Source of the DNA: Bacilli bacterium | GTDB taxonomy: Bacteria > Bacillota_I > Bacilli_A > RF39 > UBA660 | Direction: 5' to 3' | Assembly (NCBI GenBank): GCA_017484205.1 | Contig: JAFUTO010000032.1 | Location: 77,027-141,026 of the forward strand | DNA: 64,000 nt | Shown: positions 1-64,000 of the stretch, in pieces | How the letters are laid out: every line of letters starts with the position of its first letter | Position numbering within the stretch: the first letter of the stretch is position 1 | Notes under the pieces: generated by a model | What the model was told of the DNA's origin: nothing | The model's input: the letters and a program-made list of their open reading frames with translations, nothing else | Databases searched by the model: none | Translations under genes and position numbers: made by a program

Positions 1-894
1 TTCAAATGCCTTACCGTCTACTTCAACAAATGGAAGTAATTGATCTACTTTAGTACCTACTAAATCAGATCCTTTATAACTATCTAATACTTTATATTCA
101 TCTCCTAATACTTTAGTGGCTAATGATTCAGCTAAAATAAATTTATAACCTTGACTCTCTACTTTTAAATATGTTAAATCAGGATTAACACATATAGCCA
201 CGTTAGCTATTAAAGTCCAAGGAGTAGTAGTCCATACTAAGAAATATACATCCTCATCACTTTTCTTAAATGGTACTATTACAGTATTAACAGAATCTTC
301 TTGATATCCTTGAGCAACTTCATTACTAGAAAGTTCAGTTCCACATCTAGGACAATAAGGTAATACTTTATTTCCATAATAAATTAAACCTTTCTTATCC
401 ATTTCTTTTAATATCCACCACTCAGATTCGATAAACTCATTATCACATGTAACATAAGGATTATCACAGTCAATAAATTGTCCCATCATATCAGTAATCT
501 TTTTAACTTCGTCTATATTAGTAGCAGTCTCTTCATTACATTCCTTACAGAAGTTTTCAATACCAAATTCTTCAATATCAGATTTGTTTTTAAAACCTAA
601 CTTTTTTTCTACATTAACTTCAATTGGAAGTCCATGAGTATCTAGACCAATCTTTCTTAAAACTCTATATCCTTGCATTACTTTATATTTAGTAAATGCA
701 TCTTTTATTGTTTTTGCGAATACATGATGTATACCTGGTTTAGCATTAGCATATATAGGTCCATCATAAAAGACATAGTCTTCGCATCCTTCTCTATTTT
801 GAATACTTTTATTAAAGATATCTTGTTTTTTCCAATCTAAAAGTATATCTTTTTCAACCTCACTAATTTTTCTTTTATCTAATTCTCTAAACAT
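1..894 (-). CDS. ileS: isoleucine--tRNA ligase, N-terminal ~298 aa (gene continues past the left window edge)
   Basis: Absent from the ORF track because it has no stop in the window. Own translation from ATG (complement of 892-894): MFRELDKRKISEVEKDILLDWKKQDIFNKSIQNREGCEDYVFYDGPIYANAKPGIHHVFAKTIKDAFTKYKVMQGY... This shows a class I aaRS HIGH-type motif (PGIHH) and an IleRS-like N-terminus. A T-box leader lies directly upstream. Confidence 0.8.
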   Translation of the reverse strand, partial: MFRELDKRKISEVEKDILLDWKKQDIFNKSIQNREGCEDYVFYDGPIYANAKPGIHHVFAKTIKDAFTKYKVMQGYRVLRKIGLDTHGLPIEVNVEKKLGFKNKSDIEEFGIENFCKECNEETATNIDEVKKITDMMGQFIDCDNPYVTCDNEFIESEWWILKEMDKKGLIYYGNKVLPYCPRCGTELSSNEVAQGYQEDSVNTVIVPFKKSDEDVYFLVWTTTPWTLIANVAICVNPDLTYLKVESQGYKFILAESLATKVLGDEYKVLDSYKGSDLVGTKVDQLLPFVEVDGKAFE

Positions 895-904
895 ATTTGC
901 CTCC

Positions 905-1100
905 TTATAAATAAAAAAACTCAATCCTATTAAGGACGAGTTATCGTGGTACCACCTTATTTTGTTCTCAAAACTATAACGCGTTACCGTTTATATCTTA
1001 TCCATATAAAACATCAGAAGTGATTTGTATATTACCTTCATGTTAGTTTCCATCAACCACTAACTTTCTATAAATCCCTTAATATACCGTCTTCATCAAT
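905..1100 (-). promoter_or_regulatory. T-box leader (tRNA-sensing attenuator) of ileS
   Basis: Minus strand reads AATAAGGTGGTACCACGATAACTCGTCC (T-box consensus AAnnnGGGTGGTACCGCG; core at 943-962). It overlaps a terminator hairpin AACTCGTCCT-taat-AGGATTGAGTT plus a T7 run (913-942). A candidate specifier ATC followed by A lies at 1021-1024 (Ile codon). Confidence 0.7.
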
Positions 1101-1105
1101 TGTTT

Positions 1106-1564
1106 TTAGAAATCTATTTTTTCAATATCATCTACCATCTCTAATTGCGCTTCTAACTGATCTCTTAGTTTTCTTTTAAAAACATTTATATTTCTTCTAA
1201 GCATTGCTGCTTCTCTTTCAGTATTCTCCGCTTTTATTAAAGCATCATTAACAATTCGATTAGCATTTCTTTTTGCATCACCTAATATAAGTTCGCTTTC
1301 TTTGATAGTATTTAACTTCATTTGTTCACTTGTCCTTTGAGCCATTAATATAGCTTCTCTAAGTGTTTGTTCCATACCTTCATATCTAGTTAACTTATCT
1401 TTAATAGTTGGATAATCGTTTATTTGCTCCTCTAATTCTTTTATATGCAAATCTTTCGCTTTTGATTCTTCAACTATCTTCTCCACTTGGGTGATCACTT
1501 TATCCAAAAACTCATTTACTTCTATTGGATCATAACCATGAAGTGTTCTATTAAATCTATCCAT
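1106..1564 (-). CDS. divIVA: DivIVA-domain cell division protein
   Basis: N-terminus MDRFNRTLHGYDPIEVNEFLDKV matches the DivIVA/GpsB N-terminal motif (F..GY...EV.EFLD); the remainder is coiled-coil. Adjacent to sepF and ileS. Confidence 0.8.
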   Translation of the reverse strand: MDRFNRTLHGYDPIEVNEFLDKVITQVEKIVEESKAKDLHIKELEEQINDYPTIKDKLTRYEGMEQTLREAILMAQRTSEQMKLNTIKESELILGDAKRNANRIVNDALIKAENTEREAAMLRRNINVFKRKLRDQLEAQLEMVDDIEKIDF

Positions 1565-1616
1565 ATCTCACCTCTGGTGCCATTTATTGTAACACATAAT
1601 TACATTTTTGACAATA

Positions 1617-2027
1617 CTACCATTGAATATCTAAATCTTCATTATTATGAGTATTCTTTTCATCTTTATCATTAGATATTTTACCTTCTACATTAACATT
1701 CTTAGGAGTACATAAAAATGATCCTCCACCGATATTTTGCATAGTTCCGCCAATTGCGTATACTGCACCTGATACAAAATCAGCAATACGTTTAGCTTGG
1801 TCTTTTGTAACTCTCTTAAGATTTAATACAACAGTATTTCTTTTCTTTAAATAATCAGCTATTTGAGTTGCTTCAGAATAAGCTCTTGGTTCAAATAATA
1901 TCATATTACTTGTTCCCTTTGGTGTTGCCTCTTCTGGTGTTACATCATAAAATTGTTCAGTAACACTATCATCATCTAACATTTCATCTTCACTTTTAAA
2001 TATGTCCTTGAATATATTTTTTGCCAT
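1617..2027 (-). CDS. sepF: cell division protein SepF
   Basis: Core MILFEPRAYSEATQIADYLKKRNTVVLNLKRVTKDQAKRIADFVSGAVYAIGGTMQNIGGGSFLCTP is SepF-like. Start moved to MAKNIFK (ATG complement of 2025-2027), just downstream of AGGAGGAA. Confidence 0.85.
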   Translation of the reverse strand: MAKNIFKDIFKSEDEMLDDDSVTEQFYDVTPEEATPKGTSNMILFEPRAYSEATQIADYLKKRNTVVLNLKRVTKDQAKRIADFVSGAVYAIGGTMQNIGGGSFLCTPKNVNVEGKISNDKDEKNTHNNEDLDIQW

Positions 2028-2123
2028 ATAAATTCCTCCTACGATTACTATACTATTTAATTTTAACATAAATTAATTAAAAAATAAAGATATTCATAGA
2101 AAAAACAAACAAAAAAAGACTTA

Positions 2124-2687
2124 TTAAGCCTTTTTAGTTGCAGTTTTTTTAGCTGTAGTTTTCGCAGCTGGTTTTTTTGCAGTTGTTTTTGTAGTAGTCT
2201 TAGTTGTAGCTTTAGCAGCTGGTTTTTTTGCAGCAGTTTTAGTAGCTGGTTTAGCTTCTTCTTTTTTAGTTTCAACTTTAGCAGTTTCTTTTTTAGGAGC
2301 TGCCTTTACTTCTTTAACTGGTTCTAATTTACCTTCTAATGCTTGTTTAGCTGTTTTAACTAATTCAGCAAATGCTTTTTCATCATTAATAGCTATTTCA
2401 GCTAACATTTTACGGTTAATATTAATACCTGCTTTATTTAAACCATCAATAAATTTAGAATAACTAATTTCATTTAATCTACAAGCAGCATTAATTCTAG
2501 TAATCCATAATTTTCTGAAATCTCTTTTCTTTTGTCTTCTATCTCTATATGCATATTTACCTGAATGCATTAATTGTTCTTTAGCAGTTCTATATAATCT
2601 ATGTTTACTACCAAAGTATCCTTTTGCTTCTTTTAATACTTTCGCACGACGAGCACGATGTATTGTTCCACCTTTAACTCTTGTCAT
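2124..2687 (-). CDS. rplT: 50S ribosomal protein L20 with ~70-aa Lys/Ala/Thr-rich C-terminal extension
   Basis: [68 protein letters not shown] is canonical L20. The tail [63 protein letters not shown] is extra. Confidence 0.95.
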
Positions 2688-2699
2688 AATCTCACCTTC

Positions 2700-2894
2700 C
2701 TATAATACGTCTTTTAATCTTTTATAATCGCCATTACTCATAATAGATGCATTTCTTCCAACTCTATTTGAAGCGGCATTTTTCTTTCCAGTATTGTGTC
2801 TTGTTCCTGGATGACCAATTTTAACAGTTCCACCAGGTCTTACTTTAGTTACTTTTGCAGTACCTTTATGTGTCTTACTTTTAATCTTTGACAT
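2700..2894 (-). CDS. rpmI: 50S ribosomal protein L35
   Basis: MSKIKSKTHKGTAKVTKVRPGGTVKIGHPGTRHNTGKK is L35-like; position between infC and rplT. Confidence 0.9.
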   Translation of the reverse strand: MSKIKSKTHKGTAKVTKVRPGGTVKIGHPGTRHNTGKKNAASNRVGRNASIMSNGDYKRLKDVL

Positions 2895-2906
2895 ATCTAA
2901 ATCCTC

Positions 2907-3428
2907 CTATTTTTTTATTGGCATAAGTATCATTGTCATAAAGCGTCCTTCTAAGTTTGGTTTTTGTTCTATAGTAGCTACATCTTCTAATGACTTAGAA
3001 AATCTAACTAAAACATCTTCACCTAGATCTGTATGAGCCATTTCTCTACCTTTGAAACGAACTGAAGCTTTAACTTTGTGTCCTTTTTCTAGGTATTTTT
3101 TTGCATTATTAACCCTTGTATTGAAATCATGAATATCAATATTAACTGATAATCTATATTCCTTCATTTCTAAATTAGCTTCTCTTTGTTTTTTAATATT
3201 TTCTTTTGCTCTTTTTTTATTTTCATACTTGAATTTATTGTAATCCATAATTTTACATACTGGTGGATTACCATTTGAATTCATAAGTACTAAATCAAAT
3301 CCAGCAAAATTAGCTAATGTTAGGGCATCTTTTATAGGTTTTACGCCTAATTGTTCCCCATTTGGTCCAATAACCATAACTTCTTTGGCTCTTATTTGTT
3401 CATTGATGAACATATCTTTATTTGCGAT
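2907..3428 (-). CDS. infC: translation initiation factor IF-3 (probable non-AUG start)
   Basis: INEQIRAKEVMVIGPNGEQLGV...CKIMDYNKFKYE...KEYRLSVNIDIHDFNTRVNNAKKYLEKGHKVKASVRFKGRE is IF-3. Conserved N-terminal residues (IANKD) lie upstream of the first ATG (3413). An in-frame ATC at 3426-3428 lies 8 nt after GGAGG. The track start at 3470 is inside the leader. Confidence 0.85.
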   Translation of the reverse strand: MANKDMFINEQIRAKEVMVIGPNGEQLGVKPIKDALTLANFAGFDLVLMNSNGNPPVCKIMDYNKFKYENKKRAKENIKKQREANLEMKEYRLSVNIDIHDFNTRVNNAKKYLEKGHKVKASVRFKGREMAHTDLGEDVLVRFSKSLEDVATIEQKPNLEGRFMTMILMPIKK

Positions 3429-3593
3429 ACGAAACACCTCCAAATTATCAAAAAAAGATGCTAGAAGCATCCACTCAAAAAAACACCAAAACAGGCATTT
3501 AACCCAAAGCTATGTGCAATCGGGTGAGTGAAACACTTCTTTCCTTTTTTCAAATACGTATCAAATTATATATTATTTTATTAATTTTGTCAA
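3429..3593 (-). promoter_or_regulatory. infC-rpmI-rplT promoter plus L20-type leader with intrinsic attenuator
   Basis: Minus strand has TTGACA (3588-3593), 17 nt, then TATAAT (3565-3570). A ~100-nt relatively GC-rich leader follows, then hairpin GGATGCT-tct-AGCATC plus a T7 run (3451-3472) just before the infC SD. This architecture matches the Firmicutes L20 leader. Confidence 0.55.
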
Positions 3594-3596
3594 TAC

Positions 3597-4154
3597 TTAA
3601 GCTCTAGAAACATATTCACCATCTTTTGTAGAGATAATAACTACTTCATTTTCTTCTACAAATAATGGTACTCTTACTACTAATCCTGTTTCTAAAGTAG
3701 CGTCTTTAGTTGCGTTATTAGTTGTATTTCCTTTAACAGCTGGTTCAGTATGAGTTACTGTAAGTTCAACTTTATCAGGTAAAATAAGTCCTAATAACTC
3801 ACCTTGATAGAAACTGATATTTACATCTAAACCTTCTTTTAAATATAATACATCATCACCAATTTGATCTTTAGTAAGTTCAATTTGTTCATAAGTTTCC
3901 ATATCCATAAAGCTATAAGATTCTCCACTTGCATATAAAAATTGCATAGCTTTCTTTTCAATCATAGCTTTTTCTAATTTTACACCACTATTGAATCTAA
4001 CAACAACTGTAGAACCAGTTTTTAGATTTCTTAATTTAGCTTGAACAAATGCTGCACCTTTACCAGGTTTAACATGTGAAAATTCCAAGCATGAATATAT
4101 ACTTCCTTCATATAAGAAAGTGACACCTACTTTTATATCATTAACATTAAACAT
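3597..4154 (-). CDS. efp: elongation factor P
   Basis: MFNVNDIKVGVTFLYEGSIYSCLEFSHVKPGKGAAFVQAKLRNLKTGS is canonical EF-P; full length 185 aa. Confidence 0.95.
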   Translation of the reverse strand: MFNVNDIKVGVTFLYEGSIYSCLEFSHVKPGKGAAFVQAKLRNLKTGSTVVVRFNSGVKLEKAMIEKKAMQFLYASGESYSFMDMETYEQIELTKDQIGDDVLYLKEGLDVNISFYQGELLGLILPDKVELTVTHTEPAVKGNTTNNATKDATLETGLVVRVPLFVEENEVVIISTKDGEYVSRA

Positions 4155-4166
4155 CTAATCACCTTC

Positions 4167-4334
4167 CTATTTCTTTTCTTTATGATCTGTTGTTTTTTTA
4201 CATTTAGGACAATATTTCTTTAATTCTAAACGATCAGTTGTATTTTTTTTATTTTTTTCTGTACGATAATTTTCTTCTTTACATTCACTACAAACTAAAG
4301 TTATTCTTTCTCTTGCTTCACCTTTTTTAGCCAT
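4167..4334 (-). CDS. rpmG: 50S ribosomal protein L33 (55 aa, below the ORF-track size cut-off)
   Basis: Own translation: [55 protein letters not shown]. It has the CxxC...CxxC zinc ribbon and the RITL/Y.T.KN signature of L33, with SD GGAGGGAAC upstream. Confidence 0.85.
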
Positions 4335-4377
4335 AAAAGTTCCCTCCTTCTTGCATATACGTAAGTATTATATCAAA

Positions 4378-6396
4378 TTATTGATAAATTTCAAAGTATT
4401 TTTTTGAAACTTCGTAACTAATTCGTCTATTTACGTAACTTCTAATAGTTCTACCACTCCTATAATAACCTATATCAGGAGATACTATAGTAAATGTAAC
4501 TTTAGGATTATCATATGGTACATATGCTACATAAGTATTAGATAAAGTCTCTGTATCAATAATACCATCTCCATCTGTATCAATAAAAGATTCACTTGTT
4601 CCTGTCTTACCAGCTGGGTTATATATATAATTAACATATCCATATCCAGTACCACTAGTACTCATCACTTCTCTAAGTCCTTCTTTCACTCTTTGCATAT
4701 AAATATCTTCAGTTTCTACTCTATTTAATTCCTTAACTTCATAACTATATTTTAATTGTGTTAATGGTTCATTAGTTCCATAATATACTTCCTTAAGTAA
4801 ATGCTTAGCTACTCTAACACCATTATTTGCAATGGTATCAATATATTGTGATAACATAAGTGGTGTATATGTATCATACTGACCTATGGCAAAATCAAGT
4901 AAATGCCCCGGTAGTTTACTAGTACCTTTATAGCCTAAACTTTCTACTGGCAAATCTATACCTGTAGATACACCTAATCCAAACATAGCAAAGGTATTTC
5001 TATATATATCAAAGGCAGATTCATCTATTGTAAGAGGCATATTATACCTATAACTACCCTTCCCTACATTAATTGCCGTATGAAATTGATATACATTTGA
5101 TGAATATTTTAAAGCTCCTATATCATTTAATGTACCTAATTTAGTCCATGAGCACTTAATAGGTGTTGAAGCTATTTTAATACAATTATCACTTCTAACT
5201 TCACCTATATGTAAGGCACCAGTATTATAGCCTACAATATGGGAAGCTGCTTTTATTGCTGACCCTACTGTAACAGGGGATGTTACTATACCTGCAGAAT
5301 AATCATAAGTATTATCATTTATAACTTGAACTCCTGCCATTGCTAGTATAGATCCTGTACTAGGTTCTGTTATAATGGCGTATGACCTATTATAATAAAT
5401 CATATTTTCATTAGCTATACTATATCTTATTTGATTTTCCAAAATATTTTCTATTTCCTTTTGTAACTCTATATCAATTGTAAGAACTATATCATTACCC
5501 CTTTTACCTTCTTCAACCAAAGTAAGAGACCCATCTTGTTCTACTTGATATTTATTTTTAGTACCTCTAAGTTCACTATCATATTGATATTCTAAATAAC
5601 TAGTTCCTACTCTATCATTTAATTCTAATCCTAATTCTAGATAATGATCTTTTAATTCACTAGGTATACCATTTTGTGATACATTACCTAAAATTGTTCT
5701 GAAAGTTTTACCATATGGATAATATCTATCCCAACTTATACTAGTTTTAACACCTTCTAAGTTACTTTCCGCCACACTTACATATTCTAGATCGGAGGCG
5801 CCTCTTTTAATCACTTTAGTATCACTATAATATCCTTTATTCATCAAATAATATATATATGATGATTCTTTATCTCTTTCATTAAAAGTGGATATATATT
5901 CATCTTTAACACGTTCTAATTTTAATGCTTTTATATCTTCTGAATTAAGTTTTCTTTCATCATATAATTTATATTCTTCTTCTGTTATTAAATCATTTGC
6001 TTTATCCTTATTATTTATAATCCAAAATTCTTTTAAAATACCCTTAGTTAAATTACTATAATCAACATCTAAAATATCAGCTAATTTATATGCAAGTTTT
6101 ATTTCTTCTTTAGTAGTCATTCCATTTTTTCTATACTCTATTACATTCACAACTTTATTATCTACAATAATTCTACCCAATGTATCATATATTCTACCTC
6201 TAGGTGCATCATCGCCATATATAATATTAGAAGTTAAGGTATTTAGTTTTTCTTTATATAGTTTATTATTGATAATTTGAACATAAAAAAGATTACATAC
6301 TAATATAGTCATGCATAATAATATAAGTATCTTTAAAATTGTAAGTCTTGTTCCAATGATTCTTTTTAAACTATATTTGTATTTCTTTTTTTTCAT
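4378..6396 (-). CDS. class B penicillin-binding protein (PBP2-type transpeptidase)
   Basis: N-terminal membrane anchor plus transpeptidase motifs SxxK (GSAIKAAS), SxN (YSSNVY) and KTG (AGKTGTSE). Confidence 0.85.
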   Translation of the reverse strand: MKKKKYKYSLKRIIGTRLTILKILILLCMTILVCNLFYVQIINNKLYKEKLNTLTSNIIYGDDAPRGRIYDTLGRIIVDNKVVNVIEYRKNGMTTKEEIKLAYKLADILDVDYSNLTKGILKEFWIINNKDKANDLITEEEYKLYDERKLNSEDIKALKLERVKDEYISTFNERDKESSYIYYLMNKGYYSDTKVIKRGASDLEYVSVAESNLEGVKTSISWDRYYPYGKTFRTILGNVSQNGIPSELKDHYLELGLELNDRVGTSYLEYQYDSELRGTKNKYQVEQDGSLTLVEEGKRGNDIVLTIDIELQKEIENILENQIRYSIANENMIYYNRSYAIITEPSTGSILAMAGVQVINDNTYDYSAGIVTSPVTVGSAIKAASHIVGYNTGALHIGEVRSDNCIKIASTPIKCSWTKLGTLNDIGALKYSSNVYQFHTAINVGKGSYRYNMPLTIDESAFDIYRNTFAMFGLGVSTGIDLPVESLGYKGTSKLPGHLLDFAIGQYDTYTPLMLSQYIDTIANNGVRVAKHLLKEVYYGTNEPLTQLKYSYEVKELNRVETEDIYMQRVKEGLREVMSTSGTGYGYVNYIYNPAGKTGTSESFIDTDGDGIIDTETLSNTYVAYVPYDNPKVTFTIVSPDIGYYRSGRTIRSYVNRRISYEVSKKYFEIYQ

Positions 6397-6450
6397 ATTA
6401 TTCTCCTTATAAGTAAATTATTAAAGTTATAAACATATTATGATATAGAG

Positions 6451-6717
6451 GTGTTTATGATTAATTTAATAAAAGAATATATTAATAAATTAGATAAAGG
6501 TAGCGTGAATACTTATTTAAATAATCAAGGTATACATCTAAATAGTAATGAACTTGATATAATATATAATCATCTTAAGAATAATTGGTATACATTTCTT
6601 TATGAAGATGATACCCCTATATTAAATGATATTAAAGAAAAACTAGATAATGATAATTATTTAAAACTACTTAATTTATATAAAAAGGCAAAAGAAAAAT
6701 ATAGTTTTTACCTATAA
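6451..6717 (+). CDS. hypothetical small protein
   Basis: ORF track only; GTG start; convergent with nfo. No motif recognised. Confidence 0.35.
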   Translation: MFMINLIKEYINKLDKGSVNTYLNNQGIHLNSNELDIIYNHLKNNWYTFLYEDDTPILNDIKEKLDNDNYLKLLNLYKKAKEKYSFYL

Positions 6718-7592
6718 TCTTCTCTTACCTCATCTAATAAATTACTATTAAAAATATTATCACGAATCATTTTTATTTCATGTTTATATGGTGGATATTC
6801 TTTATCTATATAAGGTGTTTCTAATATTTTAGGAACATCTTTTAATTTAGGATTATATATTATATTACTTAATGTATCAAAACCTATTGTTCCAAAACCA
6901 ATATTTTCATGTCTGTCTTTATGAGAATTTATAGGATTCTTACTATCATTAATATGTACACATCCTATGCGTTCTATTCCTATTATCCTATCAAATTCTT
7001 CTAACACTTCATCAAACTTACTCATATCATACCCAGCGTCATTCATGTGACATGTATCTAGGCATACCATTAATTTATTATTTAGTTTAACTCCATCTAT
7101 AATAGTTTTTATCTCTTCAAATGTTTTACCTAATTCACTACCTTTTCCTGCCATAGTTTCTAAACAAATAATTGGTTTCATATCACTTTCAATCACCATA
7201 TTTAACCCATCTATTATATTTTGAAGGCCTATTTCTACACCTAATCCTACATGACTACCTGGGTGCAAAACTATTTTAGATATGCCTAGTTCTTCACTTC
7301 TTCTAATCTCTTTTTTTAAAAAATCTACGGAAAAATCCATATTAGCTCTATTAGCTAAATTTATTATATATGGTGCGTGTATAATAACATTATTTATATC
7401 TATATTATTTTCTTTCATTAAAGCTTTTGCTTCTTCTGTTATATTTTTATCTATAGGTAATCTAAAAGTATTTTGAGGGGCACCTGTATAAAACATAAAT
7501 GTATTAGAATTATAAGTAAGTGCCTCTTTAACACTACCAAGTAATCCATCATTTTTATTATATCCTACATGACTTCCTATTATTAAATCCAT
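6708..7592 (-). CDS. nfo: deoxyribonuclease IV (endonuclease IV)
   Basis: IGSHVG...IIHAPYIINLA...VLHPGSHVG...CLETMAGKG...LDTCHMNDAGYD...HINDSKNP..SHKDRHENIG matches the Nfo TIM-barrel metal-binding motifs. Confidence 0.9.
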   Translation of the reverse strand: MDLIIGSHVGYNKNDGLLGSVKEALTYNSNTFMFYTGAPQNTFRLPIDKNITEEAKALMKENNIDINNVIIHAPYIINLANRANMDFSVDFLKKEIRRSEELGISKIVLHPGSHVGLGVEIGLQNIIDGLNMVIESDMKPIICLETMAGKGSELGKTFEEIKTIIDGVKLNNKLMVCLDTCHMNDAGYDMSKFDEVLEEFDRIIGIERIGCVHINDSKNPINSHKDRHENIGFGTIGFDTLSNIIYNPKLKDVPKILETPYIDKEYPPYKHEIKMIRDNIFNSNLLDEVREDYR

Positions 7593-7641
7593 AATATCAC
7601 CAATTTAATTATATAAAATCAAAAGAAAAAAGTCTATAAGA

Positions 7642-8061
7642 CTATTTAAGTGATAATATTTTTTTATATCCACCAAAACTTGCTTCTATTGAATTGCCAT
7701 TGGGATTAATTTTAGTTGTTACTTTCTTACAAACTAATTTATCATTCTCATCGCGAAGTAAAGTATATCCATCTGGGGCCTTATATATAATTTTTTCATT
7801 CAAAGAAAAAACAGTTGGAACAGTATATTCTTCTACCTCTTCATACTCTGGAATATATTCTATATCCGCATCTATTCCTTTATCAAGTAAATCTTTTTTC
7901 ATATGTTTCATTTGATGATCTATACCATTATTATGAACTATATTTAATGTTTTTGTAATTAAACATACATGTTCACTATGATCTATATTATTATCATATA
8001 TGCCTAATGAAATCGTACCTGTTAATAGTGCAATCCCTGCGTATACTTTTATTTTTTTCAT
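7642..8061 (-). CDS. hypothetical secreted protein
   Basis: ORF track; N-terminal signal-like segment MKKIKVYAGIALLTGTISLG. Confidence 0.4.
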   Translation of the reverse strand: MKKIKVYAGIALLTGTISLGIYDNNIDHSEHVCLITKTLNIVHNNGIDHQMKHMKKDLLDKGIDADIEYIPEYEEVEEYTVPTVFSLNEKIIYKAPDGYTLLRDENDKLVCKKVTTKINPNGNSIEASFGGYKKILSLK

Positions 8062-8070
8062 TTTTCCTCC

Positions 8071-8394
8071 TTAATCTATATGACTTGTAACTTTATCAAA
8101 GAAATCAACAATACCAGTTCTAATAAAACTACCTACCATATTTGACAATTCCAAACTCCTTCTAGATATATTATTAGAATAGTCTTTATCTTTTGTTACA
8201 TAATTATTAACATCTATCGCATTACCATTTCTAACATCTTCTTCAAACTTTTGTATACCATCTTCTGTTAAAACACTTTTTTGATAATTACTATATGCAT
8301 ATGATCCATTCATATCAGATAAATATATTGTGATATAAAAAAATAGTAAAGTAATAAGTATAAATTTAAATAAATTAGTTACTTTCTTTTTCAT
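8071..8394 (-). CDS. hypothetical membrane-anchored protein
   Basis: ORF track; single N-terminal TM (LFKFILITLLFFYITIYL); 20-nt overlap with the upstream spoIIP-like gene. Confidence 0.4.
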   Translation of the reverse strand: MKKKVTNLFKFILITLLFFYITIYLSDMNGSYAYSNYQKSVLTEDGIQKFEEDVRNGNAIDVNNYVTKDKDYSNNISRRSLELSNMVGSFIRTGIVDFFDKVTSHID

Positions 8395-9262
8395 CCAAAA
8401 CCTCCTTTATTATTGGAACTAGTATATTAATAGTGTTGTTTATCTCTTCCCATGTATTATTATTACTCCCTAATTCCAGTAGTATGGCACCTTTGTTTAA
8501 GTCTTGATTATAAGAGTCATGTTGATAGCTTTTATCTTTAATCATAATACCCTTAGAAACACCTGGATATTTTGCTTTTAATTTATCACTTATATTTGTA
8601 GCTAATTCTAAGTTATCCTTATATGTATCATATCTAACACCTTGGACAAATAATATTTTGGCATAATTAACATCATCAATAGTAACATATGAATACTTTC
8701 TTTCAACCGCATCTCTATGTAAGTCTATTACAAGTTCTATATCAGGATATATTTCTAATGCATTTATGACATATTTTCTACTAATGGCATACGCTTGATA
8801 AAAAGTGGAATAAGATGTATCTAAATATGGTGTTACTCTATTATCTTCGACAAGAGTTGCAATACCAACACTATCTAATTTTTCTTTCATTAATCTAGCT
8901 GCTTCACGTACACCTGCTACATTTTCCAGATAAGCTTCACCATCATGAGTATTATAAATATATACTTTTGGTGTTATTGATTTTGTAAATAATACATTAC
9001 TGGACTCATAAATTTCTTTTTCTACAACATTAAAAGGCGTATCTATTTCAAATATATATTTAAATATTCTATTAGATATATCATTATTGTTTTCAATATG
9101 AGGATTTATACTGGTAAGTAATGATGAAACTATATCTTTATTATCACCTGATAATGTTGGGACCTCTTTAATATATGAAATTCCTAAATAAATGATACCA
9201 ATTAGTAATATAAACCATATTATTTTTAAACTATATTTTTTCTTTGTTTTAAACTTTTTCAT
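8375..9262 (-). CDS. spoIIP: stage II sporulation protein P-like amidase
   Basis: N-terminal TM, then VYIYNTHDGEAY ... IDLHRDA ... LLELGSNNNTWEE, resembling SpoIIP signatures (IYHTH..E.Y, D.HRD, E.G). Start moved to MKKFKTKKK. Confidence 0.65.
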   Translation of the reverse strand: MKKFKTKKKYSLKIIWFILLIGIIYLGISYIKEVPTLSGDNKDIVSSLLTSINPHIENNNDISNRIFKYIFEIDTPFNVVEKEIYESSNVLFTKSITPKVYIYNTHDGEAYLENVAGVREAARLMKEKLDSVGIATLVEDNRVTPYLDTSYSTFYQAYAISRKYVINALEIYPDIELVIDLHRDAVERKYSYVTIDDVNYAKILFVQGVRYDTYKDNLELATNISDKLKAKYPGVSKGIMIKDKSYQHDSYNQDLNKGAILLELGSNNNTWEEINNTINILVPIIKEVLDEKESN

Positions 9263-9529
9263 CTTATCACCAATATAAGTATAGAACTTAGACTGCAATT
9301 ATTTTGTCTAAAAAAGAAATAGTGTAAAATTTTAGGAATATATTACCTTTTTTATTGTATTTGTTGCATGTACTTTGTTTACGTTTTATTTTTATAGATA
9401 AAATGATTATTTAATATATGAAATTTCATATATTATATTGGCAATTAAAAAAGAAAAAATATAATATTTTATTGCTTTTTTATTTGTTTTTTGTTAAAAT
9501 TATATATGTTTAAAGACGGAGGTGATATT

Positions 9530-9790
9530 ATGGCAAATATGAAGAACGCAAAAAAAGCTATTAAAGTTATCGAAAGAAAAAGAATTGAAAATAGAGATTA
9601 TGAAGCAAGTATGAAAACAGCTATGAAAAATGTTGAAAAAGCTGTAACAGCTAAAGATAAAGAAAAAGCGGAAAAAGAATTAAAAGTTGCTATTAAAAGA
9701 ATAGATAAAGCTGTAGCAGCTGGTGTTACAACTAAAAACTTCAGTGCACGTAACAAATCACGTCTTACTAAAAAAGTAAATGCAATGTAA
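9530..9790 (+). CDS. rpsT: 30S ribosomal protein S20
   Basis: MANMKNAKKAIKVIERKRIENRDYEASMKTAMKN... is S20-like; GGAGGTG SD 7 nt upstream of ATG 9530. Confidence 0.9.
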   Translation: MANMKNAKKAIKVIERKRIENRDYEASMKTAMKNVEKAVTAKDKEKAEKELKVAIKRIDKAVAAGVTTKNFSARNKSRLTKKVNAM

Positions 9791-9792
9791 TA

Positions 9793-9822
9793 AAATGTAG
9801 ATTATGTCTACATTTTTATTTT
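9793..9822 (+). terminator. intrinsic terminator of rpsT
   Basis: AAATGTAGA-ttatg-TCTACATTT followed by a T-rich run. Confidence 0.6.
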
Positions 9823-9853
9823 ATTTTTATGTATAATATAGTTAGGTGATTGT

Positions 9854-10732
9854 ATGAAAAAATTTATTAAAGCTTTAATTTTTGTAGGAATTATATATGC
9901 AATTGTTATGTATAGAGCATATATAGTTGAATATGCTGTTAGTTTTTATAATAGTCACAACAAAAATATAGTCACAAATAAATATACAAAAAATCAAAAT
10001 TTTGCATCTTTCCAAAGGACTAGTAACTATACTCCAAAAAATAAACAAGATTTAATTAACCTTATGTATACAATATTAGATAATGGGATGGATAACTTTG
10101 TATTTGCATGTTCAGCAAAATATGAAAACTGCGCTGATGATATGAAAGATATTGCAGAAAACGGGATGTTACAAGTTATAAACAACTATGTACATCCTTA
10201 TAATAGTTATAATGTACTTAATTATAGCATATATATGAATTTAGTTAATGTATCAATTGAAAAACTTTATAGTGAAAATGAAATAGCTTCAATAGACTCT
10301 AAAATAAACTTAATATCTAATTATATAATCACAAGTAACATGTCTGATTATGATAAAATTAGGGCATTTCACGACTATATTATAAACAATACCACTTATG
10401 ATGATTCTATAGATGATTTTGCTTCCCATAGAGCTTATAATGTTGTTATGAATGGAGTTGGAGTATGTGGTGGATATGCAGATACTATGGCTATTTTCTT
10501 AGAAAAGCTTCAAATCAAAAACTTTAAATTATCTAATGAGGAACATATTTGGAATGTATTATATTTTAATAATAACCTATATCATATTGATATGACATGG
10601 GACGATCCTATCACTCCTGATAAAAGTAACATGCTATTACACGATTACTTTATGATAACTAGTAAACAACTAATAGAATTGAATGATGAAAAGCATATAT
10701 TTGATGCAAATTTATACGTAGAATTAAAATAA
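9854..10732 (+). CDS. transglutaminase-like (papain-fold) domain protein, membrane anchored
   Basis: N-terminal TM. Catalytic-triad-like pattern GVCGGYADTMAIFLEKL ... EEHIWNVLYF ... HIDMTWDD is typical of the transglutaminase-core family. Confidence 0.65.
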   Translation: MKKFIKALIFVGIIYAIVMYRAYIVEYAVSFYNSHNKNIVTNKYTKNQNFASFQRTSNYTPKNKQDLINLMYTILDNGMDNFVFACSAKYENCADDMKDIAENGMLQVINNYVHPYNSYNVLNYSIYMNLVNVSIEKLYSENEIASIDSKINLISNYIITSNMSDYDKIRAFHDYIINNTTYDDSIDDFASHRAYNVVMNGVGVCGGYADTMAIFLEKLQIKNFKLSNEEHIWNVLYFNNNLYHIDMTWDDPITPDKSNMLLHDYFMITSKQLIELNDEKHIFDANLYVELK

Positions 10733-11383
10733 ATTTAATAAATCAAGTTCAACATATACGATGGTACCATTATTAGGTGTAGATTCATAAATCATTTTAC
10801 CATTATGTGCATTTATGATTTCTTTTGATAAATATACACCTAATCCAGTACCATCTTTTTTTGTTGTAAAAAATGGTTCTCCTACTTTTAGTAAATCCTT
10901 CTCTTCTATGCCACACCCATTGTCTTTAAAACTAATAATTACTTTATCATTCACTATTTTTGTTTTTATGGATATATATGGTTTTTTTACACCAGTTAAA
11001 GCTTCTTTTGCATTTTTAATTATATTAATAAATAATTCTTTCAATCTTTTATAATCCCCATTTACATATATCTCGTCTTTGTTTTGTTGATATTTTATTT
11101 CTATCCCAGATGTACTTAATATATTCCTATAATTATTTACCACATCATCTAATAAACAATTAATATCCATAATATCTAATTCTATCTTTAACTTACCTAT
11201 ATTTGAGAAGTCCTCTAATAATGCAATAGAGTGATTTAAATTATCTTTGACAAATGGCATATATTTATTATACTTTTCTACACTTCCATCAAATAATGAT
11301 ACATATCCTTTTACAACTGCTAATGTATTTTTTATTTCATGTGATATTCTAAACAATGATTCACTTTCCGTTATAGTGCTCAT
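10724..11383 (-). CDS. orphan cytoplasmic sensor histidine kinase (HisKA + HATPase_c only)
   Basis: H-box SHEIKNTLAVVKGY, N-box NIIKNAKEAL, G1 DNGCGI, G2 GTGLGVYLS. No TM or sensor domain, and no adjacent response regulator. Confidence 0.8.
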   Translation of the reverse strand: MSTITESESLFRISHEIKNTLAVVKGYVSLFDGSVEKYNKYMPFVKDNLNHSIALLEDFSNIGKLKIELDIMDINCLLDDVVNNYRNILSTSGIEIKYQQNKDEIYVNGDYKRLKELFINIIKNAKEALTGVKKPYISIKTKIVNDKVIISFKDNGCGIEEKDLLKVGEPFFTTKKDGTGLGVYLSKEIINAHNGKMIYESTPNNGTIVYVELDLLNLF

Positions 11384-11430
11384 ACAATCATTCCTTTCAA
11401 TTTCATAAACAAGATTGTATCATTATGGAA

Positions 11431-11457
11431 TGTCGAATATTGTCGAATTATGTCTTA
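11431..11457. promoter_or_regulatory. three 10-bp-phased TGTC(GAA) repeats resembling Spo0A boxes, upstream of the orphan kinase
   Basis: TGTCGAATAT TGTCGAATTA TGTCTTA. The first two match the 0A-box consensus TGTCGAA exactly. They lie 48-74 bp upstream of the kinase start. Confidence 0.35.
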
Positions 11458-11471
11458 TTATAGAATTTTTT

Positions 11472-11499
11472 AACAAAAAAAGTGAACTTAATCACTTTA
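11472..11499 (-). terminator. intrinsic terminator of the EIIB-like gene
   Basis: Minus strand AAGTGA-ttaag-TCACTT followed by TTTTTT; overlaps the stop codon. Confidence 0.6.
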
Positions 11500-11806
11500 A
11501 ATCGTCAATATATTTTTTTAATTGTTTGGCCTCGTCACCAAATATGATTTTTAATTCATTATCGATTTCAACAATACCTTGAGCTCCCATTTTTTGAATT
11601 GAATCTTTATTAACTATTGAAGGGTCTTTAACTTCTACCAAAAACCTTGATACATTAACCTCATATTTGACAATATTATTTTTACCACCTAAATATTCCA
11701 CTAACTTGTTAGCTTCCATTTTATAATCTTTTTTATGTGATTTAACAATCGCCAAAGCAACTAATATTAATACTAAAGCTATTATTATATATTGTACAAT
11801 TTCCAT
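11492..11806 (-). CDS. membrane-anchored PTS EIIB-like domain protein lacking the phospho-cysteine
   Basis: LVEYLGGKNNIVKYEVNVSRFLVEVKDPSIVNKDSIQKMGAQGIVEIDNELKIIFG aligns to the glucose-family EIIB (GG..NI....HCATRLR..v.D). Asn occupies the Cys position. Single N-terminal TM. Confidence 0.55.
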   Translation of the reverse strand: MEIVQYIIIALVLILVALAIVKSHKKDYKMEANKLVEYLGGKNNIVKYEVNVSRFLVEVKDPSIVNKDSIQKMGAQGIVEIDNELKIIFGDEAKQLKKYIDDLK

Positions 11807-11902
11807 ACTATCACCTATTTAATTATACTATATTTTTTAAAAAATTAATATATTTTATTATATAAAGATATATTTTTGAGTATATTATAAAAAGGTGGAA
11901 CT

Positions 11903-13027
11903 ATGAATTTGAATAAAATTAAAAATAATAAATCTATTATTTTTCTTGTTTTGCTTATGTTTTTTATAAGTATTTTTTCTATTAAAAGTGCTTCTATACT
12001 ATTAAATTACGAAGAAAATATAATGATTAAGCAAGTAATATGGTATATTATTGGATTTATATTTACATATACCATTACTATCATTGGAAATAAAAAAATA
12101 TATAAAAAAGTATGGATTTTATATACAATTGGAGTTATTTTACTCGCTGGATTACTTGTATTTGCGGAACCAATAAATAATTCTAGATGTTGGTTTAATA
12201 TAGGTGGAGTTATTACTATTCAACCAAGTGAATTTATGAAAATAATTCTTATAATTACATTAGGAACTATGATAGATAAGTTTAATATTAAATATAAAAA
12301 TCATACATTAAAAGATGAGTTTTTATTCCTACTCAAAATTGGTATCATTGTTATAATACCATCTATTTTAACTTTTTTAGAGCCTGATACAGGCGTTGTA
12401 CTTATATATCTCGTAATAATGATTACAATGTTACTTGTTTCGGGCATCAGATATAGATGGTTTATTATTTTTTTTGGAATTATTATTATCGGATTAACAA
12501 CTATATGTATAATATATAAAACTAATAATGATTTCTTTATAAATATATTTGGTCCGAGTTTTTTTCTAAGAATGGATAGATTGTTTGACTGGTCTAATAA
12601 AAACGGATATCAACTAAATAATGGTTTAGCTGCTATAGGTGCAGGAGGAATTTTGGGATTTGGTTTTAACCATACACCAATATATTTTCCTGAAGCAGAC
12701 ACGGATTTTATCTTCGCTGTTTTTGCATCCAATAAAGGATTCCTTGGAGGGTTATTGTTAATAATAATCACCACTATATTTGATTTAAAACTTATTAAAA
12801 TAGCAAAGATGAGTAAAAATAAATTAGATTCATATATTTTAGCAGGAATAATTGGAATGCTTTTGTATGGACAATTCCAAAATATAGGTATGACTTTAGG
12901 AATTATGCCTATAACAGGAATAACACTACCTTTTATAAGTTATGGAGGTTCTAGTTTAATAAGTTATATGATTATTCTTGGCATAATCATTAACATAAAC
13001 AACAATAGTTTAAAAATTAAAAAATAG
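11903..13027 (+). CDS. FtsW/RodA/SpoVE (SEDS) family peptidoglycan polymerase
   Basis: Ten-TM profile. QPSEFMKI, PDTG and GITLPFISYGGSS are SEDS signatures. Confidence 0.9.
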   Translation: MNLNKIKNNKSIIFLVLLMFFISIFSIKSASILLNYEENIMIKQVIWYIIGFIFTYTITIIGNKKIYKKVWILYTIGVILLAGLLVFAEPINNSRCWFNIGGVITIQPSEFMKIILIITLGTMIDKFNIKYKNHTLKDEFLFLLKIGIIVIIPSILTFLEPDTGVVLIYLVIMITMLLVSGIRYRWFIIFFGIIIIGLTTICIIYKTNNDFFINIFGPSFFLRMDRLFDWSNKNGYQLNNGLAAIGAGGILGFGFNHTPIYFPEADTDFIFAVFASNKGFLGGLLLIIITTIFDLKLIKIAKMSKNKLDSYILAGIIGMLLYGQFQNIGMTLGIMPITGITLPFISYGGSSLISYMIILGIIININNNSLKIKK

Positions 13028-13038
13028 TGATTTTTTCA

Positions 13039-13407
13039 CTATTTTTCTATACATTCATTATTATATTTCAATATAAATTCCCCATTTTGGTAATTAACCT
13101 CAATAATATCATCACGCATATCATTTATGACATTATCAGGTATTTCTCCAGAATTTACTAAATCTTCTTTAGTAATACAATAAGTTGATCCTTCAATTTT
13201 ATAATAATAATTTGAATGATTGTTTAAATACTCTATAATTGTATATGTTTCAATTTCGCCTTTAAACCTTGAAAATTGTTTTATTATATTTTTAACATCA
13301 AAATGTCCTAATCCTAAAATAATAAGGTAAGTAACAATAATTATGGTAACTAATATTTTCAATACCATTTCAAAATCAATATTATTCACATGTGTACGAA
13401 AATTCAT
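13039..13407 (-). CDS. hypothetical single-TM protein downstream of the pseudopilin genes
   Basis: ORF track; TM LKILVTIIIVTYLIILGL; overlaps the upstream pilin gene end. Confidence 0.35.
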   Translation of the reverse strand: MNFRTHVNNIDFEMVLKILVTIIIVTYLIILGLGHFDVKNIIKQFSRFKGEIETYTIIEYLNNHSNYYYKIEGSTYCITKEDLVNSGEIPDNVINDMRDDIIEVNYQNGEFILKYNNECIEK

Positions 13408-13735
13408 AATTCATTACACCATTTGTTATATTAACTTTTACACATGAGTTGTTAGTTACACTTTCATTATTTTGACTTTCAATAAAAGTAGAATTTATTT
13501 TATTGTTTTCAATTAATGTCTTAACTGTTACTGTATAGTTTCCATTAGCAGGTAAAATAAAATTTTCATTTAAATATTCTTCAGATGCTGAAAATAGTAT
13601 TTTTTCTGTTGCTGAATCAATATTACCGTTTGTATTTTCAACCATTTTAATTATTGATATAGATAAAATCGTAGCTATAACTGCCAATATAACAATAACA
13701 CCTAGTAATTCAATTAAAGTAAATCCCTTTTTCAT
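13382..13735 (-). CDS. type IV pilin/pseudopilin (prepilin N-terminal cleavage/methylation domain)
   Basis: MKKGFTLIELLGVIVILAVIA is the class III signal (G/FTLIE); start moved to this Met. Confidence 0.75.
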   Translation of the reverse strand: MKKGFTLIELLGVIVILAVIATILSISIIKMVENTNGNIDSATEKILFSASEEYLNENFILPANGNYTVTVKTLIENNKINSTFIESQNNESVTNNSCVKVNITNGVMNYEFSYTCE

Positions 13736-13736
13736 A

Positions 13737-14081
13737 TTACCCCTCCACACAAGTTTGTTCTATATCAAATTGATATCTATTAGATCCATATGAAGCCATC
13801 ACACAATATTCACTAAATTTATCCATAATACTTTCGTCTAATAATTCTTCATCTACTAATGTGCGTAACTTAATATGGTGAGTACTATTATCATTGAATT
13901 TTTTAGGATTATTTTGAACATAGAGATTAGCAGCTGCATATACAGTTTCATATAATTGCTTATCCATCTTTTCTCCATTATTATTTATATTATTCATAAT
14001 AGTTGGTACAGAAATAGCTATGATTGCACCTAATAAAGCTATAACTGCAAGTAATTCAATTAAAGTAAATCCTTTTTTCAT
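13737..14081 (-). CDS. type IV pilin/pseudopilin (prepilin N-terminal cleavage/methylation domain)
   Basis: MKKGFTLIELLAVIALLGAI is a class III signal; start moved to this Met. Confidence 0.75.
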   Translation of the reverse strand: MKKGFTLIELLAVIALLGAIIAISVPTIMNNINNNGEKMDKQLYETVYAAANLYVQNNPKKFNDNSTHHIKLRTLVDEELLDESIMDKFSEYCVMASYGSNRYQFDIEQTCVEG

Positions 14082-14126
14082 ATTATCACCTATATTAATT
14101 ATACCAACACAAAACAAAAAAAACAA

Positions 14127-14318
14127 CTATGCAGCTGTTTCTTCTTTAGTTTTAATTACTTCTTTTCCTTTATATGATCCACATTTTGGACATACTCTAT
14201 GTGGTCTAATTGCTTCTCCACATTTTGGACAAGTTGTAGTTCCATTAGCCTCAATTTTGTAATGAGTTCTACGCATTCTTCCACTAGTTTTACTTACTTT
14301 TCTAAATGGTACTGCCAT
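14127..14318 (-). CDS. rpmF: 50S ribosomal protein L32
   Basis: [22 protein letters not shown]...[25 protein letters not shown] is canonical L32 with a zinc ribbon. Confidence 0.9.
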
Positions 14319-14335
14319 CTAAAACACCTCTTTTC

Positions 14336-14815
14336 TTATAATAAGTCCTTAAGTTTTGCTAACTCAGGGTTTTCTCTTTTTTCTTCCTCTTTTATCAATT
14401 TCCAACCATCACCAGATAATTCAATATCTTTGGCATCAGGTGAAACAACCTTTGATGGAATTTCCATTAATATATTTTCCCATATTATCGGCAAAATATC
14501 AAGACTATTTTCTATTTTTTTGTCAATTTCTTCTAAATCTTCTAACATTTCTTCAAGATTTCCATCAACATTTATATCAAATGGATAATCTACTGGTACT
14601 AAAGTTAATGAACAAGGTAACACCATTATTCCTTTAATTTCTAGATTTATAATTAAATTATTTAAATTATTCTTAGTTATATTACCTTTTATAGATACAT
14701 TATCAAGGTTAATTATATCTGTTCCCTTTAACTCTTCCTTATCAAAAGAATATGTCTTATCAATAAGAATTTCTTTATCAATATTATTTAATAATCTTTT
14801 TAAATCAAATTCCAT
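14336..14815 (-). CDS. yceD: YceD/DUF177 family protein
   Basis: Conserved position upstream of rpmF; LPCSLTLVPVDYPF and the acidic C-terminal half are typical of DUF177. Confidence 0.75.
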   Translation of the reverse strand: MEFDLKRLLNNIDKEILIDKTYSFDKEELKGTDIINLDNVSIKGNITKNNLNNLIINLEIKGIMVLPCSLTLVPVDYPFDINVDGNLEEMLEDLEEIDKKIENSLDILPIIWENILMEIPSKVVSPDAKDIELSGDGWKLIKEEEKRENPELAKLKDLL

Positions 14816-14851
14816 AATATCACCAGCACGATAATTATATATTAAATTTAC

Positions 14852-15655
14852 TTATTTTGCAAGTAATAATTTATTTATTTCAACTTTAGGATCAGAATAT
14901 TCTAAATAGTAGCATTCAAGATTTATATTATATTTTTTTAGTTGACTTAAGAATTTTTTAAGATAGTAGTTTGAACACATCATTTTTTCAGGAATTATTA
15001 TAGTTGGAATTATATTATATGTATCATTTGCATTATAATTCCCCCATTCTTCAGTAAATGATCTTATAAAGTATTTGTTACTATTTTCTTCTTTTTTCAT
15101 TATGCAAAAGTAATATGTTAATATTTCTGTAATAGGGCTTAATAATGTTTCATTAGAATCAATATCTTTTAATTCACATATAAATATATTATTACTTTTA
15201 TTAAATATAATATCTATTTTTTCAGAAGCACCTTCTCTTCCCTTTTCTCTAGTAATTGGAGATTGATAATATCTAGCATAGCCTAAATCATTATGTTCTT
15301 TCTTTTCATATTTTTCAAATATTCTAGCTTCACATTTTCTTTCGCCAGGGCCCATTTCATCTGCTTTTTTTCTTGTTTCTTCTTCACCGCGATATTGTTT
15401 TATACCATCTATCTCTTTCCCCGTATTACTTTTATTTTTTTTAGCTGCTAGATCTTCTTCATAAAGGCCAGTGCCATCATCAATAATTTGTTTTACATAA
15501 GCAGCAAAGTATTCATCATTGGAAACTAATTCTTTTATTTTTTCACTTTCACTTATTTTTTTATCTTTTTTTAACAAATAGCATCCATGATCTTTATATA
15601 AATATTTATGTTCTTCAAAATTTCTACCTCTATTAACTAAGTCTTTATATTCCAT
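14852..15655 (-). CDS. hypothetical protein with PD-(D/E)xK nuclease-like core (island gene 5)
   Basis: EKIDIIFNKSNNIFICELKDIDSNETLLSPITEILTYY fits the D...(E)xK pattern of the NucS/DUF91-type restriction-endonuclease fold. The N-terminal half is charged, with no recognisable domain. Confidence 0.4.
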   Translation of the reverse strand: MEYKDLVNRGRNFEEHKYLYKDHGCYLLKKDKKISESEKIKELVSNDEYFAAYVKQIIDDGTGLYEEDLAAKKNKSNTGKEIDGIKQYRGEEETRKKADEMGPGERKCEARIFEKYEKKEHNDLGYARYYQSPITREKGREGASEKIDIIFNKSNNIFICELKDIDSNETLLSPITEILTYYFCIMKKEENSNKYFIRSFTEEWGNYNANDTYNIIPTIIIPEKMMCSNYYLKKFLSQLKKYNINLECYYLEYSDPKVEINKLLLAK

Positions 15656-15664
15656 AATTTCCTC

Positions 15665-16849
15665 CTATAAATTTATTATATCATAATCTTTTATTTCTAA
15701 TATATTATCAAAGATATTTTTATTACTACTGTCTGTGTGTATTATTAAAGTTTTTTTAGGCTTTACCATTTTATTTAATAATTTCATGGCATCTATATCT
15801 GCATGACCTGATGTATGCAAACTAAATATATCTATATTATTATTTTTTATAAACTCTAGAAACTCGATTGTATTTTCTTCATTTTTATATCCATCCCACA
15901 TCGAATATATTAAGCATGCTTTATCAATTAGATTTTTATTTTTTAATAGTTTTATGTCTTCTATCATAGATGTTTTTACTTCCATTGCATATTTCTTGCC
16001 AAACTTAGAACTAGTTTTAATATTTAAATAATTATTTTTAAATTCTCTACTTTTATATTTGTATAAAATAGGTTTCCATACAAATATACTTTTATAGTCT
16101 ATAATAATATTTAAATTCAGTATTTCATTTAAATGATATGTAAAAGGTGTCATAATATATTTTTTATTAGTTTTTAAAGAAGCTTTAATTAATGATATAG
16201 TCCTATCAATATTAGTAGTGGAGCTTAAAAAAAATACTTGATTATATTTTTTCATAATATCAGCTAAATCATTTTCTAATACATATTCAGATTTATATTT
16301 TTCACTGCTTCTAGATAAAGATGTTCCCTCTGTAATAAGTAAATCCACACTTCCAACTTTTTCTAGTGTTTTTCTAAAAAGGCATCCTTTTCTCCCGTGA
16401 TTCCTATAATCACCAGTATGTAATATTTTTTTGTCTTCAGCCTCTATTAGAAACATGCATGAATTATAAGCAGAATGATCTACTAAATAAGGTGTAATAG
16501 TCATACCCTTAACTTTAATCTTTTCTTCAAATTTGAATGTCCTAACACTTCGATTAATTTTTTGCCTATTACAAAAATCACATGTTAATTTATATATAAG
16601 TAATGACTTTTCTTCTACATAGACATCTATATCATTATTAATTGTATTTATTAGGCCTATATGATCTATATGACTATGGGTAATAAACACTGCATCATAA
16701 ATACTCTTGCCTTTATTGAGACCTTCTAATTCAAATTCACCACCATCTAGGTCTTCACCAAAATCTACGATTATTTTACTTTTTTTACTTGTTATTTCAG
16801 TTATACAACCACCTATTTGTTTAGTTCCTTTAATTATTCTTACTTCCAT
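15665..16849 (-). CDS. metallo-beta-lactamase fold, beta-CASP/RNase J-like nuclease (island gene 4)
   Basis: IGGCITEI...IIVDFGED, HxHxDH (ITHSHIDHIG), VDHSAY, HTGDYR, LITEGT and HTSGHA match MBL motifs 1-4 plus beta-CASP-type motifs. Start moved to MEVRIIKG (AGGA 7 nt upstream). Confidence 0.65.
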   Translation of the reverse strand: MEVRIIKGTKQIGGCITEITSKKSKIIVDFGEDLDGGEFELEGLNKGKSIYDAVFITHSHIDHIGLINTINNDIDVYVEEKSLLIYKLTCDFCNRQKINRSVRTFKFEEKIKVKGMTITPYLVDHSAYNSCMFLIEAEDKKILHTGDYRNHGRKGCLFRKTLEKVGSVDLLITEGTSLSRSSEKYKSEYVLENDLADIMKKYNQVFFLSSTTNIDRTISLIKASLKTNKKYIMTPFTYHLNEILNLNIIIDYKSIFVWKPILYKYKSREFKNNYLNIKTSSKFGKKYAMEVKTSMIEDIKLLKNKNLIDKACLIYSMWDGYKNEENTIEFLEFIKNNNIDIFSLHTSGHADIDAMKLLNKMVKPKKTLIIHTDSSNKNIFDNILEIKDYDIINL

Positions 16850-18497
16850 TATTAATCCTTTCATAATACAAATATAAATTTCTAATTTTATTTATTATAT
16901 TAGCTTTAGGTATGAAATTCATATCCAAACTATTAATTACCAAATAAATGCTTACTTCATCTATTATGTCTTTTAATTTATTATAAACATCATCTAGTAT
17001 AACCATATGATATTTATCAGCATATGCTTTAACTAATTCATCCATATTAAGATTAGATATATCTGATAAATCTTCGCCTTCTCTTAACACATTTAACACA
17101 TCTATATTATTGTAAAATTTATGTTTATCTATATCTTTTATATTCTCATTAGGTAATATATTTATCTTAATCATATCACTTAAGTCATGATAATCTATCA
17201 ATGTGCCATGATTATTTAAAGCAGTATAGTTTAAATAATTATCTGGTATAACTAAAAAGCTATTATATAAAGTATCATTATATACTGGTATGTCTATTAT
17301 ATATTTAGCTATTAATTCTTTATCATTATTTGAAAGTTTTATTTTATTTAATATTTCATAATGTCTTATTATCCTATATGCATCTTGAATATTTACCTTA
17401 TGCCCATAATTACATTTAACTAAATTATAGTTTTCCACCATATAGAAAAATAATTTTTTAAAATAAAAATTATCATTAACTTTTAAAACTAGATTAGGAA
17501 TTTTGCTAAAGAATAATTCATAAGGCAAATTATAAGGATCAATATTTGTTATACCTAAGACGAATGCAACTAATGAATTATTAATATAATCATCTATTTC
17601 ATAATATTCATTGTTATCTTTTAGAAAATTAGTAATATTAATTAGCATTTCATAAAAATAAGTATAATTTAACTCTTTTATTAAACTTAATTCTTCCTTT
17701 AATCTATTAATGGTTTTTTCACTCGGATTTTTGTATTTTTCTTTAAATTTTTCATATACTAATTTTTCTAAATAATCGTAATTGCCTTTATAATTAAAAT
17801 CATGATTAGTATCAATATAGTCAATCATATTCAATAACTTATTAGAATTATTAATTACTATTTTTTCATCATTAAAAATTTTTAATGTCTCTAATGTATC
17901 CATATAACATCTAATCTCTGGATTAGTTTTAATATGTCTATAGTAATTAATTACTTTTTTAGCTAATAATTCATCACTATTTAAAGCATTAGGTACATTA
18001 GAATATACGACTAATTTATTTTTAAAGTCAATATCTAACTTTTTATTAATTTCAATATAATCAAATATTGATAAATCAATGTCAATATCTTCATCATTTA
18101 AAATAAAACCTATAATTAGATTATTCCTTAAATTAATTATTTCATCAAGTGGAATTTTTTTATTATATATATTTGTATAAATATCCAATATTTTATTTAA
18201 ATTATATACACCATCATTATTTTTAAGTATTAAGTTTATTTCATACTCCTTATTGTCTATGATAGTAGTTATTTCTACACCATAACCTATTTTATATTTT
18301 TTAAATCTATCATCTTTATTACATAATTCTTTATATATATTTTCTATCTTATAAAAAGAATAATTAGTATCTTTATCAATAAAAATTATCCCTTTCTCAT
18401 TATTTTCTAATGAGTCCATTATAATTGTCTCTACATCAATTGTAGATTCATAGTCAAAACTATATTTTGTTTTTGCATGTACTTCTACTTTATTCAT
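16830..18497 (-). CDS. decayed DNA polymerase III alpha (DnaE/PolC) N-terminal-like protein: degenerate PHP domain (island gene 3)
   Basis: VEVHAKTKYSFDYES compares with PHP motif I (veLHlHTkyS.lDG; second His is Lys here). IIFIDKDTNYS compares with aiTDHgn. INRLKEELSLIKELNYTYFYEML...NNSLVAFVLGITNIDPYNLPYELFFS compares with RL..EL..I...gf..YFLiv...GSLVAY.LGIT.iDPl.y.LlFERF. The PDIDID catalytic site is replaced by PNLVLKVN. Only 555 aa. Confidence 0.5.
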   Translation of the reverse strand: MNKVEVHAKTKYSFDYESTIDVETIIMDSLENNEKGIIFIDKDTNYSFYKIENIYKELCNKDDRFKKYKIGYGVEITTIIDNKEYEINLILKNNDGVYNLNKILDIYTNIYNKKIPLDEIINLRNNLIIGFILNDEDIDIDLSIFDYIEINKKLDIDFKNKLVVYSNVPNALNSDELLAKKVINYYRHIKTNPEIRCYMDTLETLKIFNDEKIVINNSNKLLNMIDYIDTNHDFNYKGNYDYLEKLVYEKFKEKYKNPSEKTINRLKEELSLIKELNYTYFYEMLINITNFLKDNNEYYEIDDYINNSLVAFVLGITNIDPYNLPYELFFSKIPNLVLKVNDNFYFKKLFFYMVENYNLVKCNYGHKVNIQDAYRIIRHYEILNKIKLSNNDKELIAKYIIDIPVYNDTLYNSFLVIPDNYLNYTALNNHGTLIDYHDLSDMIKINILPNENIKDIDKHKFYNNIDVLNVLREGEDLSDISNLNMDELVKAYADKYHMVILDDVYNKLKDIIDEVSIYLVINSLDMNFIPKANIINKIRNLYLYYERINNGSKNN

Positions 18498-18500
18498 AAA

Positions 18501-18881
18501 TTATCTCCATTCTATTATATATTTATTTCCTTCTACCCTACTTTTTTGAAGTGGATTTTTGAAATCTTTTCTAGGTACATATGGTGGTATAAAATTTGAT
18601 TCTGCGTCTGTTCTAAACACTAAATCAATACTCCATATACCTTCTTCACCATTTAGTGTATCAATCATTAAATTATTAAAATTAGAATAATTCTTTTTTA
18701 AATAATCTAAATCTAATTCTATATATAAATACTTCATTTCAAAACCATTACCATATATTTGATATTTAACACCAAATGGAATATATCTATATGAATAGAT
18801 ATATTTACCGGGGATAATGATATATTCATAATCCCATTCAATTTTAATATACTTTATAGATTTACTTTTAATATATTTCAT
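18501..18881 (-). CDS. hypothetical 126-aa protein (island gene 2, first gene of the 4-gene operon)
   Basis: ORF track; AGGAGGGA SD 7 nt before the ATG; ends 3 nt before the next gene. Confidence 0.45.
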   Translation of the reverse strand: MKYIKSKSIKYIKIEWDYEYIIIPGKYIYSYRYIPFGVKYQIYGNGFEMKYLYIELDLDYLKKNYSNFNNLMIDTLNGEEGIWSIDLVFRTDAESNFIPPYVPRKDFKNPLQKSRVEGNKYIIEWR

Positions 18882-18998
18882 AATATCCCTCCTTTGTTAT
18901 ATGAAATAAAATTAATAATTATTAAATTGTCAAAGAACAAGATGGTATCTCCATCTGATATACACTATATCATATGTTTTTTTACTTTTTTTTAAACG

Positions 18999-19026
18999 AC
19001 AAAAAAATATAAGAGTAACTCTTATA
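18999..19026 (-). terminator. intrinsic terminator after the HTH gene
   Basis: Palindrome ATAAGAGT-a-ACTCTTAT (19009-19025), followed on the minus strand by a T7 run. Confidence 0.55.
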
Positions 19027-19051
19027 TTTGAACGCATACACCTATTTTCAA

Positions 19052-19651
19052 CTATTTAGAAAAATACCACTCATTAATTAGATAATCATAACCAACATTA
19101 TGATAAAGTGTATTTAAATCATGCATATACCTTTGAATAGTTCGTTCATTCATATGCAGATCTTTCACAATGTCAGATGTTTTTCTAGTTTTATATTGTT
19201 TTGTATATTCATATAAAATATCTAATTTTTCTTTCTTGTTTTTATTGAATTTAATCGGTTTTTTCTCACTTTCTACTTCCATCTTATATTCATCCCAATT
19301 TACACCATAGCCATACGATAAATCACAATGCAAATCATCTTCTCCTATCGTTTCAATCTTAAACCATTTATTTTCAAAACAATCATTTCGATAAGATTTA
19401 TTATAAATAACTACCCTTACAAACTTGTTAAATATTTTTCGATACTTTTTATCCAATTCCATAGGTGATTTATTATCTTTATTATTAATTATTATCATAT
19501 AACCTTGATAAACTGATGCTTCATTAATTTTATTAACGTAATGTACTTTTTGACTTTCATAGTATTCTAGTGATAAAGAAGGAATTGGAACAAGATCTTT
19601 TTCTACTCCAGTAAAACCAACTATAACAACATTCTTTTTAGCTTTATTCAT
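19052..19651 (-). CDS. hypothetical protein with C-terminal HTH (island gene 1)
   Basis: C-terminal TRKTSDIVKDLHMNERTIQRYMHDLNTL resembles the HTH_11/DeoR-type helix-turn-helix (..S.RTI.R.i..L). The N-terminal 140 aa are unassigned. Confidence 0.45.
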   Translation of the reverse strand: MNKAKKNVVIVGFTGVEKDLVPIPSLSLEYYESQKVHYVNKINEASVYQGYMIIINNKDNKSPMELDKKYRKIFNKFVRVVIYNKSYRNDCFENKWFKIETIGEDDLHCDLSYGYGVNWDEYKMEVESEKKPIKFNKNKKEKLDILYEYTKQYKTRKTSDIVKDLHMNERTIQRYMHDLNTLYHNVGYDYLINEWYFSK

Positions 19652-19718
19652 AAATATACCTCTTTATAATTATACCATTTTATCTAATTTTATGATATAT
19701 TAACTATGAGGTGATACT

Positions 19719-20843
19719 ATGACTATTGGTATTATTGCAGAATACAACCCTTTTCATAATGGGCATTTATATATGATAAATAAAATTAAAGAAATGTATC
19801 CTAATTCCACTATAGTATGTGTGATGAGCGGAAACTTTACTGAACGTGGGGATGTTTCTATCATAAATAAATGGAAAAAAACCGAAATAGCTTTAAACTA
19901 TGGTGTTGATTTAGTTATCGAATTACCTTTTGTCTATGCATCTCAATCAAGTGATTACTTTGCTTATGGCGCAATTAAAATACTAGATAGCTTAAAAGTT
20001 GATAAATTAGTATTTGGATCTGAAACTAATAATATAGAGATATTTAATAAGTTAGTAGATATACAATTAAATAATAAAGAATATGATAAGTTAGTTAAAG
20101 AATATATGGACTCTGGATTAAACTATCCTACTTCGATGTCTAAGGCTTTAAAAGATATTATAGATATTAAAATAGAGAAGCCTAATGACTTATTAGGACT
20201 ATCTTATATTAAAGAAATTAAAAAACAACATAGTAATATTGAAACTATATCTATCAAAAGAGAAAATGATTATAATAGTTTAGATTTAGATAGTGACATA
20301 GTATCTGCATCTGCCATTAGGAATGGTTTATTAAATAATATTGATGTAAAAAAGTATGTACCTGAATTAACATATAAATATTTAGATAAGTTACATTTTA
20401 ATAATAATTATTTTAAATTACTAAAGTATAGGATATTAACTACTGATATAGCTATATATCAAGGGGTTGATGAAGGATTAAAATATAGAATACTTAAGTA
20501 TATAAATGAATCTAATACATTAGATGAATTAATTTCTAAAGTAAAAACTAAAAGATATACATATAATAAACTTAATAGAATGTTTATTCATATCTTATGT
20601 AGTTTTACAAAAGAAGAAGCATCACAAATAGATATTGAATATATTAGAGTATTAGGATTTAGTGATATTGGTAGAAAATATTTAAATAAAGTTAAGAAAG
20701 AATCTAACATACCTATTATTACAGGATATTCTAATATAGATAGTAAAGTATTAGATATAGAATATCGAGTTAATAGTATCTATGCTTTAGATGATGAAGA
20801 AGAATTAATCCAAAGAGAATTAAAAGGACCAATTAAGTTATAA
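19719..20843 (+). CDS. tmcAL: tRNA(Met) cytidine acetate ligase (YlbM/UPF0348 nucleotidyltransferase)
   Basis: MTIGIIAEYNPFHNGHLYMI...VMSGNFTERG...KWKKTEIAL..GVDLVIELP is the TmcAL/YlbM signature. Confidence 0.8.
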   Translation: MTIGIIAEYNPFHNGHLYMINKIKEMYPNSTIVCVMSGNFTERGDVSIINKWKKTEIALNYGVDLVIELPFVYASQSSDYFAYGAIKILDSLKVDKLVFGSETNNIEIFNKLVDIQLNNKEYDKLVKEYMDSGLNYPTSMSKALKDIIDIKIEKPNDLLGLSYIKEIKKQHSNIETISIKRENDYNSLDLDSDIVSASAIRNGLLNNIDVKKYVPELTYKYLDKLHFNNNYFKLLKYRILTTDIAIYQGVDEGLKYRILKYINESNTLDELISKVKTKRYTYNKLNRMFIHILCSFTKEEASQIDIEYIRVLGFSDIGRKYLNKVKKESNIPIITGYSNIDSKVLDIEYRVNSIYALDDEEELIQRELKGPIKL

Positions 20844-20878
20844 TTATTTATAAAATACATATAATAAATATATACAAA

Positions 20879-20997
20879 TTGACATATAATTTAAAATATT
20901 ATATAATCAATTTGTAAGAGCCCTCTTTGAGCCTTAGCTTGCGGAGGGTTTAGAATGTGAGTTCGCCGAGCTTGTGCTTGACGGACTCATATTTTTT
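20879..20997 (+). ncRNA. candidate small transcription unit 1 (consensus promoter + structured ~85-nt RNA + terminator)
   Basis: TTGACA (20879-20884), 17 nt, then TATAAT (20902-20907). A GC-enriched segment follows with CCCTC...GAGGG pairing, then hairpin GAGTTCG...CGGACTC followed by TTTTTT (to 20997). No SD or ORF. Confidence 0.3.
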
Positions 20998-21108
20998 AAA
21001 TATCTAATTATTATATTTTTTCCACCAACCTTTGGAGTTTTTAAATCCCATTCATCAGTTACATCTACATATTCTTTTATTTACTACATATAATAAATAT
21101 ATACGATA

Positions 21109-21192
21109 TTGACTTTTAACAAGTCTTATTGTATATTTTTTATTAAGAAGTGGTCTCACTCCGCTTGGAGAGGGTGTCACTTCTTATTTTTT
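21109..21192 (+). ncRNA. candidate small transcription unit 2
   Basis: TTGACT (21109-21114), 17 nt, then TATATT (21132-21137). Hairpin AAGAAGTG...CACTTCTT follows, plus a T run ending at 21192. The upstream block ACATATAATAAATATATAC is shared with unit 1. Confidence 0.3.
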
Positions 21193-21240
21193 AAATACAC
21201 CAAATAATTTGTTCCCATTTTTTTATATTACATAATAAAA

Positions 21241-21322
21241 TTGACATATTTTATGAAATATCGTATAATCTAATTACTGAGGAGACTTGGAACACTTTGG
21301 TCCATGTACTCCTCTTTTATTA
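21241..21322 (+). ncRNA. candidate small transcription unit 3
   Basis: TTGACA (21241-21246), 17 nt, then TATAAT (21264-21269). Hairpin GAGGAG...CTCCTC (21279-21314) follows, plus TTTTATTAT. It abuts the stop codon of the convergent ORF 21320..21850. Confidence 0.25.
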
Positions 21323-21850
21323 TCTTTTATAATATAAGACAACATTGTCATTCTTATCCAACAAAATAACTTGTTTTATTTTTATTCGTTTACCAGTTGC
21401 AAATATCCTATTAATTTCATGAACTATATATAATATATCTAAATTAGTTTTTCTTTGATGCAAAATTAAATTATAAGTTGGATATTCTGCTTTATGCATT
21501 ATATTATCAATGGTATTTTTACTACTTCCATCTATTCCCTTATAATCCCAAAGTTCATTTGTATCTTTTACCCAGAAATCAGGAGTTTTAACATTTTGAA
21601 TGTGTGTTTTTGGATTAAGAAAAAATTTAAAACCAGTTTTATTTTCCATTATTTTTTGATATTTTATTTCTTCTGATATAATGTCTCTAGGGTCATAATA
21701 AGCATCCAAATATACATTCTTATCTTTGTCCATCGCATAAATCAATCTTCGTTCTATAGAATCACTAGACTTTGAATGTTTTCTAATATCATCAGTTAAG
21801 TCAATATACTTACTAACTAAATTAATCATATATTCCCATACTACATTCAC
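21320..21850 (-). CDS. hypothetical protein, possible stand-alone PD-(D/E)xK (toxin-type REase fold) domain
   Basis: VKTPDFWVKDTNELWDYKGIDGSSKNTIDNIMHKA has a PD...(D/E)xK spacing reminiscent of CdiA-CT/Tox-REase type nuclease domains. No neighbour on the same strand. Confidence 0.3.
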   Translation of the reverse strand: MNVVWEYMINLVSKYIDLTDDIRKHSKSSDSIERRLIYAMDKDKNVYLDAYYDPRDIISEEIKYQKIMENKTGFKFFLNPKTHIQNVKTPDFWVKDTNELWDYKGIDGSSKNTIDNIMHKAEYPTYNLILHQRKTNLDILYIVHEINRIFATGKRIKIKQVILLDKNDNVVLYYKR

Positions 21851-21931
21851 CTCCTATAAAACAAAAGAAGTAGTCATCTATACTACTTCATCTATAATCA
21901 TTATATAATAATATAAATATTTTGTCGAATA

Positions 21932-22738
21932 TTATTTTTGACATTTCTTACAATAATAAGTACCCCTACCATTTATGTGTTCTTTTTCTAAAATACTTCC
22001 ACAATTAGGGCATATATCTTTACCATGAACTAATAATTCATTTTGAAATAACCCATGTACACCTTCACTTGATTCATAACTTCTAATAGTAGTACCACCT
22101 AATTTAATAGCTTTTTCTAATACTATTTTTGTATTATTAATTATATTATTTAAATCTGAATCTCTTAAATCACATGCTTTTTTATATGGATTTATTTTAG
22201 ATAAAAACAATACTTCATCATCATAGATATTTCCTATTCCAGTAATAATAGATTGATCTAATAATACTGTTTTTATAGGTAATTTTTTATTTTTATATTT
22301 ATTTTTTAAATAATCAATTGTTAAATTACTATCCCATGGTTCTAATCCTAGTTCATTTAATGGTTTTAAATTAAATACATCCTTTATAGGGAGTAAATAC
22401 ATTCTTCCAAACTTTCTTGTATCAATATATCTTAATTCCTTATCATTTAAGATAAATCTAACATGTTCATGTTTTAATTTTTCACCATTTTTGATATAGT
22501 ATCTACCTTCCATTCTTAAATGACTTAAAAGATAATAATCATCTAATTTAAACATTAAGAATTTACCACGTCTTTCTATATCATTAATAGTTTGACCTTT
22601 AATATTTTTTTTAAATTCCAAAACACTTGGATAGGCGATTATATTATCATAATAAACTATAACATCATTAATAGTTCTTTTTAATACTTCTTTTTTTAAT
22701 GTTTCTTTTACTGTTTCCACTTCTGGTAATTCCGGCAT
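21932..22738 (-). CDS. mutM: formamidopyrimidine-DNA glycosylase
   Basis: MPELPEVETV N-terminus (start moved to 22738), H2TH region, and C-terminal zinc finger CPNCGS...YYCKKCQ. Confidence 0.9.
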   Translation of the reverse strand: MPELPEVETVKETLKKEVLKRTINDVIVYYDNIIAYPSVLEFKKNIKGQTINDIERRGKFLMFKLDDYYLLSHLRMEGRYYIKNGEKLKHEHVRFILNDKELRYIDTRKFGRMYLLPIKDVFNLKPLNELGLEPWDSNLTIDYLKNKYKNKKLPIKTVLLDQSIITGIGNIYDDEVLFLSKINPYKKACDLRDSDLNNIINNTKIVLEKAIKLGGTTIRSYESSEGVHGLFQNELLVHGKDICPNCGSILEKEHINGRGTYYCKKCQK

Positions 22739-23487
22739 TATTTCACCTCTATTCCAATTGGACAATGGTCACTACCTAGTATTTCTGTGTATATCATTGT
22801 ATTAGTTATATTATCAATGTATCTTTTTGAACATATAAAATAATCAATTCTCCATCCAATGTTTTTTTGTCTACTATTAGCCATATAACTCCACCAACTA
22901 TATGTAGCTTCATTAGGATGATAATATCTATATGTATCAATATATCCATTATTTAAAAGTTCAGTCATCTTATCTCTTTCTTCATAAGTAAAACCTGCAT
23001 TACCTATATTAGATTTAACATTTTTAATATCTATCTCATTATGCGCGACATTAAAGTCTCCACATACAATAACTGGTTTTGTCTTATCCAAATTATTTAA
23101 GTAATCAACAAATAGATTTTGAAATCTCATACGTGATTCCATTCTACTTAAATCTCTTTTAACATTTGGTACATATACATTTACTAAATAAAAATTATCA
23201 TATTCTAATGTAATAGTTCTACCTTCACCATCATACTCTAAATCATCTATTCCATATTTAATACTTAGAGGCTCTATTTTAGAATATACCATTGTACCTG
23301 AGTAACCTTTCTTTTCTGCTGGATACAAATAATATTGATATCCTTCTGGTTTAAAAGTTAACTCACTATCTACTAATTTAGTTTCTTGTAAACATACTAT
23401 ATCTGCATTTACATCATTAAAGAATTCTTCAAAGCCTTTCTTTTGACAGGCTCTAAATCCTGCAACATTCCACGATACTAACTTCAT
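22738..23487 (-). CDS. xth: exodeoxyribonuclease III
   Basis: MKLVSWNVAGFRA...CLQETK...GDFNVAH..IDIKN...WWSY......GWRIDYF...GSDHCPI is the ExoIII/AP endonuclease family; start moved to MKLVSWN. Confidence 0.9.
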   Translation of the reverse strand: MKLVSWNVAGFRACQKKGFEEFFNDVNADIVCLQETKLVDSELTFKPEGYQYYLYPAEKKGYSGTMVYSKIEPLSIKYGIDDLEYDGEGRTITLEYDNFYLVNVYVPNVKRDLSRMESRMRFQNLFVDYLNNLDKTKPVIVCGDFNVAHNEIDIKNVKSNIGNAGFTYEERDKMTELLNNGYIDTYRYYHPNEATYSWWSYMANSRQKNIGWRIDYFICSKRYIDNITNTMIYTEILGSDHCPIGIEVK

Positions 23488-23547
23488 AAAATCACCAATA
23501 TTATTATAACAAAAAAGCATAGTTCAAATCTATACTTTTAAATATTA

Positions 23548-24246
23548 TTAATGTTTAACTAATGTCTTTTGAGTACTAATACTACTTATTATGTATTCTT
23601 CTAATGGTAATGGCATATTCATGTGATAATGTCTTATATATTCATTTCTTATTAGCTTAATAAAATCATCTTCATTTTTATAATAGCATTCTTTAATATA
23701 GTCACTAACTCTATCAGAAATTTTGAAACCTTTATTTTTTAAACTTAAAATTTTAATAACACTAAGAATAGGATTATAATTAAGTTCTTTTGCCTTTTCA
23801 TCACCAATGAAATCAATTTCATTTTTTTCTATGCAATCACAATAATTATTAATATCAAGTTTTCCTTCTTTAACATCATATACTAATGAGTCATAATTGA
23901 TTAATGTTGTTTTAGATATATTATCAAAACAAATATCATAAACACCTTCTTTAAATAAGAAATGATTTTTTAAAAGCCAAACATCACAAACAGCATCATC
24001 AAAATATAGTTTGTATCCTCCAAAAAAATTTTTGCCATATAAAACATTTTGTTCTTTTATGAATTCTTCTAATTTAGAAGTGTTTTCTTCATCAATAATA
24101 ATATCAAAGTCTCTTGGGCAGGCATCTGAAAGGATATCTCTTATAGCACCACCAATTATGATACAATGAAAAATAGATAAAAACTTTTTTAATTTATCAT
24201 TTGTCTTATTGAAAAGAACATCACTAATCATAGTCTCTTGATACAT
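23548..24246 (-). CDS. short nucleotidyltransferase (CCA-adding/poly(A) polymerase head-domain-like)
   Basis: IIGGAIRDILSDACPRDFDIIID matches the GG.vRD......D.D motif of Pol-beta superfamily class II NTases. At 232 aa it is too short for a full CCA enzyme. Confidence 0.5.
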   Translation of the reverse strand: MYQETMISDVLFNKTNDKLKKFLSIFHCIIIGGAIRDILSDACPRDFDIIIDEENTSKLEEFIKEQNVLYGKNFFGGYKLYFDDAVCDVWLLKNHFLFKEGVYDICFDNISKTTLINYDSLVYDVKEGKLDINNYCDCIEKNEIDFIGDEKAKELNYNPILSVIKILSLKNKGFKISDRVSDYIKECYYKNEDDFIKLIRNEYIRHYHMNMPLPLEEYIISSISTQKTLVKH

Positions 24247-24285
24247 ACCTAAACTTCCTTTGAGACATATTATAGCACATCATAA

Positions 24286-24316
24286 TACAAAAATAAAAGG
24301 CATATAATTATGCCCT
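24286..24316 (-). terminator. intrinsic terminator at the native serS 3-prime end
   Basis: Minus strand GGCATA-atta-TATGCC followed by TTTTATTTTT; the stop codon lies in the hairpin. Confidence 0.5.
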
Positions 24317-24445
24317 TGGAGTAATCTTTTCAATTCCACCCATATATGGTTGCAATACCTTAGGTACATTAACTGAACCATCTTCATTATAGTTATTTTC
24401 AATTAAAGCAATTAATCCTCTTGGAGTAGCTACTACAGTATTTCT
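24308..24445 (-). pseudogene. serS: displaced 3-prime fragment of seryl-tRNA synthetase (last ~45 codons)
   Basis: [37 protein letters not shown] matches the SerRS C-terminus (..A.gRtliAilENyQ.eDGSv.iPevLrPYMGG.e.I). No upstream serS sequence follows; the frame runs into the recombinase gene instead. Confidence 0.7.
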
Positions 24446-26246
24446 CGGTGTTGCAATTTGCACCAAAGGAGTCGGATTTGATACTATCATTCTGATCAAC
24501 TTCTTTCTTATTCACTTGTATAATTTTTTCCTCTTCAGAGGAAGCTGAAGATTGTTGCTTTTTTATTTCTTCAGCATATTTGTCTATAACGGTTTGTTTG
24601 CTATATGATTTACGGGGTAATGCTTGTTTTACTTCTTTGCCATTTCTAAATATGAATTTGATTACATTTGGATTTAACACATCATTTTCATCTTTTTCTC
24701 CGATTATAATTTTGTCTGTGATGCTATTAAACACTACTGAATCAAATCCTGATAAAATATTTTTCTTTTTGAATATGGATTTAAAATCCACAATTCTTTT
24801 TTTAATATCATTTTCATCTTTCATGACAGTTTTGTACTCATCCAATTTTTCTTCAAGTAAAAGAATTTTATTTTTTAATTCTTCACTTTTTTGCACATAT
24901 ATATTTGAGTCTATTATTCCATCTAACTTCATATCTACAAGGTTAGATTCTCTATCTTTGAGAGTGATAATTTGTTCTCTAATATTTGACATTTCCTTAT
25001 CATAGTTGTTTCCTGATAGTATCTCTTCCATTGTATCTAATAATTGATTAATAATTATTGTATGATTCTCACATACACTATTGTATGCTTGAACAAATGC
25101 AGATTCAATTATTGACTCTTTGACATTTCCAATATTTTGACAATAATCATCATTTCTTCTTTGAAATGTTCTACACGCCCAAGCAACTCTTCTAGGTTGA
25201 CCTTCTTTGTGTGGCGACCAAGATCTTCTAATAAACTTTTGACCACAACATCCACAATCTATCTTACTACTAAATGGATACATGTGGCTTTCTTTATTAA
25301 GTTTATTTTTTTCTTTATACTCTCCTGTTCGCTTATCTAACAAAGCATTTGCTTGATCCCAAATTTCTCTTTCTATAATAGGAACATGATGATTCTTTGT
25401 ATAATATTTATCTTTTTCACCATGATTTATTATTTTCTTTTTTGAAATAGGATCACTTGTATAAGTTTTACCAGTTAATAAGTCACCACAATATTTTTCA
25501 TTTCTTATCATTCTTGCAACGACTGTACTTGACCACATCTTGTTAGTTGGACTAGGAATTTTTTTATTATTTAAAGTTCTTGCAATTCTGGCTGTTCCTA
25601 GACCATCTTCAATATATAATCTATATACTTCTCTAACTACTTCAGCTTCTTCTTCACAAATAACTAACTCTTCTTTATCTTGATCATATCTATAACCATA
25701 AGGAGCATAGTGTCCTACTAATTCTCCCCTTTTCATTTTCATTCTTGCTCCAAGTGCTACACTTGAGGATATTGTTGCACTACCTTGTTGAGCAAGTGCT
25801 GATAAGACAGTAAGTAATATTTCACCTTGCATTTCCATAGTGTTTATATTTTCTTCTTCAAAATATACTGCAACACCATGTTCTTTTAATAAACGAATAT
25901 ATTTTAAAATATCTACTGTATTTCTACCGAATCTTGAAATTGATTTAACAAGTATCATATCAATTTTACCTGCTAAAGCATCATCTATCATTCTTTTAAA
26001 ATTTACTCTTTTAAAAACTTGTGTTCCTGAAATAGCTTCATCTGCATAAATATCAACAAATTCCCAATCTTCATTTTGTCTTATCTTTTGCTTATAGTAT
26101 TTTATTTGTGATTCGTAACTGGTCTTTTGTTCTTCAGTACCTGTACTTACACGACAATATGCACACACTCTCAATAATTTTTTTATTAGACCTTTTATGC
26201 CATGTGCTTTTTTTGGATTAGCTGCTATAACTTTAACATTACCCAA
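24399..26246 (-). CDS. large serine recombinase (integrase of the ICE)
   Basis: Catalytic [11 protein letters not shown]...[20 protein letters not shown], the recombinase domain, zinc ribbon (CGCCGQKF...WACR) and a long coiled coil. TTG start after GGAG. The last ~20 codons run across the att junction into serS sequence, so the exact C-terminus is junction-derived. Confidence 0.9.
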
Positions 26247-26329
26247 TAAAATCTCCTTTCCTCAATCAAAGTTTATAGCAAAACTTCCTATTCAATTATA
26301 ACACACATTTGGGCAGTTTTAGAATCAAA

Positions 26330-26563
26330 TTAAACGATTTTGTGTTCTAATTTGATTTTTGCCTTAATTAATGAATATTCTCGTTCTGTTATTTTATTTA
26401 ATTTTAACAACTCATTTAATAATGCCAACTTCATACTATACGCCAATAAATTATCACAACTCTTTTTGTTAGTATTTTTCTTATCTATAAATATCTCTCC
26501 TTTTTGGTACGACAAAAAAAAGGATACAATTTTGTATCCAACAGTTAATCCAAAAAGAATCAA
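26330..26563 (-). CDS. hypothetical small protein
   Basis: ORF track; N-terminal hydrophobic segment plus a C-terminal LNKITEREYSLIKAKI segment (SHOCT-like?). A mirror ORF on the plus strand is equally long, so coding status is uncertain. Confidence 0.3.
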   Translation of the reverse strand: MILFGLTVGYKIVSFFLSYQKGEIFIDKKNTNKKSCDNLLAYSMKLALLNELLKLNKITEREYSLIKAKIKLEHKIV

Positions 26564-26576
26564 TCATAGCTAAAGG

Positions 26577-27290
26577 TTATTGTTCATTATTAACTTGAAT
26601 GTATGCCTTTTTAAAGTTTCTCATTTCATTTCCAACATCATAACCAGTCATAAACTTATTGAATTTAGGAAAATCAGTTTTTTCCATAAATAAAGTTCTA
26701 TTATCTAATTTAACAATTAGTTCTGTTAAAACATCAACTTGTTCTGTAAATTCTAGTTTTTTAAAATCAGCAATTATTTTTCTACTTGTATCGTTACAGA
26801 TATTTTCATCATTTTGCGTTAATACTAATTTCCCTGCTTTTTTAATTCTATCATTATTTAACATTACGAATAAAAAGTCAGATATTTCAGTTCCTAATGA
26901 GTCATCAAATCCCATAACAGAAGGTTTAAAAACTACACCTTTACCATTACTTATTGATTTGTTGCTCCATTTTTTAAATAAATCTATACATACTTCAAGT
27001 CTATCAGAATATTTAACATTTTCTATTCTTTTAATATATTCAATAGTTTTATCTGAAGCATCTTGAATAAATCTAAAATTTTCACCTTTCATTAGAATAA
27101 TATCTCTCAAAAATATATCATCAGGTTTCTTTCCAAATAGTGTAGCTATTTCAACAGCTCTTTCGTATGAAAGAATTGTCTTACCTACTTCTATTTGTCT
27201 ATAACCACTTTTACTTAAATCAAACATTGAACCAATATCAGTACAAGTGTATCCTTGTTCTTCTCTTTCCCTTCGTAAATCTTCTAGCAT
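26577..27290 (-). CDS. XRE-family HTH protein with ~170-aa C-terminal domain of unknown function
   Basis: GYTCTDIGSMFDLSKSGYRQIEVGKTILSYERAVEIATLFGKKPDDIF is an XRE/Cro-type HTH. Confidence 0.65.
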   Translation of the reverse strand: MLEDLRREREEQGYTCTDIGSMFDLSKSGYRQIEVGKTILSYERAVEIATLFGKKPDDIFLRDIILMKGENFRFIQDASDKTIEYIKRIENVKYSDRLEVCIDLFKKWSNKSISNGKGVVFKPSVMGFDDSLGTEISDFLFVMLNNDRIKKAGKLVLTQNDENICNDTSRKIIADFKKLEFTEQVDVLTELIVKLDNRTLFMEKTDFPKFNKFMTGYDVGNEMRNFKKAYIQVNNEQ

Positions 27291-27369
27291 ATAATCATCT
27301 CACTTTCTATAAAAGTAATTTTAACTAATTATATTATATCAAATTTTCATTAAAAAATCATTGTTTTTC

Positions 27370-28104
27370 CTAGTATTTTTCAAGAATTCCATGAATAAAA
27401 TATCTATCATTTTTTCTCCAATTTCCTTCTCTGGAACATGAATATAAAGTAATAATTTTATCCTTAGTGGAATCTACTTCAATATTTGTATTATAATTAC
27501 TTTTTGATATTACCAAATCTAAATAGTTTCTATAATCTTCTAAAGAACTATATTTTTGATTATAAGATTCTGAATCTGTGTCTGCAACATAGGCACTAAA
27601 TATATTGACATTATAATTTCCATTAGGAGTATATAATTTAAATGAGGGATGTTCTTTATAAAAATTATAATCCATGTATTTATATACTTCTCCAAACATA
27701 GAGCCATCCTTAGTGTGATGACCATATATAAAGGTATTATAATCTGTAAAATCTCTTGTTGAATTGAAATCCATAAAAATACTCCCAAAGCCACTCCATT
27801 TTTTATCAAACGAATGGTTTAAATAAAAAGAATTATTCTTTCCTTGTACAATTGGATAATTAATTTGTGTTCCTTCAATTACTATCCATCCAACAATATC
27901 TGGATTGATTTTTTCCAATTCAGAAAAATCAACTGTGAATTCTGGTTCATTGGATGGAATGTCAGGAATATCTATTAATTCAATTAATTCCTCTTTTATA
28001 TCTGCTGCATCTTTTTCTTCTTTGAAAATTTTGTATACATTAAATGCACAATATATCAAAGAAGATATTAATACTAATAATAAAAGTATTTTTATCTTTT
28101 TCAT
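27370..28104 (-). CDS. srtB: class B sortase
   Basis: N-terminal TM; IVGWIVIEGTQINYPIVQG, FIYGHH (catalytic His), TLYSCS (TLxTC Cys motif) and a downstream Arg (NDRYF); SrtB-like length. Confidence 0.8.
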   Translation of the reverse strand: MKKIKILLLLVLISSLIYCAFNVYKIFKEEKDAADIKEELIELIDIPDIPSNEPEFTVDFSELEKINPDIVGWIVIEGTQINYPIVQGKNNSFYLNHSFDKKWSGFGSIFMDFNSTRDFTDYNTFIYGHHTKDGSMFGEVYKYMDYNFYKEHPSFKLYTPNGNYNVNIFSAYVADTDSESYNQKYSSLEDYRNYLDLVISKSNYNTNIEVDSTKDKIITLYSCSREGNWRKNDRYFIHGILEKY

Positions 28105-28106
28105 TT

Positions 28107-28397
28107 TTATTTTTCTATCTCCTCATTTAATTCTTTTTCATTAGATATATCATATTTTTTTCTATATTCGTCTAAATGTCTTAGTTCTTCCCTAGTTAAT
28201 AAATCAACCATCCCATGACTATTGTAGACAAATACTTCATCATATAGAAAATCATAGAATTCTTTACCTTTCCATTTATTATCTTCATCATAAGCAACAA
28301 TATTATTATTTTTATCATATTCTAAATTAATATCATAAATTTTGTGTTTATATAAAATATGATCAATTAAATCTAATTCATTATCTAAATATTTCAT
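28107..28397 (-). CDS. hypothetical ICE accessory protein, acidic tail ...NEEIEK
   Basis: ORF track; ATGA overlap with the upstream gene. No recognised domain. Confidence 0.55.
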   Translation of the reverse strand: MKYLDNELDLIDHILYKHKIYDINLEYDKNNNIVAYDEDNKWKGKEFYDFLYDEVFVYNSHGMVDLLTREELRHLDEYRKKYDISNEKELNEEIEK

Positions 28398-28870
28398 CTT
28401 TCTATCTCATTCTCCTCTTCTTTTTCAATGTTTTTAGTATCATTATTTATATCATAATGTTTTCTGTCAGTTTCTAGTTCATTGTAAACAAAATCCAGTC
28501 TATTCTCTTTTGAATAGTCTTTATACTTTTCATATATATCATTCAACAATATTTTAAATGTATTTTTTAATTTATTTATATCAGAATCAGGAGTTGCAGA
28601 TAAACTATAAATAGCAGCTGCTTCACCAGTTAAAACAAAATTACCATTTCTATCCTCAGCAAATATTGAAAAGTGACGAGGATAAATATCAGCACTCAAT
28701 GTAAAAAAGACAGCAAACTTATCTTCTTTAACAGCATTACCACCATAACCCATATACTTAATTTCTTCATCCCTATGGAAATAAACTGTATATCCTTTTT
28801 CTTTCATAAAATCATAAAATATATTTTCTACTGCTTCTTCTTGCTCTAAAAAATTTCTTCTATCTATCAT
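28394..28870 (-). CDS. hypothetical ICE accessory protein, acidic tail ...EEENEIER
   Basis: ORF track; AGGAGGA SD. No recognised domain. Confidence 0.55.
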   Translation of the reverse strand: MIDRRNFLEQEEAVENIFYDFMKEKGYTVYFHRDEEIKYMGYGGNAVKEDKFAVFFTLSADIYPRHFSIFAEDRNGNFVLTGEAAAIYSLSATPDSDINKLKNTFKILLNDIYEKYKDYSKENRLDFVYNELETDRKHYDINNDTKNIEKEEENEIER

Positions 28871-28882
28871 TTTATATCCTCC

Positions 28883-28909
28883 TTATTTTTCTATTTCTTC
28901 TTCTAAATC
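28883..28909 (-). repeat. 27-nt gene-end repeat (copy 1): D-L-E-E-E-I-E-K stop
   Basis: Plus strand TTATTTTTCTATTTCTTCTTCTAAATC is identical to 42236-42262. It shares a 20-nt core ATTTTTCTATTTCTTCTTCT with the 33-nt repeat. Confidence 0.85.
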
Positions 28910-29179
28910 AATTTCTTTTAAATCGTAAATTGAAATTAATGATTTAAATTGAGAATATTGAAAATCACCTTTCATTTCTTCTGATATATAATCAATTATT
29001 TCTTTTACTTCATTAGGATTAAGACTTTTATTATAAACTCTTTCTAATTCCTCTTGCTGCTTTTCTGTACCCATAGACAAAGCTAGTGGTGAATCACTTA
29101 CATATTTCTTATCCATTAAACAATGTGCTAGTGCTTCTCTATATTCAGAATCTAAAGCTGTTAATGTTTCTTCAATCAT
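28883..29179 (-). CDS. hypothetical ICE accessory protein, acidic tail ...LEEEIEK
   Basis: ORF track; the 3-prime end is the 27-nt repeat shared with 42236-42262. Confidence 0.55.
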   Translation of the reverse strand: MIEETLTALDSEYREALAHCLMDKKYVSDSPLALSMGTEKQQEELERVYNKSLNPNEVKEIIDYISEEMKGDFQYSQFKSLISIYDLKEIDLEEEIEK

Positions 29180-29198
29180 ACTTACTGTGATTATTTTA

Positions 29199-29891
29199 CT
29201 AATTTTGTTCTACCTCCATTTCATCTTTATTTTCCTCTATTACTGACTTGTTTTTAGAAAAATGATTTTTAAATTGCTCATATAGTCTATCCATGATTTT
29301 TTCTTGATCCATATCTGGATTAAACCAGTCAATTTCTTCAGTTTCCTTTTTCCAATTATTAAGGTCTATTCTATATCCATACTCTATTTTTGCCTTACCT
29401 TCATTATAAAATAATTCAATAGAATAAGCATAATTAGATAATCTTGCAACACTAGATGAACCTGCATATTCTTTATAACCTGGATAAGTATAATTTTCAC
29501 CTGCTACATAACCTTTCTCTCCAAGTAAATTAATATCAAAATCTTCTAAAATAAATTCATCTAAGTCTAATTGTTCTAATAAATTATCTCTTAATTCTAT
29601 ATATTTATTATAATATTTTAAATGTTCCCTATAATCTTTTTCAGGAACATTATATTTTTTTATAAAGTTTTCAGCTCGTACCTTCCAATATTCTTCTTTT
29701 TCTCCCATTACTAATAAATCTTTAATAGTCCACCCATTAGCATATATTTCATTATAATTTAACACATCTTTATAAAGTGATTCTAAATAACTTGGAATAT
29801 AGTCTTTTATATATTCCAACATAGATAAATCTCCATAATCATAGTTTTTCCTAAATTCTTTTAAATTTATTTCATATAATGGTTTTGTCAT
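29199..29891 (-). CDS. hypothetical ICE accessory protein, tail ...DEMEVEQN
   Basis: ORF track. No recognised domain. Confidence 0.55.
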   Translation of the reverse strand: MTKPLYEINLKEFRKNYDYGDLSMLEYIKDYIPSYLESLYKDVLNYNEIYANGWTIKDLLVMGEKEEYWKVRAENFIKKYNVPEKDYREHLKYYNKYIELRDNLLEQLDLDEFILEDFDINLLGEKGYVAGENYTYPGYKEYAGSSSVARLSNYAYSIELFYNEGKAKIEYGYRIDLNNWKKETEEIDWFNPDMDQEKIMDRLYEQFKNHFSKNKSVIEENKDEMEVEQN

Positions 29892-29894
29892 ATT

Positions 29895-29927
29895 TCTCTC
29901 CTTTTCTATTTTTCTATTTCTTCTTCT
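29895..29927 (-). repeat. 33-nt gene-junction repeat (copy 1): ...EEEIEK stop + AAAAGGAGAGA
   Basis: Plus strand TCTCTCCTTTTCTATTTTTCTATTTCTTCTTCT is identical to 38322-38354. Confidence 0.85.
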
Positions 29928-30520
29928 GGTTCTTTATTTATACTATTTACTTTTTCTACAAGAAAATCTATTTTATCTGATATGGTTTCATATTTATTAC
30001 CATAGCAAAATTCCATTTCTATATTTTCGTTGATTATAGCTTTAAAAGTATTATAAATATCATTCATATTAGTAACTTTAATTGAATGTATCTTAATATC
30101 AAATGATTCAAATAAACGCTTATAAAATTTTTCAAAATCTTTTTCTGTAAAATTTTCTAATGGCATAAGACTTTTAAAACTAACATTAAACTCTGAACCA
30201 ACATTTCTAATTTTTAAAAATCTATTGTTCCATAAATCCATCATTTTTTCTTTATCATACTCTTTAAATAAAAAAATAAAAGTTCCTGTATCTCTTGAAT
30301 TAACACAATTGGTATGATCAATAATTGTTTCGTACTTTCCTTCATCTTGCACTATAATTCTATTACCTGCTTTTAACTTATTTACAATATTCATATATTT
30401 AGGATTATGTAAATCCCTAGGAAAATACTCATATATTCGTAAATAGTGTATAATTGCTTCATTCAAATTATCCCATACATCTAAATTTTTATTTATAAAC
30501 ACATATATAAAATTATTCAT
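29906..30520 (-). CDS. hypothetical ICE accessory protein, acidic tail ...PEEEIEK
   Basis: ORF track; the 3-prime end plus downstream SD is the 33-nt repeat shared with 38322-38354. Confidence 0.55.
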   Translation of the reverse strand: MNNFIYVFINKNLDVWDNLNEAIIHYLRIYEYFPRDLHNPKYMNIVNKLKAGNRIIVQDEGKYETIIDHTNCVNSRDTGTFIFLFKEYDKEKMMDLWNNRFLKIRNVGSEFNVSFKSLMPLENFTEKDFEKFYKRLFESFDIKIHSIKVTNMNDIYNTFKAIINENIEMEFCYGNKYETISDKIDFLVEKVNSINKEPEEEIEK

Positions 30521-31254
30521 TTTTCTATTTCCTCCTCTATTTCATTTTCTATATTTTTTTCTAAATCTTCGCAGTAATTTTTTCTATTAATATTTACAAC
30601 AGGGATAAGATCTTTATCAGAAAATAATTTCATTAATGCCTCTACACCATTTTGCTGTTTATATAACATTTCCTCTCTATATAGTGGAAATACTTGATAA
30701 AAATTAATTCTACCTTTATCTGGTAATGTTAAATCCAAATACTCATAATCTTTATTCAAAGCATTAAGTAAAAGTGTACTAGATAACTTTGTATTACTTG
30801 CAAATGGTTTTGTAGCCTTTTCATCTTCTGAAAAAGAATGTCCAAATCCTATCCATGAATCTTCCATTATTGGTGTTCTAGCAATATTTTTTATTTGACT
30901 TATAACCCATCCATTCTCTTCTTTTTCAAAATCAAAATTCCAATCTGATGGTAAATACATAATTAATTCTGCTCTGTCCAATCCTTCGTCTTTAATAATA
31001 TCTGGAACATTCATTTTATAAGCACCTAATCCTCTAGTAACTAACTTATAAAAATTATTTTTTGAATCAGGTGGAATTATCAATATATCCAAATGAACAT
31101 CAGGTGAATATAGTTCATGATAAACCATATCAAACTCACCAATATTATCTTTTATATATTCTTCGTATAATTTTATATCACTAGCATTGTATACATATTT
31201 TGGTGGTTCTTGTAAACCTTTCAAATAATAATTCATTTTTTTAGTAAAACTCAA
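30517..31254 (-). CDS. SUFU-like (Imm-SUFU type) protein, acidic tail ...IEEEIEK
   Basis: YHELYSPDVHLDILIIPPDSKNNFYKLVTRGLGAYKMNVP...AELIMYLPSDWNF...WVISQIKNIARTPIMEDSWIGFGHSF resembles the bacterial Suppressor-of-fused family (h.D....p......lvT.GmS...m...EL...lp..W......W....l...a......w...GH). Confidence 0.45.
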   Translation of the reverse strand: MSFTKKMNYYLKGLQEPPKYVYNASDIKLYEEYIKDNIGEFDMVYHELYSPDVHLDILIIPPDSKNNFYKLVTRGLGAYKMNVPDIIKDEGLDRAELIMYLPSDWNFDFEKEENGWVISQIKNIARTPIMEDSWIGFGHSFSEDEKATKPFASNTKLSSTLLLNALNKDYEYLDLTLPDKGRINFYQVFPLYREEMLYKQQNGVEALMKLFSDKDLIPVVNINRKNYCEDLEKNIENEIEEEIEK

Positions 31255-31266
31255 ATTATCATCTCC

Positions 31267-32952
31267 TTATTTTCCTTTATAATATTCATTAACCTTTTTC
31301 TTTTCATCTTGAGAAATTTTTTCAATATCCTCACCATTAACTCTTTCTACTTCTTTATCATCTTTGTCATATAATACATATTCTTTATCATCTACTAAAT
31401 AAATAATTCCTCTGGTATCAAAACTAACCCAAGCAATACTCTTTTTAGGAACATAAAAAAAGTATTCACTATATGGAATACGGACACAATATGTATCTGA
31501 TGAAGAGCGTTTTTCATCAATCATATTTTTACTAATAGAAATACTTTTAATATATCCTTTTTCACTTTCTAAAGAAATACCCTTAATCTTTTCTAATTCA
31601 CTAGCTTTATTTTTTAAATAAGTAAGATAAGCATATTTTTGATTCATATCAATTCTCATCTTATTTGCTTCAGAAATAATTTCTTCTACTTCTTCTGGTA
31701 TTTCTACATTTAATTCTTTTTTCAAATCTAAAAATGTTTGAACTTCTTTTGGGAGTTCTGCATCTATTGGATATATTTCTTGTTGCTCTAAGTATCCATT
31801 ATAATCATCTAAATATTTTATATATAAATTACATAATGGAACTCTAAGTTGTAATGTTTCATGTTTTGATAATAAAGAGTTATATTCTGTTTCCCTTTGC
31901 TCTATATCTTTCTTTATTTCATTTAATTGATAATCTAAAGAATCGTAGTTATATATTTCATGACTATTTAAAAAGTTAATTGTATCTACTAACTGATGAT
32001 AACGCCTTACTTCTAAATAGCGAGAATTATAATATTTAAAATATTCAGAGTTAGCATCTAAATCTTGCATAGTATATAAAACTGAATGTTTTGATAAATT
32101 GGCTAGTTGATCATATATATTTAAAATATCACTATCACTAACATTTAATTTATAATCTTCAAAATTAATAACCTTTTGATTTTTTCTCTTTTCTCTGAAA
32201 AATAATTTTAATGCTTCTTCACTATAATCATCACCTAGAATTTTCATTGTTACATATCTTTCTTTTCCATAAGGCTTTATACGAATGTTTTTCCCTTGTT
32301 TAATTAAATATCCTTCTAAAGCAAGTTGCTCTAATAATTCATCAAAAGAATAACATCTATCTTTTAGTGTTTCTATCATTTCAATTATTTGACTTCGCCA
32401 AGATTTATTTGCAAGATTATATAAATATTTATTTTTATGATAATGACCAATCTTTGGAGCATCTTCAATTATATGAAGACCATGTTCTAATGCAATTTGA
32501 TCACTTACATCTCTTAATCCATACAATCCTTCAATTGGATTAGATAGTCTATCTTCTAGTTTTCTACCTTTCAGATTTACAGCTGAAATGCAGAAGTGAT
32601 TATGCAAATGTAAATGGTCTACATGAGTACAAACTACTACTTGAAAATCTGGATATAATTTTTTTGCAAGTTCTATTCCCATTTGATGCACTTCTTCAGG
32701 AGTTAAGTTTTTTTCTTTTGGATCAAATGATTGATAAGCATGATAACATGTTCTACTATCATCATTTTCTTCAATACGAAATTTTTGACTATTTATCTGC
32801 ATCTCATAAGCTGCGAATTCAGAAGAACAATTTATTCCTGTTACTAATGTTCCATCTTTCGTTTTATCTGGATTCTTAATATAGTTAATACAATCAACTC
32901 TTCCTTTTACTCCATGTACTGACCATCTAGCTGTTGCTGGAATAAATATCAC
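31267..32952 (-). CDS. relaxase/mobilisation nuclease (MobA/VirD2 Relaxase-family)
   Basis: ATARWSVHGVKGRVDCINYIKNPDKT N-terminus and the His triad CTHVDHLHLHNHFCISAVN. Start placed at an in-frame GTG (32950-32952). The track ATG at 33015 would give an 89-nt overlap with the MobC-like gene and a non-homologous extension. Confidence 0.75.
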   Translation of the reverse strand: MIFIPATARWSVHGVKGRVDCINYIKNPDKTKDGTLVTGINCSSEFAAYEMQINSQKFRIEENDDSRTCYHAYQSFDPKEKNLTPEEVHQMGIELAKKLYPDFQVVVCTHVDHLHLHNHFCISAVNLKGRKLEDRLSNPIEGLYGLRDVSDQIALEHGLHIIEDAPKIGHYHKNKYLYNLANKSWRSQIIEMIETLKDRCYSFDELLEQLALEGYLIKQGKNIRIKPYGKERYVTMKILGDDYSEEALKLFFREKRKNQKVINFEDYKLNVSDSDILNIYDQLANLSKHSVLYTMQDLDANSEYFKYYNSRYLEVRRYHQLVDTINFLNSHEIYNYDSLDYQLNEIKKDIEQRETEYNSLLSKHETLQLRVPLCNLYIKYLDDYNGYLEQQEIYPIDAELPKEVQTFLDLKKELNVEIPEEVEEIISEANKMRIDMNQKYAYLTYLKNKASELEKIKGISLESEKGYIKSISISKNMIDEKRSSSDTYCVRIPYSEYFFYVPKKSIAWVSFDTRGIIYLVDDKEYVLYDKDDKEVERVNGEDIEKISQDEKKKVNEYYKGK

Positions 32953-33727
32953 CTTCCGTTTCCAATTGCTGACTATATAAATTATATATATAATCTGCTT
33001 CCATCTCTTCTGCATATTTTGATGCTGATTCTTTATCTACAAAAGGCATCACAATACCATATCTTAACTTATCATTGAAACGATAAATAGAAATATATAA
33101 TTCCTTCTTCATAGCAATTTGACGATAGTTGTCAATTTTCTCTTTAAACTTATCTGGATTGAAATTTTTAATTTCAATTTCATCATAGTATTCTGGTAAA
33201 AAAACAATATATATAACAGCTTCATTTGGATGATATAAATTAGAAGGTCTTAATACCAATCCCCATTCACCAGCAATTTGTATTTTAGGTATCAATTTAT
33301 CTGAATCATATTTTTCTATCATATTAATTCTTTGTTGAATTTTCTTTTCTGAATTAACAGACAAGGAAGAAATTACAATTCTTGATAATCTACCTATCTT
33401 TTCTATAATTTGTTGATTCTGAATTTTTATTTTATCAACATCTTCTTTTGTTAGAAAAACATTTTTTATTAATTTTCTTTGAACATTTAATAGTTCTCTT
33501 AACTCTTTTATATATTCACTAACCTTATTACAAACTTTTTCTTTTCCATGAACATCTTCAACATAAATGTTTTCATATATACATGCTGCTCTTATATATT
33601 CGGCTAAGCAATCTCCAAATCCATATTTAATAGCTTTTTCTTTTATTATTTTTCGTTCTTCTTCATTAAGCATCACATTTATCTTTTGTCTTCTTAATTT
33701 ACTATATTTTTCGTCTTGATTGCTCAT
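32927..33727 (-). CDS. MobC/RHH-like relaxosome accessory protein
   Basis: RRQKINVMLNEEERKIIKEKAIKYGFGDCLAEYIRAACI fits the MobC pattern (r...v.v.lt.eE...i..kA...g.s.seYiR); immediately upstream of the relaxase. Confidence 0.5.
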   Translation of the reverse strand: MSNQDEKYSKLRRQKINVMLNEEERKIIKEKAIKYGFGDCLAEYIRAACIYENIYVEDVHGKEKVCNKVSEYIKELRELLNVQRKLIKNVFLTKEDVDKIKIQNQQIIEKIGRLSRIVISSLSVNSEKKIQQRINMIEKYDSDKLIPKIQIAGEWGLVLRPSNLYHPNEAVIYIVFLPEYYDEIEIKNFNPDKFKEKIDNYRQIAMKKELYISIYRFNDKLRYGIVMPFVDKESASKYAEEMEADYIYNLYSQQLETEGDIYSSNS

Positions 33728-34262
33728 ACATTATCCTTTTCTTTTTTTGAAGATCCAATTTATACAATTCTAAATTTTCTAAATATGAAGTACGAAAATA
33801 ATTTTCACTTAGCCATTTAACTCCTTCTTTTGAAACTAAAACTTTCCCATCTTCTAAATATTGTTGAGAAAAATTATTATTTCTCATACGAATTAAAGCT
33901 ACATATATTGTGTTAATACTTTTATCAAAAAATATAGACAATTCCCTAACTGTCATAGGATTATATTCTATCTCTTTATGAGGGATACCCAATTCTTTTT
34001 CTAATCGTAATATTTGTCTTCTAAAAAATTCTATATCCAAATCTAAATAATATTTTTTTTCATTTGAATATACATCCCTTAACCATTCAACAAATTCTAA
34101 TTTAAAATATACAACTCTCTGACCATTGGATGCTATTCTCTCATCTATCCATTCTTCCAATGGATGTCTTTTTATCATCTTTTTTATTGCTATATCCATC
34201 TGTTTATCAGTCATATTAAAATTTTTCTGCACTCTCCACTTTTCCTGAACTTTAAATTCCAT
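33702..34262 (-). CDS. hypothetical DNA-binding protein (first gene after the oriT-like region)
   Basis: ORF track; internal HTH-like MTVRELSIFFDKSINTIYVALIRM. Confidence 0.35.
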   Translation of the reverse strand: MEFKVQEKWRVQKNFNMTDKQMDIAIKKMIKRHPLEEWIDERIASNGQRVVYFKLEFVEWLRDVYSNEKKYYLDLDIEFFRRQILRLEKELGIPHKEIEYNPMTVRELSIFFDKSINTIYVALIRMRNNNFSQQYLEDGKVLVSKEGVKWLSENYFRTSYLENLELYKLDLQKKKRIMYEQSRRKI

Positions 34263-34264
34263 AT

Positions 34265-34420
34265 TTGCTCCTTTCTTACTTCAGTAGAAAGCACCCCTTA
34301 CAGAGTATAGAAATATAATCTATCAAGCATGGTGTTGACACACCCCTAAGCTTGTTAGGGAATGTCCCTAAAACCCACTAAGTAGTCGCTGACAGTTAGT
34401 AGAATTTTTTTCAAAAATTA
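34265..34420. promoter_or_regulatory. candidate oriT plus promoter of the MOB operon
   Basis: The only GC-enriched non-coding stretch of the element. Inverted repeats TTAGGGA-atg-TCCCTAA (34365-34381) and GGTGT-tgac-ACACC (34331-34344). Direct repeat CACCCCT(T/A)A (34292-34300, 34341-34349). Minus-strand TTGATA-17-TATACT promoter. Directly upstream of the MOB genes. Confidence 0.4.
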
Positions 34421-34789
34421 TTAATAATATTTTTCATTTTCATCTATTTCTAATGATGAAAAATAATCCAAACTATTATAAAAAACTGCTTCAGAAATTT
34501 CACCTGAAGTAGCTTTTTCTAAATCATTTTTTGTTAAATTTCCTCTTGTATAATGATCAGTTAGATAATGAGAAATTGAATAAGGATTTATATTTTCATT
34601 CTCAACTTTTGATGTAATTTTATAAATAAATTTTGCATCTTCTTCATCAATATCAGGAAAACAATCATATATTCCTTTAAAAATATAATAAGATTTTAAA
34701 TTCTCTTTATGAGTTTCTGGCATAGTTTTATATATTGAAAATATATCCAAATTAATCAACCTCTCTTTCATCAATATCTTCAATTTCAA
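34421..34789 (-). CDS. hypothetical ICE accessory protein (paralog of 34752..35093)
   Basis: ORF track; shares the pattern I.K.S.V.....P.SI...L....Y with the upstream ORF; tail ...EIDENEKYY. Confidence 0.5.
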   Translation of the reverse strand: MKLKILMKERLINLDIFSIYKTMPETHKENLKSYYIFKGIYDCFPDIDEEDAKFIYKITSKVENENINPYSISHYLTDHYTRGNLTKNDLEKATSGEISEAVFYNSLDYFSSLEIDENEKYY

Positions 34790-35093
34790 GAGGGTTTCCT
34801 AATTCTTTTCCATTGTTATACCAATCATAGAAATCATCTACTGATAATGATTTTATTTGGTCAATTGTTATATTTTTTTCTTCATAAACTTCATTTGCAA
34901 GTGATTGTCCTATTGATATTGGATCTGTATAATCTCCATGAACTTCTGAACACTTTTTTATCAATAATTCTAACTCTTCTTTTGGAATATCATTTTTAAC
35001 ATTTGTCAAACCAATATAAAAGCAATAATCATAAATATTATAATCATCAAATGATGCTGAATATTCTTTTATTTTTTCAAAAGATTCTATCAT
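34752..35093 (-). CDS. hypothetical ICE accessory protein, acidic tail ...EIEDIDEREVD
   Basis: ORF track; ATGA-type overlap with ArdC. Confidence 0.5.
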   Translation of the reverse strand: MIESFEKIKEYSASFDDYNIYDYCFYIGLTNVKNDIPKEELELLIKKCSEVHGDYTDPISIGQSLANEVYEEKNITIDQIKSLSVDDFYDWYNNGKELGNPLEIEDIDEREVD

Positions 35094-36037
35094 ATATCCA
35101 TCTCCATTTCTTGTTCTATTTCGTTTATTTGAACTTTTTCTTTTTTAATACTATTTTCTTCTAAATAATCTACAATTTTGTTAGCATCTGTTATTGCATT
35201 AAACAATTCTTGTGGATTATTTTTTAATATTTCTAACCAATTCTTTACATAACTTTTATGATTATCTAAATGCCTTTTATCCTCTTCCAAATGAAACTTT
35301 TGCATTAAAAAAGAAGAACTAATTTCTGCTCTTAATTCTTCTTTGGCATAGCCTTCAGTTCCAAAATGGTCTTTCATATTTCTTGATAATCTTGATTCAT
35401 GTCCTGTTGAATGAGCTAATTCGTGAAGTTGTGTAGCATAATAAGAATTACTTGTTTTAAAAGTATTTGATGGTGGCAAAACAACTATATCTTTTGAAGG
35501 ACTATAATAAGCATTTTCTCCTTCTTCTTTATATCCAACGCCTATATTATCAATTATATTTTGAATATAATCATTACTAATAATTTCTTGTTTTTGTTCT
35601 GTTTTATCATTAACCAATCCATCAACTAAATCTCCATTGAATACTGTATAACTCATTTTACTTATTTTAAATTCTTTTTCTTTTTCAGGATTTTCTTCAA
35701 TAATTTTATTATATTCTTCAAAACTTATAATCTTATTATCTTTTTTATTTTTCATTGCCCACCATTCAACTGGTACACCTTTACCTTTTGCTGAACCAAT
35801 AAATTTCCAATGCTTTTTTCCCATTTGATTAAATGTAATCCATCTATTATCTTTATATCCTCTTTTATAAGCAATGTATGATAAATATAAATTATTTACA
35901 CCTCTATATTTTATTCCAGAAATAGCATTTTCAGGAATAGAAGTCTTCCACATTTGCTCCCATGGAATGTTTCCTTCCTCTAAACTTTTTATATACATAT
36001 CAATTAAATCTTGTCTAGTTTTTGGAAGTTTACTCAT
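35090..36037 (-). CDS. ardC: ArdC-like antirestriction protein (ssDNA-binding N-domain + zincin metalloprotease)
   Basis: N-terminal IPWEQMW...YRGVNNLYL...RWITFNQ (DUF1738/ArdC-N) and C-terminal HELAHSTGHESRLSR (HExxH). Tail ...EIEQEMEMDI. Confidence 0.8.
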   Translation of the reverse strand: MSKLPKTRQDLIDMYIKSLEEGNIPWEQMWKTSIPENAISGIKYRGVNNLYLSYIAYKRGYKDNRWITFNQMGKKHWKFIGSAKGKGVPVEWWAMKNKKDNKIISFEEYNKIIEENPEKEKEFKISKMSYTVFNGDLVDGLVNDKTEQKQEIISNDYIQNIIDNIGVGYKEEGENAYYSPSKDIVVLPPSNTFKTSNSYYATQLHELAHSTGHESRLSRNMKDHFGTEGYAKEELRAEISSSFLMQKFHLEEDKRHLDNHKSYVKNWLEILKNNPQELFNAITDANKIVDYLEENSIKKEKVQINEIEQEMEMDI

Positions 36038-36974
36038 ATTCTATTTCATCCATTTCTTGTTCTTGAGCTATCTCTTTATCTGTCATTTCATAAAATATAG
36101 GAATTGTAATTTCGTTAAATAAATCTTTATATACATACTTATTTTCATTAACTATAAATATATCTGACTCACTATCTTTTAATATTTCTCTAATATCTAT
36201 CATTCTTCTTATATCTCTTGATAACCTAGAAATATTAACAGAATATAGATCTAAAGTTTTATTATTTTTTATATCCTCTAATGCTTTTCCAAATGCTTTT
36301 TCATGATTTTTTAATCCTGAACATCTATCAAAATATATTCTTATTAATTCAGTATTTCCTTTAGCATTTTGATTAATAGAATACAAACATTTATCAATTT
36401 GGTTTTTTATAGCAATCATAGATTCACCTTGAACATTATCTACACGACAATAAATTGAATATAATTTATTATCTTTATTTTGTTCCCAAATCATATCTAA
36501 AACTTCATCTACTGCTTCCTTTAAAGAATCTGAATCCATTACATCATCATATTCTATTTCACCATCTTTATTATAAAAAGACAATTCAAACCAGTTATTA
36601 TTATCAATATCTAGTTCATATAATTCGTGTTTTTCGTTTAATATATCTAATAATTCATTATCATCTTTGATATATAATGACATCTCATCTTTAAATGCTC
36701 CAACTTCATTTTTATCTTTAACATGAGCAATTAAATTTCCTGCTTTTATTTGTTCACCATCAGGCGTTATATAATCTTTTTTTGCAATTAAATCACAAGA
36801 TACTATTCCTCTAGCAACAATTTTATATTCACCTTCTGAAGACTTTATACTTGCTACTTCTCCACCATACCAGAAAACATTATCATGATTTGGTTCTTCA
36901 TTTTCTTGAATTTTTATATCAACATTTAATCTTGTATATCCGTTTGGTGATATTTTTCCACGAACTAAATTCAT
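36030..36974 (-). CDS. two-domain protein: unknown N-domain + resolvase-like catalytic domain with Ser-to-Asp substitution, no DNA-binding domain
   Basis: YSIYCRVDNVQGES...RIYFDRCSGLKNHEKAFGKALEDIKNNKTLDLYSVNISRLSRDIRRMIDIREILKDSESDIFIVNEN aligns with gamma-delta-type resolvase (YaRVSt.qQ...ifsDk.SG....Rp.l..ll......D.lvv..lDRLgRd......i...l...gv.f). The nucleophile position reads D. Tail ...EQEMDEIEYE. Confidence 0.5.
   Translation of the reverse strand: MNLVRGKISPNGYTRLNVDIKIQENEEPNHDNVFWYGGEVASIKSSEGEYKIVARGIVSCDLIAKKDYITPDGEQIKAGNLIAHVKDKNEVGAFKDEMSLYIKDDNELLDILNEKHELYELDIDNNNWFELSFYNKDGEIEYDDVMDSDSLKEAVDEVLDMIWEQNKDNKLYSIYCRVDNVQGESMIAIKNQIDKCLYSINQNAKGNTELIRIYFDRCSGLKNHEKAFGKALEDIKNNKTLDLYSVNISRLSRDIRRMIDIREILKDSESDIFIVNENKYVYKDLFNEITIPIFYEMTDKEIAQEQEMDEIEYE
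36034..36064 (-). repeat. 31-nt gene-junction repeat (copy 1) spanning ...EQEMDEIEY and the ATG of ardC
   Basis: Plus strand TCATATTCTATTTCATCCATTTCTTGTTCTT is identical to 58713-58743. Confidence 0.85.
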
Positions 36975-37189
36975 TATTTATCTCCTAATATTTTAGTATC
37001 AAGATCTTGTTGCATTTGATAGATTTTTTCTTGTTGTTTTTTATAATCATATAATACTTTTAACTGTTTATCATAATCGGATATTACAACATTAATAGCA
37101 TCTATTTTATCTAGTTCCTTCTTCTTTAGTGCTTCTAACTTATCAATTTTTTTCTCTAATGGTTTATTCAAAATTAATTCTCCTTTCAT
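36974..37189 (-). CDS. hypothetical coiled-coil protein (71 aa)
   Basis: ORF track; overlaps neighbours at both ends (translational coupling). Confidence 0.45.
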   Translation of the reverse strand: MKGELILNKPLEKKIDKLEALKKKELDKIDAINVVISDYDKQLKVLYDYKKQQEKIYQMQQDLDTKILGDK

Positions 37190-37743
37190 ATTTCTAATTC
37201 ATATTCTTCATCAATATTATTTAATTCAAAAGATTTATCTGTTTCTTTATAACAATTATCAAGAATCCATTTAAAATTTTTTGAAATATTTTCATCTTCT
37301 CTAAGTAATAATCCTTGCCATATTCCTTTAATATGATTTATTCCATTTAAAAACTTTATTCCTGTTCCTCCTGCCTCTTTCCAATCAAGAAGATTCTTTG
37401 TATGGTCATCAATTAAATAATCAAATGAAGTAATTTTACTAGGTAAATATTTATATTTAATATCACCATAAGGAACAAAAATTCTCTTTTCAATTGGTAA
37501 CTCTGGAAGATATTTATTTAACCAATTATTTTTTTCTTTTAAAGCATAATCACTATCACTTAAAAAAGAAGAAAGAATATAAATATCCTTTCCTTCTCTA
37601 ATAAGTTTTTTAGTTTCTTCTAATATATAATTGTTTGGTTTTAATGATTCATAATAACCTTTTTGATATAATTCATTATTTGATTGAATATTTTTCCATT
37701 CGGCAAGAGTACCGTCCATATCAATGAAAATTCTTGTTTTCAT
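37186..37743 (-). CDS. HAD-superfamily 5-prime(3-prime)-deoxyribonucleotidase-like phosphatase
   Basis: IFIDMDGTLAEW (DxDG.L motif I), ILSS (motif II), IDDHTKNL (motif III/IV region); size and pattern as NT5C-type dNMP nucleotidases. Tail ...DEEYELEI. Confidence 0.6.
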   Translation of the reverse strand: MKTRIFIDMDGTLAEWKNIQSNNELYQKGYYESLKPNNYILEETKKLIREGKDIYILSSFLSDSDYALKEKNNWLNKYLPELPIEKRIFVPYGDIKYKYLPSKITSFDYLIDDHTKNLLDWKEAGGTGIKFLNGINHIKGIWQGLLLREDENISKNFKWILDNCYKETDKSFELNNIDEEYELEI

Positions 37744-37745
37744 GA

Positions 37746-37949
37746 TTATTTATCTAATTCAACTTCATCTTTTAATGGAACTTTTTCATAATCAATATAG
37801 CTCTCAATATAACTTTCAATAGAGTTTTTTAAATCTCCAATTGTTTCGCATTTATATTTAGTACCTGATGAAGACGGAGTGCCAATATAAACAGTTTTTT
37901 CTTCTTTAGAAAATACTATTTCAAGTTCAATATCATCTTTTATAATCAT
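37746..37949 (-). CDS. hypothetical ICE accessory protein (67 aa), tail ...DEVELDK
   Basis: ORF track; ATGA overlap with ssb. Confidence 0.45.
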   Translation of the reverse strand: MIIKDDIELEIVFSKEEKTVYIGTPSSSGTKYKCETIGDLKNSIESYIESYIDYEKVPLKDEVELDK

Positions 37950-38317
37950 TTATCAATTTCCTCCTCTACTTCATCATTTAAAATAGTTTTATCTTGATTT
38001 TTGCTGTGAGATAGATAATCAATATTATCAACAACAATATCAGTATATTTAGTTTTTTGACCATCTTTTTCTACTAATCTAGTTTGTATTGATGCTTCTA
38101 TAAGAACTAAATCACCTTTTAATAAATGGTCTGATTTTTTTACTGCTCTTTCATTCCATGCTGTTAAATCTATAAAGTTTGCTTCGTGTTCACCATTTTC
38201 ATTTGTGTATGGTTTTGGTACAGCAATAGTAATACTAGCATAATTTTTTCCTGCTTCAGTTTGTTTTAATTCTGGTTTTGATACCATTCTTCCTACAAGT
38301 AATGTTTGATTTAACAT
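37946..38317 (-). CDS. ssb: single-stranded DNA-binding protein with non-canonical acidic tip
   Basis: MLNQTLLVGRMVSKPELKQTEAGKNYASITIAV...FIDLTAWNERA......KGDLVLIEASIQTR is an SSB OB fold. The C-terminus is ...DEVEEEIDK instead of the usual D-D-D-(I/L)-P-F. Confidence 0.85.
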   Translation of the reverse strand: MLNQTLLVGRMVSKPELKQTEAGKNYASITIAVPKPYTNENGEHEANFIDLTAWNERAVKKSDHLLKGDLVLIEASIQTRLVEKDGQKTKYTDIVVDNIDYLSHSKNQDKTILNDEVEEEIDK

Positions 38318-38321
38318 ATAA

Positions 38322-38354
38322 TCTCTCCTTTTCTATTTTTCTATTTCTTCTTCT
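38322..38354 (-). repeat. 33-nt gene-junction repeat (copy 2)
   Basis: Identical to 29895-29927 by direct comparison. Confidence 0.85.
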
Positions 38355-38713
38355 AATTCTACTTCGTTTTTCTTCTCAAATTTCATACTTAATAACCTAC
38401 TATTGGTATAAAAAGATTCCAAATCTTTAACATTTAATGGTTCTACTCCAAACCAGTTTTTAGATGATTCTTTAGTATATCCAAATGTTAATCCCTTTGT
38501 TATTTGAAATTCAAAAACAAGATAATTTGGATTCTTATTATTAATTCTTGCCAGATGCTGCCAATCTGAAAAATTTCTATAATCTTTAAGAAGTTTTCCA
38601 ATTCCTAAATCGTCTAAAAATTTTCGGAATTTATTAAACTCTTCTTCATTTGATACCATTATAGAATTAATTCCAGCGATAAAGTCTAGCCATTTATTCT
38701 CTTCGTTTATCAA
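38333..38713 (-). CDS. hypothetical ICE accessory protein, acidic tail ...LEEEIEK
   Basis: ORF track (TTG start after AGGAGA); the palindrome operator variant lies just upstream. Confidence 0.5.
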   Translation of the reverse strand: MINEENKWLDFIAGINSIMVSNEEEFNKFRKFLDDLGIGKLLKDYRNFSDWQHLARINNKNPNYLVFEFQITKGLTFGYTKESSKNWFGVEPLNVKDLESFYTNSRLLSMKFEKKNEVELEEEIEK

Positions 38714-38730
38714 TTAAATCTCCTTTCTGT

Positions 38731-38748
38731 TGCCTACAATAGTAGTCA
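38731..38748. promoter_or_regulatory. palindromic operator-like site, variant TGCCTAC-AATA-GTAGTCA (copy 3)
   Basis: Shares the 12-nt core CTACAATAGTAG with copies 1 and 2; ~17 nt upstream of the start of ORF 38333..38713. Confidence 0.35.
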
Positions 38749-38763
38749 ATAATTTTAAAAAAA

Positions 38764-39804
38764 TTATATCTCTATTTCTAAATCTTCTTCTACTTCTTTA
38801 TCTTTAGATGATGATAAATCATAATGATAAAGTTCATTCTTACCATAAGTAATGGAAGTTATATTTGAAAAGTTAAATTCTTCTGTCCATCTGCTTGTTT
38901 CTTCCTGAGAATTTTCTTTAATAAATTTTGATACTTCTTCATAAGCTTTACCATATCCACTACTGCCTTTACTATCATTAGTTAAATCTCTTTTTAATGC
39001 ACTATATTCATATTTAAATGTTAAACTTTTATCTCCATATTGAATTGTTATATTAACTGTTTTTGCATCAATATCTTTAATAGAATTATATATATTTCTT
39101 TTTATATATAAATCTTTAAATTCATTATTTTTATTTTCTTTTATAATATCTAAATATTCAATCTTATCACGGAATATTAGCAATTCAAGTCCTAATTCCT
39201 CTTTATTATTTCTATAATCATCTATTGTTTCTATAATTTTATTAGAATACTTTTCAACAGTCTTTTGAGGATTATTTAAATATTCAACATCTATATAATG
39301 TCCCTTATATTCTGGAATGTTTGTGAATTCATAACTTGAATATGACTTTTGAAGTTTTATTATTGGATTCATTTCTTCAACAAATTGTTCTCTTACATCT
39401 CTCTTATAACTATCTATCCTATAATCTTCTAAATGATTATATTTTTCAATAGCTATATCTTTTAATTTTTCTTCATTGGCGAATGAATATTTCTCTATAT
39501 AATCTTGTATTTCATTCCACAATTTTTCACCCAAAACACCAAAAGAACTTTTTTCAATTAAGTTCTTTTCTTTAGGTAATAATTCATTTAAATAATAAGT
39601 GCAATTATATAATACTCTATCTTTTGTATCCAAATATCCTGCTACTTCATAATCATTTTGTGATAAATAACTATTATTTGTTTTAGTATATATAACAACA
39701 AATCTATCATCAAATTTCTCTTTATGAATTTTTTGATGATTATAAGTACCTTCAAAAACTAAATCATTAACATCAGGATTTAAAAGAAATTTTTCTATAT
39801 CCAT
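38764..39804 (-). CDS. hypothetical ICE accessory protein, paralog A, tail ...EVEEDLEIEI
   Basis: ORF track; colinear similarity with 39826..40842, including the identical DAKTVNITIQYGDKSLTFKYE. Confidence 0.55.
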   Translation of the reverse strand: MDIEKFLLNPDVNDLVFEGTYNHQKIHKEKFDDRFVVIYTKTNNSYLSQNDYEVAGYLDTKDRVLYNCTYYLNELLPKEKNLIEKSSFGVLGEKLWNEIQDYIEKYSFANEEKLKDIAIEKYNHLEDYRIDSYKRDVREQFVEEMNPIIKLQKSYSSYEFTNIPEYKGHYIDVEYLNNPQKTVEKYSNKIIETIDDYRNNKEELGLELLIFRDKIEYLDIIKENKNNEFKDLYIKRNIYNSIKDIDAKTVNITIQYGDKSLTFKYEYSALKRDLTNDSKGSSGYGKAYEEVSKFIKENSQEETSRWTEEFNFSNITSITYGKNELYHYDLSSSKDKEVEEDLEIEI

Positions 39805-39825
39805 ATTGTATAATCACCCCTTTAA

Positions 39826-40842
39826 TTACATTTCTATTTCTAAATCTTCTTCTACTTCTTTTTCTGGAGTTGGAACATCTTTACTATATATTTCATTCTT
39901 TCCACTTGTTATAGAACTAATCGTAGGAATAGAAAAAGGACATTTCCATTGGTTTTTATCAGCAAGATTAGGATTATTTGCTTTTACAAAATCTGATACT
40001 ATTCCATAACTACTTGTATAACTTGAAGTTTCCATTTTACCACTTGATAATGCACTTCTTAAATCATCAAGTTCATATTTAAATGTTAAACTTTTATCTC
40101 CATATTGAATTGTTATATTAACTGTTTTTGCATCAACATATTTAATTGAATCAAGTATTTTTTTGCAAGAATGAATATCATCAAAAGCATTATCTTTATT
40201 CTCTTGTAATTCTTTTAAATAGCTTACCTTATCGTGGTAAATTAATAATTCTAATCCATAACTTTTTCCGTTTCTTTCAATAAATCTTTTAGATATTTCT
40301 TCTATTGCTTTTTTTGGATTATTTAAATATGAAATAATATTATTATCATAATCAATGTCATAATTGCTGATTGAGATTGTTAAATCTGCTGTTGGATTAT
40401 CCTTAGTGATAAAAAGTTTATTAATTTCTTTTTTATATTCAAATAATCTTGTATCATCCTTTGTATCATATTTTTCCTGAGCTAATTTAGTTAAATCTTT
40501 TTCATGAGCAAAACAATAATCATTTATATATTGCTTTACTTCATCTAAGATTTTTTGATTTAAATTATCAAATCTATCAAACTTTATAACATCACTTTCT
40601 TGAATTTTATCAGTTAAAAATTTTTCTGCATTATATATACAATGTGCCTTATTATCATAATATCCACATAAATTATAATAACTACGATTTTGCCTTAAAG
40701 TGTCTTGATTTTCTTTAATATATAAAAGATCAAACCTATCATCATAGTGTTCTTTATGAAGTTTGTATTCTTTTTGTTGATAATCAAATACTTCATCATT
40801 TGCTTTTACATCTAATAAAAAATTTTCTATTTTACTATACAT
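39826..40842 (-). CDS. hypothetical ICE accessory protein, paralog B, tail ...EVEEDLEIEM
   Basis: ORF track; tandem duplicate of 38764..39804. Confidence 0.55.
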   Translation of the reverse strand: MYSKIENFLLDVKANDEVFDYQQKEYKLHKEHYDDRFDLLYIKENQDTLRQNRSYYNLCGYYDNKAHCIYNAEKFLTDKIQESDVIKFDRFDNLNQKILDEVKQYINDYCFAHEKDLTKLAQEKYDTKDDTRLFEYKKEINKLFITKDNPTADLTISISNYDIDYDNNIISYLNNPKKAIEEISKRFIERNGKSYGLELLIYHDKVSYLKELQENKDNAFDDIHSCKKILDSIKYVDAKTVNITIQYGDKSLTFKYELDDLRSALSSGKMETSSYTSSYGIVSDFVKANNPNLADKNQWKCPFSIPTISSITSGKNEIYSKDVPTPEKEVEEDLEIEM

Positions 40843-40862
40843 ATAATTCTCCTTTCATAGTA

Positions 40863-41444
40863 TTAATAATCCATTTCCATATCATCATTTTCCATTTCAT
40901 AATCATCATTATTATTTGAATTAAGTTGTTGCTCAGTATCTTGTTTTATACGATTTAATTCAATAGATTCTTGATTTTCAAGAAAATTAGATATTTCCAT
41001 TGCTTCTGCTTGAATGTTAGGATCTGTTATCGCTCTATGGTATTCATTAGATATTTCTTGATTAAAGAAATGGAATTCTTTCTTTTCAGTTCTTTGTTTA
41101 TCTTGAATATAATCATAAGTATGATTTATCGCAATTTGTTCTGATAATCTTAAATCTTTTGGATTTAAATTGTTATCAATACATATTAACGCTTGATAGA
41201 AAAGTTGCTCATTATCTTTCTTTAAAGCGTTTAATTGACCATACATGATTGTTAAAAATTGTCTGTTGACTGATTGACTAATTGCTCTTTCTACTTCTTG
41301 TCCAAATTCTTTTTCAAAATGAGATGCAGGTACTTTGGTAGGTTGATGCGTTTCTGGATTTGTATATTTAAAAACTATATCTTCAAGTGTTTTTGACATT
41401 TCTTTTGGTTTTTGTTGAATAAAATCATCATAAAATTTTCTCAT
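40863..41444 (-). CDS. hypothetical ICE accessory protein, tail ...ENDDMEMDY
   Basis: ORF track. No recognised domain. Confidence 0.5.
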   Translation of the reverse strand: MRKFYDDFIQQKPKEMSKTLEDIVFKYTNPETHQPTKVPASHFEKEFGQEVERAISQSVNRQFLTIMYGQLNALKKDNEQLFYQALICIDNNLNPKDLRLSEQIAINHTYDYIQDKQRTEKKEFHFFNQEISNEYHRAITDPNIQAEAMEISNFLENQESIELNRIKQDTEQQLNSNNNDDYEMENDDMEMDY

Positions 41445-41465
41445 AAATTCTTTTCTCCTTTTCTA

Positions 41466-41804
41466 TTAAATATTTATTTCTATATCACTAACTTCTTTAT
41501 TACTAACTGACTTACTTTCTATTTGATGCTGTAAATTTTTATAATCTTCCATTTCAATTAGTTCTAATAAATTTTGTGCTTTTTCACCAGATAAACGAGT
41601 ATATGGTGCATTGAACAAAAATCTATCTTGAACCATTTTTATAATTTCATCTATTGATTCTTTAGAAGATATTTCTCCATCTAGTTCTAATACTCCACCA
41701 TCCATGTTATGACCTTTAGAATTATAAATTGTATAATCACATTTATCTCCATCATTAAATATATGAAGAATATTATTCTCATTACTAATTATTAAAGTAT
41801 CCAT
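41466..41804 (-). CDS. hypothetical ICE accessory protein, tail ...EVSDIEINI
   Basis: ORF track. No recognised domain. Confidence 0.5.
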   Translation of the reverse strand: MDTLIISNENNILHIFNDGDKCDYTIYNSKGHNMDGGVLELDGEISSKESIDEIIKMVQDRFLFNAPYTRLSGEKAQNLLELIEMEDYKNLQHQIESKSVSNKEVSDIEINI

Positions 41805-42181
41805 TATTCATCTCCACCAGATACCAAAGTTATAATTATTTCTAAAGGTTCACACAATGGACATGAATCACAATCTTCATTATCATCTTCAGCAATATCA
41901 TCATCTAATAATGATTCCATTTCTGTTATATTATCTTCATTATCTATTTGATTTGATGGAAGATAACCAGCTAAAACAAGTAAATGAATGAAGTCTATTT
42001 TTAAAACTTCACACATTCTAATTAATGTAACTAAATTATAATTTTCTCTTTCACCATGTTCAATTCTTGATACTTCTGTATCACTAATTCCAACAATGGC
42101 TGCTAATTTTCTTTTACTATAACCTAACATTACTCTTCTTTTTCTAAATACTTCAGCAATAAAACCATAATTATTTTTCAT
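41804..42181 (-). CDS. XRE-family transcriptional regulator with acidic, Cys-containing C-terminal extension
   Basis: GYSKRKLAAIVGISDTEVSRIEHGERENYNLVTLIRMCEVLKIDFIHLL is a Cro/C1-type HTH. Start moved to MKNNYGF (42181); the track N-terminus MSTIVDK is created by the upstream palindrome. Confidence 0.7.
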   Translation of the reverse strand: MKNNYGFIAEVFRKRRVMLGYSKRKLAAIVGISDTEVSRIEHGERENYNLVTLIRMCEVLKIDFIHLLVLAGYLPSNQIDNEDNITEMESLLDDDIAEDDNEDCDSCPLCEPLEIIITLVSGGDE

Positions 42182-42201
42182 AAATATTCTATCCTTTCTT
42201 T

Positions 42202-42219
42202 TGTCTACAATAGTAGACA
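42202..42219. promoter_or_regulatory. palindromic operator-like site TGTCTAC-AATA-GTAGACA (copy 1)
   Basis: Perfect 7-4-7 inverted repeat ~20 nt upstream of the XRE regulator start. A 23-nt block including it is identical to the one at 50032-50049. Confidence 0.45.
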
Positions 42220-42235
42220 TTTTAATCAAAAAAAA

Positions 42236-42262
42236 TTATTTTTCTATTTCTTCTTCTAAATC
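42236..42262 (-). repeat. 27-nt gene-end repeat (copy 2)
   Basis: Identical to 28883-28909. Confidence 0.85.
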
Positions 42263-42451
42263 CTGTTCAATAGTAGTTTTATTAAATAATCTATCTTCTG
42301 AAACATCTATATCAAAATCATATTGCATATTTGAAGTAATATAAGAAATCATCATATCTTCCAAATCTTCAGGGCTTTGAATATCCATTCCTGCTTCTAA
42401 AAATGTTTCTTTGTTTTCTTCAAATAATTCTTTTATATACTCTTTATTCAT
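42236..42451 (-). CDS. hypothetical ICE accessory protein (71 aa), acidic tail ...LEEEIEK
   Basis: ORF track; the 3-prime end is the 27-nt repeat shared with 28883-28909. Confidence 0.5.
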   Translation of the reverse strand: MNKEYIKELFEENKETFLEAGMDIQSPEDLEDMMISYITSNMQYDFDIDVSEDRLFNKTTIEQDLEEEIEK

Positions 42452-42735
42452 TACTCGTCTTCCTTAAAAGATTTTAAATATTTATCTTTTAATGTATCAA
42501 ATATATTTATACAATTATTGCCTAATGATTGCTTATTATTATCATATTCATTTAATAATTCTTGGCATCTCCATAATAACTTAAATTCCTCATCAGTTAT
42601 TTCATAATTTCTTAAATCAACATAATTATCTACTGGGGCATAATTATTTAAATTGTTATAAAAATCACTTAGCATTTTTTCATTTACTTTTTGAACAGCT
42701 TCTGTGTATTCTTTTTCTGTAAATATCTCTTTCAT
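42451..42735 (-). CDS. hypothetical ICE accessory protein (94 aa)
   Basis: ORF track; 1-nt overlap with the downstream gene. Confidence 0.45.
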   Translation of the reverse strand: MKEIFTEKEYTEAVQKVNEKMLSDFYNNLNNYAPVDNYVDLRNYEITDEEFKLLWRCQELLNEYDNNKQSLGNNCINIFDTLKDKYLKSFKEDE

Positions 42736-42752
42736 TAAATCACCTTTCTATA

Positions 42753-43505
42753 TTAATTTGTTTCTAATTTCATTCCTAAATAGATACCATTTTCATCCTG
42801 TATAGGACTACACATTCCAGTTCTATTTGTTTTCTTTAATTCTGAAGCACAAGCATCTGCTACATTCATCATTGTATATCCATCAGAGAATAGAAAATAC
42901 TTTACAATTTTACCTGAATTATTATCGTTTTTAGATGGTTCTTGAACTGGTTGAGTTTGTTTAGGTTCTTCTTTTGGTGTTGTATTAGTTGTATTATTTT
43001 TTTGATTTGATTCTACTTTAGGTGGAGTTTGTCTATTTTCAGTAGAATTATTTTCAGGTATATTTTCTTGATTTTCTGGTTCTTCTTTTTCTTTTACAAT
43101 AACTTTTAATATTGCTTGACTTGTATTTCCAGATTTATCATTAACACTATATACAATAGATTGTTCACCAACTATTGATGTATCAATCTCTTCGTATTTT
43201 AATTCATCTATTAAATTACCATCAACTTTATCTATAACACTTTCTACATAATCAATGTAGTTTATATCATCCCCTTTCGTTAATTCTAATTCTTCTATTT
43301 TTAATTTAATAATTGGAGCTTCTTCATCTTTTACTATTACTTCTTCTTTTGGCTTTTCTTCTAATTCAGTAGATGAAGTATTATTAAAATGAAAATATAA
43401 AATTAAACCTGCGATCAATATAAAAAAGAGAACGATAATTGATATAATAATCATTCTCTTTCTCTTATATTCATGATATTTAATCAATAATTCTTCATCA
43501 CTCAT
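42753..43505 (-). CDS. membrane-anchored protein with Ig-like (DUF5011-like) extracellular domain
   Basis: N-terminal TM. The domain EAPIIKLKIEELELTKGDDINYIDYVESVIDKVDGNLIDELKYEEIDTSIVGEQSIVYSVNDKSGNTSQAILKVIVKEK is paralogous to the one in 43529..43951. Confidence 0.5.
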   Translation of the reverse strand: MSDEELLIKYHEYKRKRMIIISIIVLFFILIAGLILYFHFNNTSSTELEEKPKEEVIVKDEEAPIIKLKIEELELTKGDDINYIDYVESVIDKVDGNLIDELKYEEIDTSIVGEQSIVYSVNDKSGNTSQAILKVIVKEKEEPENQENIPENNSTENRQTPPKVESNQKNNTTNTTPKEEPKQTQPVQEPSKNDNNSGKIVKYFLFSDGYTMMNVADACASELKKTNRTGMCSPIQDENGIYLGMKLETN

Positions 43506-43528
43506 AGTAAAATTCTCCCTTCATATAA

Positions 43529-43951
43529 TTAATCTACATATTTAAAGTTTGGTTTTTCTTTAATAATAACTTGAAGCTCTGCTTTGGTAGTATTTAAAGC
43601 TGTATCACTTATTTCATAATCAACAACATATTCTCCAATTGCATTAATATCAATTTCATTATACTTAACCTTTTCAGTTAGATCTCCTTCTAAATTATCA
43701 GAGGCTTCCTTAATAAAAGCTTTATAATTTAATTCATCTCCCTGATACATAATAACTTTATCTTGAGTAAGCATTAATATTGGTGCAATTTCGTCAGCTT
43801 TTAACATTTCTTCATATTTTTGTCTTTCTGCCTCTTCTTGCCTAGCTGCTTCAAGTTTTCTTTGAATTACCCCTCTATTTAAAATTATAGGTACTGCTAT
43901 ACAAATAATAACTGCTACAAATGCTATAAATATAATCTTTATTTTTTTCAT
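43529..43951 (-). CDS. membrane-anchored protein with Ig-like (DUF5011-like) extracellular domain
   Basis: N-terminal TM plus IAPILMLTQDKVIMYQGDELNYKAFIKEASDNLEGDLTEKVKYNEIDINAIGEYVVDYEISDTALNTTKAELQVIIKEK. Confidence 0.5.
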   Translation of the reverse strand: MKKIKIIFIAFVAVIICIAVPIILNRGVIQRKLEAARQEEAERQKYEEMLKADEIAPILMLTQDKVIMYQGDELNYKAFIKEASDNLEGDLTEKVKYNEIDINAIGEYVVDYEISDTALNTTKAELQVIIKEKPNFKYVD

Positions 43952-45846
43952 TCTTTCTCCTTTTCATTATCTAAATATATAAATCCTACTACTGTTAATC
44001 CACTACTTTTACTAGCTTTTCTATAAGCGTCAAATGAAGAATAAGTTTTTGTTCTAACTAATTCTTCAGCATGTTCATTTGCATATTCTACTTGACTGCA
44101 TGAATCATCACTACTACACTTATTTCCAACATTTCCTTCACTTATTGTTATAGTTTTACCATCATAAGCTTCAACAAAAGCAACATGTCCAAATTTACGC
44201 CCCATTAAAACAACAACTGAGTTTGCTGATGGTTGTGTTCCTGTTTTGTAACCCATAGCAATAGCAGAAGTTAACCATGTTTGAGCATTACCAGTAGGCA
44301 TCTTTTTACCAGATATTTCTAATGCTCTACCAAATGAGAACCAAGTACATTGACCTTTAAATCCTGAAGTTGCTAATGTGTTTTTTGAGTTATAATTATC
44401 GCTCTTTAGATCTGCTTTTGTTTCATTTTTTCCATATACAGGTGTATGAGTAATAAAATCATTTCCTAATAACTCAGCAAAGTCATCAGATTGATATAAA
44501 AGCTCTAGCATTTCTTTTTGCTCATCTGAAAATGAAGTATCAGATCCATCTGTTACTTTTTTCTTTTTATTAAAATCTGCAACTTTAGAATAATTATTGT
44601 TTAACCATTCTAAATAATCCTCATATACACCATTTGTAATAACTAATACTGGAATAGTATTTGCTTGATTATTTGCAGGAGCAATTTCAGTATTATATTG
44701 TGGTGTTGTAGATGGTGTATTAAAAGTAGGTGGTGATGGTGTAGTCGTTGTTGAACTACTACCTTCTACTTCTTGATAAACAACTTCATGTTTTTCATAT
44801 AGACCAGCTGTCTTGAATGAATTAAGCAAATCTTTTTCATCTGAATCAAAACTTAGTTCTGCTCCTGTTGATTGAATAATAGCAAGTGGTATTCTCCAAT
44901 CTATTTGACCATACTCACCTTTTACTCCGACAACAATACCATTCGGATTCATTCTTTTCCAATCATCAACTTGTTTATTATATTCGGCTTGGACAGATGC
45001 CATATATGATGAATAATCAGTAACTGATTTATCATTTGATGAACCACTACCAAATATAGAGCATATTGCCACAATAACAAGAATTACTAAAGCAACAGGA
45101 ATTATGAATTCTGCTGCTGCTGTAAATACAGATATAAGTAATTTTAAAAATTTAATTAAAACAGATTTAGCAACCTGAATTAATTTTTTACCAAGTGTTT
45201 GATTTAATTTCTTTTGGATTTTTTTAGCACCTTTTTTTGCTACTTTATAACTTGTAGTTTTGACTTTACGACCTATCTTATCATTTATATATTCACTTCC
45301 TGTACCATCACTACTCATAGCTTTATTTAATTCTCTAGAAGTTCTAGTAATAGTTCTTCCTGCTTTTGATACCTTGCTTCCAGTTTTACTAATAACTGTC
45401 ATTGTTTTAGAAACTTTACCTTGATTATCATTAAATTTAAAAGTTTTTTGAGCCACTTTAGATACAGAAGTTTTTAATTTACTGGTTTTAGGAGTAGCTT
45501 CAGATTCACTAACTCCTTCACCTTTTACGGATGACTTAGCTTCCTTATCAATTCCTGAATTAACATTAGTTTTTAATCTACTTGTTGATTCTTCTCCAAC
45601 CTCTTCATTTACCCCTGTATTTGCACTTTCTTGGGCATTTTCAGAGGTTTTTAGTCGTGAGCCAACTTCTTCTTCATTATTTTTGTTTTCTTCTTCCTGA
45701 GCCTTTAATTCACGCTCTTCTCTTATATCAGATAACTTTTTAGCACCTTTATCTATCAAATCAAATGTATTAGATGATGCTGAAGAAGAAACGGTTGATA
45801 ATCTATCAATCGCCTTCTTTGTATCTCTTTCAGCATTATTATTCAT
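43948..45846 (-). CDS. T4SS-associated cell-wall hydrolase (CHAP/NlpC-P60 domain at C-terminus)
   Basis: Disordered Lys/Ser-rich N-region, then a TM, then C-terminal GQCTWFSFGRALE...GHVAFVEAYDGKTITISEGN (CHAP Cys...His). Position next to VirB4 as in Tn916 orf14-like genes. Confidence 0.75.
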   Translation of the reverse strand: MNNNAERDTKKAIDRLSTVSSSASSNTFDLIDKGAKKLSDIREERELKAQEEENKNNEEEVGSRLKTSENAQESANTGVNEEVGEESTSRLKTNVNSGIDKEAKSSVKGEGVSESEATPKTSKLKTSVSKVAQKTFKFNDNQGKVSKTMTVISKTGSKVSKAGRTITRTSRELNKAMSSDGTGSEYINDKIGRKVKTTSYKVAKKGAKKIQKKLNQTLGKKLIQVAKSVLIKFLKLLISVFTAAAEFIIPVALVILVIVAICSIFGSGSSNDKSVTDYSSYMASVQAEYNKQVDDWKRMNPNGIVVGVKGEYGQIDWRIPLAIIQSTGAELSFDSDEKDLLNSFKTAGLYEKHEVVYQEVEGSSSTTTTPSPPTFNTPSTTPQYNTEIAPANNQANTIPVLVITNGVYEDYLEWLNNNYSKVADFNKKKKVTDGSDTSFSDEQKEMLELLYQSDDFAELLGNDFITHTPVYGKNETKADLKSDNYNSKNTLATSGFKGQCTWFSFGRALEISGKKMPTGNAQTWLTSAIAMGYKTGTQPSANSVVVLMGRKFGHVAFVEAYDGKTITISEGNVGNKCSSDDSCSQVEYANEHAEELVRTKTYSSFDAYRKASKSSGLTVVGFIYLDNEKEKE

Positions 45847-45848
45847 AT

Positions 45849-48266
45849 TTACCTCGCTTGAACCATACTATCAGTATTGTTAACCTCATAAATTAAATAA
45901 TCTTTTTGAACTTTATTTGTAAATGGTATTACATCTGAGCCAAATACAACTAACCCCTGTCCTGTTGGTGCATCACCTTGAACATACATTGATTCTTCAT
46001 CACTAATATTAAAAATACTGCATATAGAAGGTAAATCTAATGGCTTTTGTTTTAATATCAATGCAAACTCTGAATTTGATAAAATATCTTTACCTGATTC
46101 TGATCTTAACAAATGGGAAATTTGTTGCGAAATAACTGTATTAAGGGCATTTAGCTTTCTTCCAGTTTTGTAGAAGTTAGCAACATATTGAGCTGAATAT
46201 GGATTTGCAAGTAATATATGGAATTCATCTATAAAAATCCATGTATATTTACCCAATTCCTTATTTTTTGCCAATCTATTTTGAATATGATCAAGTACAA
46301 CTAAATATCCAGTTGTTCGTAAAGTTGCTGATAATTTACTAATATCAAATGATACAAGTCTATTTTGAATATCAATATTAGTCTTTTTAGAAAACAAATC
46401 CATTGAACCTTTTACATATCTTTCAATTATAAGTGCTAAATCCTTTGCTTCTTGTTCTGGTTGTTTTAAAAGCATATTATAAAAGTCTGGTAATGTAGGA
46501 AGTAAGCTTTCATCTTCAAAATTACTTTTCTCATAATCTTCAAAAATAATCTTAGTACATCTATCAATAATAGTTTTTTGACCACCTGTTAAACCATTCG
46601 CTCCTACAACACTTTCTAAAAATGCAATAATATATTCTACTTTGCTTTTTACTGGATCACTCCTACCAGTATCAGAACAACCGTAATTTAAAGATAAATC
46701 AAATGGATTTATATGAGTATCTGAAGTTGTAGATATAAATATCTTTTGCCCACCAAATACTTTTAATAACTCAGAATATTCGTCCTGAGGTTCTATAATA
46801 CACACATCATCTGAAGGATAACGAATTAAAATTTGTTCAATTAATGTTTTTACATTAAATGATTTACCAGCACCAGATGTTGCTAAAACGCATCCATTAC
46901 CATTTATGAGTTGTTTCCTATCACAAAATATTGCATTTTTACTAACTAAATTTACGCCATAAAATAAAGACTTCTCATGATTAAAGTCTTTACTATTGAA
47001 AGGTACATTAACAGCAGTAGCTTCACTTGTTAATGTTCTTTGAAATTGTAATGTATTATGACCTAGTGGAAGAATATTTTGTAGTCCTTCTAATTGTTGC
47101 CATAATAATGGTTTCATTTCTACTAACATTTCAGCTGCTACTTCTTGTACCTTTACAGTCTGGTCTTCTAATTCTTCAAATGAATTTGCAGATATACAAA
47201 CTAAAAAATTATTTTGAAATATCTTTTGATTATTCTTTTGAAGATCATATTGTAATTGTTCTGCATTTGAAATTCTTGTTTCCAACTTCTTATCTTTTAC
47301 CCATTCATAATCTAAATTACTTTTACCAGCTCTTTTGATTTTCTCAAGTCTTTCAGTTTCCATTGCTGATAAACTTTTATCAACTTGTTTTATCATCTTT
47401 GCTGAATTAGTAGGATTGATATTTAATGTAGTTATTAAATTAATCTCTTCTAATGTGGTTAAACGATTATAAAATCTTGGAGTTAAACTTTTAGGAAGTT
47501 TAGATACATATAAAACTCTTAAAAATTTCTTATCATCAATTTCTATAAAATCAGATTCTCTCATAGAAATCTTTTTAGGAGCCATTACATCAAAGATAGA
47601 CATATTATTTTCTTTTGCATAAGTAATAATATTATCTATTCCTCTAGTTTCTAAAGATTCAACATTAAAGAAATTATATAGAAATTTTAATCTTTCTTTT
47701 ATACTAACTAATGTTACTTTAGATTTTAACTCTTTAAACTTCTGCTCTGTCTTTATAAACATATTTAAAAACAGAGCATTTGCTTCAAGGAAGTTCTTTG
47801 CTCTTAATGAAATTACAATAAATCTTTTTGTTTGTAATGTTTCTTCATTTGAACCAAGTGAATTAGTTATTATTGTATTTAATTCATCAGCTATTTGAAG
47901 TTGTTTAGAATCTTCTATATTATCAGTATCAAATATAAACTTTTCTTTATATTTTTCTGTTTTTATAGGAGTTCCTGCATTTATAACTTCAATGTGAGTA
48001 TCTTCTCTGAATGAATGTAAATATTCTAACCACTTGAAGAATATATTTTCTGCTTCTTCATCATTAGCTTTTGCAAATGATACATCAGTATATTCAATAC
48101 AAATTGAATACTCTTCTTCACTTATTCTAAATATATTTGTTTTTTCATCATACTCTTTAAACATATAAGATATTACTTCTTGACTTGTTTTAGGCGTAAA
48201 TACTTTAGGAAGTAGATTACGCTTCTTCTTGTTTTGTTGGCGTATCTTCTTTGGTTTCTGAGCCAT
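45849..48266 (-). CDS. VirB4-like conjugative transfer ATPase
   Basis: 805 aa; Walker A VLATSGAGKS, Walker B-like YTWIFIDEFH. Architecture typical of Firmicutes VirB4/TcpF/PrgJ homologues. Confidence 0.85.
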   Translation of the reverse strand: MAQKPKKIRQQNKKKRNLLPKVFTPKTSQEVISYMFKEYDEKTNIFRISEEEYSICIEYTDVSFAKANDEEAENIFFKWLEYLHSFREDTHIEVINAGTPIKTEKYKEKFIFDTDNIEDSKQLQIADELNTIITNSLGSNEETLQTKRFIVISLRAKNFLEANALFLNMFIKTEQKFKELKSKVTLVSIKERLKFLYNFFNVESLETRGIDNIITYAKENNMSIFDVMAPKKISMRESDFIEIDDKKFLRVLYVSKLPKSLTPRFYNRLTTLEEINLITTLNINPTNSAKMIKQVDKSLSAMETERLEKIKRAGKSNLDYEWVKDKKLETRISNAEQLQYDLQKNNQKIFQNNFLVCISANSFEELEDQTVKVQEVAAEMLVEMKPLLWQQLEGLQNILPLGHNTLQFQRTLTSEATAVNVPFNSKDFNHEKSLFYGVNLVSKNAIFCDRKQLINGNGCVLATSGAGKSFNVKTLIEQILIRYPSDDVCIIEPQDEYSELLKVFGGQKIFISTTSDTHINPFDLSLNYGCSDTGRSDPVKSKVEYIIAFLESVVGANGLTGGQKTIIDRCTKIIFEDYEKSNFEDESLLPTLPDFYNMLLKQPEQEAKDLALIIERYVKGSMDLFSKKTNIDIQNRLVSFDISKLSATLRTTGYLVVLDHIQNRLAKNKELGKYTWIFIDEFHILLANPYSAQYVANFYKTGRKLNALNTVISQQISHLLRSESGKDILSNSEFALILKQKPLDLPSICSIFNISDEESMYVQGDAPTGQGLVVFGSDVIPFTNKVQKDYLIYEVNNTDSMVQAR

Positions 48267-48843
48267 TTATTTCTATTTCCTCCTTCCCTACTACCTGTTT
48301 AGCAAGTTTGAGTAATACTTGAGCCTCTTCTTGACTTAATGAAAAATTGCTTTGTGTATTTTCTAAATTATTAATTCCAAATTTCTTTTTAGCACGAGCA
48401 ATTTCTCTTTGTTTCTTTCTTTCTTTCTGAAGTTCTTTTTGTTTTTGTTTTTCTAATTTTTGAATATTTTTTTGTTCTTTTTTACTTACATAACTAACTA
48501 CTGTCTTTTTCTTTTTTCCATTCTTTTCTTGAAGAAGTTCTTCTTCAGTTTTATAAAGAATAGGTTTTGCAAAATTAATGTAATTTCTTTTCCAGAAAAA
48601 CATTATTCTTTCAGCATTTAGTCCTTGTATTGGAATGAATCCAACAAATCCAATAGGAATTGCAACTAATATAACTAACCATCCTGCAATATTACTTCCA
48701 ATCTTTGGAGATAGTACAAGATATAAAGGTACAGTAGTTATAAGAATAAGAATTCCAAATATCCATTGTCTTAAAGTAAAATTATAAAATTTTTCTTTAT
48801 AATCCTTAATTTCATCATGAATTCTAGGTTCTATTCTATCCAT
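48217..48843 (-). CDS. PrgI/TcpE (VirB3-like) family membrane protein
   Basis: EIKDYKEKFYNFTLRQWIFGILILITTVPLYLVL plus a second TM, then a K/E-rich tail; sits directly upstream of VirB4. Confidence 0.6.
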   Translation of the reverse strand: MDRIEPRIHDEIKDYKEKFYNFTLRQWIFGILILITTVPLYLVLSPKIGSNIAGWLVILVAIPIGFVGFIPIQGLNAERIMFFWKRNYINFAKPILYKTEEELLQEKNGKKKKTVVSYVSKKEQKNIQKLEKQKQKELQKERKKQREIARAKKKFGINNLENTQSNFSLSQEEAQVLLKLAKQVVGKEEIEINGSETKEDTPTKQEEA

Positions 48844-48844
48844 C

Positions 48845-49663
48845 TTATCCTCCTGTCCATTTCTCTGCCATACTGCTTGTCATTGAAATCATAGCCATTA
48901 AGAATCCGTTCAAGAACATAATAGCAATCATAGAGCTAATTGAACTTGCATCAGATAATGTTGATAATGAAAGTGAATAAATAGCTGTTGCTACAACTAT
49001 CATTGATGATTCAATACCTAAAGCAATTGTTGACATAATAAATCTTTTACATACATTTTGACCATCTTCCCAAGTACCAATAGCTATTGGAATTGGTGAA
49101 AATGCAAAACTTAATATTAATTTACCTATTCGTAAGAATACCTGAACAAGTACGCCGATCATTGTTCCCATAAATGGAATATATAAAATTAAAATAATAA
49201 CACCCATGAAACCACGATCAATTAATCCTCCTGCGTTTCGTACCAAATCTCCCATTTGAGTAGATAAATTAGGAATTGTTCCTGTTGAGGATATTGATGC
49301 TGTTACTTTAGTTAAAATATCATTGGTTATAGTCATGATAGATGATAACAATTCAAATGAATTTTCAATTAACATTTTAAAGATAAAAAAGCGAATACAT
49401 GTAAATACGATTCGCTCCCAACTCATTCTTTCATAATCCATTACTTTCTTTGTTATATCTATCAGGAAGAACAGAGTTAACAAACTCAGTCCTATCGGAA
49501 CAATAATAGAATGTATCTTAGTTGCAAGTGTCCATATTGTGGTTTTCGTAATAGTATTCCAATTACAAAGACTACGAATAGTTCCTACAAAATCACTTAT
49601 ATCTATTTTAAATCCCAATATTTTGAAGGATATTTTAAATAGATTTTCAATCAATTTAGCCAT
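48845..49663 (-). CDS. polytopic membrane protein, VirB6/TrbL-like channel component
   Basis: At least 6 predicted TM segments; position between the Maff2-like and PrgI-like genes. Confidence 0.5.
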   Translation of the reverse strand: MAKLIENLFKISFKILGFKIDISDFVGTIRSLCNWNTITKTTIWTLATKIHSIIVPIGLSLLTLFFLIDITKKVMDYERMSWERIVFTCIRFFIFKMLIENSFELLSSIMTITNDILTKVTASISSTGTIPNLSTQMGDLVRNAGGLIDRGFMGVIILILYIPFMGTMIGVLVQVFLRIGKLILSFAFSPIPIAIGTWEDGQNVCKRFIMSTIALGIESSMIVVATAIYSLSLSTLSDASSISSMIAIMFLNGFLMAMISMTSSMAEKWTGG

Positions 49664-49687
49664 TCGTATCCTCCTTTAGATTAAATC

Positions 49688-50008
49688 TTATAGTCCAAAT
49701 AATCCTTTTGATTGACTAATAGCTATTACCATAAATCCTGCCATCATAGTCATTAAACCTCTTGATTTACCTTCTGCATCATCTCTTTGCCATCCAAGAG
49801 CAAACATTACTGCACCAATTAAAGCAACTACTCCACCAATTTTTAATAGCCAATCACATACAAATGTGATAAATCCATCTATACTACTTGTATTACTTCC
49901 AGCAGCATATACGCTGTTTGTACTTAAAATCAAACTACATAATGCTATATTTAAACCACTAACTACTTTTTTGAATGTATTTTTTCCTTTTGATAACAAT
50001 TTTTTCAT
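49688..50008 (-). CDS. Maff2-like small membrane protein (possible VirB2 analogue)
   Basis: Signal/TM followed by two hydrophobic helices (LLKIGGVVALIGAVMFALGW...GLMTMMAGFMVIAISQ). Start moved to MKKLLSKG after AGGAGAG; the track N-terminus MSTIVDK is the palindrome. Confidence 0.5.
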   Translation of the reverse strand: MKKLLSKGKNTFKKVVSGLNIALCSLILSTNSVYAAGSNTSSIDGFITFVCDWLLKIGGVVALIGAVMFALGWQRDDAEGKSRGLMTMMAGFMVIAISQSKGLFGL

Positions 50009-50031
50009 ATTTCTCTCCTTTTCTTTAATTT

Positions 50032-50049
50032 TGTCTACAATAGTAGACA
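50032..50049. promoter_or_regulatory. palindromic operator-like site TGTCTAC-AATA-GTAGACA (copy 2)
   Basis: Same palindrome ~25 nt upstream of the Maff2-like/T4SS gene block. Confidence 0.45.
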
Positions 50050-50068
50050 TTCAAAACAAAAAAATAAA

Positions 50069-52027
50069 CTACATAGTTTCTAATAGTTCATCTGTAAGAC
50101 TTTTAGTAGATAGAATAACATCACTGTCTTCAATATCTTGTTCTTCATCTGCTGTTAATTTTCTAGCTTTAAACTCTGGTTTTACTTTTACAAAGTTTAA
50201 ACCTAAATCATTTAATAACTGCTGTTTTCTTCTGATTTCCTTTGTCTTCCTCCTTTCTATTTCATGCTCATATCTATTTTGAATCGTGTTTTTTTCATCC
50301 CACGCTTCAAACAATTCTGAATATCTAGGATGTTTTGTTAAATCAAACATCTTTGAATAAAAAGGACGAAGCCCTGAAACAAGCAATATACAATATCCTT
50401 TTTCCATCCTAGCAATCTCATCTATAAATGCAAGTTCTCTTCCAACAATATCCCAATTAGTAGAAGATGAACCTTGTTTAGAATAGGTTCTACCAGATGA
50501 TCTCTTATACCAAGTTTTTTTACCTAGCATAGATGACATATAGTCTAATGTTTCTTTACTTCGTGAACCCATGAACAAAATATAATCACAACAATCAAGT
50601 GCTGTTTCCCAATTATCTTTATATACTTTCTTTAACTGAGATAAAGATTGAAGACATGTTGTTAACCCACAGTTAAGTCCACGAATGTATGCCAGATTTT
50701 CTAAGTAGCGTGGGATAACTCCAAGTTGACTCCATTCATCACAATATATTTGACATGGTGAAGCTAGTGAACCATTATTATGACTAGCATTATAATCAAT
50801 AATAGAAAATATTTGTGTATACATAATACTAGCTATAAAATTAAATGTAGAATCATTTGGGCTATTAATAATGAAGTATGCAATTTTTCCTTCATCCCCT
50901 TTAGCACCAATTCTATTTAATTCCATAGTATCATTAACTGTAATACCTTCAAGTTCAGCAATATTAAATGGTGAAAGTCTTGCAGATGCTGTAATTATGA
51001 TTGTACTCATCATTTTTGTAGATGAAGCTGATACTTTAAAGTGTTTCCATTGTTTTATTCCAATATTATCTGGATCTTTTGACTCCCAAGCTTTAAACAT
51101 ATTTCCTAAAGTAGAATTACCTTCTTTGTCTGGCTCAGCAAGTCTAATTAATTCAAGAACTGTTTTAAAGTTTCTATCTTTTTCATCATAATTAAATATT
51201 ACATAATAAATTATTGCTTGTAGAAACATAGATTCACATCTTTCCCAGAAAGGATCACCTGTATTACTTTCAATTGTTTCTGATTTAGTATTTAACATTA
51301 ATGTATTTATTAATGTCATTACATCATCTTCAGCAATCCATTCTTCTCCTGCTGAATCTTCAGTAACATATCTATTTATTTTTTTTATATACATTAAAGG
51401 ATTAAAATGATCTGATTTCCACTTTTCTACAAGATTTAAAACACGAATGTCATATCCTTTATTTATCAACGACATTCCACAATCTCTAAGTAATTCTCCT
51501 TTTGGATCTGTTAAGATAATTGTTTCACCATTAGCATTTAAAATGTTAGGTTTAAAATAATATCTTGATTTACCAGTCCCTGGTCTTCCAAGTAGAATTA
51601 CATTACGATTTCTTTTAGATACTTTCATATTCTTTGAAAACATTTCAGTAGATGTAAATATTTGATTATTTACGAATTCTTTATCACGAAATTCTAAAGT
51701 ATTTTTAGGTTCTTCCCATTCAGAACTACCATGTGTGTTTTCTTGAATATTCTTTTTATTTTGCATCATATATGAATAAATAATCATTGCTGCAAACAAA
51801 CCTACAAATAAAGAAGTAGATATTGTTTTCACATTTAAAATAACTGGTGTTGTAATTACATGAAGTTTATCTAAAGCTTCAGTAAGATATTCAAATTTAA
51901 ATCCACCATTTACTTCAGCAAGACTACTTACTCTAAGTGCATAATAAGAGGCAATCAAAACTATTAAAAAAATAATCCATTTACTGCCTTTGTGAACTCT
52001 TTTAACGAGCAATTTCTGGTTCTTCAT
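50069..52027 (-). CDS. type IV coupling protein (VirD4/TraG/TcpA family)
   Basis: Two N-terminal TMs, Walker A LGRPGTGKS, Walker B-like CQIYCDEWS; 652 aa. Confidence 0.85.
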   Translation of the reverse strand: MKNQKLLVKRVHKGSKWIIFLIVLIASYYALRVSSLAEVNGGFKFEYLTEALDKLHVITTPVILNVKTISTSLFVGLFAAMIIYSYMMQNKKNIQENTHGSSEWEEPKNTLEFRDKEFVNNQIFTSTEMFSKNMKVSKRNRNVILLGRPGTGKSRYYFKPNILNANGETIILTDPKGELLRDCGMSLINKGYDIRVLNLVEKWKSDHFNPLMYIKKINRYVTEDSAGEEWIAEDDVMTLINTLMLNTKSETIESNTGDPFWERCESMFLQAIIYYVIFNYDEKDRNFKTVLELIRLAEPDKEGNSTLGNMFKAWESKDPDNIGIKQWKHFKVSASSTKMMSTIIITASARLSPFNIAELEGITVNDTMELNRIGAKGDEGKIAYFIINSPNDSTFNFIASIMYTQIFSIIDYNASHNNGSLASPCQIYCDEWSQLGVIPRYLENLAYIRGLNCGLTTCLQSLSQLKKVYKDNWETALDCCDYILFMGSRSKETLDYMSSMLGKKTWYKRSSGRTYSKQGSSSTNWDIVGRELAFIDEIARMEKGYCILLVSGLRPFYSKMFDLTKHPRYSELFEAWDEKNTIQNRYEHEIERRKTKEIRRKQQLLNDLGLNFVKVKPEFKARKLTADEEQDIEDSDVILSTKSLTDELLETM

Positions 52028-53207
52028 CCTTGTCTAATACTTTTTCTATTGGATTATTCTTTTCGGCAAATTCATCTGCCTCTTTTACTAAATCTGCCGT
52101 CTTGGATTTTTTTTTACTATTCTCAACCAACTCCTTTGTATCAGTTTCTTTTACAAGAACTGTTGTTTTGCCATCAGGCATGTGTTGAGCAACAAAATCT
52201 TTAGAATCATATTTTTCTTTAAATAATTTATAATCATCAAAATTATTTATTTCCAATTCTATAATATCATTGGAATTGCTTTCTGTTTCAATATCTCTTG
52301 CACCATTTGCACCATATTCTTTTATAGGTCTATCAAGTGGAGCAAAAGTTTTATATTCTTGCAAATCTTCTGAAGGAATAGCAATTATCATTTCATTATC
52401 ATTATATACACATGCACCATGACTTCTTAATTCAAATAGTTGTTCTCTTATTTCACAATATTGTTCCTTTGTTATTCTTTGAGTACAATAATTTGATAAA
52501 TAATCCCTAACTGCACATGAACCAAAATCTTCCCCTACTTTACTTAAATCAGAAACTTTTAAATTCATTCCACGAGGTTGTAATGGTTCATAATCACGCT
52601 CATCAATAACACCATCTTTGTTAATATCAACTAATTCATTTTGGGCATGTTGTTTTACTCTATTAGGTGGTATTTTTTCTAATTGCTCATTTAAAAAAGA
52701 TAATTTGCTTTTATTGAAGATTAAAACATATCTTTCATCCAAATTATCTTGTTCATCTTTAATAGATAAATTTTTATACCTATCAGCCATACTTTTACAT
52801 AAATTATGGATAACAGGAATCTTTTTAAATGTTTTCCTTCTATCATCCCATTTATGATACTTAATTTCATTCTTAGCAAGTTTTTCTTGCTTATGAAGCG
52901 ATTGGTTTCTTCCTTGCTCACCATTCGGATCCATCTTCTTAATTCCCATTAAAACATTATTTTCTCTACATGCTGTTATAATTTGTTTTGCCTCTGCTCT
53001 TGTAAGTGGTGGTGATACATAAAGTTCTTTAGTAGGTCCATCACTTCTGAGAGCTTTCATAGATGAAGAAAAATGTTTATTATAATACCTAGTTGCTCTT
53101 TTCATAAATCTTCCAAATATTCTTGCAAATATTTTTGTTGATTTTTCTGATACAACTACTGTTTTCTCTGCTGTGTGTTCTAAGTCGTGTTTTGCATTTC
53201 CATCCAT
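52002..53207 (-). CDS. hypothetical protein, N-terminal region PcfB/DUF3801-like (tentative)
   Basis: Position immediately upstream of the T4CP, as for PcfB-like genes. LYVSPPLTRAEAKQIITACRENNVLMGIKKMD resembles that family only loosely. Confidence 0.35.
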   Translation of the reverse strand: MDGNAKHDLEHTAEKTVVVSEKSTKIFARIFGRFMKRATRYYNKHFSSSMKALRSDGPTKELYVSPPLTRAEAKQIITACRENNVLMGIKKMDPNGEQGRNQSLHKQEKLAKNEIKYHKWDDRRKTFKKIPVIHNLCKSMADRYKNLSIKDEQDNLDERYVLIFNKSKLSFLNEQLEKIPPNRVKQHAQNELVDINKDGVIDERDYEPLQPRGMNLKVSDLSKVGEDFGSCAVRDYLSNYCTQRITKEQYCEIREQLFELRSHGACVYNDNEMIIAIPSEDLQEYKTFAPLDRPIKEYGANGARDIETESNSNDIIELEINNFDDYKLFKEKYDSKDFVAQHMPDGKTTVLVKETDTKELVENSKKKSKTADLVKEADEFAEKNNPIEKVLDKDEEPEIAR

Positions 53208-53208
53208 A

Positions 53209-56200
53209 TTATGCAGCCTCCTTTTCTAATATTGGAACATCTTGCATTGATACTTCAGAAGAAGGAAAATCAATAACCTTATTTTTTTCAGTCATCTCAT
53301 TATAAAAATCTAATATTTGATTACCATTATAATGATCTATATATTTCCCTTCTTTATCATGAAATCCTACTTGTTCATTAGGAGCAAATTCAACTATAAC
53401 TGATTCTTTATTTATCTTTGTTTTTATTATATTTACATTTATATAACCTGTAATATCATCAATAGTTAAAGGAATCTCAATAAAGTTAGAATTAAATTTG
53501 CATTTATATTTAGGAACATCTAATGATAAAACTTCTTTTTTCTTAGATTCATTAGGGTAAAACATTTTTAAATACTTATTTATTTCATTATAATTAATTC
53601 TTTTTTCAAATGTTTTCTTAAATCCTTCTAATGAATATTTGGATAAACCAGAATTAAACAATCCTTTTTTAGGACATACAATTAAATAACTTTTATCATC
53701 AGTCCATGAACATATCTTTCTTATTGCAAATAATAATGAGGAAGAATCATTTGTTTTAATATAAAATCCTTTTTCTGTTTCTAAATATATTTTTGACTTA
53801 TATATTTTGCTGATTGGCTCTTTATATTTAGAAATATATGAATTATCAAATATGAGTTCATCTTCTGGTGATTCTACAATTTCTTTTGTTATTTCATTAC
53901 TGGGAGAAGATTGTTTCTTAGTTTTATCTTCCCATTTATATTTTAATTCTTCAAATGATTTGTCATATAGATATTCACCATACTTATCATATATTTTGTA
54001 AGACTTACCATATTTCAATTTAGTGTAAAATAATTCGCCATTTTCAGTCCATTCACATTCTTCCTTAGGAACACAAAAATATTCCTTAGCTTCAGTATTT
54101 GGAATTCTAACAAAATAATGAGTATCAGTTTCTAAAGAAGGGACTAATAATACCTGATTTATAGAAAACAAATAGTCTTCTTTCTTTTCTATTTCTAATT
54201 CTTTTTTAGGAACAAATCTTTCTTCTTTAACATCTGATTCTTTGGTAATTACATTACTCTTATCTAATGTTAAATTGTTATCTAAATTATTATAAAAAAG
54301 AATAGTTTTAAAATTACCAGTTCTACCTTTAAATCTATCATCAATAAAATCTTTATCAACATTTAAAAATAGACTTCCAAATTTAAAAAAGTCCATTTTA
54401 TTTTTATTTAAGAATAATCTTTCTTTGATATTTTCTTTTAATATATCAAGAGTTTTATTTTTATATGATAGTATTCCATCAATATCATCAAGATTGTTTA
54501 TAATATAAAGTTCTTCTACTTCTTCTAATGCTAACTTATCTTTATCAGTAAGACTATTTTCATATTGTTTTATTACTGTCTGAATTTGACTATCACTTAA
54601 TCTTATTCTAGCACTACCATTAGAATTCTTTATATAAGTTTTATCAAAAACATTTAGATATTTAAAACGATTTAATGATTCATAATCAGCATAATCCTTA
54701 TTATCCTTTAAAAAGTCGTCTAACAAATCTTTTTTATTTAAATTAGAAGAACCTGATTTTAAATATTTATCTGGATCTTTATTAAATATTAACACTAATC
54801 TTTCTTCTATCTCTGTTTTATGATTATTAAAATAAAATGACAATACTTTATCATTCATTGTATCAACTTGAGATAATACTTCAGCGTATAAATAATTAGT
54901 CATTGCCTTAGTAGCAAAATTATCTATTGCTGCTTCTTTCTTTTGAATCTTTTTAGGATACATTATTTCTTCTAAATCTTGCCTTATATAATCTGTATTT
55001 TCAGTAATGTAATCTCTAAATAAAGCATCATCATAAGTATTAATAATTATTTTATCTTTTTTTAACTCTTTATAAACTGAAGATATATTCTCAGCTTTTA
55101 ATTCTAAATCTTTAAAGTATTTATGAGTTAATAAAAAATCAAAGCCAGATACTTTACAATTTTGAATATCCATAAAAGGAATATCTGCTTCAGATAAATC
55201 TCCAAAATCTTTATATTCACCTATTTTAGAAAAATCTAAAACATTTACCTTTAATCCTTGCTTAATTAATTCTGGTATAATTCTTAACATTGCATCATGA
55301 CCAGCACGATCATTATCTAGTGCTAGTGTGATCATAGAATTATTTTTCTTAACAAGTTTTAAATGTTCCTCTGTTAAAGCAACACCCATTAAAGATGATA
55401 CATTATCAAAACCTAATCTTTTTGCTCCAGCTACATCTAAAAATCCTTCAGATAAAATTAATTCACTATTATATGAAAGTGCTTTAGCATTTGAATAATT
55501 ATATAATAGCTCCTTTTTTTGGAATAATGAATTCTCTGATGTATGCAAGTATTTAGGTTGTTCATCTTTCATTCCTCTACCAGCAAATGATAATATATTA
55601 CCTTTTTCATCGCATATAGGAAACATTATTCTATCAGTAAATGTTTCATGAATATTGCCATAATCATCAATTCTTAAATACCCTAAATCAATTAAATCTT
55701 GTTTTTTTATTTTATCATTATTTTCTGCTATTTTTAGTAACTGACCTTTTCCTGCAAATCCTAAATTTAATTCATTAATTTGTTTATCTTCAACTTTTCT
55801 ATTATATAAATAATTTTTAGCATCCTTATTTATTGCTGTCAGATTATAATGAAACAATTTAGCAATATATTCGTTTACTTCAATTAAATGTTTTTCTTCA
55901 TCTGTATACCTTCTTGCAGAAACAATAAATTGATTATTACTTGATTTTTTATTTAGTTTTGAAACATCAATATTTAAATTACATATTTCAACAACTTTAG
56001 CTATTGCTTGATTTATATTTAAATCATTACCATTTACTTGTTTTTCATATTTTTGAACGAATGATATAACATTTCCTGTAACACCACAAGAAAAACAGGT
56101 AGCAATATTCTTTTTAGGATGCACTACTAAACTAGGATTATTATCATTATGAAATGGACATAATGATTTATTATGATTTAATTTAAGTCCATAATAATTA

Positions 56201-56250
56201 AATACATCTATAATACTCGCTTGTTTTAAAACTTCGTCATATAGATTTAT
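53209..56250 (-). CDS. DNA primase (CHC2 zinc finger + Toprim) with ~600-aa C-terminal extension; start codon unresolved
   Basis: The track ORF starts at GTG 56124 (MHPKKNIATCFSCG). The same frame stays open to 56268 and encodes IYDEVLKQASIIDVFNYYGLKLNHNKSLCPFHNDNNPSLVV, the first half of the DnaG-type CHC2 finger. Toprim region LILSEGFLD...LALDNDRAGH. The upstream stretch has no ATG/GTG/TTG; the end is placed at an in-frame ATA (56248-56250). Confidence 0.75.
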   Translation of the reverse strand: MNLYDEVLKQASIIDVFNYYGLKLNHNKSLCPFHNDNNPSLVVHPKKNIATCFSCGVTGNVISFVQKYEKQVNGNDLNINQAIAKVVEICNLNIDVSKLNKKSSNNQFIVSARRYTDEEKHLIEVNEYIAKLFHYNLTAINKDAKNYLYNRKVEDKQINELNLGFAGKGQLLKIAENNDKIKKQDLIDLGYLRIDDYGNIHETFTDRIMFPICDEKGNILSFAGRGMKDEQPKYLHTSENSLFQKKELLYNYSNAKALSYNSELILSEGFLDVAGAKRLGFDNVSSLMGVALTEEHLKLVKKNNSMITLALDNDRAGHDAMLRIIPELIKQGLKVNVLDFSKIGEYKDFGDLSEADIPFMDIQNCKVSGFDFLLTHKYFKDLELKAENISSVYKELKKDKIIINTYDDALFRDYITENTDYIRQDLEEIMYPKKIQKKEAAIDNFATKAMTNYLYAEVLSQVDTMNDKVLSFYFNNHKTEIEERLVLIFNKDPDKYLKSGSSNLNKKDLLDDFLKDNKDYADYESLNRFKYLNVFDKTYIKNSNGSARIRLSDSQIQTVIKQYENSLTDKDKLALEEVEELYIINNLDDIDGILSYKNKTLDILKENIKERLFLNKNKMDFFKFGSLFLNVDKDFIDDRFKGRTGNFKTILFYNNLDNNLTLDKSNVITKESDVKEERFVPKKELEIEKKEDYLFSINQVLLVPSLETDTHYFVRIPNTEAKEYFCVPKEECEWTENGELFYTKLKYGKSYKIYDKYGEYLYDKSFEELKYKWEDKTKKQSSPSNEITKEIVESPEDELIFDNSYISKYKEPISKIYKSKIYLETEKGFYIKTNDSSSLLFAIRKICSWTDDKSYLIVCPKKGLFNSGLSKYSLEGFKKTFEKRINYNEINKYLKMFYPNESKKKEVLSLDVPKYKCKFNSNFIEIPLTIDDITGYINVNIIKTKINKESVIVEFAPNEQVGFHDKEGKYIDHYNGNQILDFYNEMTEKNKVIDFPSSEVSMQDVPILEKEAA

Positions 56251-56260
56251 ATTGTATCGC

Positions 56261-57139
56261 CTACCTTTCTAGTTCTAAATCTAAATCATAATTTTTATTA
56301 TTCTCATAACCAGATAATATTAACGCTTCATTCCTACATCTATAATTAATTTCATTGACTAATCTTGAAAGTAATCCCATATTGCGTTCTATATCATGAA
56401 CAATATCACTTACACTTGATTCATGATCTTCATCTAATTCTATTAAATCTCTTATATATCCATCTTTATCAAAATAATTATAATAGTATTTTAAACCTTC
56501 AGTAACATCAGTAGCTTTATTATTTGTTGTTATGATGCTAAATTTAAATGGAAATTTACTTTGTTCTTTTTGCTCAAAATCCCAAAATCCAAAAGTTGGT
56601 TTTACTTTCCATCCTAATTCCTCAATTATTGGTTTTAATTTATTAATCGGTACAATATCTAAATCAACATTTTCTCTTTCACTATAATATTTACCAATCT
56701 TCAATTCTTTAAAAATTCTATCTAAATCAGAGTGCCATCTTGGTATAAAAGTATCTCTATTTAAAAGTTGACTTTCTAAATTTCTAAGAGAATTATTATA
56801 ATATCCTTTAAAACCATTAATATTGTAATGAGCTATATCACCACAGGCATTAGTAAAGAAATGATACATCTTATCAGTTAATTTCTCTAACGAACCACTT
56901 TTTTGCAAATTTCTATATTCTTTAACTATTTTTTTAAATGAATATACAGTATTACCATCATATAATATTGAAGATTTTAAATTATTATCATCAATACATT
57001 TTTGAATTAATAATCTATCACTAGCTTCATCACCAGTTAAAGGTAATTTATCAATAATATTCTTATCCGATTCAATTACACTATTACTACCATAAAAAGT
57101 TATTCTTTTATTATTTTTATTTAGTTCTATATGGTTCAA
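56261..57139 (-). CDS. hypothetical ICE accessory protein, tail ...DLDLELER
   Basis: ORF track; TTG start after AGGAGA. Confidence 0.5.
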   Translation of the reverse strand: MNHIELNKNNKRITFYGSNSVIESDKNIIDKLPLTGDEASDRLLIQKCIDDNNLKSSILYDGNTVYSFKKIVKEYRNLQKSGSLEKLTDKMYHFFTNACGDIAHYNINGFKGYYNNSLRNLESQLLNRDTFIPRWHSDLDRIFKELKIGKYYSERENVDLDIVPINKLKPIIEELGWKVKPTFGFWDFEQKEQSKFPFKFSIITTNNKATDVTEGLKYYYNYFDKDGYIRDLIELDEDHESSVSDIVHDIERNMGLLSRLVNEINYRCRNEALILSGYENNKNYDLDLELER

Positions 57140-57160
57140 TTTAATCTCCTTTCTTTAATA

Positions 57161-57568
57161 CTATTTTTCTAAATCTATATCTTCTTCTACTTCTTTTTGA
57201 TTAATTTCATTTTTCTTTTTCCATTCAATTAGTCTTCTTGCATTTGAACCTATTTCATTCCAACTAGAAGAAATACACATTGTCTTATTTTCTATATTTG
57301 GATTTTTCATAACATTTATAGTTATATTCTTATACGAAGGTTCTTTAAAACAAATTAAGTCATTTGATCTGATACAAACATATCTATCATCATTTTTGTC
57401 TTTTAAAATAGCATAAAGATTATAATTTGTTTTCTGATACTTAAATATTTCTAAATTGTATTTATTAATTTGCTTTTGCAATTCATTTTTCATTTGATTA
57501 GGATAATCTTCATAATTTTTATTTTTCTTCAATATTTTTTCTTCTATCCATTTGTTCATATAATCCAT
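57161..57568 (-). CDS. hypothetical ICE accessory protein, tail ...EVEEDIDLEK
   Basis: ORF track; start moved to MDYMNKW (ATG 8 nt after GGAGGA). Confidence 0.5.
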   Translation of the reverse strand: MDYMNKWIEEKILKKNKNYEDYPNQMKNELQKQINKYNLEIFKYQKTNYNLYAILKDKNDDRYVCIRSNDLICFKEPSYKNITINVMKNPNIENKTMCISSSWNEIGSNARRLIEWKKKNEINQKEVEEDIDLEK

Positions 57569-57683
57569 CTCTTGACTCCTCCAATCTTGAACACTCACTT
57601 GATATGACACAACAAGAATAACAAAATACTAGAACAAATAATAATATTAATACTCCAAATGCAACTAATAATATTTTTAACAT
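57519..57683 (-). CDS. possible small single-TM protein (54 aa) overlapping the next gene by 50 nt
   Basis: MLKILLVAFGVLILLFVLVFCYSCCVISS...; ATG 7 nt after GAAAGG. Coding status uncertain. Confidence 0.3.
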   Translation of the reverse strand: MLKILLVAFGVLILLFVLVFCYSCCVISSECSRLEESRDGLYEQMDRRKNIEEK

Positions 57684-57687
57684 ATAT

Positions 57688-58716
57688 TTACCTTTCCAAT
57701 TCACAATCATCTAATTCAACTTGAGATTGAATATTTTCAACCATTTTATTAAACATAACTTCATCTTTTTCTATTGCAATGCTATTTCTATTAGTATTTA
57801 AACATGCAACAACAAAATTACCACTACCTGCATATTGATCTAAAAGAGTTTCAAAAGGATTTGAAATATATGAAATAATACTTTCTAAAAGTTCTACTGG
57901 TTTTTCTGCTTCCATAACCTTATCATTTTTCCCTCTTGGTTGATAATCAAATGTTGTTGGCAGCATACCATTAGTCCCCTTCATATAACATACATCAAAT
58001 CCTTTATTAATTAGAATATCTCTTACTTCATAAGAAGTTTTACCTTTAATATCAATATTATTTTTAGTTGCTATTTCTATATTCTTCTTAGCATCTAATT
58101 TTAATGCTCTAGGTTCTCCTTTTGAGAAAATCATGACATCTTCCACATTCTTAGATTTTCTTCCTGTATTAGCAACAAAATCGCCTTTTTTCCAAGGAAC
58201 TTTAGCAAAATATTTGAATCCACTTTTAATTGCCATATCCTTAACTTCAAAAAGATATTGATAATTAATTTCAGATTCTTCAGGTAAAAATTCTACAAGA
58301 AAAGCCCCTTCTTTTAAAACTCTTTGTTTTTCTTCAAAATCTTTTTGGTTATATTTAAATAACTCATAGGAAGCAAATTTTCTATTTCCTCCTGTTAATG
58401 CTTTTGATAAATCATACGGATGGTCAGTTATAATTCCATCTATTGAATCATCTGGAATCATAGATAAATCTCTACCATCTCCATTAATAAGTAAGCAATC
58501 ATTTCTATCACCATTAATTTGAGAAGTTACTTTATATACTCCACGAGAAACTTTTTCAAACAATCCCTTTTCAACGCCTTCGTATATTCTTGCTCTTATT
58601 GATTCATTATTTACTTTCATCACAGAATTAACAAGATTTGTTGCTTCTTTAACCGTAAATTGTTCATCATCCAAAAAGTATTGAAATAGATTCATCTGAA
58701 TAGTGTTATCTGTCAT
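57688..58716 (-). CDS. orphan DNA methyltransferase (beta-class N6A/N4C, motif IV before motif I)
   Basis: Motif IV GIITDHPY (DPPY variant), motif I LLDQYAGSGNFVVAC, N-terminal wHTH-like 70 aa. No restriction gene adjacent. Tail ...VELDDCELER. Confidence 0.75.
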   Translation of the reverse strand: MTDNTIQMNLFQYFLDDEQFTVKEATNLVNSVMKVNNESIRARIYEGVEKGLFEKVSRGVYKVTSQINGDRNDCLLINGDGRDLSMIPDDSIDGIITDHPYDLSKALTGGNRKFASYELFKYNQKDFEEKQRVLKEGAFLVEFLPEESEINYQYLFEVKDMAIKSGFKYFAKVPWKKGDFVANTGRKSKNVEDVMIFSKGEPRALKLDAKKNIEIATKNNIDIKGKTSYEVRDILINKGFDVCYMKGTNGMLPTTFDYQPRGKNDKVMEAEKPVELLESIISYISNPFETLLDQYAGSGNFVVACLNTNRNSIAIEKDEVMFNKMVENIQSQVELDDCELER

Positions 58717-59104
58717 ATTCTATTTCATCCATTTCTTGTTCTTTGTCTTTTTTTAAACATGGTTCTAATAATTGTTTTAACTTATCGCATAGTTCTTTTT
58801 GATTCTTAAAAGTATATCTTTCATAACTATCATGATAAGCTGTACTATCCACATTCAAATCTAATTGTGCTGTTGTTATTTCCAATTGTCCCCATGAATG
58901 CGTTATCCAAATTCTTTTATTGATAATTTTACTCTCCATAATTATCCATAAAGGTTGATTTGATTCCACATAATTGTTTCTTTCTTTATAAAACCAGTTT
59001 GAATGATCATTTATTTCATCAATATCGGCAGTAAATATCAATTTATAAATATCCCTATATTTAGTTTTATAAATTGCATTTTGTAGATTATAGGTTCTAA
59101 TCAC
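58706..59104 (-). CDS. hypothetical ICE accessory protein, tail ...EQEMDEIEYDR (paralog of 59101..59466)
   Basis: ORF track; shares MIR..NL....KY.D.YK....DID.I.D...Y.FKN.K.L..KL with the upstream ORF. Confidence 0.5.
   Translation of the reverse strand: MIRTYNLQNAIYKTKYRDIYKLIFTADIDEINDHSNWFYKERNNYVESNQPLWIIMESKIINKRIWITHSWGQLEITTAQLDLNVDSTAYHDSYERYTFKNQKELCDKLKQLLEPCLKKDKEQEMDEIEYDR
58713..58743 (-). repeat. 31-nt gene-junction repeat (copy 2) spanning ...EQEMDEIEY and the ATG of the methyltransferase
   Basis: Identical to 36034-36064. Confidence 0.85.
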
Positions 59105-59466
59105 GACTTAACCTCATGATAATACGATTTCAATATTTCATCTAATTTTCTTGTTAAAATTTTTTCATTTTTAAATGAGTAGAAATCACATTTTTGATAT
59201 GAAAATTTTTCTGATTTATTACATATATTTTCATATTCAACTCGCATAAGATATTCACTATAAAAGGTAGTAATTATTATAGTAGCTGGAAATCTATGAT
59301 CACCTAAAGTTATACATAAGGAATTAAAATTTTTATCAAAATCTTTTTTTGGTTCAAAGACTGATGTGTCAATAATATAATCAATATCATTACTATACAA
59401 AACTTTATAAAAATCATAATACTTTGATGGAATCTTTTTTTGCTTTAATTCATTTAATCTTATCAA
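59101..59466 (-). CDS. hypothetical ICE accessory protein
   Basis: ORF track; ATGA-type overlap with the downstream paralog. Confidence 0.5.
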   Translation of the reverse strand: MIRLNELKQKKIPSKYYDFYKVLYSNDIDYIIDTSVFEPKKDFDKNFNSLCITLGDHRFPATIIITTFYSEYLMRVEYENICNKSEKFSYQKCDFYSFKNEKILTRKLDEILKSYYHEVKS

Positions 59467-59481
59467 TATTTCATCCTCCTT

Positions 59482-62400
59482 TTAATTAAATTGACTTTGA
59501 CCTAAACCTCTAGTCCATGCTTCAGCATATCCATTTGTACAATCAATAGCAACCCAATATAGATATGGGAAGTTATAATTTGTATAATTTGTATGAGCTG
59601 CAATGTAATTCTTTTGTGCTTCTGCTTGAGCTCTAGTCAAAGTATAATCTGTTATTACTAAATAATTACCTGGATATAAAGTTTGTTCTTGAACTCTACC
59701 TGTCCATCCTGCACTTTGGAATACACTTAATAAACCATTAGCATTTCCAATTGGTCCATGTCCTGTTGTTAGTCTACAATAACATTCAGTAACCGAAGCT
59801 GTTAAAGTAACATCATGATCTGGCATACTATCTACCCAGCCATTCCATCCATGGAACTTATGATAGCCATCTAAAGCATCTTGTCCATTTAAATTTGGTA
59901 GTCCATCACTATATCCAACAGATCTTTGTGCCCATAAATTACCATTAACATAATAATTAACTGTGTAATAATTTTTATTCCATGTTGCTGTATAACTTCT
60001 ATTGCCTATTGAACCAGTATTGATAGTTACATTTTTTGTAGCAGAACTTAATCCTGTACCTGTCCATCCTGCAAATGTATATCCTTTTTTTGTTGGTTGT
60101 GGTAATGAGAAAGAACTTGATTCTATATTATAACTTGTTGGCTGTGATGAAACACTTCCACCATCAAGGTTATATGAAATACTATAATTAATTACTTGCC
60201 AATTTGCAGTATATGATTTATTGCCTATTGAACCTTTTTCAATTTTTACACTTGTAGATGGTGTCGTACCATTATCTCCAGTCCATCCAAGGAATGTATA
60301 TCCTTCTCTTGTTGGATTACTCAAAGTAAATGTTTCTGTTTCTATATTATATTTTGAAACTTTAGAAGATAAACTTCCACCATTCAAATTGTAAGTAATA
60401 TCATAATCAATAACTTTCCAATCGGCTTTTAATTCATGATTAGAAGATATTTTCATTAAACTATCTTCAGTTATTAAAGAATTATTATAATACCATCCTT
60501 CAAATGAATAACCTCTTCGTGTTGCTTCAGGTATTATTCCATATAAGCTATTGTAAGAAATATTTACATAATCAGGAATAACTGTTCCTTTATTAGGATT
60601 TAAGCTTATTTTATAAATATTAGCTTCCCAATTAGCTTTATAACTTTTATTACCTATTGTTCCTTTTGGTATAATAACTTGAAGTTGTAGTCTTAGTCCG
60701 TTATCTCCAGTCCATCCAAGGAATGTATATCCTTCTCTTGTTGGTGTTGGTAAAGTTATTGCATCTGATTCTACATTGTATTTAATTTCTTTTATATCAT
60801 CAGAACTACTTGTATTTAAATCATATTTGATAACATAATCATTTCTATTATATTTTGCTTGATAAACAGTATCAGATTTAATTGGTTCATTGGATGGATT
60901 CCAACCTGTAAATGTATATCCATCAATAAACGGATTTTCTGGTGGTATTGAATTATTTCCATAATCAACTATTTCTTCTTTTAAAATAACACCAAATAAA
61001 TCATAATATTTAACACTTAATTTAATAATTTCCCATTTAGCATATAAATTAATTACATCATTATCACTATTTGATAAATTGTAAATATCTTGTTCATCTA
61101 GGTAGACCAAATCACCATTTTCTGAAGTTGACCATCCTACAAAATTATAACCTTCTTTAGTAAATAAATTTTTGCTTAATTTACCATGATTATTATATTT
61201 AATTTTGGTTTTATCCATTGTTCCTTCGCCACCAGATGAATTATAAGAAATATAATATGAAATTGGTTTATAATTAGCTGTCAATTCAATGTTACCAATT
61301 GTTCCCTTTGGTATTTCATAATCTTTAATTAAAGTGTCATCATCTTGTGTTGACCATCCCACAAAAATATATCCTTCTTTTTCTGGATTAGGAATAATTA
61401 TATTTTCTGTTTCTATATTGTAAGAATTTGGTGTATCTTCTATTTTTCCACCAATCAAATTATAAGTAATTGTATAAGTAATGGTATCCCAATTAGCATT
61501 AATTGTTATATCATTTTCTTCACTAAATACTGTTTTACTTGATACTTCTTTATTTGCCTCATTAGTCCAATTGATGAAGTTATATCCTTCTTTGGAAACA
61601 GAAGGTAATTTACCATACTCTTCATCAAATTTAATTTCTTTTGGATTTATTATTTCTTTTGCACCATTTGTATTATAAATTAAATTATATGAATTAGGTT
61701 CATAATTGGCAATTAGTTCTATGTTACCAATTGTTCCTTGCTTTATCTTATAATCTATATTAGGATTATTATCTTCCATATTCGTCCATCCAAGGAATGT
61801 ATATCCTTTTTTAGAAGGAGTTGGAATACTAAAAGAATCATCTTCAATAGTATAAGTTGAAGGAGCATCTTCATTAAATGCTCCTCCACTTAAATCATAA
61901 GAAATTTCATAATTATTAATATTATAAAGTGCATTAATTACTAAATCTTCTTTTACTTCCTTTACATCATTATCCCATTTAAGAAATGTATATCCTGATC
62001 TTTCAGGATTTTCTGGTGTAATGATGCTATCACCATAATCATACTCAACTTTTTGAATAGTTGAGCCATCATAGTCTAAAAATTCTACATCAAATGATTC
62101 AATATGCCACATTGCATATAATACAACATTAGCATTATTCTCAGTTGATAAATTAAAAACTTCCATCTCATCTAAATAGATTGGTTCTCCATTTATTTCA
62201 GTTGACCAACCTGTAAAAATATATCCTTCCCTTGTTAATGTGCTTTTTGGTAATTTACATACTTCATTACCATCACATGTAATTGAATCCATTGTTCCTT
62301 CGCCACCATTAGCATCAAAAGAGATTTTATATTTTATCCCTTGTGCTTCCTCTACCTTATCTCTTTTTGGAACATATTTATATGGATCATCTTCTTTCTT

Positions 62401-62838
62401 TTTATCTGAAGATTTTGAATCTTCTTTTTTATCTTTATTATCTGGAACAATTGTATTTTCTGGAGTATTATTTATTGGTTTTGGATTAGGTTTTGTATCT
62501 TTAAAATTAAAGAATAAAAATAATCCTATCAATAACATTAATAATAATAAAAGAAGTATAAAAGGAATACACCTTTTTAAAACAATATAATTATTGTCGC
62601 CTACATAAATGTATCCTTTTTTAAAACCAAATAATTTATCCTTAACCTTGTATTCTGTATCATTAAAGCATAATAAATCCAACTCATTATTATCAGAGTC
62701 GGATTTATTTTCTTTTAATCTTGTTTTTCCAACTATAACATTATTTTCATTTTTATTAAATTCTTTTTTTGTTATATATGGAACACCTTTATAATATTTT
62801 GAATTCTCATGATCAATAACAATATATTTCTTACTCAT
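59482..62838 (-). CDS. large surface protein with ~12 Listeria-Bacteroides (InlB B-repeat/Flg_new) repeats and an unassigned C-terminal domain
   Basis: ~90-aa N-terminal cytoplasmic region, then one TM. Reiterated ~70-aa units follow with the G(Y/F)(T/I/N)F.GW signature (GYIFTGWST, GYTFLGWT, GYNFVGWST...). The last ~150 aa are non-repeat. Confidence 0.75.
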   Translation of the reverse strand: MSKKYIVIDHENSKYYKGVPYITKKEFNKNENNVIVGKTRLKENKSDSDNNELDLLCFNDTEYKVKDKLFGFKKGYIYVGDNNYIVLKRCIPFILLLLLLMLLIGLFLFFNFKDTKPNPKPINNTPENTIVPDNKDKKEDSKSSDKKKEDDPYKYVPKRDKVEEAQGIKYKISFDANGGEGTMDSITCDGNEVCKLPKSTLTREGYIFTGWSTEINGEPIYLDEMEVFNLSTENNANVVLYAMWHIESFDVEFLDYDGSTIQKVEYDYGDSIITPENPERSGYTFLKWDNDVKEVKEDLVINALYNINNYEISYDLSGGAFNEDAPSTYTIEDDSFSIPTPSKKGYTFLGWTNMEDNNPNIDYKIKQGTIGNIELIANYEPNSYNLIYNTNGAKEIINPKEIKFDEEYGKLPSVSKEGYNFINWTNEANKEVSSKTVFSEENDITINANWDTITYTITYNLIGGKIEDTPNSYNIETENIIIPNPEKEGYIFVGWSTQDDDTLIKDYEIPKGTIGNIELTANYKPISYYISYNSSGGEGTMDKTKIKYNNHGKLSKNLFTKEGYNFVGWSTSENGDLVYLDEQDIYNLSNSDNDVINLYAKWEIIKLSVKYYDLFGVILKEEIVDYGNNSIPPENPFIDGYTFTGWNPSNEPIKSDTVYQAKYNRNDYVIKYDLNTSSSDDIKEIKYNVESDAITLPTPTREGYTFLGWTGDNGLRLQLQVIIPKGTIGNKSYKANWEANIYKISLNPNKGTVIPDYVNISYNSLYGIIPEATRRGYSFEGWYYNNSLITEDSLMKISSNHELKADWKVIDYDITYNLNGGSLSSKVSKYNIETETFTLSNPTREGYTFLGWTGDNGTTPSTSVKIEKGSIGNKSYTANWQVINYSISYNLDGGSVSSQPTSYNIESSSFSLPQPTKKGYTFAGWTGTGLSSATKNVTINTGSIGNRSYTATWNKNYYTVNYYVNGNLWAQRSVGYSDGLPNLNGQDALDGYHKFHGWNGWVDSMPDHDVTLTASVTECYCRLTTGHGPIGNANGLLSVFQSAGWTGRVQEQTLYPGNYLVITDYTLTRAQAEAQKNYIAAHTNYTNYNFPYLYWVAIDCTNGYAEAWTRGLGQSQFN

Positions 62839-62858
62839 TTATTGCTCCTTTCATGATT

Positions 62859-64000
62859 TTACTTTCTTTTTTTCTTTTTCATTAATGATATAGCTATTGC
62901 TATTGCTCCAGCTAATGATACTCCTCCAATTACTAAATATAGAGTTTTATTATTTTCGTATCCTGTTTGAACTCCATTATCAATTTGAACTACTGGTAAT
63001 AATGTATCTTGATATTTAATGCTATAAAGTAAATCTTCATCAGTTTCAACTAATTTATCATTAATAAATAATCCTTCGTCATTTAAAGTTATTTTTACTA
63101 TTTCAGATGAAATTGCATATCCTTCAGGAGCTTCATATTCACTTGCATACCAACTTCCGTAGTAAATAGGAATTAATGCTGTTCCATCTTCAGTATTTGC
63201 TTTATAAGTATCTACTACTTCTTCACATTTTTCATCTTTACATAGTCTAAATGAAAAATCTTTACTAATGATATTTTCTAAAGTTTTATCATCAACTTTA
63301 TTAATTAAAACATAATTCTTTATAGCTTCATTAAATATCTTTTCAGAATTTGAAATTTTTTCTATATTTTGTCCTTTATATTTTGTATCAACAGATATTT
63401 TTTCTTCGTTTTTGTAATATCCATTTAATTCTTTTTCTTCACTTATTTCAAAATAAGTTTCATCATCAAATGATAATGGAAGATCTGCATTAAATACATA
63501 TTTACCTTTGCTATCTGTTGTACCTACTTCTATTACATCTCCTGCCTTAACTAATACTTCTCCATCATAAGATAGAATATCTTTAATTGCTTTTAAATTA
63601 AAAATAACACCTTCAAGTGGTGTTTCTCTATCTAAATCTAATTTTGTTAAATTTAATTCTACTTTTTGTCTTTCATTAGTTATTGAAAGTGTTTCTACTA
63701 TAATTGGTGTAACATTATCTTTAAATTCTAAATTTATTTTATATTTATTTGTATCAACTATCATTCCACGAGGAGCTTCATATTCATAGGCAACATATTT
63801 TCCAAGTGGAAGCTCTTTTGATAGAGCATCAGCTTCACAAGTTGTAGTTACTTTATCAACTATCTCACCTTTTTTGTAAATAATAGAACCATCAGCTACA
63901 TCAATTATATCTTCATCTGCTTGAATATATACAGTCATACCAGCTAGGCATTTTTCTTCATAAACAAATTTAGTGTTTCCGTTTTCATCTTTTTTAACTC
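62859..64000 (-). CDS. cell-wall-anchored adhesin with SpaA/Cna-B-like domains, C-terminal part (ORF open to the right window edge)
   Basis: Repeated YEAP.G(Y/M) motifs (YEAPRGMIVD, YEAPEGYAIS) typical of isopeptide/prealbumin-fold domains. C-terminal sorting signal GVQTG plus hydrophobic segment plus KKKKRK. The frame has no stop between 63938 and 64000. Confidence 0.7.
   Translation of the reverse strand, partial: VKKDENGNTKFVYEEKCLAGMTVYIQADEDIIDVADGSIIYKKGEIVDKVTTTCEADALSKELPLGKYVAYEYEAPRGMIVDTNKYKINLEFKDNVTPIIVETLSITNERQKVELNLTKLDLDRETPLEGVIFNLKAIKDILSYDGEVLVKAGDVIEVGTTDSKGKYVFNADLPLSFDDETYFEISEEKELNGYYKNEEKISVDTKYKGQNIEKISNSEKIFNEAIKNYVLINKVDDKTLENIISKDFSFRLCKDEKCEEVVDTYKANTEDGTALIPIYYGSWYASEYEAPEGYAISSEIVKITLNDEGLFINDKLVETDEDLLYSIKYQDTLLPVVQIDNGVQTGYENNKTLYLVIGGVSLAGAIAIAISLMKKKKRK

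Follow-up and report, generated by a model that had tools for sequence, protein, structure and literature searches.

A candidate defence cassette of uncultured gut Bacilli that pairs nucleases with a catalytically dead PolC homologue

ImuB, a member of the ImuA-ImuB-DnaE2 mutasome, is an inactive Y-family polymerase that serves as a scaffold; it is a dead polymerase homologue kept under selection as a non-catalytic subunit in DNA transactions. Nucleases of the beta-CASP metallo-beta-lactamase (MBL) group include DNA-repair enzymes as well as RNase J, and Cas14 of type VII CRISPR illustrates that they can also act as immune effectors. Winged-helix regulators of the BrxR and CapW type are dedicated to an effector operon, lie directly upstream of it and are transcribed separately. 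PHP-type domains also occur in a defence context: Ppl is reportedly a PHP-containing single-gene defence system, from the work of Gao et al. in 2020. A second example is OpnB of Ophion, whose partners are rSAM and PRTase proteins (bioRxiv 10.1101/2025.09.30.679545). The groups given in a 2026 survey of bacterial polymerases do not include an inactive C-family group (PMC12926913). Here we describe a locus with likenesses to each of these systems.

In the window, by which we mean the whole stretch of 64,000 nucleotides analysed, five co-directional minus-strand ORFs span 14852-19651 between tmcAL (PF05636, E = 8e-121) and yceD (PF02620, E = 7e-17), which is followed by rpmF. They encode, in order of transcription, a predicted regulator (F1), a 126-aa protein, a PolC homologue (iPolC), a beta-CASP MBL nuclease and a PD-(D/E)xK-like protein (F6). 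ORF positions and spacings agreed with those given in an earlier note on this DNA: the operon genes are separated by a 3-nt gap, a 35-nt overlap (20 nt with the homologue-supported start Met of the MBL gene at 16849) and a 9-nt gap, with 36 nt then remaining to yceD. The note had proposed that the block was inserted at this site, and a synteny comparison supported this. In the six closest relatives (L030, L031, L032, L035, L037 and L098; tmcAL identity 75-83%) tmcAL and yceD are only 81-88 nt apart, and the distance is about 81-93 nt in about 30 more distant relatives as well. Because the closest relatives have an uninterrupted spacer, the 4.8-kb block is an accessory insertion; it is absent from them and not universal at the site. 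Aligning the junctions with the empty spacers of L030, L031 and L035 placed the cassette at 14866..19686 (minus strand, about 4.82 kb). The insert contains no gene for a recombinase, and its junctions show no clear target-site duplication. Its immediate neighbours in the window are housekeeping genes, and the same intergenic site holds other, non-defence insertions in distant relatives. The native yceD-rpmF promoter (TTGCAA-17-TATAAT; 14834..14862, minus strand; 10 of 12 in a promoter scan) sits at the cassette boundary, with the F6 stop codon falling within it, and L030, L031 and L035 keep its sequence at their empty sites. The missing terminator before yceD, to which the note had given weight, thus matters less, since yceD retains its own promoter right after the last island gene.

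The genes are found together elsewhere, and the recurrence of the arrangement on contigs from different samples and sources shows that it is not an assembly artefact. F1 and iPolC were adjacent in all 24 loci compared, and the MBL and PD-(D/E)xK-like genes were present wherever the contig reached far enough. The conserved unit consists of F1, iPolC, the MBL nuclease and a single PD-(D/E)xK-like protein, so the set of five in the earlier note needs redrawing: the 126-aa gene is absent from every other locus, and sister loci add a DnaQ-like remnant, an alternative PD-(D/E)xK-like protein and a helical/KOW protein, all missing from the window. With 17 loci in 185,579 species genomes, the module is rare and its distribution patchy, and it occurs in more than 12 different genomic settings in uncultured gut Bacilli.

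iPolC (555 aa; 16830..18497, minus strand) was identified by profile search as a catalytically dead PolC homologue with a PHP-like N-terminus, a palm and thumb/fingers. Pfam Pol III alpha (PF07733) matched residues 241-331 (E = 7e-12), and the family profile matched the PolC structures 9qpc (E = 9e-42) and 3f2b (E = 4e-33), skipping the exonuclease domain. The homology covers the N- and C-parts of PHP, the palm and the fingers, and in long forms of iPolC the C-terminal region of PolC as well, but iPolC lacks the N-terminal domains, the OB fold and the DnaQ exonuclease insert, and at 555-690 aa it is half the length of PolC (about 1,450 aa) or less. PolC, the replicative C-family DNA polymerase of Bacillota, is essential, whereas iPolC is accessory and mobile. 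The PolC sequence PDIDLNFS reads PNLVLKVN in iPolC, and all 69 homologues have lost the three catalytic carboxylates: D never occupies the first position, the second is E, N or V and the third is Q, R or N. Two metal-ligand histidines of PHP are likewise replaced, by the invariant lysines K9 and K42. The earlier description as a decayed Pol III alpha/PHP-like protein without catalytic residues was right as to the loss and the family, which can now be narrowed to the PolC type; despite the loss, iPolC is under purifying selection (dN/dS 0.15-0.27).

This selection also bears on whether the locus has a function at all. A decaying remnant, made up of a pseudogenised polymerase and hitch-hiking ORFs, would explain the lost polymerase and PHP residues, the almost orphan 126-aa ORF and the components missing relative to sister loci. 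We disfavour this reading and consider it very improbable, since every ORF is intact, F1 and the MBL gene have dN/dS values of 0.10-0.35 and about 0.16, each family has dozens of invariant residues, and the loci share their gene order as well as promoter and leader elements.

The best NCBIfam match of iPolC is a partial one to 'error-prone DNA polymerase' (E = 2.5e-12), which is DnaE2 of the mutasome, and raises the question of whether the cassette is a host accessory module for DNA repair or damage tolerance. Its nucleases would then trim damaged ends on a polymerase-like scaffold, after the model of ImuA-ImuB-DnaE2 or of SNM1/Artemis-type end processing; some beta-CASP nucleases are indeed repair enzymes, and in the window the cassette has two repair genes, fpg and an Exo_endo_phos gene, only a few kb away. 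We regard this as improbable. The match covers only about 95 residues and reaches 45.7 bits where the cut-off is 939. Compared with the dead polymerase of the mutasome, iPolC belongs to the C-family instead of the Y-family, and its partners are nucleases. The cassette has neither an active polymerase partner nor a RecA-like ImuA, and active polymerase, ImuA/ImuB, ligase and Ku are absent from all loci. Its absence from the closest relatives and its varying location from genome to genome are unusual for a repair pathway, and since fpg adjoins tmcAL in relatives without the cassette, its proximity is coincidental. The likeness of iPolC to PHP-containing defence proteins is limited too: its PHP site is degenerate in comparison with Ppl and OpnB, it matches no PADLOC model of Ppl, which is a single gene, and its partners differ from those of Ophion.

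The MBL gene (15665..16864, minus strand; likely start 16849) encodes 394-399 aa. The earlier assignment to the beta-CASP MBL nucleases stands, with Pfam matches to Lactamase_B_2 (E = 1e-13) and RMMBL (E = 5e-4) and an HSHIDH motif. Throughout the family D34, H63xH65xD67H68, D174, D220, H354 and H376 do not vary, and H149 is invariant in the 20 gut-Bacilli sequences and nearly so when the Butyrivibrio member is added. The nuclease retains all catalytic motifs. The fold and the full motif set are shared with RNase J, Cas14 and EF2904. However, the protein scores 61 bits against an NCBIfam cut-off of 820 for RNase J, whose C-terminal domain it lacks, and 32 bits against a cut-off of 800 for Cas14. 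It forms a separate subfamily, with the uncharacterised EF2904 (2az4; E = 2.6e-13, RNase J being next) as its nearest solved relative. The same MBL family was found on plasmids of five other genera, beside R-M, GmrSD, WYL or PDC-S10-like genes or as Tn3 cargo. F6 (267 aa; 14852..15655, minus strand) carries the motif D148...E161-L-K163, invariant in its family, and G125, D148, E161, K163, S167, E177, T180 and Y181 are invariant in 12 family members, one of which gave a weak match to BsuBI_PstI_RE (E = 8e-4). The predicted secondary structure is alpha-beta-beta-beta-alpha-beta, in which D148 falls on the second strand and ExK on the third. The proposal that F6 is a PD-(D/E)xK nuclease therefore holds for the motif, which is intact, while a structure model (pLDDT 36) did not confirm the fold, and we call the protein PD-(D/E)xK-like.

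F1 (199 aa; 19052..19651, minus strand) matched HTH_11 only weakly by sequence (E = 0.045). Its AlphaFold2 (AF2) model (pLDDT 86, pTM 0.81) confirmed, at the level of predicted structure, a C-terminal winged helix-turn-helix, which follows an N-terminal CheY-like pseudo-receiver. In Foldseek searches F1 resembled full-length response regulators (4zmr, E = 6.6e-4), Spo0F and the pseudo-receivers of KaiA/CikA, and its winged helix resembled and superposed on those of CapW (7tb6, probability 1.0) and BrxR (7qfz, probability 0.98). The overall architecture is similar to that of NarL- and LiaR-type response regulators, but there is no conserved phospho-acceptor Asp in the receiver-like domain across the family; D67, R71 and the HTH residues are invariant. 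Like BrxR and CapW, F1 would be a dedicated regulator encoded directly upstream of an effector operon, but it has no WYL or WCX domain and its sensor precedes the HTH. The family comprises 154 clusters. The earlier note was correct about the HTH and had placed the gene outside the unit, but it adjoins the iPolC gene in every locus examined and lies within the operon in L018 and L019.

Several putative control elements accompany F1, all on the minus strand. An extended -10 element (TGGTATAAT; 19669..19677), read from the sequence as a consensus match only, is part of the insert and precedes the start codon of F1 by 17 nt. The terminator claimed after F1 is present, at 19001..19027 rather than 19009-19025, as an intrinsic-terminator-like hairpin (ATATAAGAG-TTA-CTCTTATAT) with a T-run, and most other loci have a hairpin and T-run at the matching position. 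A conserved motif, TTTTTTGTCGTTTAAAA (18990..19006), may serve the operon promoter as an operator or as an UP-like element. It has a single exact copy in the window, and an identical or near-identical motif (TTTTTTGTCGTTTA) is found in L007, L011, L013, L014, L017, L020, L021, L028, L029 and L110; its spacing to the -10 is 27 nt where counted (window, L007 and L011). The extended -10 promoter of the nuclease operon (TGATATAGT; 18964..18972) has a TGnTATAGT, TATGCT or TATAAT element at the equivalent place in other loci. A terminator scan also found a leader hairpin (AGATGG-AGATA-CCATCT; 18940..18956), followed by TTGTTCTTTGACAATTT; a hairpin and this downstream sequence are kept in L003, L110 and L111, and an attenuator role is possible.

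In gut Bacilli the module often lies beside Thoeris, R-M, GmrSD, ApeA-like, Schlafen-like or integrase genes. L028 has Thoeris ThsA/ThsB, a C5-MTase and a MutH-like gene as neighbours, L007 an ApeA-like gene, a D12 MTase and an HNH gene, L029 a Schlafen/AlbA_2 gene and L027 a phage integrase. The 138 non-redundant neighbours include three GmrSD, two D12 MTases, two integrases and matches to AriA-like and HEC-06 families, none of which was within the best 25 matches of a control set; those were mainly HerA/FtsK and ABC cross-hits with one or two methyltransferases. Neighbours matched 205 PADLOC families against 111 for the 134 control proteins, an enrichment that is qualitative, as it is measured against this one set from tmcAL loci. 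Like the earlier note, we recognised no named defence, repair or TA system: PADLOC, PHROGs, NCBIfam and Pfam gave no system-level match for the cassette, PADLOC and PHROGs gave no informative match for iPolC, the MBL or the PD-(D/E)xK proteins, no component matched a validated defence protein, and the literature searched held no description of the gene set.

A trio of PD-(D/E)xK, MBL and dead-polymerase genes is also present in Clostridia, on the Butyrivibrio megaplasmid pCY186 and the IMG/VR contig L119, and thus spans two classes of Bacillota, a retention that also argues against decay. In both, an F6-related protein adjoins the MBL gene (HMM E = 2e-11 in pCY186, 1.5e-8 in L119), the dead polymerase has no PHP at all, and F1 is replaced by another regulator (WYL in pCY186, XRE in L119). 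In pCY186 the F6-like and MBL genes share one co-directional block with plasmid replication genes: dnaX, two dead Pol III alpha-like genes, an AAA+ gene, a DnaA/Hda-like gene, an intact PolC, DnaB, a DnaC-like gene and Rep. This makes a replication-linked role possible, and the main rival to defence is a module associated with the replication or maintenance of mobile elements, derived from an element-encoded replisome. The dead PolC paralogue and the nucleases would process intermediates of replication, take away primers or compete with the replisome of the host to the benefit of a plasmid or prophage. The window's copy would then be a fragment that was stranded or exapted. The descent of iPolC from PolC, the DnaQ-like remnant of sister loci, the SSB fragment and integrase downstream in L027, and the two serine recombinases adjoining L119 would all suit such an origin. 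We nevertheless judge it unlikely. iPolC is dead in every member and so could not replicate anything, the window and most loci have no replicase, initiator, helicase or recombinase alongside, and searches of 2.9 million viral contigs and of 50,697 phage records found no relative of iPolC or F1. Among plasmid records, pCY186 is the only one with a full-length MBL homologue and dead Pol III alpha-like genes, and its own block also holds McrBC and WYL regulators. Three other plasmid matches to iPolC were ordinary annotated polymerases.

The best explanation of these data is that the cassette is an accessory, horizontally mobile system acting on nucleic acids. As the gene set recurs at many different places, often defence-rich or mobile ones, and fits no described system, it is a good candidate for new immunity. 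From this genomic context we infer a new nuclease-based phage or plasmid defence system with a pseudo-replicase as sensor or scaffold, a reading to which we give about an even chance; if true, it would be a new kind of anti-phage or anti-plasmid immunity. F1, transcribed apart from the operon and followed by the observed terminator, would answer a signal sensed by its receiver-like domain and control the operon promoter through the conserved TTTTTTGTCGTTTA element. iPolC, with polymerisation lost and the PHP pocket remodelled under purifying selection, may keep the palm/thumb/fingers cradle as a sensor or targeting scaffold that recognises invading DNA by its primer-template junctions or replication intermediates; alternatively, it could be a decoy for proteins that hijack the host replisome. 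The scaffold would then recruit or license the MBL nuclease, which together with the PD-(D/E)xK endonuclease, both with intact motifs, might degrade the nucleic acid of the invader or, in an abortive mode, that of the cell itself.

The 126-aa protein (18501..18881, minus strand) is preceded by a strong RBS (AAAGGAGG). Its ORF is in frame with the iPolC gene, yet separate from it. The protein is specific to the window among module loci and had no match in Pfam, PADLOC, PHROG or NCBIfam, and we propose that it is a lineage-specific add-on. Among 1.84 billion representatives it has only two small homologues, P0201 (34% identity, E = 4e-10) and P0202.

The cassette between tmcAL and yceD-rpmF lies in a window of ~24% G+C and consists of five minus-strand ORFs, which we found at exactly the coordinates claimed in the earlier note: F1, a 199-aa HTH protein (19052–19651), a 126-aa protein (18501–18881), iPolC, a 555-aa dead PolC homologue (16830–18497), MBL, a 399-aa beta-CASP nuclease (15665–16864), and F6, a 267-aa PD-(D/E)xK-like protein (14852–15655). 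They are flanked by tmcAL (19719–20843, plus strand; PF05636, E 8e-121) and by yceD (14336–14815; PF02620, E 7e-17), which is followed by rpmF. The tight spacing that had been described was also recovered, with a 3-nt gap, a 35-nt overlap, a 9-nt gap and then 36 nt to yceD; the overlap of MBL with iPolC is 20 nt if MBL starts at the Met used by its homologues. The terminator after F1 is present as a hairpin, ATATAAGAG-TTA-CTCTTATAT, with a T-run (19027–19001). Since the arrangement recurs on contigs of independent samples and sources, the cassette is no assembly artefact.

For comparison with empty sites, metagenome contigs were scanned with the tmcAL protein, which gave 80 loci. In the six closest relatives (L030, L031, L032, L035, L037 and L098; tmcAL identity 75–83%), tmcAL and yceD-rpmF are divergently adjacent and 81–88 nt apart, and in ~30 more distant loci the gap is mostly 85–93 nt. 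The synteny check proposed in the earlier note thus found a gap empty of the cassette in all six closest relatives, as none of the five genes occurs there or in the ~30 more distant loci. Alignment of both junctions with three empty sites placed the insert at ~14866–19686. The native yceD promoter (TTGCAA-17-TATAAT, 14862–14834) is kept directly after the last cassette gene, and its retention at the cassette edge answers the earlier point that no terminator is visible before yceD. No recombinase, inverted repeats or clear target-site duplication were found for the insertion. The gap is a recurrent insertion point that tolerates insertions, and in some distant relatives it holds unrelated single-gene inserts (HAD-like, GNAT-like or an unknown 372-aa protein). 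Those at L053 6755–7873, L055 7126–7896 and L060 1009–2742 encode the 372-aa protein or a HAD-like hydrolase, in L060 together with a GNAT-like gene. A dedicated defence hotspot is unsupported, given that distant relatives hold these HAD-like, GNAT-like or unknown single genes.

Homologues of iPolC and F1 form 71 and 154 clusters, respectively, and every one is from a metagenome or MAG bearing the label uncultured Bacilli, Candidatus Faecisoma or ‘Clostridium sp.’. The module was detected at 17 loci in a set of 185,579 species-representative genomes. We defined its conserved unit by clustering the ORFs of 24 loci. In every one of these, F1 and iPolC are adjacent and co-directional, and MBL is found wherever the contig reaches far enough; in two loci (L018 and L019) F1 lies between iPolC and MBL. 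Each locus has one PD-(D/E)xK-like gene, which encodes F6, the related family f34, or a 350–515-aa protein of the F4/f12 families with an invariant GRID...LIELK. The co-occurrence check suggested earlier therefore finds F1, iPolC, MBL and a PD-(D/E)xK-like gene travelling together. As for the five-gene set first described, four of its components recur elsewhere and the 126-aa gene is private to the window, whose version amounts to the minimal module plus that gene. Optional extras at other loci are F5, a remnant DnaQ-like exonuclease whose ExoI motif is degenerate, F3, a helical-repeat protein with or without KOW, and second iPolC fragments. The DnaQ-like remnant lies between iPolC and MBL (L017 10146–11141, L007 12064–12795 and sister loci), with the motif LNIETTGF in the L017 copy and FLDLKDY in the others. 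Because this accessory gene is a DnaQ-like remnant in that position, the exonuclease domain of PolC, too, has apparently become detached and lost its activity.

The private 126-aa gene has a strong ribosome-binding site and no family match. No counterpart was found in any related locus, and only two homologues, both small, were found among 1.84 billion representatives. Its ORF is in one frame with that of iPolC, the two being split only by TAA-TTT (18497–18503), and most iPolC homologues are ~687 aa long, about the sum of 126 and 555, which suggested a split or recoded gene. This reading was ruled out: the start of iPolC homologues corresponds to the Met of the 555-aa ORF, and their extra length is an internal insert plus a C-terminal extension. 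The 126-aa ORF is therefore a separate gene.

The description of iPolC as a decayed Pol III alpha/PHP-like protein held up and can now be made more specific. The Pfam match of iPolC is confined to positions 1–95 of PF07733 (E 7e-12), but the family profile aligns to PolC structures (9qpc, E 9e-42; 3f2b, E 4e-33) in four collinear segments that cover the N-terminal PHP part, the C-terminal PHP part with the palm, the fingers and, where the protein is long, a segment at the C-terminus, skipping the exonuclease insert of PolC. Where PolC has the catalytic PDIDLNFS, the window protein has PNLVLKVN, and its three catalytic-carboxylate sites hold N335, V337 and N446. None of 69 homologues has D at position 335 (the residues there are K/N/R/S), position 337 is E/N/V/Q, and position 446, the Asp of LKLDILG in PolC, is Q/R/N/K/S. 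In the PHP region two metal-ligand His are replaced by invariant Lys (H7-x-K9 and D41-K42), and one more His is lost. Pairwise dN/dS among close orthologues is 0.15–0.27, with ~40 invariant positions, among them E5, H7, K9, D41, K42 and D43. Judged from its sequence, iPolC is a selected, non-catalytic derivative of PolC. Two rival explanations fit the distribution and selection data poorly: a role of the cassette in host DNA repair, which we regard as quite improbable, and decay of the cassette, to which we give hardly any credence.

iPolC shares PHP, palm and fingers with the C-family replicative polymerases PolC and DnaE but fails both the catalytic triad and the family cut-offs, scoring 45.7, 43.7 and 33.6 bits against NCBIfam thresholds of 939, 1260 and 1806. 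Conceptually closest is ImuB, which belongs to the Y family and, as a dead polymerase, has a scaffolding role. Unlike ImuA-ImuB-DnaE2, however, the cassette has neither a polymerase triad in iPolC nor genes for ImuB and ImuA/RecA-like proteins; active DnaE2, Y-family ImuB and ImuA/RecA-like neighbours are absent from the window and the 24 related loci. A 2026 census of bacterial polymerases divides the C family into DnaE1-3 and PolC only, with no inactive group (PMC12926913). Whatever the function of the cassette, then, a conserved, selected and inactive branch of C-family polymerases is documented here that this census does not contain.

The beta-CASP assignment of MBL was borne out by Pfam matches (Lactamase_B_2, E 1e-13; RMMBL, E 5e-4) and by a full set of motif residues, D34, H63-x-H65-x-D67-H68, D174, D220, H354 and H376, that are invariant across the family; H149 is invariant in 20 gut-Bacilli sequences and nearly so when a Butyrivibrio protein is added. 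Among solved structures, that of the uncharacterised EF2904 is closest (2az4, E 2.6e-13). MBL shares the MBL and beta-CASP catalytic motifs with RNase J, but it scores 61 bits against a cut-off of 820 and, at 399 rather than ~555 aa, ends after the beta-CASP/MBL core. The match to Cas14 of Type VII CRISPR is 31.9 bits against a cut-off of 800 and covers only the N-terminal 70 residues. With scores so far under the family cut-offs, we rejected both RNase J proper and Cas14.

For F6, the earlier call of a PD-(D/E)xK nuclease stands as regards the motif. Residues G125, D148, E161, K163, S167, E177, T180 and Y181 are invariant in 12 family members and form an ID...ELK signature. As regards the fold, an AF2 model from eight sequences reached a pLDDT of only 36, with a predicted secondary-structure order that puts D148 and ExK on consecutive strands, and the F6 alignment gave nothing significant against PDB profiles. 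The 267-aa protein has no Pfam match; one family member weakly matches BsuBI_PstI_RE (E 8e-4). hhalign linked F4 to F6 weakly (prob 17%), though with the ID...ELK region aligned, and not significantly to the proteobacterial 320-aa partner (prob 1.8%), so we call F4 and f12 PD-(D/E)xK-like on their motifs.

F1 was modelled with a pLDDT of 86 and a pTM of 0.81 as a CheY-like domain joined to a C-terminal winged helix, which is how a response regulator is built. Foldseek matched it to 4zmr (E 6.6e-4), 5hev, 6wsh and 1srr, with LiaR, EutV, Spo0F and the KaiA/CikA pseudo-receivers among the matches; the F1 alignment had no significant match to PDB profiles. F1 thus shares the receiver fold and a DNA-binding domain with two-component response regulators but lacks their conserved phospho-acceptor: no Asp is conserved at the end of strand 3 in 34 sequences, and we therefore consider the N-terminal domain a pseudo-receiver. 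The invariant residues D67 and R71 lie on helix 3. No histidine-kinase family is among the recurrent Pfam matches of module neighbours. The winged helix resembles those of the defence regulators CapW and BrxR (7tb6 and 7qfz; ~66–68 residues superpose), but the wHTH is all that F1 shares with these WYL proteins, as Pfam finds no WYL match. The spacer between F1 and the operon conserves, in order, the terminator hairpin, a TTTTTTGTCGTTTA motif and an extended -10 element, which lies 27 nt downstream of TTTTTTGTCGTTTA as counted in the window, L007 and L011. In the window, L003, L110 and L111, the spacer also contains a leader hairpin and then TTGTTCTTTGACAATTT. Because these elements are conserved, F1 is a separately transcribed yet integral component of the module, and it is probably the regulator of the operon. 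The earlier view of F1 as a next-door gene cut off by the terminator had to be abandoned, since F1 adjoins iPolC in all 24 loci.

In gut Bacilli, the neighbourhoods of the module are unrelated to one another and number a dozen or more. Directly upstream of it in L028 are Thoeris ThsA/ThsB, a C5-methylase and a MutH-like gene; Bro-N and HTH_3 genes are upstream in L003, and downstream are an ApeA-like gene, a D12 methylase and an HNH gene in L007, a Schlafen/AlbA_2 gene in L029 and a tyrosine integrase in L027. Three GmrSD, two D12 methylases, two integrases, AriA-like, HEC-06 and other PADLOC matches occur among 138 non-redundant neighbours. In a qualitative comparison with one control set and no formal statistic, these neighbours matched 205 PADLOC families and 134 control proteins from tmcAL loci matched 111, which favours a defence context. 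The 25 most frequent control matches were mainly HerA/FtsK and ABC cross-matches with one or two methyltransferases, and included none of the neighbours’ defence families. With its patchy, mobile distribution and known defence genes nearby, the module shows, in qualitative terms, what is generically looked for in an anti-phage system.

The cassette is mobile, patchily distributed and under selection, and it combines two intact nuclease signatures with a dead PolC derivative and a dedicated regulator. The purpose we infer is that of a nuclease-based defence system, in which iPolC would act as sensor, targeting subunit or decoy and F1 would gate expression; we believe this reading about as much as we doubt it. 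Its mobile, patchy and defence-rich settings agree with the defence module proposed in the earlier note. A role associated with replication on mobile elements is kept as a serious rival, albeit an unlikely one, by a plasmid of Butyrivibrio proteoclasticus, pCY186 (L113, NC_014390.1 ~116–146 kb). This megaplasmid carries a WYL regulator, an F6-like protein (HMM E 2e-11; hhalign prob 88%) and, with 32% identity over its full length (E 6e-58), an MBL; after two small hypothetical genes and dnaX comes a pair of dead Pol III alpha-like proteins. These homologues are surrounded by an AAA+ gene, a DnaA/Hda-like gene and the plasmid’s own replication genes for an intact PolC, DnaB, a DnaC-like protein and Rep proteins. 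McrBC, which lies upstream, is part of the same co-directional block, whose WYL regulators number two.

A further relative, on the IMG/VR contig L119 (UViG_3300045608_000323, 6134–10429, 46% G+C), encodes, in this order, an XRE-HTH protein, an F6/f34-like protein, MBL and a 426-aa PolC-like protein made up of palm and fingers with no PHP. Because its motif reads EPAIDLIIPSEY, two of the three catalytic Asp are lost. The block adjoins two serine recombinases as well as genes for a GH25 endolysin, an HsdM fragment and an SF1-helicase/STAND-like protein of 922 aa. This was the one viral contig with an MBL trio; phage records contained no MBL gene, and neither phage records nor viral contigs contained relatives of iPolC or F1.

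The MBL family extends to plasmids of Alpha- and Betaproteobacteria and Bacteroidota, where small uncharacterised partners invariably accompany it. Its subfamily occurs alone on a Rhizobium plasmid beside an Eco57I-like R-M system and a GIY-YIG protein, on an Ochrobactrum plasmid beside AddAB-like genes, on a Cereibacter plasmid as Tn3 cargo, on a Sphingomonas plasmid, and on a Prevotella plasmid beside WYL and two DUF262/GmrSD genes, where the partner matches the PADLOC candidate PDC-S10 (E 1e-68). That partner is a metallophosphatase translationally coupled to MBL in Bacteroidota and Alphaproteobacteria (L115 8455–9024, from the Prevotella sp. E2-28 plasmid, and L118 7053–7697).

If the cassette is a defence system, we can tentatively go further and picture a new immune class built around a pseudo-replicase, in which the dead PolC-derived protein would guard or mimic the replisome and license both nucleases. 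On detecting foreign DNA being replicated, or PolC-hijacking phage proteins, the pseudo-replicase would license the beta-CASP and PD-(D/E)xK nucleases; a dead DnaQ-like exonuclease and KOW/helical proteins may be its partners in some lineages. Defence would imply a new sensing principle, a dead replicase copy recognising invading replication or replisome hijackers, as well as a new family of beta-CASP effectors, and iPolC would be the first known case of a C-family polymerase homologue taken over for immune sensing in a non-catalytic role. To our knowledge, immunity in the uncultured, small-genome gut Bacilli that host the cassette has hardly been explored. Because it is compact (4.8 kb), with its own promoters and clear targets for point mutants, the cassette is directly testable.

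The statement that the combination belongs to no named defence, repair or TA system still applies. PADLOC-DB v2.0.0 gave no meaningful match to the five window proteins, the best being to the HTH part of a CARF model (E 0.0012), and the plasmid-borne counterparts of MBL, of the dead polymerase and of the PD-(D/E)xK protein had none either. PADLOC, PHROGs and NCBIfam returned nothing system-level or informative for F1, the 126-aa protein and the 267-aa protein. Because iPolC, MBL and F1 fail known-family tests, PADLOC has no model for iPolC, MBL or the PD-(D/E)xK protein and full-text literature of incomplete coverage yielded no description of the gene combination, we rate the cassette, on sequence comparisons and with the function we propose for it, as apparently categorically new.

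The window holds other features of note. Rfam found no family at gathering score in the whole 64 kb, and no tRNA, rRNA, riboswitch or leader match, despite many ribosomal and housekeeping genes. Between tmcAL and fpg lies an orphan 176-aa ORF with a CdiA C-terminal toxin domain (21320–21850, minus strand; Pfam E 4e-11) and no obvious delivery domain; it is a second small insertion, because fpg starts within ~10 nt of tmcAL in L030, L031 and L035. An integrated element may account for a large serine recombinase (615 aa), an HTH_3 protein and a sortase that are encoded a few kb away from the cassette (24399–28104, minus strand); we found no link between them and the cassette. Directly downstream of rpmF, three ComG-type pseudopilin-like genes with an N-terminal KGFTLIELL (13039–14126, minus strand) are kept in close relatives.

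Follow-up and report, generated by a model that had tools for sequence, protein, structure and literature searches.

Why should roughly one in two of the proteins encoded by a conjugative element of an uncultured gut bacterium, otherwise unrelated to one another, end in the same short acidic-hydrophobic C-terminus? Within the window, i.e. the whole 64,000-nucleotide stretch that was analysed, this tail is a short linear motif of about 8–10 acidic residues alternating with I, L or M, placed on a flexible linker C-terminal of the folded domain and terminating in E-h-E-[K/R/Y/I/M]-COOH. The consensus reads variable linker, then [DE]-x-[DE]-x-[DE]-[ILM]-[DE]-[K/R/Y/I/M]-COOH, with K or R as the terminal residue in 39% of tails. 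All 22 C-termini listed in the earlier note were found where it had placed them, every one on the minus strand.

For counting, a strict rule was used, namely [DE][ILMVFYC][DE] plus 0–2 terminal residues, together with at least four acidic residues in the last ten. By this rule 21 of 46 element ORFs in the window are tailed but none of the 34 chromosomal ones (Fisher p = 8.8e-7), so that the equal frequency on chromosomal proteins which would have spoken for a trivial origin was not seen. Shuffling the residues (n = 1000) gave a mean of 0.59 matches and a maximum of 4, and at internal positions of the same proteins the rule was matched in only 0.8–1.2%. Loci of the same element family gave 105 tailed proteins among 355 unique ORFs (30%), and 70 unrelated ArdC or T4CP loci gave 10 among 1253 (0.8%). 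The observation is confirmed as real and far above chance. DivIVA and SepF, which the earlier note had thought vaguely similar, were correctly identified according to Pfam, but their ends (DDIEKIDF, EDLDIQW) fall outside the strict rule.

The carriers, all on the minus strand, lie mainly between positions 28107 and 42451. A 96-aa ORF without known domain (28107..28397, ...ELNEEIEK) belongs to a family tailed in 15 of 17 members that includes the 113-aa ORF at 34752..35093 (...EIEDIDEREVD). It is followed by ORFs of 158 aa (28394..28870, ...EEENEIER; ATGA overlap with the next gene, Shine-Dalgarno (SD) sequence provided by GAG GAG codons), 98 aa (28883..29179, ...DLEEEIEK, stop, separate GGAGG), 230 aa (29199..29891, ...DEMEVEQN) and 204 aa (29906..30520, ...EPEEEIEK, stop, separate AAGGAG). 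In the 245-aa SUFU-domain protein (30517..31254; PF05076, 9.6e-36, residues 52–225; family tailed 4/5) the tail ...EIEEEIEK lies about 20 aa past the domain end. The 122-aa ORF at 34421..34789 has a marginal tail (...SLEIDENEKYY; family 10/22), and its orthologues in related loci have clear ones (..ELEMEYD, ..DMEIEYE). ArdC (35090..36037, 315 aa, ArdC-N plus zincin MPTase-PolyVal) ends in ...EIEQEMEMDI, a disordered extension of residues 301–315. The adjoining 314-aa protein with a resolvase-N-like domain (36030..36974, ...EQEMDEIEYE; family 6/8) shows RVD at the position of the resolvase RVS motif. An NT5C/HAD nucleotidase of 185 aa (37186..37743, ...DEEYELEI) has relatives of two kinds, some with E-h-E tails and others ending in ..DITDDM[YF]. 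Next to it are a 67-aa ORF (37746..37949, ...KDEVELDK; family 4/4) and a 123-aa SSB (37946..38317, OB fold residues 2–100), in which ...DEVEEEIDK replaces the canonical D-D-D-[IL]-P-F tip. The block continues with a 126-aa ORF (38333..38713, ...ELEEEIEK, stop, separate AAGGAG), a 346-aa ORF (38764..39804, ...EVEEDLEIEI; family 17/18) with a 50-nt gap and no coupled gene after it, its 338-aa paralogue (39826..40842, ...EVEEDLEIEM), a 193-aa ORF (40863..41444, ...ENDDMEMDY; family 12/12), a 112-aa LPD16-like ORF with a weak or marginal tail (41466..41804, ...EVSDIEINI) and a 71-aa ORF (42236..42451, ...DLEEEIEK; family 8/9).

Further carriers, again on the minus strand, are ORFs of 292 aa (56261..57139, ...DLDLELER, then a 136-nt gap), 149 aa (57161..57610, ...EVEEDIDLEK) and 132 aa (58706..59104, ...EQEMDEIEYDR) and a 342-aa N6/N4 DNA methylase (57688..58716, ...VELDDCELER, then a 77-nt gap; family 3/3). 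Pfam bore out the domain annotations proposed earlier for the SUFU, ArdC-N plus MPTase, resolvase-N-like, NT5C/HAD, SSB and N6_N4 MTase proteins. A loose tail (...DKDEEPEIAR; family pattern EE.E[IL][AD]R) is present in a conserved 401-aa ORF without known domain (52002..53207, minus strand), directly upstream of the T4CP gene and overlapping it; its AF2 model was poor (pLDDT 59) and fold comparison with it returned no match.

Other minus-strand genes of the element encode proteins without tail. These are the relaxosome genes (31267..34262; a 186-aa basic protein, a NikA-like protein and the MobA/VirD2 relaxase), the T4SS channel genes (43529..50050; TrbC/VirB2-like, VirB6-like, PrgI, VirB4, CHAP hydrolase and an Ig-like protein of 140 aa) and the VirD4-like T4CP of the CD1115 family (50069..52027). 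The last has a lineage-specific C-terminal extension (residues ~582–652) with conserved ..GLxFVKVKPEFKAR.. and ..LTDELLxxL-COOH. The absence of the tail from recombinase, sortase, relaxase, NikA-like protein, CHAP hydrolase, VirB4, T4CP, primase and adhesins, noted before, holds; at the family level it was never present in relaxase, VirB4, CHAP, PrgI, T4CP (0/91), regulators, recombinase or sortase.

The tail is conserved as a peptide. Among ArdC homologues of 55–89% identity, 81 of 95 distinct C-ends show the strict motif and 91 of 95 a loose one; the preceding linker varies in sequence and length, and the motif positions are anchored to the C-terminus. Residues 301–315 of ArdC are modelled with pLDDT <50, the rest of the model being confident, and R388 ArdC ends about 6 residues past the domain. 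At least 36 non-homologous families of related elements are tailed, 23 of them with at least two members, and among the carriers in relatives are LPD1 domains and, in L028, a polyvalent protein of 2542 aa. Orthologous tails vary in nucleotides and residues with the acidic/hydrophobic pattern kept, and the same motif is written in different codons in elements of 51–55% GC (L028, L095). The tail is a selected, heritable peptide feature, independent of the fold to which it is attached; it is highly enriched, strictly C-terminal and confined to accessory proteins of one element clade. No earlier description of such a tail was found in the literature.

Most plausibly it looks like an address tag for delivery via the conjugation channel. 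We put the probability at roughly 45% that it serves the Gram-positive VirD4/VirB4 system as a recruitment signal, like the Legionella E-block, both the partner and the translocation being what we infer. According to this model the accessory proteins would be recognised, through the tail, by the substrate receptor of the type IV secretion system, for which the CD1115-family coupling protein or one of its partners is a candidate, and would be delivered into the recipient cell along with the DNA; the cargo would comprise proteins for anti-restriction, for protecting ssDNA, for modifying DNA and for other tasks in conflict or establishment. Such a coupling-protein signal, already suggested in the earlier note, is the best fit, on circumstantial grounds, because the tail is found on accessory proteins and is absent from the machinery, because the tail class tracks the element family, and because Dot/Icm offers the E-block precedent. 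It is also favoured because the carriers (ArdC, SSB, orphan methylase, LPD16 domain and other polyvalent-protein domains, as well as nucleotidase and SUFU-like protein) are proteins that one would expect to work in the recipient. SSB, PsiB and ParA/B are among the many proteins that F-type systems translocate (PMC8406263, PMC11288057).

Several points speak against secretion. The only certain substrate, the relaxase, has no tail, and neither has the primase; many carriers lie in the expected leading region, and early expression in the recipient could make injection unnecessary; it would be unusual for conjugation to inject more than 20 different proteins; and the C-terminal signals known from conjugative or VirB/D4-type systems are basic or hydrophobic and not acidic (PMC11288057). 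The relation to the coupling protein is two-sided. Acidic tails are present in each of the five sampled elements whose T4CP is at least 48% identical and in none of those with T4CPs of ~30–34% identity, an association confounded by the common ancestry of whole elements; yet a Saccharofermentans element (L021) has similar acidic tails with a T4CP just 25% identical. In favour of a tail class that goes with the element family, ArdC-containing proteins of many other families, though not all, have basic, Arg-terminal tails, and some basic tails or 50–100 aa C-terminal modules are common to unrelated neighbours (..GINSKR/..GGNGKR; ..VRKVRAR/..RKNVRTR; ..PDIGLER twice).

It is possible, if rather unlikely, that the tail docks onto a common cytoplasmic hub instead of a secretion apparatus, which would bring the accessory proteins together on DNA entering or leaving the cell; the hub might be a scaffold encoded by the element or the host, ssDNA coated with SSB, or the relaxosome. 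Acidic C-terminal tails commonly serve as docking peptides, as in the SSB tip and T7 gp2.5/gp4. The TraD tail docks with TraM (PMC8406263). A conserved, disordered, fold-independent C-terminal peptide would suit such a role, the tail of the element SSB sits precisely at the partner-binding tip position, and small conserved basic proteins without tail lie amid the carriers (36974–37189, pI ~9; 33702–34262, pI 9.4). However, the SSB-tip-like docking put forward earlier is not supported in that form, as no tail has a terminal Pro-Phe and the element SSB itself lacks a canonical tip, the tail standing there instead. The L021 SSB continues from ELPF into a further acidic tail that would bury the canonical tip. 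No candidate hub protein was identified, and a hub leaves the change from basic to acidic tail class with element family unexplained.

We regard as doubtful that the tail controls protein fate, with no specific partner complex, whether by stabilising proteins, by timing their degradation by a protease of the host or the element, or by keeping overexpressed small proteins soluble. The tails are acidic disordered extensions, ArdC itself includes a metalloprotease domain, and most carriers are already acidic (body pI 4.1–6.8), but the hydrophobic/acidic alternation and C-terminal anchoring are too specific for a solubility bristle, the C-terminal degrons known from bacteria are non-polar, and neither the machinery nor the regulatory proteins of this element have any tail.

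The idea, also raised earlier, that gene cassettes share a DNA-level junction or recombination site of which the tail is a functionless by-product is very improbable, and such a site is largely refuted as the cause. At 28883, 29906, 38333 and 42236 the tail codons are, as the earlier note had read them, TTA/CCA GAA GAA GAA ATA GAA AAA plus stop, with a separate GGAGG-type site after the first three; three junctions within the element have the identical 21-nt TTAGAAGAAGAAATAGAAAAA, those at 29895–29933 and 38322–38360 agree over 39 nt at 95% identity, SD included, and block gene content varies between related elements. But the repeats do not exceed 39 nt and are limited to tail codons and SD, orthologous tails diverge, the peptide class is also encoded by GC-rich codons, and operon ends have tails too; an integron-type integrase and attC-like structure are absent, the sole recombinase being a large serine recombinase. 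Local recombination or gene conversion may account for the identical LEEEIEK junctions in this single element.

That the tail is an artefact, produced by AT-rich composition together with SDs lying inside the 3' ends of genes coupled in translation, is hardly credible and is refuted: 63 of 117 unique tail genes do overlap or abut the next gene, with a GAG share of Glu codons of 0.32 in their last 8 codons vs 0.13 in gene bodies, but in the other 54, which have no next gene or are separated from its start by 6 nt or more, that share is only 0.09–0.11, so that the peptide persists where no SD is needed. Conversely, 118 genes overlap their downstream neighbour and have no tail. Two further loci of low GC (L048, L064) and the 34 chromosomal ORFs in the window are tail-less, and tails occur at 51–55% GC. 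The tail is, as the earlier note had held, not merely an embedded SD but a protein-level signal, present with or without a following gene, which accommodates the SD through the choice of GAG vs GAA.

Among known systems, the SSB tip, T7 gp2.5/gp4 and the TraD tail are likewise acidic, disordered C-terminal peptides; unlike the SSB tip, the element tail has no obligatory aromatic residue and occurs on more than 20 non-SSB proteins. Substrates of VirB/D4 systems such as VirE2, VirF and MobA have positively charged C-terminal signals, and F, pKM101 and RP4 move proteins with C-terminal or internal ones (PMC11288057, PMC8406263). These signals are also C-terminal and unstructured, serve a T4CP of VirD4 type and accompany element-encoded SSB and anti-defence or maintenance proteins, but they are of opposite net charge and loosely defined by charge or hydrophobicity, whereas the element has a recognisable consensus on about half its proteins. 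The polyvalent proteins of conjugative elements and phages (Iyer et al. 2017, PMC5512222), in whose account no such tail appears, share the repertoire of ArdC-N, MPTase, LPD1/LPD16 and methylase and a presumed early role in the invaded cell; in the element these domains are separate small proteins with one tail each, not fused, and the L028 polyvalent protein bears the same tail. The E-block of Legionella and Coxiella is a Glu-rich C-terminal Dot/Icm signal to which DotM, a member of the DotL-DotM-DotN coupling complex, binds, with recognition proposed to occur through basic surface patches of DotM (PMC5802825). No DotM, DotN or IcmSW homologue was detected in the element, whose system is of the Gram-positive VirD4 (CD1115)/VirB4 (CD1110-like) conjugation type, not type IVB. 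Both signals are Glu-rich, unstructured, C-terminal and common to many unrelated proteins, with hydrophobic residues near the very end; the element motif is shorter, strictly terminal and regular in its acid/hydrophobic alternation, and its carriers, unlike the eukaryote-directed Dot/Icm effectors, are proteins of a conjugative element aimed at bacteria.

The window has ~25% GC and nearly all of its genes lie on the minus strand. Its first part (1 to ~24,000) is chromosomal and includes DivIVA and SepF, both confirmed by Pfam, and an integrative conjugative element (ICE) extends from 24,399 to the window end. [quoted passage not shown] Within this machinery, Pfam and NCBIfam recognised T4SS-DNA_transf/TraG-D_C (VirD4-type), VirB4-like, PrgI, TrbC and CHAP. 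The 158 nt that precede the mob operon (34263–34420) were searched for an oriT-like hairpin with no convincing result, and the leading region is therefore assigned by inference only.

A conserved motif of ~35 nt occurs three times in the window (38700–38790, 42171–42261 and 50001–50091; 0.42 expected by chance), with its core CTACAATAGTAG at 38734, 42205 and 50035. It consists of T7-8, a TTGAC/ATGTC-like box and the imperfect palindrome CTACTATTGTAG, and is followed by AGAAAGGA and a start codon; the copies lie upstream of a 126-aa gene, the HTH regulator gene at 41804 and the TrbC-like gene at 49688. The motif is probably a promoter/operator, possibly used by the HTH protein, and the sequence ‘MSTIVDK’ at the N-terminus of two ORFs is likely to be an artefact of it.

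All of the acidic C-termini listed in the earlier note for otherwise unrelated ICE proteins were found at the coordinates reported there. A tail was scored strictly as [DE][ILMVFYC][DE] followed by 0–2 terminal residues, with four or more of the final ten residues acidic. By this rule it is present in 21/46 element ORFs of the window versus 0/34 chromosomal ORFs (Fisher p = 8.8e-7), so that the chromosomal comparison called for in the earlier note bears out the enrichment, as does the shuffled one, where per-protein shuffles gave 0.59 matches on average and never more than 4. Away from the C-terminus, these proteins satisfy the rule at only about 1% of positions. Across loci of the same element family it holds for 105 of 355 unique ORFs (30%), and for 10 of 1253 ORFs (0.8%) in 70 unrelated loci that carry ArdC or a related T4CP.

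When 116 unique tails were aligned at their final E-h-E, the consensus read [DE]-x-[DE]-[h/E]-[DE]-[ILM]-[DE]-[Y/K/R/I/M], sometimes extended by E or A before the C-terminus, with the anchor 0–2 residues from the protein end. Acidic enrichment extends over the last 8–10 residues, the preceding linker being variable and K/N/S-rich; positions −2 to −8 are 56–68% acidic except for the hydrophobic position −3 (32%), and the tail is strongly net negative. In the predicted model of ArdC (315 aa, 35090–36037; overall pLDDT 86) residues 301–315 fall below 50, and the solved structure of R388 ArdC ends ~6 residues past the homologous domain, so the tail is taken to be a flexible appendix. The tail of a 401-aa protein (52002–53207, minus strand) is likewise modelled with pLDDT <50. 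The motif lies at the extreme C-terminus, in a segment modelled as unstructured, as is typical of T4SS C-terminal signals in general.

Conservation of the tail in homologues, another point raised earlier, was confirmed for ArdC: of the 95 distinct C-ends among the best 120 homologues (55–89% identity), 81 carry the strict and 91 the loose motif. Clustering of every ORF from the element and from 20 related loci showed the presence of the tail to be a property of the family: it was found in 17/21 members of the ArdC family, 17/18 of a 346-aa family, 12/12 of a 193-aa family, 8/9 of a 71-aa family, 4/5 of the SUFU family (30517–31254 in the window) and 3/3 of the methylase family (57688–58716). 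Altogether it is carried by 36 non-homologous families, more than ten of which are missing from the window. Among the families examined it never occurs on the relaxase, the 186-aa accessory protein, VirB4, CHAP, sortase, recombinase, HTH regulator or several small conserved proteins; PrgI, the TrbC-like protein, the relaxase accessory proteins and the primase also lack it, as do all 91 T4CPs. The tail is thus shared by unrelated proteins encoded with the T4SS and absent from the channel components. Its carriers, which comprise ArdC, SSB (37946–38317), an orphan methylase, a nucleotidase and proteins with SUFU-like and LPD domains, with LPD1 proteins and a polyvalent protein added by the relatives, are proteins whose site of action is expected to be the recipient.

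A PHROGs search of ten unannotated carriers returned no matches. Tandem paralogous genes at 38764–40842 encode proteins of 346 and 338 aa, with a 220-nt stretch 74% identical and near-identical tails (EVEEDLEIEI/EVEEDLEIEM); this family matches neither Pfam nor PHROG and is among the best-conserved carriers (17/18). The tail-bearing product of 36030–36974 contains a resolvase-N-like domain (residues 174–297) in which RVD replaces the catalytic RVS of serine recombinases; the domain is probably inactive and repurposed. Related elements also have another type of conserved tail, ..D-I-[TV]-D-[DE]-M-[YF]-COOH, on NT5C/HAD proteins (homologues in comparison loci L006–L018), a 259–494-aa family and a PcfJ-domain protein (L098, 18438–19934).

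The tail follows the element family. Acidic tails are present in every element examined with a T4CP 48–76% identical to that of the window; those with T4CPs ~30–34% identical have none, among them E. faecalis pKUB3007-4, of the same T4SS type and architecture. Close relatives were found neither among sequenced plasmids (ArdC ≤41%, T4CP ≤36% identity) nor among IMG/VR viral contigs (ArdC ≤35%). One acidic-tail relative, L095, has a T4CP assigned by NCBI to Faecalibaculum rodentium. This 51-kb contig (ENA ERZ1755924) has a ToxN toxin and a Rep3-type replication gene, so that it could represent a plasmid instead of an ICE; it might serve as an experimental system. Similar acidic tails with a very different T4CP were seen in a Saccharofermentans element (L021).

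The simplest mechanism would be that the tail recruits its carriers to the coupling apparatus for injection into the recipient. We give this reading a probability of roughly 0.45, since the correlation between T4CP clade and tail is confounded by ancestry, the T4CP of the Saccharofermentans element is divergent, and the relaxase and primase are tail-less. A non-secretory role, in which the tail would dock its carriers onto a hub, is less probable. Even with a partner outside the T4SS the finding would stand: a short linear motif on at least 36 unrelated families of one mobile-element clade implies a hub interaction organising the accessory proteome of the element. The SSB-tip-like form of docking proposed in the earlier note was not supported, as the [IL]-P-F tip is missing. 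That the tail instead controls the fate of the proteins bearing it we regard as improbable.

That the tail is an artefact of composition or of Shine-Dalgarno (SD) sequences embedded in coupled genes is largely excluded. The codons do respond to the next gene, GAG making up 0.32 of Glu in the last eight codons where it overlaps, compared with 0.09–0.11 where it does not and 0.13 in gene bodies. An SD by-product would be confined to genes with a next start within ~15 nt and GGAGG-like codons; the tails occur in three contexts (next gene overlapping, a stop with a separate GGAGG, and nothing for 50–136 nt), and GAA is chosen where no SD is required. Of 117 unique tail genes across the family, 54 have no next start within 5 nt, and 118 coupled genes have no tail. 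These figures, together with the GAG shares, indicate that the peptide stays the same while synonymous codons accommodate the SD. With regard to composition, the low-GC loci L048 and L064 are devoid of tails, and the same tail class is found at 55% GC in L028 (EEDEAELEM, SDDYEMEL, QQEDELEL) and at 51% GC in L095 (DTEMEMEL, FDFEYEM, EEIEEMYER). The controls (chromosomal ORFs, internal positions, shuffles and low-GC loci) and the codon analysis thus agree with the earlier view that the tail is not merely an embedded SD.

A by-product of DNA cassette junctions, also suggested earlier, is likewise largely excluded as the cause, because the direct repeats at gene junctions reach just 39 nt; they are coding and consist of tail codons and SD. 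Orthologous tails vary in nucleotides and residues while keeping the pattern. The junctions do not present an integron-like attC, that is, an inverted-repeat element with a cognate integrase, and the element has no IntI-type integrase, its sole recombinase being the large serine recombinase. Several LEEEIEK junctions within this element are identical, which may reflect local gene conversion; such conversion would follow from the tail and not give rise to it. Slippage by −1 at ..GAA AAA TGA, yielding fusion proteins, was dismissed because the site is present at only 2 overlapping junctions.

With respect to recruitment by the coupling apparatus, the T4CP has a lineage-specific C-terminal extension (residues ~582–652; window 50069–50283) with a conserved, alternating hydrophobic/basic ..ELGLxFVKVKPEFKAR.. 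and a conserved acidic-hydrophobic end, ..KSLTDELLxxL. Alignments with plasmid T4CPs of the same family stop at residue ~580. The gene for the 401-aa protein, a conserved family, lies directly upstream of the T4CP gene. A DotM-like receptor was considered for this protein and rejected, the family itself ending in a tail-like EE.E[IL][AD]R; it is probably another carrier. Pfam and NCBIfam gave no domain, and Foldseek against the PDB gave nothing at E ≤ 0.001, the AF2 model being poor (pLDDT 59, pTM 0.35). Its N-terminus is invariant (MDGNAKHDLEHT), and the family occurs very widely across gut metagenomes; a variant 60% identical (P0206) occurs in 1290 collection blocks on contigs of up to 868 kb, and some relatives contain an internal repeat insertion of ~40–50 aa.

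In many other element families, proteins containing ArdC have basic, Arg-terminal tails, and some basic tails, or C-terminal modules of 50–100 aa, are common to unrelated neighbours. The sequences suggest that family-specific C-terminal address modules may be general among ICE families. The examples come from Clostridia ICE families. In L025 (8716–11077) ..PDIGLER occurs twice, on a common 50-aa C-terminal region. In L033 (37–11629) and L047 (5999–11629) an ArdC protein and a 2629-aa or 574-aa protein share a ~96-aa C-terminal module ending ..GGNGKR/..GINSKR, and ends in L040 (9986–12668) are ..VRKVRAR and ..RKNVRTR.

More tentatively still than injection itself, we propose that a widespread clade of Gram-positive conjugative elements from gut Bacilli and Erysipelotrichaceae-like bacteria, including the element attributed to the cultured species F. 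rodentium, would load more than 20 proteins into the T4SS through such a tag, with the addresses of each ICE family co-evolving with the T4CP. The tag, ..E-x-E-h-E-h-E-[K/R/Y], would be simple and transplantable, placed on unrelated anti-defence and establishment proteins; a modular effector repertoire would enter the recipient before the DNA or along with it, as the unfused counterpart of polyvalent proteins. Addresses would be acidic here and basic elsewhere, each matched to its own coupling protein. To our knowledge, protein transfer in conjugation is known only for a few Gram-negative plasmids, with poorly defined signals. Should the tail prove to be a T4SS address, Gram-positive conjugation would gain its first clear consensus signal; the proteins that an element injects could be deduced straight from its sequence, dozens of uncharacterised small proteins would become candidate anti-defence/establishment factors, and a short portable tag would be at hand for protein delivery between gut bacteria.

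Literature searches gave no description of the tail. The lack of Pro-Phe sets it apart from an SSB tip (PF endings in 0/116 unique tails; the element SSB ends EEEIDK). The Saccharofermentans SSB (L021, 5375–5791) ends ..DPELPFDDGLEP, a canonical ELPF tip followed by a further acidic tail (DDGLEP), which would mask the free carboxylate of the tip. Dot/Icm E-blocks are alike in composition, the tails being Glu-rich within the last ~30 residues, and Glu-rich C-terminal signals are read there by basic patches of DotM (PMC5802825). However, the type IVB DotL/DotM/DotN (IcmSW) coupling complex is not that of this element, where scans of the machinery with Pfam/NCBIfam gave no DotM, DotN or IcmSW; with neither a type IVB system nor DotM here, the tail falls outside the E-block family. 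VirB/D4-type signals differ in being net positive, Arg-rich C-termini, whereas the tails here are net negative. F-type systems move SSB, PsiB and many other proteins into recipients (PMC8406263, PMC11288057). By analogy, the acidic tail would act in like manner to T4SS C-terminal signals in general.

Follow-up and report, generated by a model that had tools for sequence, protein, structure and literature searches.

Substrates of the Legionella Dot/Icm system carry a loose motif roughly 10-17 residues from the C-terminal end. This Glu-rich E-block is short, acidic and disordered and lies at the extreme C-terminus of many unrelated proteins that use one type IV secretion system (T4SS). DotM, a partner of the coupling protein in the Legionella coupling complex, reads it through a positively charged surface (PMC5802825). 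In the F, RP4, pKM101 and Agrobacterium VirB/D4 systems the signals are also often C-terminal and are positive or hydrophobic, without a sharp consensus; plasmid-encoded SSB, PsiB, ParA/B, primases and ArdC accompany the DNA in transfer (PMC8406263, PMC11288057, PMC5512222). Polyvalent proteins of conjugative elements and phages, with ArdC-N, MPTase, DNA methylase, LPD and resolvase-like domains, are predicted to be delivered with invading DNA (Iyer, Burroughs, Anand, de Souza and Aravind 2017; PMC5512222), and a term search of that paper returned no mention of a shared terminal motif. Phage genomes have short conserved module-boundary or "linker" sequences between genes, and the recombinant junctions of these mosaic genomes map there. 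Acidic and hydrophobic residues at a free C-terminus that follows a disordered linker also form docking handles, as in the SSB tip (D-D-D-[IL]-P-F) and in the EEVD tails of Hsp70 and Hsp90, which bind TPR domains.

The locus described here is part of an integrative conjugative element (ICE) with a Gram-positive-type T4SS in the genome of uncultured gut Bacilli; all coordinates refer to the window, the whole 64,000-nt stretch of DNA that was analysed. Many unrelated proteins of this ICE end in a short acidic tail that resembles the E-block but has a sharp alternation of residues fixed 0-2 positions from the stop codon, and that occurs in a monoderm conjugation system rather than in a Gram-negative pathogen's type IVB effector system. 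Unlike the conjugative and VirB/D4 signals, the tail follows a clear, strongly acidic consensus and occurs on most accessory genes. The carriers share the domain types of polyvalent proteins and, like them, are predicted to accompany invading DNA, but the domains are distributed among small genes that are individually tailed. In contrast to phage linkers and attC sites, these are in-frame coding sequences conserved as peptide, with no hairpin or dedicated recombinase found. The consensus differs from that of the SSB tip and EEVD, and a single mobile element has the tail on more than 20 proteins that are unrelated to one another, including its SSB, where it replaces the canonical tip. No description of a shared acidic tail was found in the literature searched.

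Repeated gene ends encode one acidic C-terminal tail

A first-pass annotation had reported three pairs of verbatim repeats at gene junctions (33, 27 and 29 nt; Table 1). All three were exact by direct comparison, and all are the 3´ ends of ICE genes on the minus strand. The common core of four EEEIEK sites was likewise recovered, at 21 nt (TATTTTTCTATTTCTTCTTCT on the plus strand), while the 16-nt copy placed near 57161 proved longer, with 57179-57198 identical to 39844-39863 over 20 nt. The 31-nt pair encoding QEMDEIEY (Table 1) was absent from that annotation. Such repetition is far beyond chance, with 128 repeated 20-mers in the window compared to a mean of 0.27 and a maximum of 2 in 30 first-order Markov simulations. 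Among the maximal exact repeat pairs in the window, 19 are 20 nt or longer, and 10 of these sit at tail-encoding gene 3´ ends. The flanking coding sequences, previously described as unrelated, are so for the 33-nt pair (gene bodies 29906..30520 and 38333..38713), but the genes of the 27-nt pair are weakly similar over their last 38 residues only (E = 0.001), and those of the 29-nt pair are paralogs in tandem, with 42% full-length identity and, in addition, a shared 65-nt exact tract (39007-39071 = 40072-40136).

The junction repeats encode one common C-terminal peptide of ~6-10 residues and are not non-coding sites. Acidic and hydrophobic residues alternate and are anchored 0-2 residues before the stop (EEEIEK, EDLEIEM, EMEMDI and DEIEYE, each ending at the stop codon), with acidic residues at -2, -4, -6 and -8, a hydrophobic residue at -3 (I > M, L > V, Y) and a variable position -1 (K, I, R, M or Y). 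The strict pattern [DE][ILMVFY][DE].?$ is matched by 20 of 45 element ORFs, compared to 0.9 expected from its frequency inside proteins, and by none of the 29 host ORFs. The acidic excess at -6 and -8 lies outside this search pattern and adds support for a non-random tail. The (E-hydrophobic)n pattern of the tail resembles a strand and ends in a free carboxyl group, and a poorly conserved, disordered linker joins the tail to the otherwise unrelated soluble proteins that carry it. AlphaFold2 modelling predicts disorder for the ArdC tail (pLDDT 20-26, versus about 90 for the globular body), and no hydrophobic segment was found in the tail-bearing proteins (maximum hydropathy below 1.0). As modelled, the tail looks like a free tag carried by soluble proteins.

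Table 1. Tail-bearing genes and other ICE genes in the window, with the residues directly preceding the stop codon.
Gene product	Position	Strand	C-terminal residues	Remarks
Large serine recombinase	24399..26246	-		ICE left end; host genes to left
96-aa ORF	28107..28397	-	ELNEEIEK	
158-aa ORF	28394..28870	-	EEENEIER	
98-aa ORF	28883..29179	-	DLEEEIEK	27-nt repeat 28883-28909
230-aa ORF	29199..29891	-	DEMEVEQN	Tail displaced one residue
204-aa ORF	29906..30520	-	EPEEEIEK	33-nt repeat 29895-29927
245-aa SUFU-like protein	30517..31254	-	EIEEEIEK	
MobA/VirD2-type relaxase	31267..33015	-	VNEYYKGK	No tail
113-aa ORF	34752..35093	-	DIDEREVD	
ArdC (ArdC-N + MPTase-PolyVal metallopeptidase)	35090..36037	-	EQEMEMDI	Tail residues 301-315
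314-aa protein, resolvase-like domain	36030..36974	-	EMDEIEYE	31-nt repeat 36034-36064
NT5C-type nucleotidase	37186..37743	-	DEEYELEI	
67-aa ORF	37746..37949	-	KDEVELDK	
SSB	37946..38317	-	EVEEEIDK	Replaces canonical D-D-D-[IL]-P-F tip
126-aa ORF	38333..38713	-	ELEEEIEK	33-nt repeat 38322-38354
346-aa ORF	38764..39804	-	EEDLEIEI	29-nt repeat 38771-38799; tandem paralog of 39826..40842
338-aa paralog	39826..40842	-	EEDLEIEM	29-nt repeat 39833-39861
193-aa ORF	40863..41444	-	NDDMEMDY	
112-aa LPD16-like ORF	41466..41804	-	VSDIEINI	Borderline tail
71-aa ORF	42236..42451	-	DLEEEIEK	27-nt repeat 42236-42262
Type IV coupling protein (VirD4/TraG family)	50069..52027	-		No tail; putative candidate tail receptor
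401-aa protein	52002..53207	-	DEEPEIAR	Family consensus EEQEIDR; tail-like
292-aa ORF	56261..57139	-	DLDLELER	
149-aa ORF	57161..57610	-	EEDIDLEK	20-nt match 57179-57198
N6/N4 DNA methyltransferase	57688..58716	-	LDDCELER	
132-aa ORF	58706..59104	-	MDEIEYDR	31-nt copy 58713-58743

Unrelated protein families carry the tail in related elements

With the relaxase as an anchor, we located 11 related elements in gut metagenome-assembled genomes of uncultured Bacilli/"Mollicutes" (relaxase 62-90% identical). Clustering by gene bodies alone gave 36 unrelated protein families with the tail across these elements, among them ArdC, SSB, DNA methylase, nucleotidase and many unknowns. Within the same set the tail was never seen on the relaxase, NikA-like protein, HTH regulators, sortase, recombinase or T4SS parts, and a 971-aa primase is also without it. 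Of the 120 ArdC homologs closest to this one (54-89% identity), nearly all end in a tail, which varies in sequence, and ArdC homologs of distant elements retain it even where few neighbouring genes are tailed; the proteobacterial R388 ArdC has no counterpart that aligns to it. Individual elements have their own variants: DEMEM-like on 8 ORFs of L036 (exactly DEMEM on six), EEMEF or EEFEF at the ends of 4 ORFs of L040, and MEIEL, MEMEL and ELEL in L027-L029. In other elements, similar domains are fused into one "polyvalent" protein, which would have a single such tail.

The tail as a candidate tag for conjugative export

The explanation we favor, to which we assign a probability of about 0.5, combines a peptide tail, recombination within the tails and a putative docking tag for export. 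The functional part taken alone, in which the tail would serve the T4SS of the element as a tag for docking or translocation, is read from sequence and is proposed tentatively, at somewhat below even odds. A receptor encoded by the element, most probably the T4SS coupling protein or its adaptor, would recognize the tail. Proteins for establishment and anti-defence (ArdC, SSB, DNA methylase, nucleotidase and many unknown ones) would bear it as a tag and would cross into the recipient alongside the DNA. In favor of this, the tail-bearing proteins have polyvalent protein domain types, pSa ArdC and RP4 TraC1 are reported to be transferred as proteins (PMC5512222), F-plasmid SSB, PsiB and others pass through their T4SS (PMC8406263), and DotM of Legionella reads acidic, Glu-rich C-terminal signals (PMC5802825). 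The presence of a separate tail variant in each element family suggests a cognate receptor, though variants within elements could reflect concerted evolution by recombination rather than receptor co-evolution. Against export, the relaxase, which is the canonical T4SS substrate, and the 971-aa primase are both untailed, known conjugative translocation signals are not acidic (PMC11288057), and leading-region genes could be expressed early in the recipient without needing export.

It is unlikely, in our estimate, that the tail is instead a site recognized or processed by the zincin metallopeptidase ArdC, either as a remnant of polyprotein cleavage or as a handle by which ArdC would hold proteins on the transferred single strand. 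ArdC does contain the MPTase domain, and zincins bind their substrates as an extended amphipathic strand. In long ArdC fusion proteins, an internal tail-like EKGEFDLE[PLR] occurs exactly where the ArdC module ends (13 of 186 within 20 residues of the module junction, compared to about 2.5 expected), which would suit a protease-processing site and an export tag equally well. Autoproteolytic release of domains has also been proposed for polyvalent proteins (PMC5512222). However, the AlphaFold2 model leaves the low-confidence tail of ArdC itself outside the cleft, the L011 element has 12 tail-bearing genes with ArdC not found within 10 kb of the relaxase, and the tail is retained at true C-termini, where there is nothing to cut.

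We regard as similarly improbable a function inside the cell, whether as a mimic of the SSB tip that binds a hub protein of the host or element, or as a stability or solubility tag, in which case the acidic C-terminus might block recognition of a C-terminal degron. Several phage T7 replication proteins share acidic tails that bind one partner, the SSB of the element has a tail instead of the usual tip, and a tail sub-variant, D-I-[TA]-D-[DE]-M-[YF] directly before the stop, is similar to that tip. However, the nucleotidase, methylase and SUFU-like protein are without an obvious replisome link, the element-specific variants argue against a conserved host target, and hydrophobic residues at fixed positions are unneeded in a pure solubility tag.

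Genes are gained and lost inside the tails

Returning to the favored combination of peptide tail and recombination, gene content differs among the related elements while the junction motif persists, as the first-pass annotation had anticipated for gene cassettes. Genes were independently gained or lost at least five times with both breakpoints inside tail-coding DNA; the flanking homologies overlap by 12-72 nt, and the resulting tails are chimeric. For example, a different gene body is fused to the tail of 28394..28870 and its downstream gene in L002/L003, and in L005-L007 the 126-aa gene (38333..38713) is missing and the upstream gene has a chimeric tail. Given these breakpoints, the junctions act as short homology tracts; many genes share near-identical in-frame DNA at their ends, which makes the tails points of gain and loss by homologous recombination, and each recombinant gene retains an intact, sometimes chimeric, tail. 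The proposed cassette shuffling is thus correct as to homology tracts, and the likeness drawn to phage module boundaries holds, but the tracts are the last 6-10 codons of genes rather than dedicated DNA sites. The comparison to integron attC sites fails: the tracts are all-purine on the coding strand and therefore without an attC-like hairpin, and Pfam annotation of the larger ORFs in the window revealed no integron-type tyrosine recombinase. The resolvase-like protein (36030-36974) is without the catalytic serine (CRVDN instead of the expected CRVST).

Selection acts on the peptide

Selection targets the peptide, not the RNA or DNA. Within families, non-synonymous differences are rarest, and synonymous ones most frequent, at positions -2 and -4. 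Residue class is conserved while nucleotides differ (EMEMDI, EDLEIEM, DDMEMDY, DLDLELER), and tails with the same residue pattern share few nucleotides (GAAATGGAGATGGATATA versus GAAGAAGAAATAGAAAAA). The verbatim identity over 20-33 nt arises because the same peptide is encoded with extreme codon bias: the genome is 26% G+C, and usage is 87% for GAA, 84% for AAA and 76% for ATA at Ile between two Glu, with the ATA excess in tails fully accounted for by the E-I-E context. It is very unlikely that the junctions were selected as DNA recombination sites for cassette shuffling with the peptide incidental; the persistence of junctions amid varying accessory genes, the breakpoints inside tails and a conserved hairpin at the L036 junction are in keeping with such sites, but conservation by residue class, anchoring at the stop codon, the all-purine strand, the lack of an integron integrase among the annotated ORFs, the loss of the catalytic serine in the resolvase-like protein and the tails of distant ArdC homologs with few tailed neighbours are not.

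Where the next gene overlaps, a ribosome-binding site is overlaid on the tail through synonymous GAA to GAG changes that leave the peptide unchanged. GGAG or GAGG is present in 36 of 52 such tails, and in the SUFU-like gene (30517..31254) the tail codons GAG GAG are the ribosome-binding site of the overlapping next gene. The 3´ end of the 401-aa gene (52002..53207) overlaps the start of the coupling protein gene by 26 nt. Despite these sites, the tight gene packing and an intergenic ribosome-binding site (AAAAGGAGAGA) within the 33-nt repeat 29895-29927, which spans the tail and TAG stop, there is very little chance that the tail-coding RNA is primarily a common translational coupling or re-initiation signal for the downstream gene, as had been suggested, since the motif is fixed relative to the stop with a Shine-Dalgarno sequence in the tail only alongside an overlapping gene, the next start is -38 to +136 nt away, tails before gaps of at least 10 nt keep the peptide with GGAG or GAGG in only 5 of 49, tails are present at operon ends too, ahead of promoter- or operator-like sites, and the hydrophobic positions and D/E interchange are without an RNA-level rationale. 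In L036, the tail overlaps a conserved hairpin and T-run in the nucleotide sequence, and DNA- or RNA-level constraints may contribute in this family at least.

Repeats at gene ends encode a shared acidic tail

The genes around the repeats make up an integrative conjugative element (ICE) whose type IV secretion system (T4SS) is of the Gram-positive type, in a window with a G+C content of 26% and nearly all genes on the minus strand (see table). By direct comparison, we confirmed that the 33-, 27- and 29-nt pairs reported in the first-pass annotation are exact and found an additional 31-nt pair absent from it; the copy it placed near 57161 is present but longer than recorded, at 20 nt. The window holds 19 maximal exact repeat pairs of at least 20 nt, 10 of them at gene 3´ ends, and 128 repeated 20-mers compared with 0.27 in first-order Markov simulations. 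Each junction repeat is the end of a minus-strand ORF, comprising the last codons and the stop as well as, in one case, a ribosome-binding site. The coding sequences flanking the repeats had been described as unrelated, which holds for the 33-nt pair, but the genes of the 27-nt pair are weakly similar (last 38 residues only) and those of the 29-nt pair are tandem paralogs (42% identical). Recent whole-gene duplication thus accounts for the 29-nt pair only.

Features of the ICE and exact repeats in the window
Feature	Position	Remark
Large serine recombinase	24399-26246	Host genes Fpg, L20, SepF and DivIVA to the left
HTH regulator and sortase		Part of ICE
MobA/VirD2 relaxase	31267-33015	NikA-like partner
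Gap upstream of the relaxase operon	34263-34420	158 nt; operon of 186-aa protein (33702-34262), NikA-like protein and relaxase
ArdC, resolvase-like protein, NT5C nucleotidase, SSB	36030-36974 (resolvase-like protein); 37946-38317 (SSB)	Part of ICE
71-aa basic protein	36974-37189	Part of ICE
CHAP hydrolase, VirB4, PrgI, VirB6-like and VirB2-like proteins		Part of ICE
VirD4/TraG coupling protein	50069-52027	
401-aa protein	52002-53207	26-nt overlap with start of coupling-protein gene
DnaG-type primase, DNA methylase, LPXTG adhesins		Part of ICE
33-nt pair	29895-29927, 38322-38354	Gene 3´ ends
27-nt pair	28883-28909, 42236-42262	Gene 3´ ends
29-nt pair	38771-38799, 39833-39861	Gene 3´ ends
31-nt pair	36034-36064, 58713-58743	
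20-nt match	39844-39863, near 57161	
65-nt repeat	39007-39071, 40072-40136	Within two tandem paralogs
T-run then palindrome, minus strand	42199-42235	Upstream of HTH gene 41804-42229
T-run then palindrome, minus strand	50029-50065	Upstream of VirB2-like/T4SS operon
T-run then palindrome, minus strand	38725-38762	Degenerate; upstream of gene 38333-38713

When the C-termini of all ORFs were listed, more than 20 otherwise unrelated proteins were found to end in alternating acidic and hydrophobic residues (EEEIEK, ENEIER, EDLEIE[IM], EMEMDI, DEIEYE, EYELEI, DDMEMDY, EEEIDK, DLDLELER, EDIDLEK and DEIEYDR). A strict pattern, [DE][ILMVFY][DE].?$, matched 20 of the 45 element ORFs and none of the 29 host ORFs, where 0.9 matches were expected for the element from how often this tripeptide occurs internally in those proteins. 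This internal frequency and the Markov simulations rule out chance or low complexity as the source of the repeats. The residue profile reaches past the strict pattern. Acidic residues occupy -2, -4, -6, -8 and often -10 (counting back from the stop); position -3 favors I, then M and L, then V and Y; positions -5, -7 and -9 have E or a hydrophobic residue, and -1 is one of K, I, R, M and Y. The tail is thus an amphipathic, strand-like motif fixed to the free C-terminus. For ArdC, the only protein whose tail was modelled (AlphaFold2, 69 sequences), residues 301-315 had pLDDT values of 20-26 compared with ~90 for the body, and in this model the tail is disordered and exposed.

Several unrelated proteins whose genes accompany the T4SS have the tail, and the parts of the machine itself do not. 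All tail-bearing proteins are soluble, and none has a hydrophobic segment. The primase has no tail, and the relaxase ends VNEYYKGK in 12 of 12 elements. The SSB of the element ends EVEEEIDK, having lost the canonical D-D-D-[IL]-P-F tip, and its homolog in three relatives (L005-L007) ends VEPEMGMA. We conclude that the tail is a new C-terminal linear motif that marks accessory proteins in a gut ICE family; in a full-text literature search, no account of an acidic tail common to conjugative-element proteins was found, and a PHROGs search with nine tail-bearing proteins and the 401-aa protein gave no hits. An alternative genetic code (TGA as Trp) is unlikely, with ORFs of 1118, 971 and 805 aa uninterrupted under table 11; TGA is the stop of only 9 of the 75 window ORFs.

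The tail is conserved as a peptide

The verbatim DNA identity of the tails follows from codon usage, in which GAA supplies 87% of Glu and AAA 84% of Lys codons. The spelling GAA GAA GAA ATA GAA AAA has a chance of 0.37 per EEEIEK tail and was seen in four of five. Selection for purine-richness at the RNA level was rejected: the excess of ATA in tails (83%, against 76% in internal E-I-E contexts) vanishes once this context is controlled for. In comparisons within families, non-synonymous differences are rarest and synonymous ones most frequent at positions -2 and -4, and substitutions at -3 mostly preserve the residue class. The analysis as a whole shows purifying selection on the tails as a peptide motif.

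The first-pass annotation had also offered a shared translation re-initiation signal as an explanation. This reading was not supported, as the tail keeps its place relative to the stop codon, whereas its distance to the next start varies between -38 and +136 nt. In tails whose downstream gene overlaps or abuts, 42% of Glu codons are GAG, and GGAG or GAGG is present in 36 of 52 such tails; with a gap of at least 10 nt, the figures are 6% and only 5 of 49. SD sequences are therefore mostly confined to overlap-type tails: the peptide is kept, and a ribosome-binding site is overlaid on it by synonymous choice.

Related elements carry their own tail variants

A genome scan with the relaxase recovered 11 related elements (relaxase 62-90% identical), all from gut metagenome-assembled genomes of human, goat or mouse origin labelled uncultured Bacilli, Tenericutes or Mollicutes; among PLSDB plasmids there was no close DNA match, and the relaxase and ArdC hits were distant ones only. 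All 11 have the backbone and the tails in common. Clustering on gene bodies alone placed the tail in 36 families and in no relaxase, NikA-like protein, HTH regulator, sortase, recombinase or T4SS part. More distant elements, reached through ArdC homologs ~55% identical, give the same picture with other tail variants. Of the 120 ArdC homologs that are closest, nearly all have retained a tail, with a sequence that varies. In the alignment with R388 ArdC, which has a solved structure, similarity ends where the globular domain ends and the tail is without counterpart.

Further low-G+C element families came from a metagenome scan with an ArdC alignment. Among these, one locus (L036) has eight consecutive ORFs with a DEMEM-like tail, six exactly DEMEM, another (L040) has four ORFs ending ...EEMEF or ...EEFEF, and the tails of L027-L029 are MEIEL, MEMEL and ELEL. 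Clostridia ArdC-like proteins, mostly longer fusions, have C-terminal motifs such as EYELEL, DFELEL, PDLEP, PDWD and xLER; in three Clostridia elements (L014-L016) the tail is on ArdC and one other protein only, and the SSB of one of them (L015) keeps EDEDLPF at its end. ArdC of high-G+C or proteobacterial elements ends ...GR or ...ER instead. The last few ArdC residues thus appear to track the type of element.

Recombination occurs within the tail-coding tracts

The junction repeats had been read as homology tracts for cassette shuffling, which is supported in part. A role in recombination is real, though secondary. Gene order is conserved among the relatives, while accessory genes vary, most between relaxase and sortase, and the junction tracts are kept. 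Mapping gene gains and losses by chained BLASTN matches, followed by inspection by eye, gave five with breakpoints inside the tracts, with overlapping homology of 12-72 nt and chimeric tails; these are roughly five of nine independent events, a fraction to be read knowing that tight gene packing puts either end of any whole-gene change near a tail and that tail similarity allows BLAST matches to run on from both sides.

In L002 and L003, the body of window gene 30517-31254 is joined to the tail of window gene 28394-28870 and to the gene downstream of it, and therefore the four intervening window genes are bounded by two tails. L003 has an extra gene after ArdC whose last ~19 codons and downstream DNA are those of the ArdC 3´ end in the window and in L002; its ArdC retains its own 3´ copy, leaving a duplication of up to 72 nt on either side of the inserted body. 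A similar insertion after ArdC in L004 has an overlap of 41-47 nt. L005-L007 are without gene 38333-38713, and their upstream gene ends ...VEEDLE-EIEK, a chimera of EEDLEIEI and LEEEIEK, followed by AAAAGGAGA and the SSB gene. Another L005 gene has its switch point at GAAATAGAA, beyond which the tail and downstream DNA are those of a different L001/L004 gene. Judged from these sequences, the chimeric tails place the crossover inside the coding tract, not the spacer.

As short conserved boundary tracts in differing gene sets, with junctions inside them, the tail tracts resemble phage module-boundary sequences in recombination behavior but differ in being coding and in frame. The comparison with integron attC sites was not borne out: the repeat AGAAGAAGAAATAGAAAAATAGAAAAGGAGAGA is all-purine on the coding strand and cannot self-pair into a hairpin, and Pfam annotation of the window's larger ORFs revealed no IntI-type tyrosine recombinase with attI and Pc, only the large serine recombinase and a resolvase-like domain without the catalytic serine. 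In this domain, IYCRVDNVQGES stands in place of the corresponding sequence of the true recombinase of the element and the catalytic serine is replaced, so the resolvase-like protein is probably not an active recombinase; its homolog in L011 is longer (469 aa).

The tail may be a secretion tag

We favor, at a probability of about 0.4, a function of the tail as a docking or translocation tag for the T4SS, which would be read by a cognate, element-encoded receptor, because the carriers match proteins predicted to be co-delivered, Legionella DotM offers a precedent and the variants are element-specific. Carriers have ArdC-N and MPTase, DNA methylase, LPD16 or resolvase-like domains, and also include the SSB, the nucleotidase and a SUFU-like protein. 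The four former types are polyvalent-protein domains predicted to enter the recipient with the DNA, in a study that also notes the transfer of pSa ArdC and RP4 TraC1 in protein form (PMC5512222). Known T4SS substrates include, among others, SSB and PsiB of the F plasmid (PMC8406263, PMC11288057). In Legionella, a basic surface of the coupling complex, on DotM, reads an acidic C-terminal signal (PMC5802825), and the tail is alike in logic to the Dot/Icm E-block. Element-specific variants fit a cognate receptor encoded by the element. On the other hand, the relaxase, the canonical substrate, and the primase are tail-less, and known conjugative signals are basic or hydrophobic. The lack of a tail on the relaxase is not decisive, since relaxases of other systems use internal signals (PMC11288057). 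The 401-aa protein beside the coupling protein was considered as the receptor and set aside, as its own family ends in a tail-like EEQEIDR. This family has no Pfam domain and occurs very commonly across gut metagenomes, with a 442-aa variant on 640 contigs; the protein's AlphaFold2 model was poor (pLDDT 61), and Foldseek against the PDB gave nothing significant.

In the main rival to a secretion tag, the tail would be recognized or processed by the ArdC metallopeptidase. In long Clostridia ArdC fusions (ArdC-like P0150-P0355), an internal EKGEFDLE[PLR] lies exactly where the ArdC/MPTase module ends, within 20 residues of that end in 13 of 186 compared with ~2.5 expected. However, the tail of ArdC itself is not predicted to dock in the protease cleft, and L011 has 12 tail-bearing genes and no ArdC within 10 kb of the relaxase. 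It is also possible that the tail is a handle for a hub protein, as the SSB tip is, or a stability tag. Its logic resembles that of C-terminal docking motifs, for example the SSB tip or the EEVD tail.

To our knowledge, the substrate signals of Gram-positive conjugation systems are essentially undefined. Should the tail prove to be a tag for export or docking, proteins travelling with the DNA in these systems could be predicted from sequence alone, dozens of small unknown proteins would become candidate anti-defence or establishment factors, the 6-10-residue tag could be used to engineer protein delivery between gut bacteria, and two architectures would be linked, the many small tagged genes here and the giant "polyvalent" fusions elsewhere. 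A broader and more doubtful proposal is that, in conjugative elements of low-G+C Firmicutes, a short acidic tag at the C-terminus, [DE]-hydrophobic-[DE]-x-COOH in element-specific variants, is the address label for the protein set injected with the DNA, and that the tag DNA serves also as an in-frame joint for recombination. Such a tag would be the first secretion signal with a sharp consensus for a Gram-positive-type T4SS, and any tagged gene could be swapped between elements and arrive already export-competent. Whatever its function, the tail is a clear case of a selected peptide motif giving rise to DNA microhomology and, through it, in-frame modular gene exchange.

Other sequence features of the elements

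In L036, seven of the eight tails (six exact DEMEM plus variants; gene ends at 6474, 7001, 9776, 11212, 12948, 14202 and 14674) are followed after 6-9 nt by (T)GCATCTC and a T-run. The gene-end GAGATGTA pairs with (T)GCATCTC to give a small hairpin and T-run per junction, a nucleotide-level feature that overlaps the tail; this arrangement was not seen in the window. The gap upstream of the relaxase operon is the likely place for oriT, though no convincing inverted repeat was found there. In the window, a T-run followed by the palindrome AATGTCTACTATTGTAGACAA is present in three copies, two of which (42199-42235 and 50029-50065) have 23 nt identical. The three copies look like a promoter/operator set for the repressor of the element. 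Similar tracts, TTTTTTTAATCAAAATGT, follow tail-bearing genes in L002-L004. Finally, the 65-nt exact repeat encodes the segment DAKTVNITIQYGDKSLTFKYE within tandem paralogs that are otherwise only 42% identical, which suggests gene conversion or a strongly constrained core.
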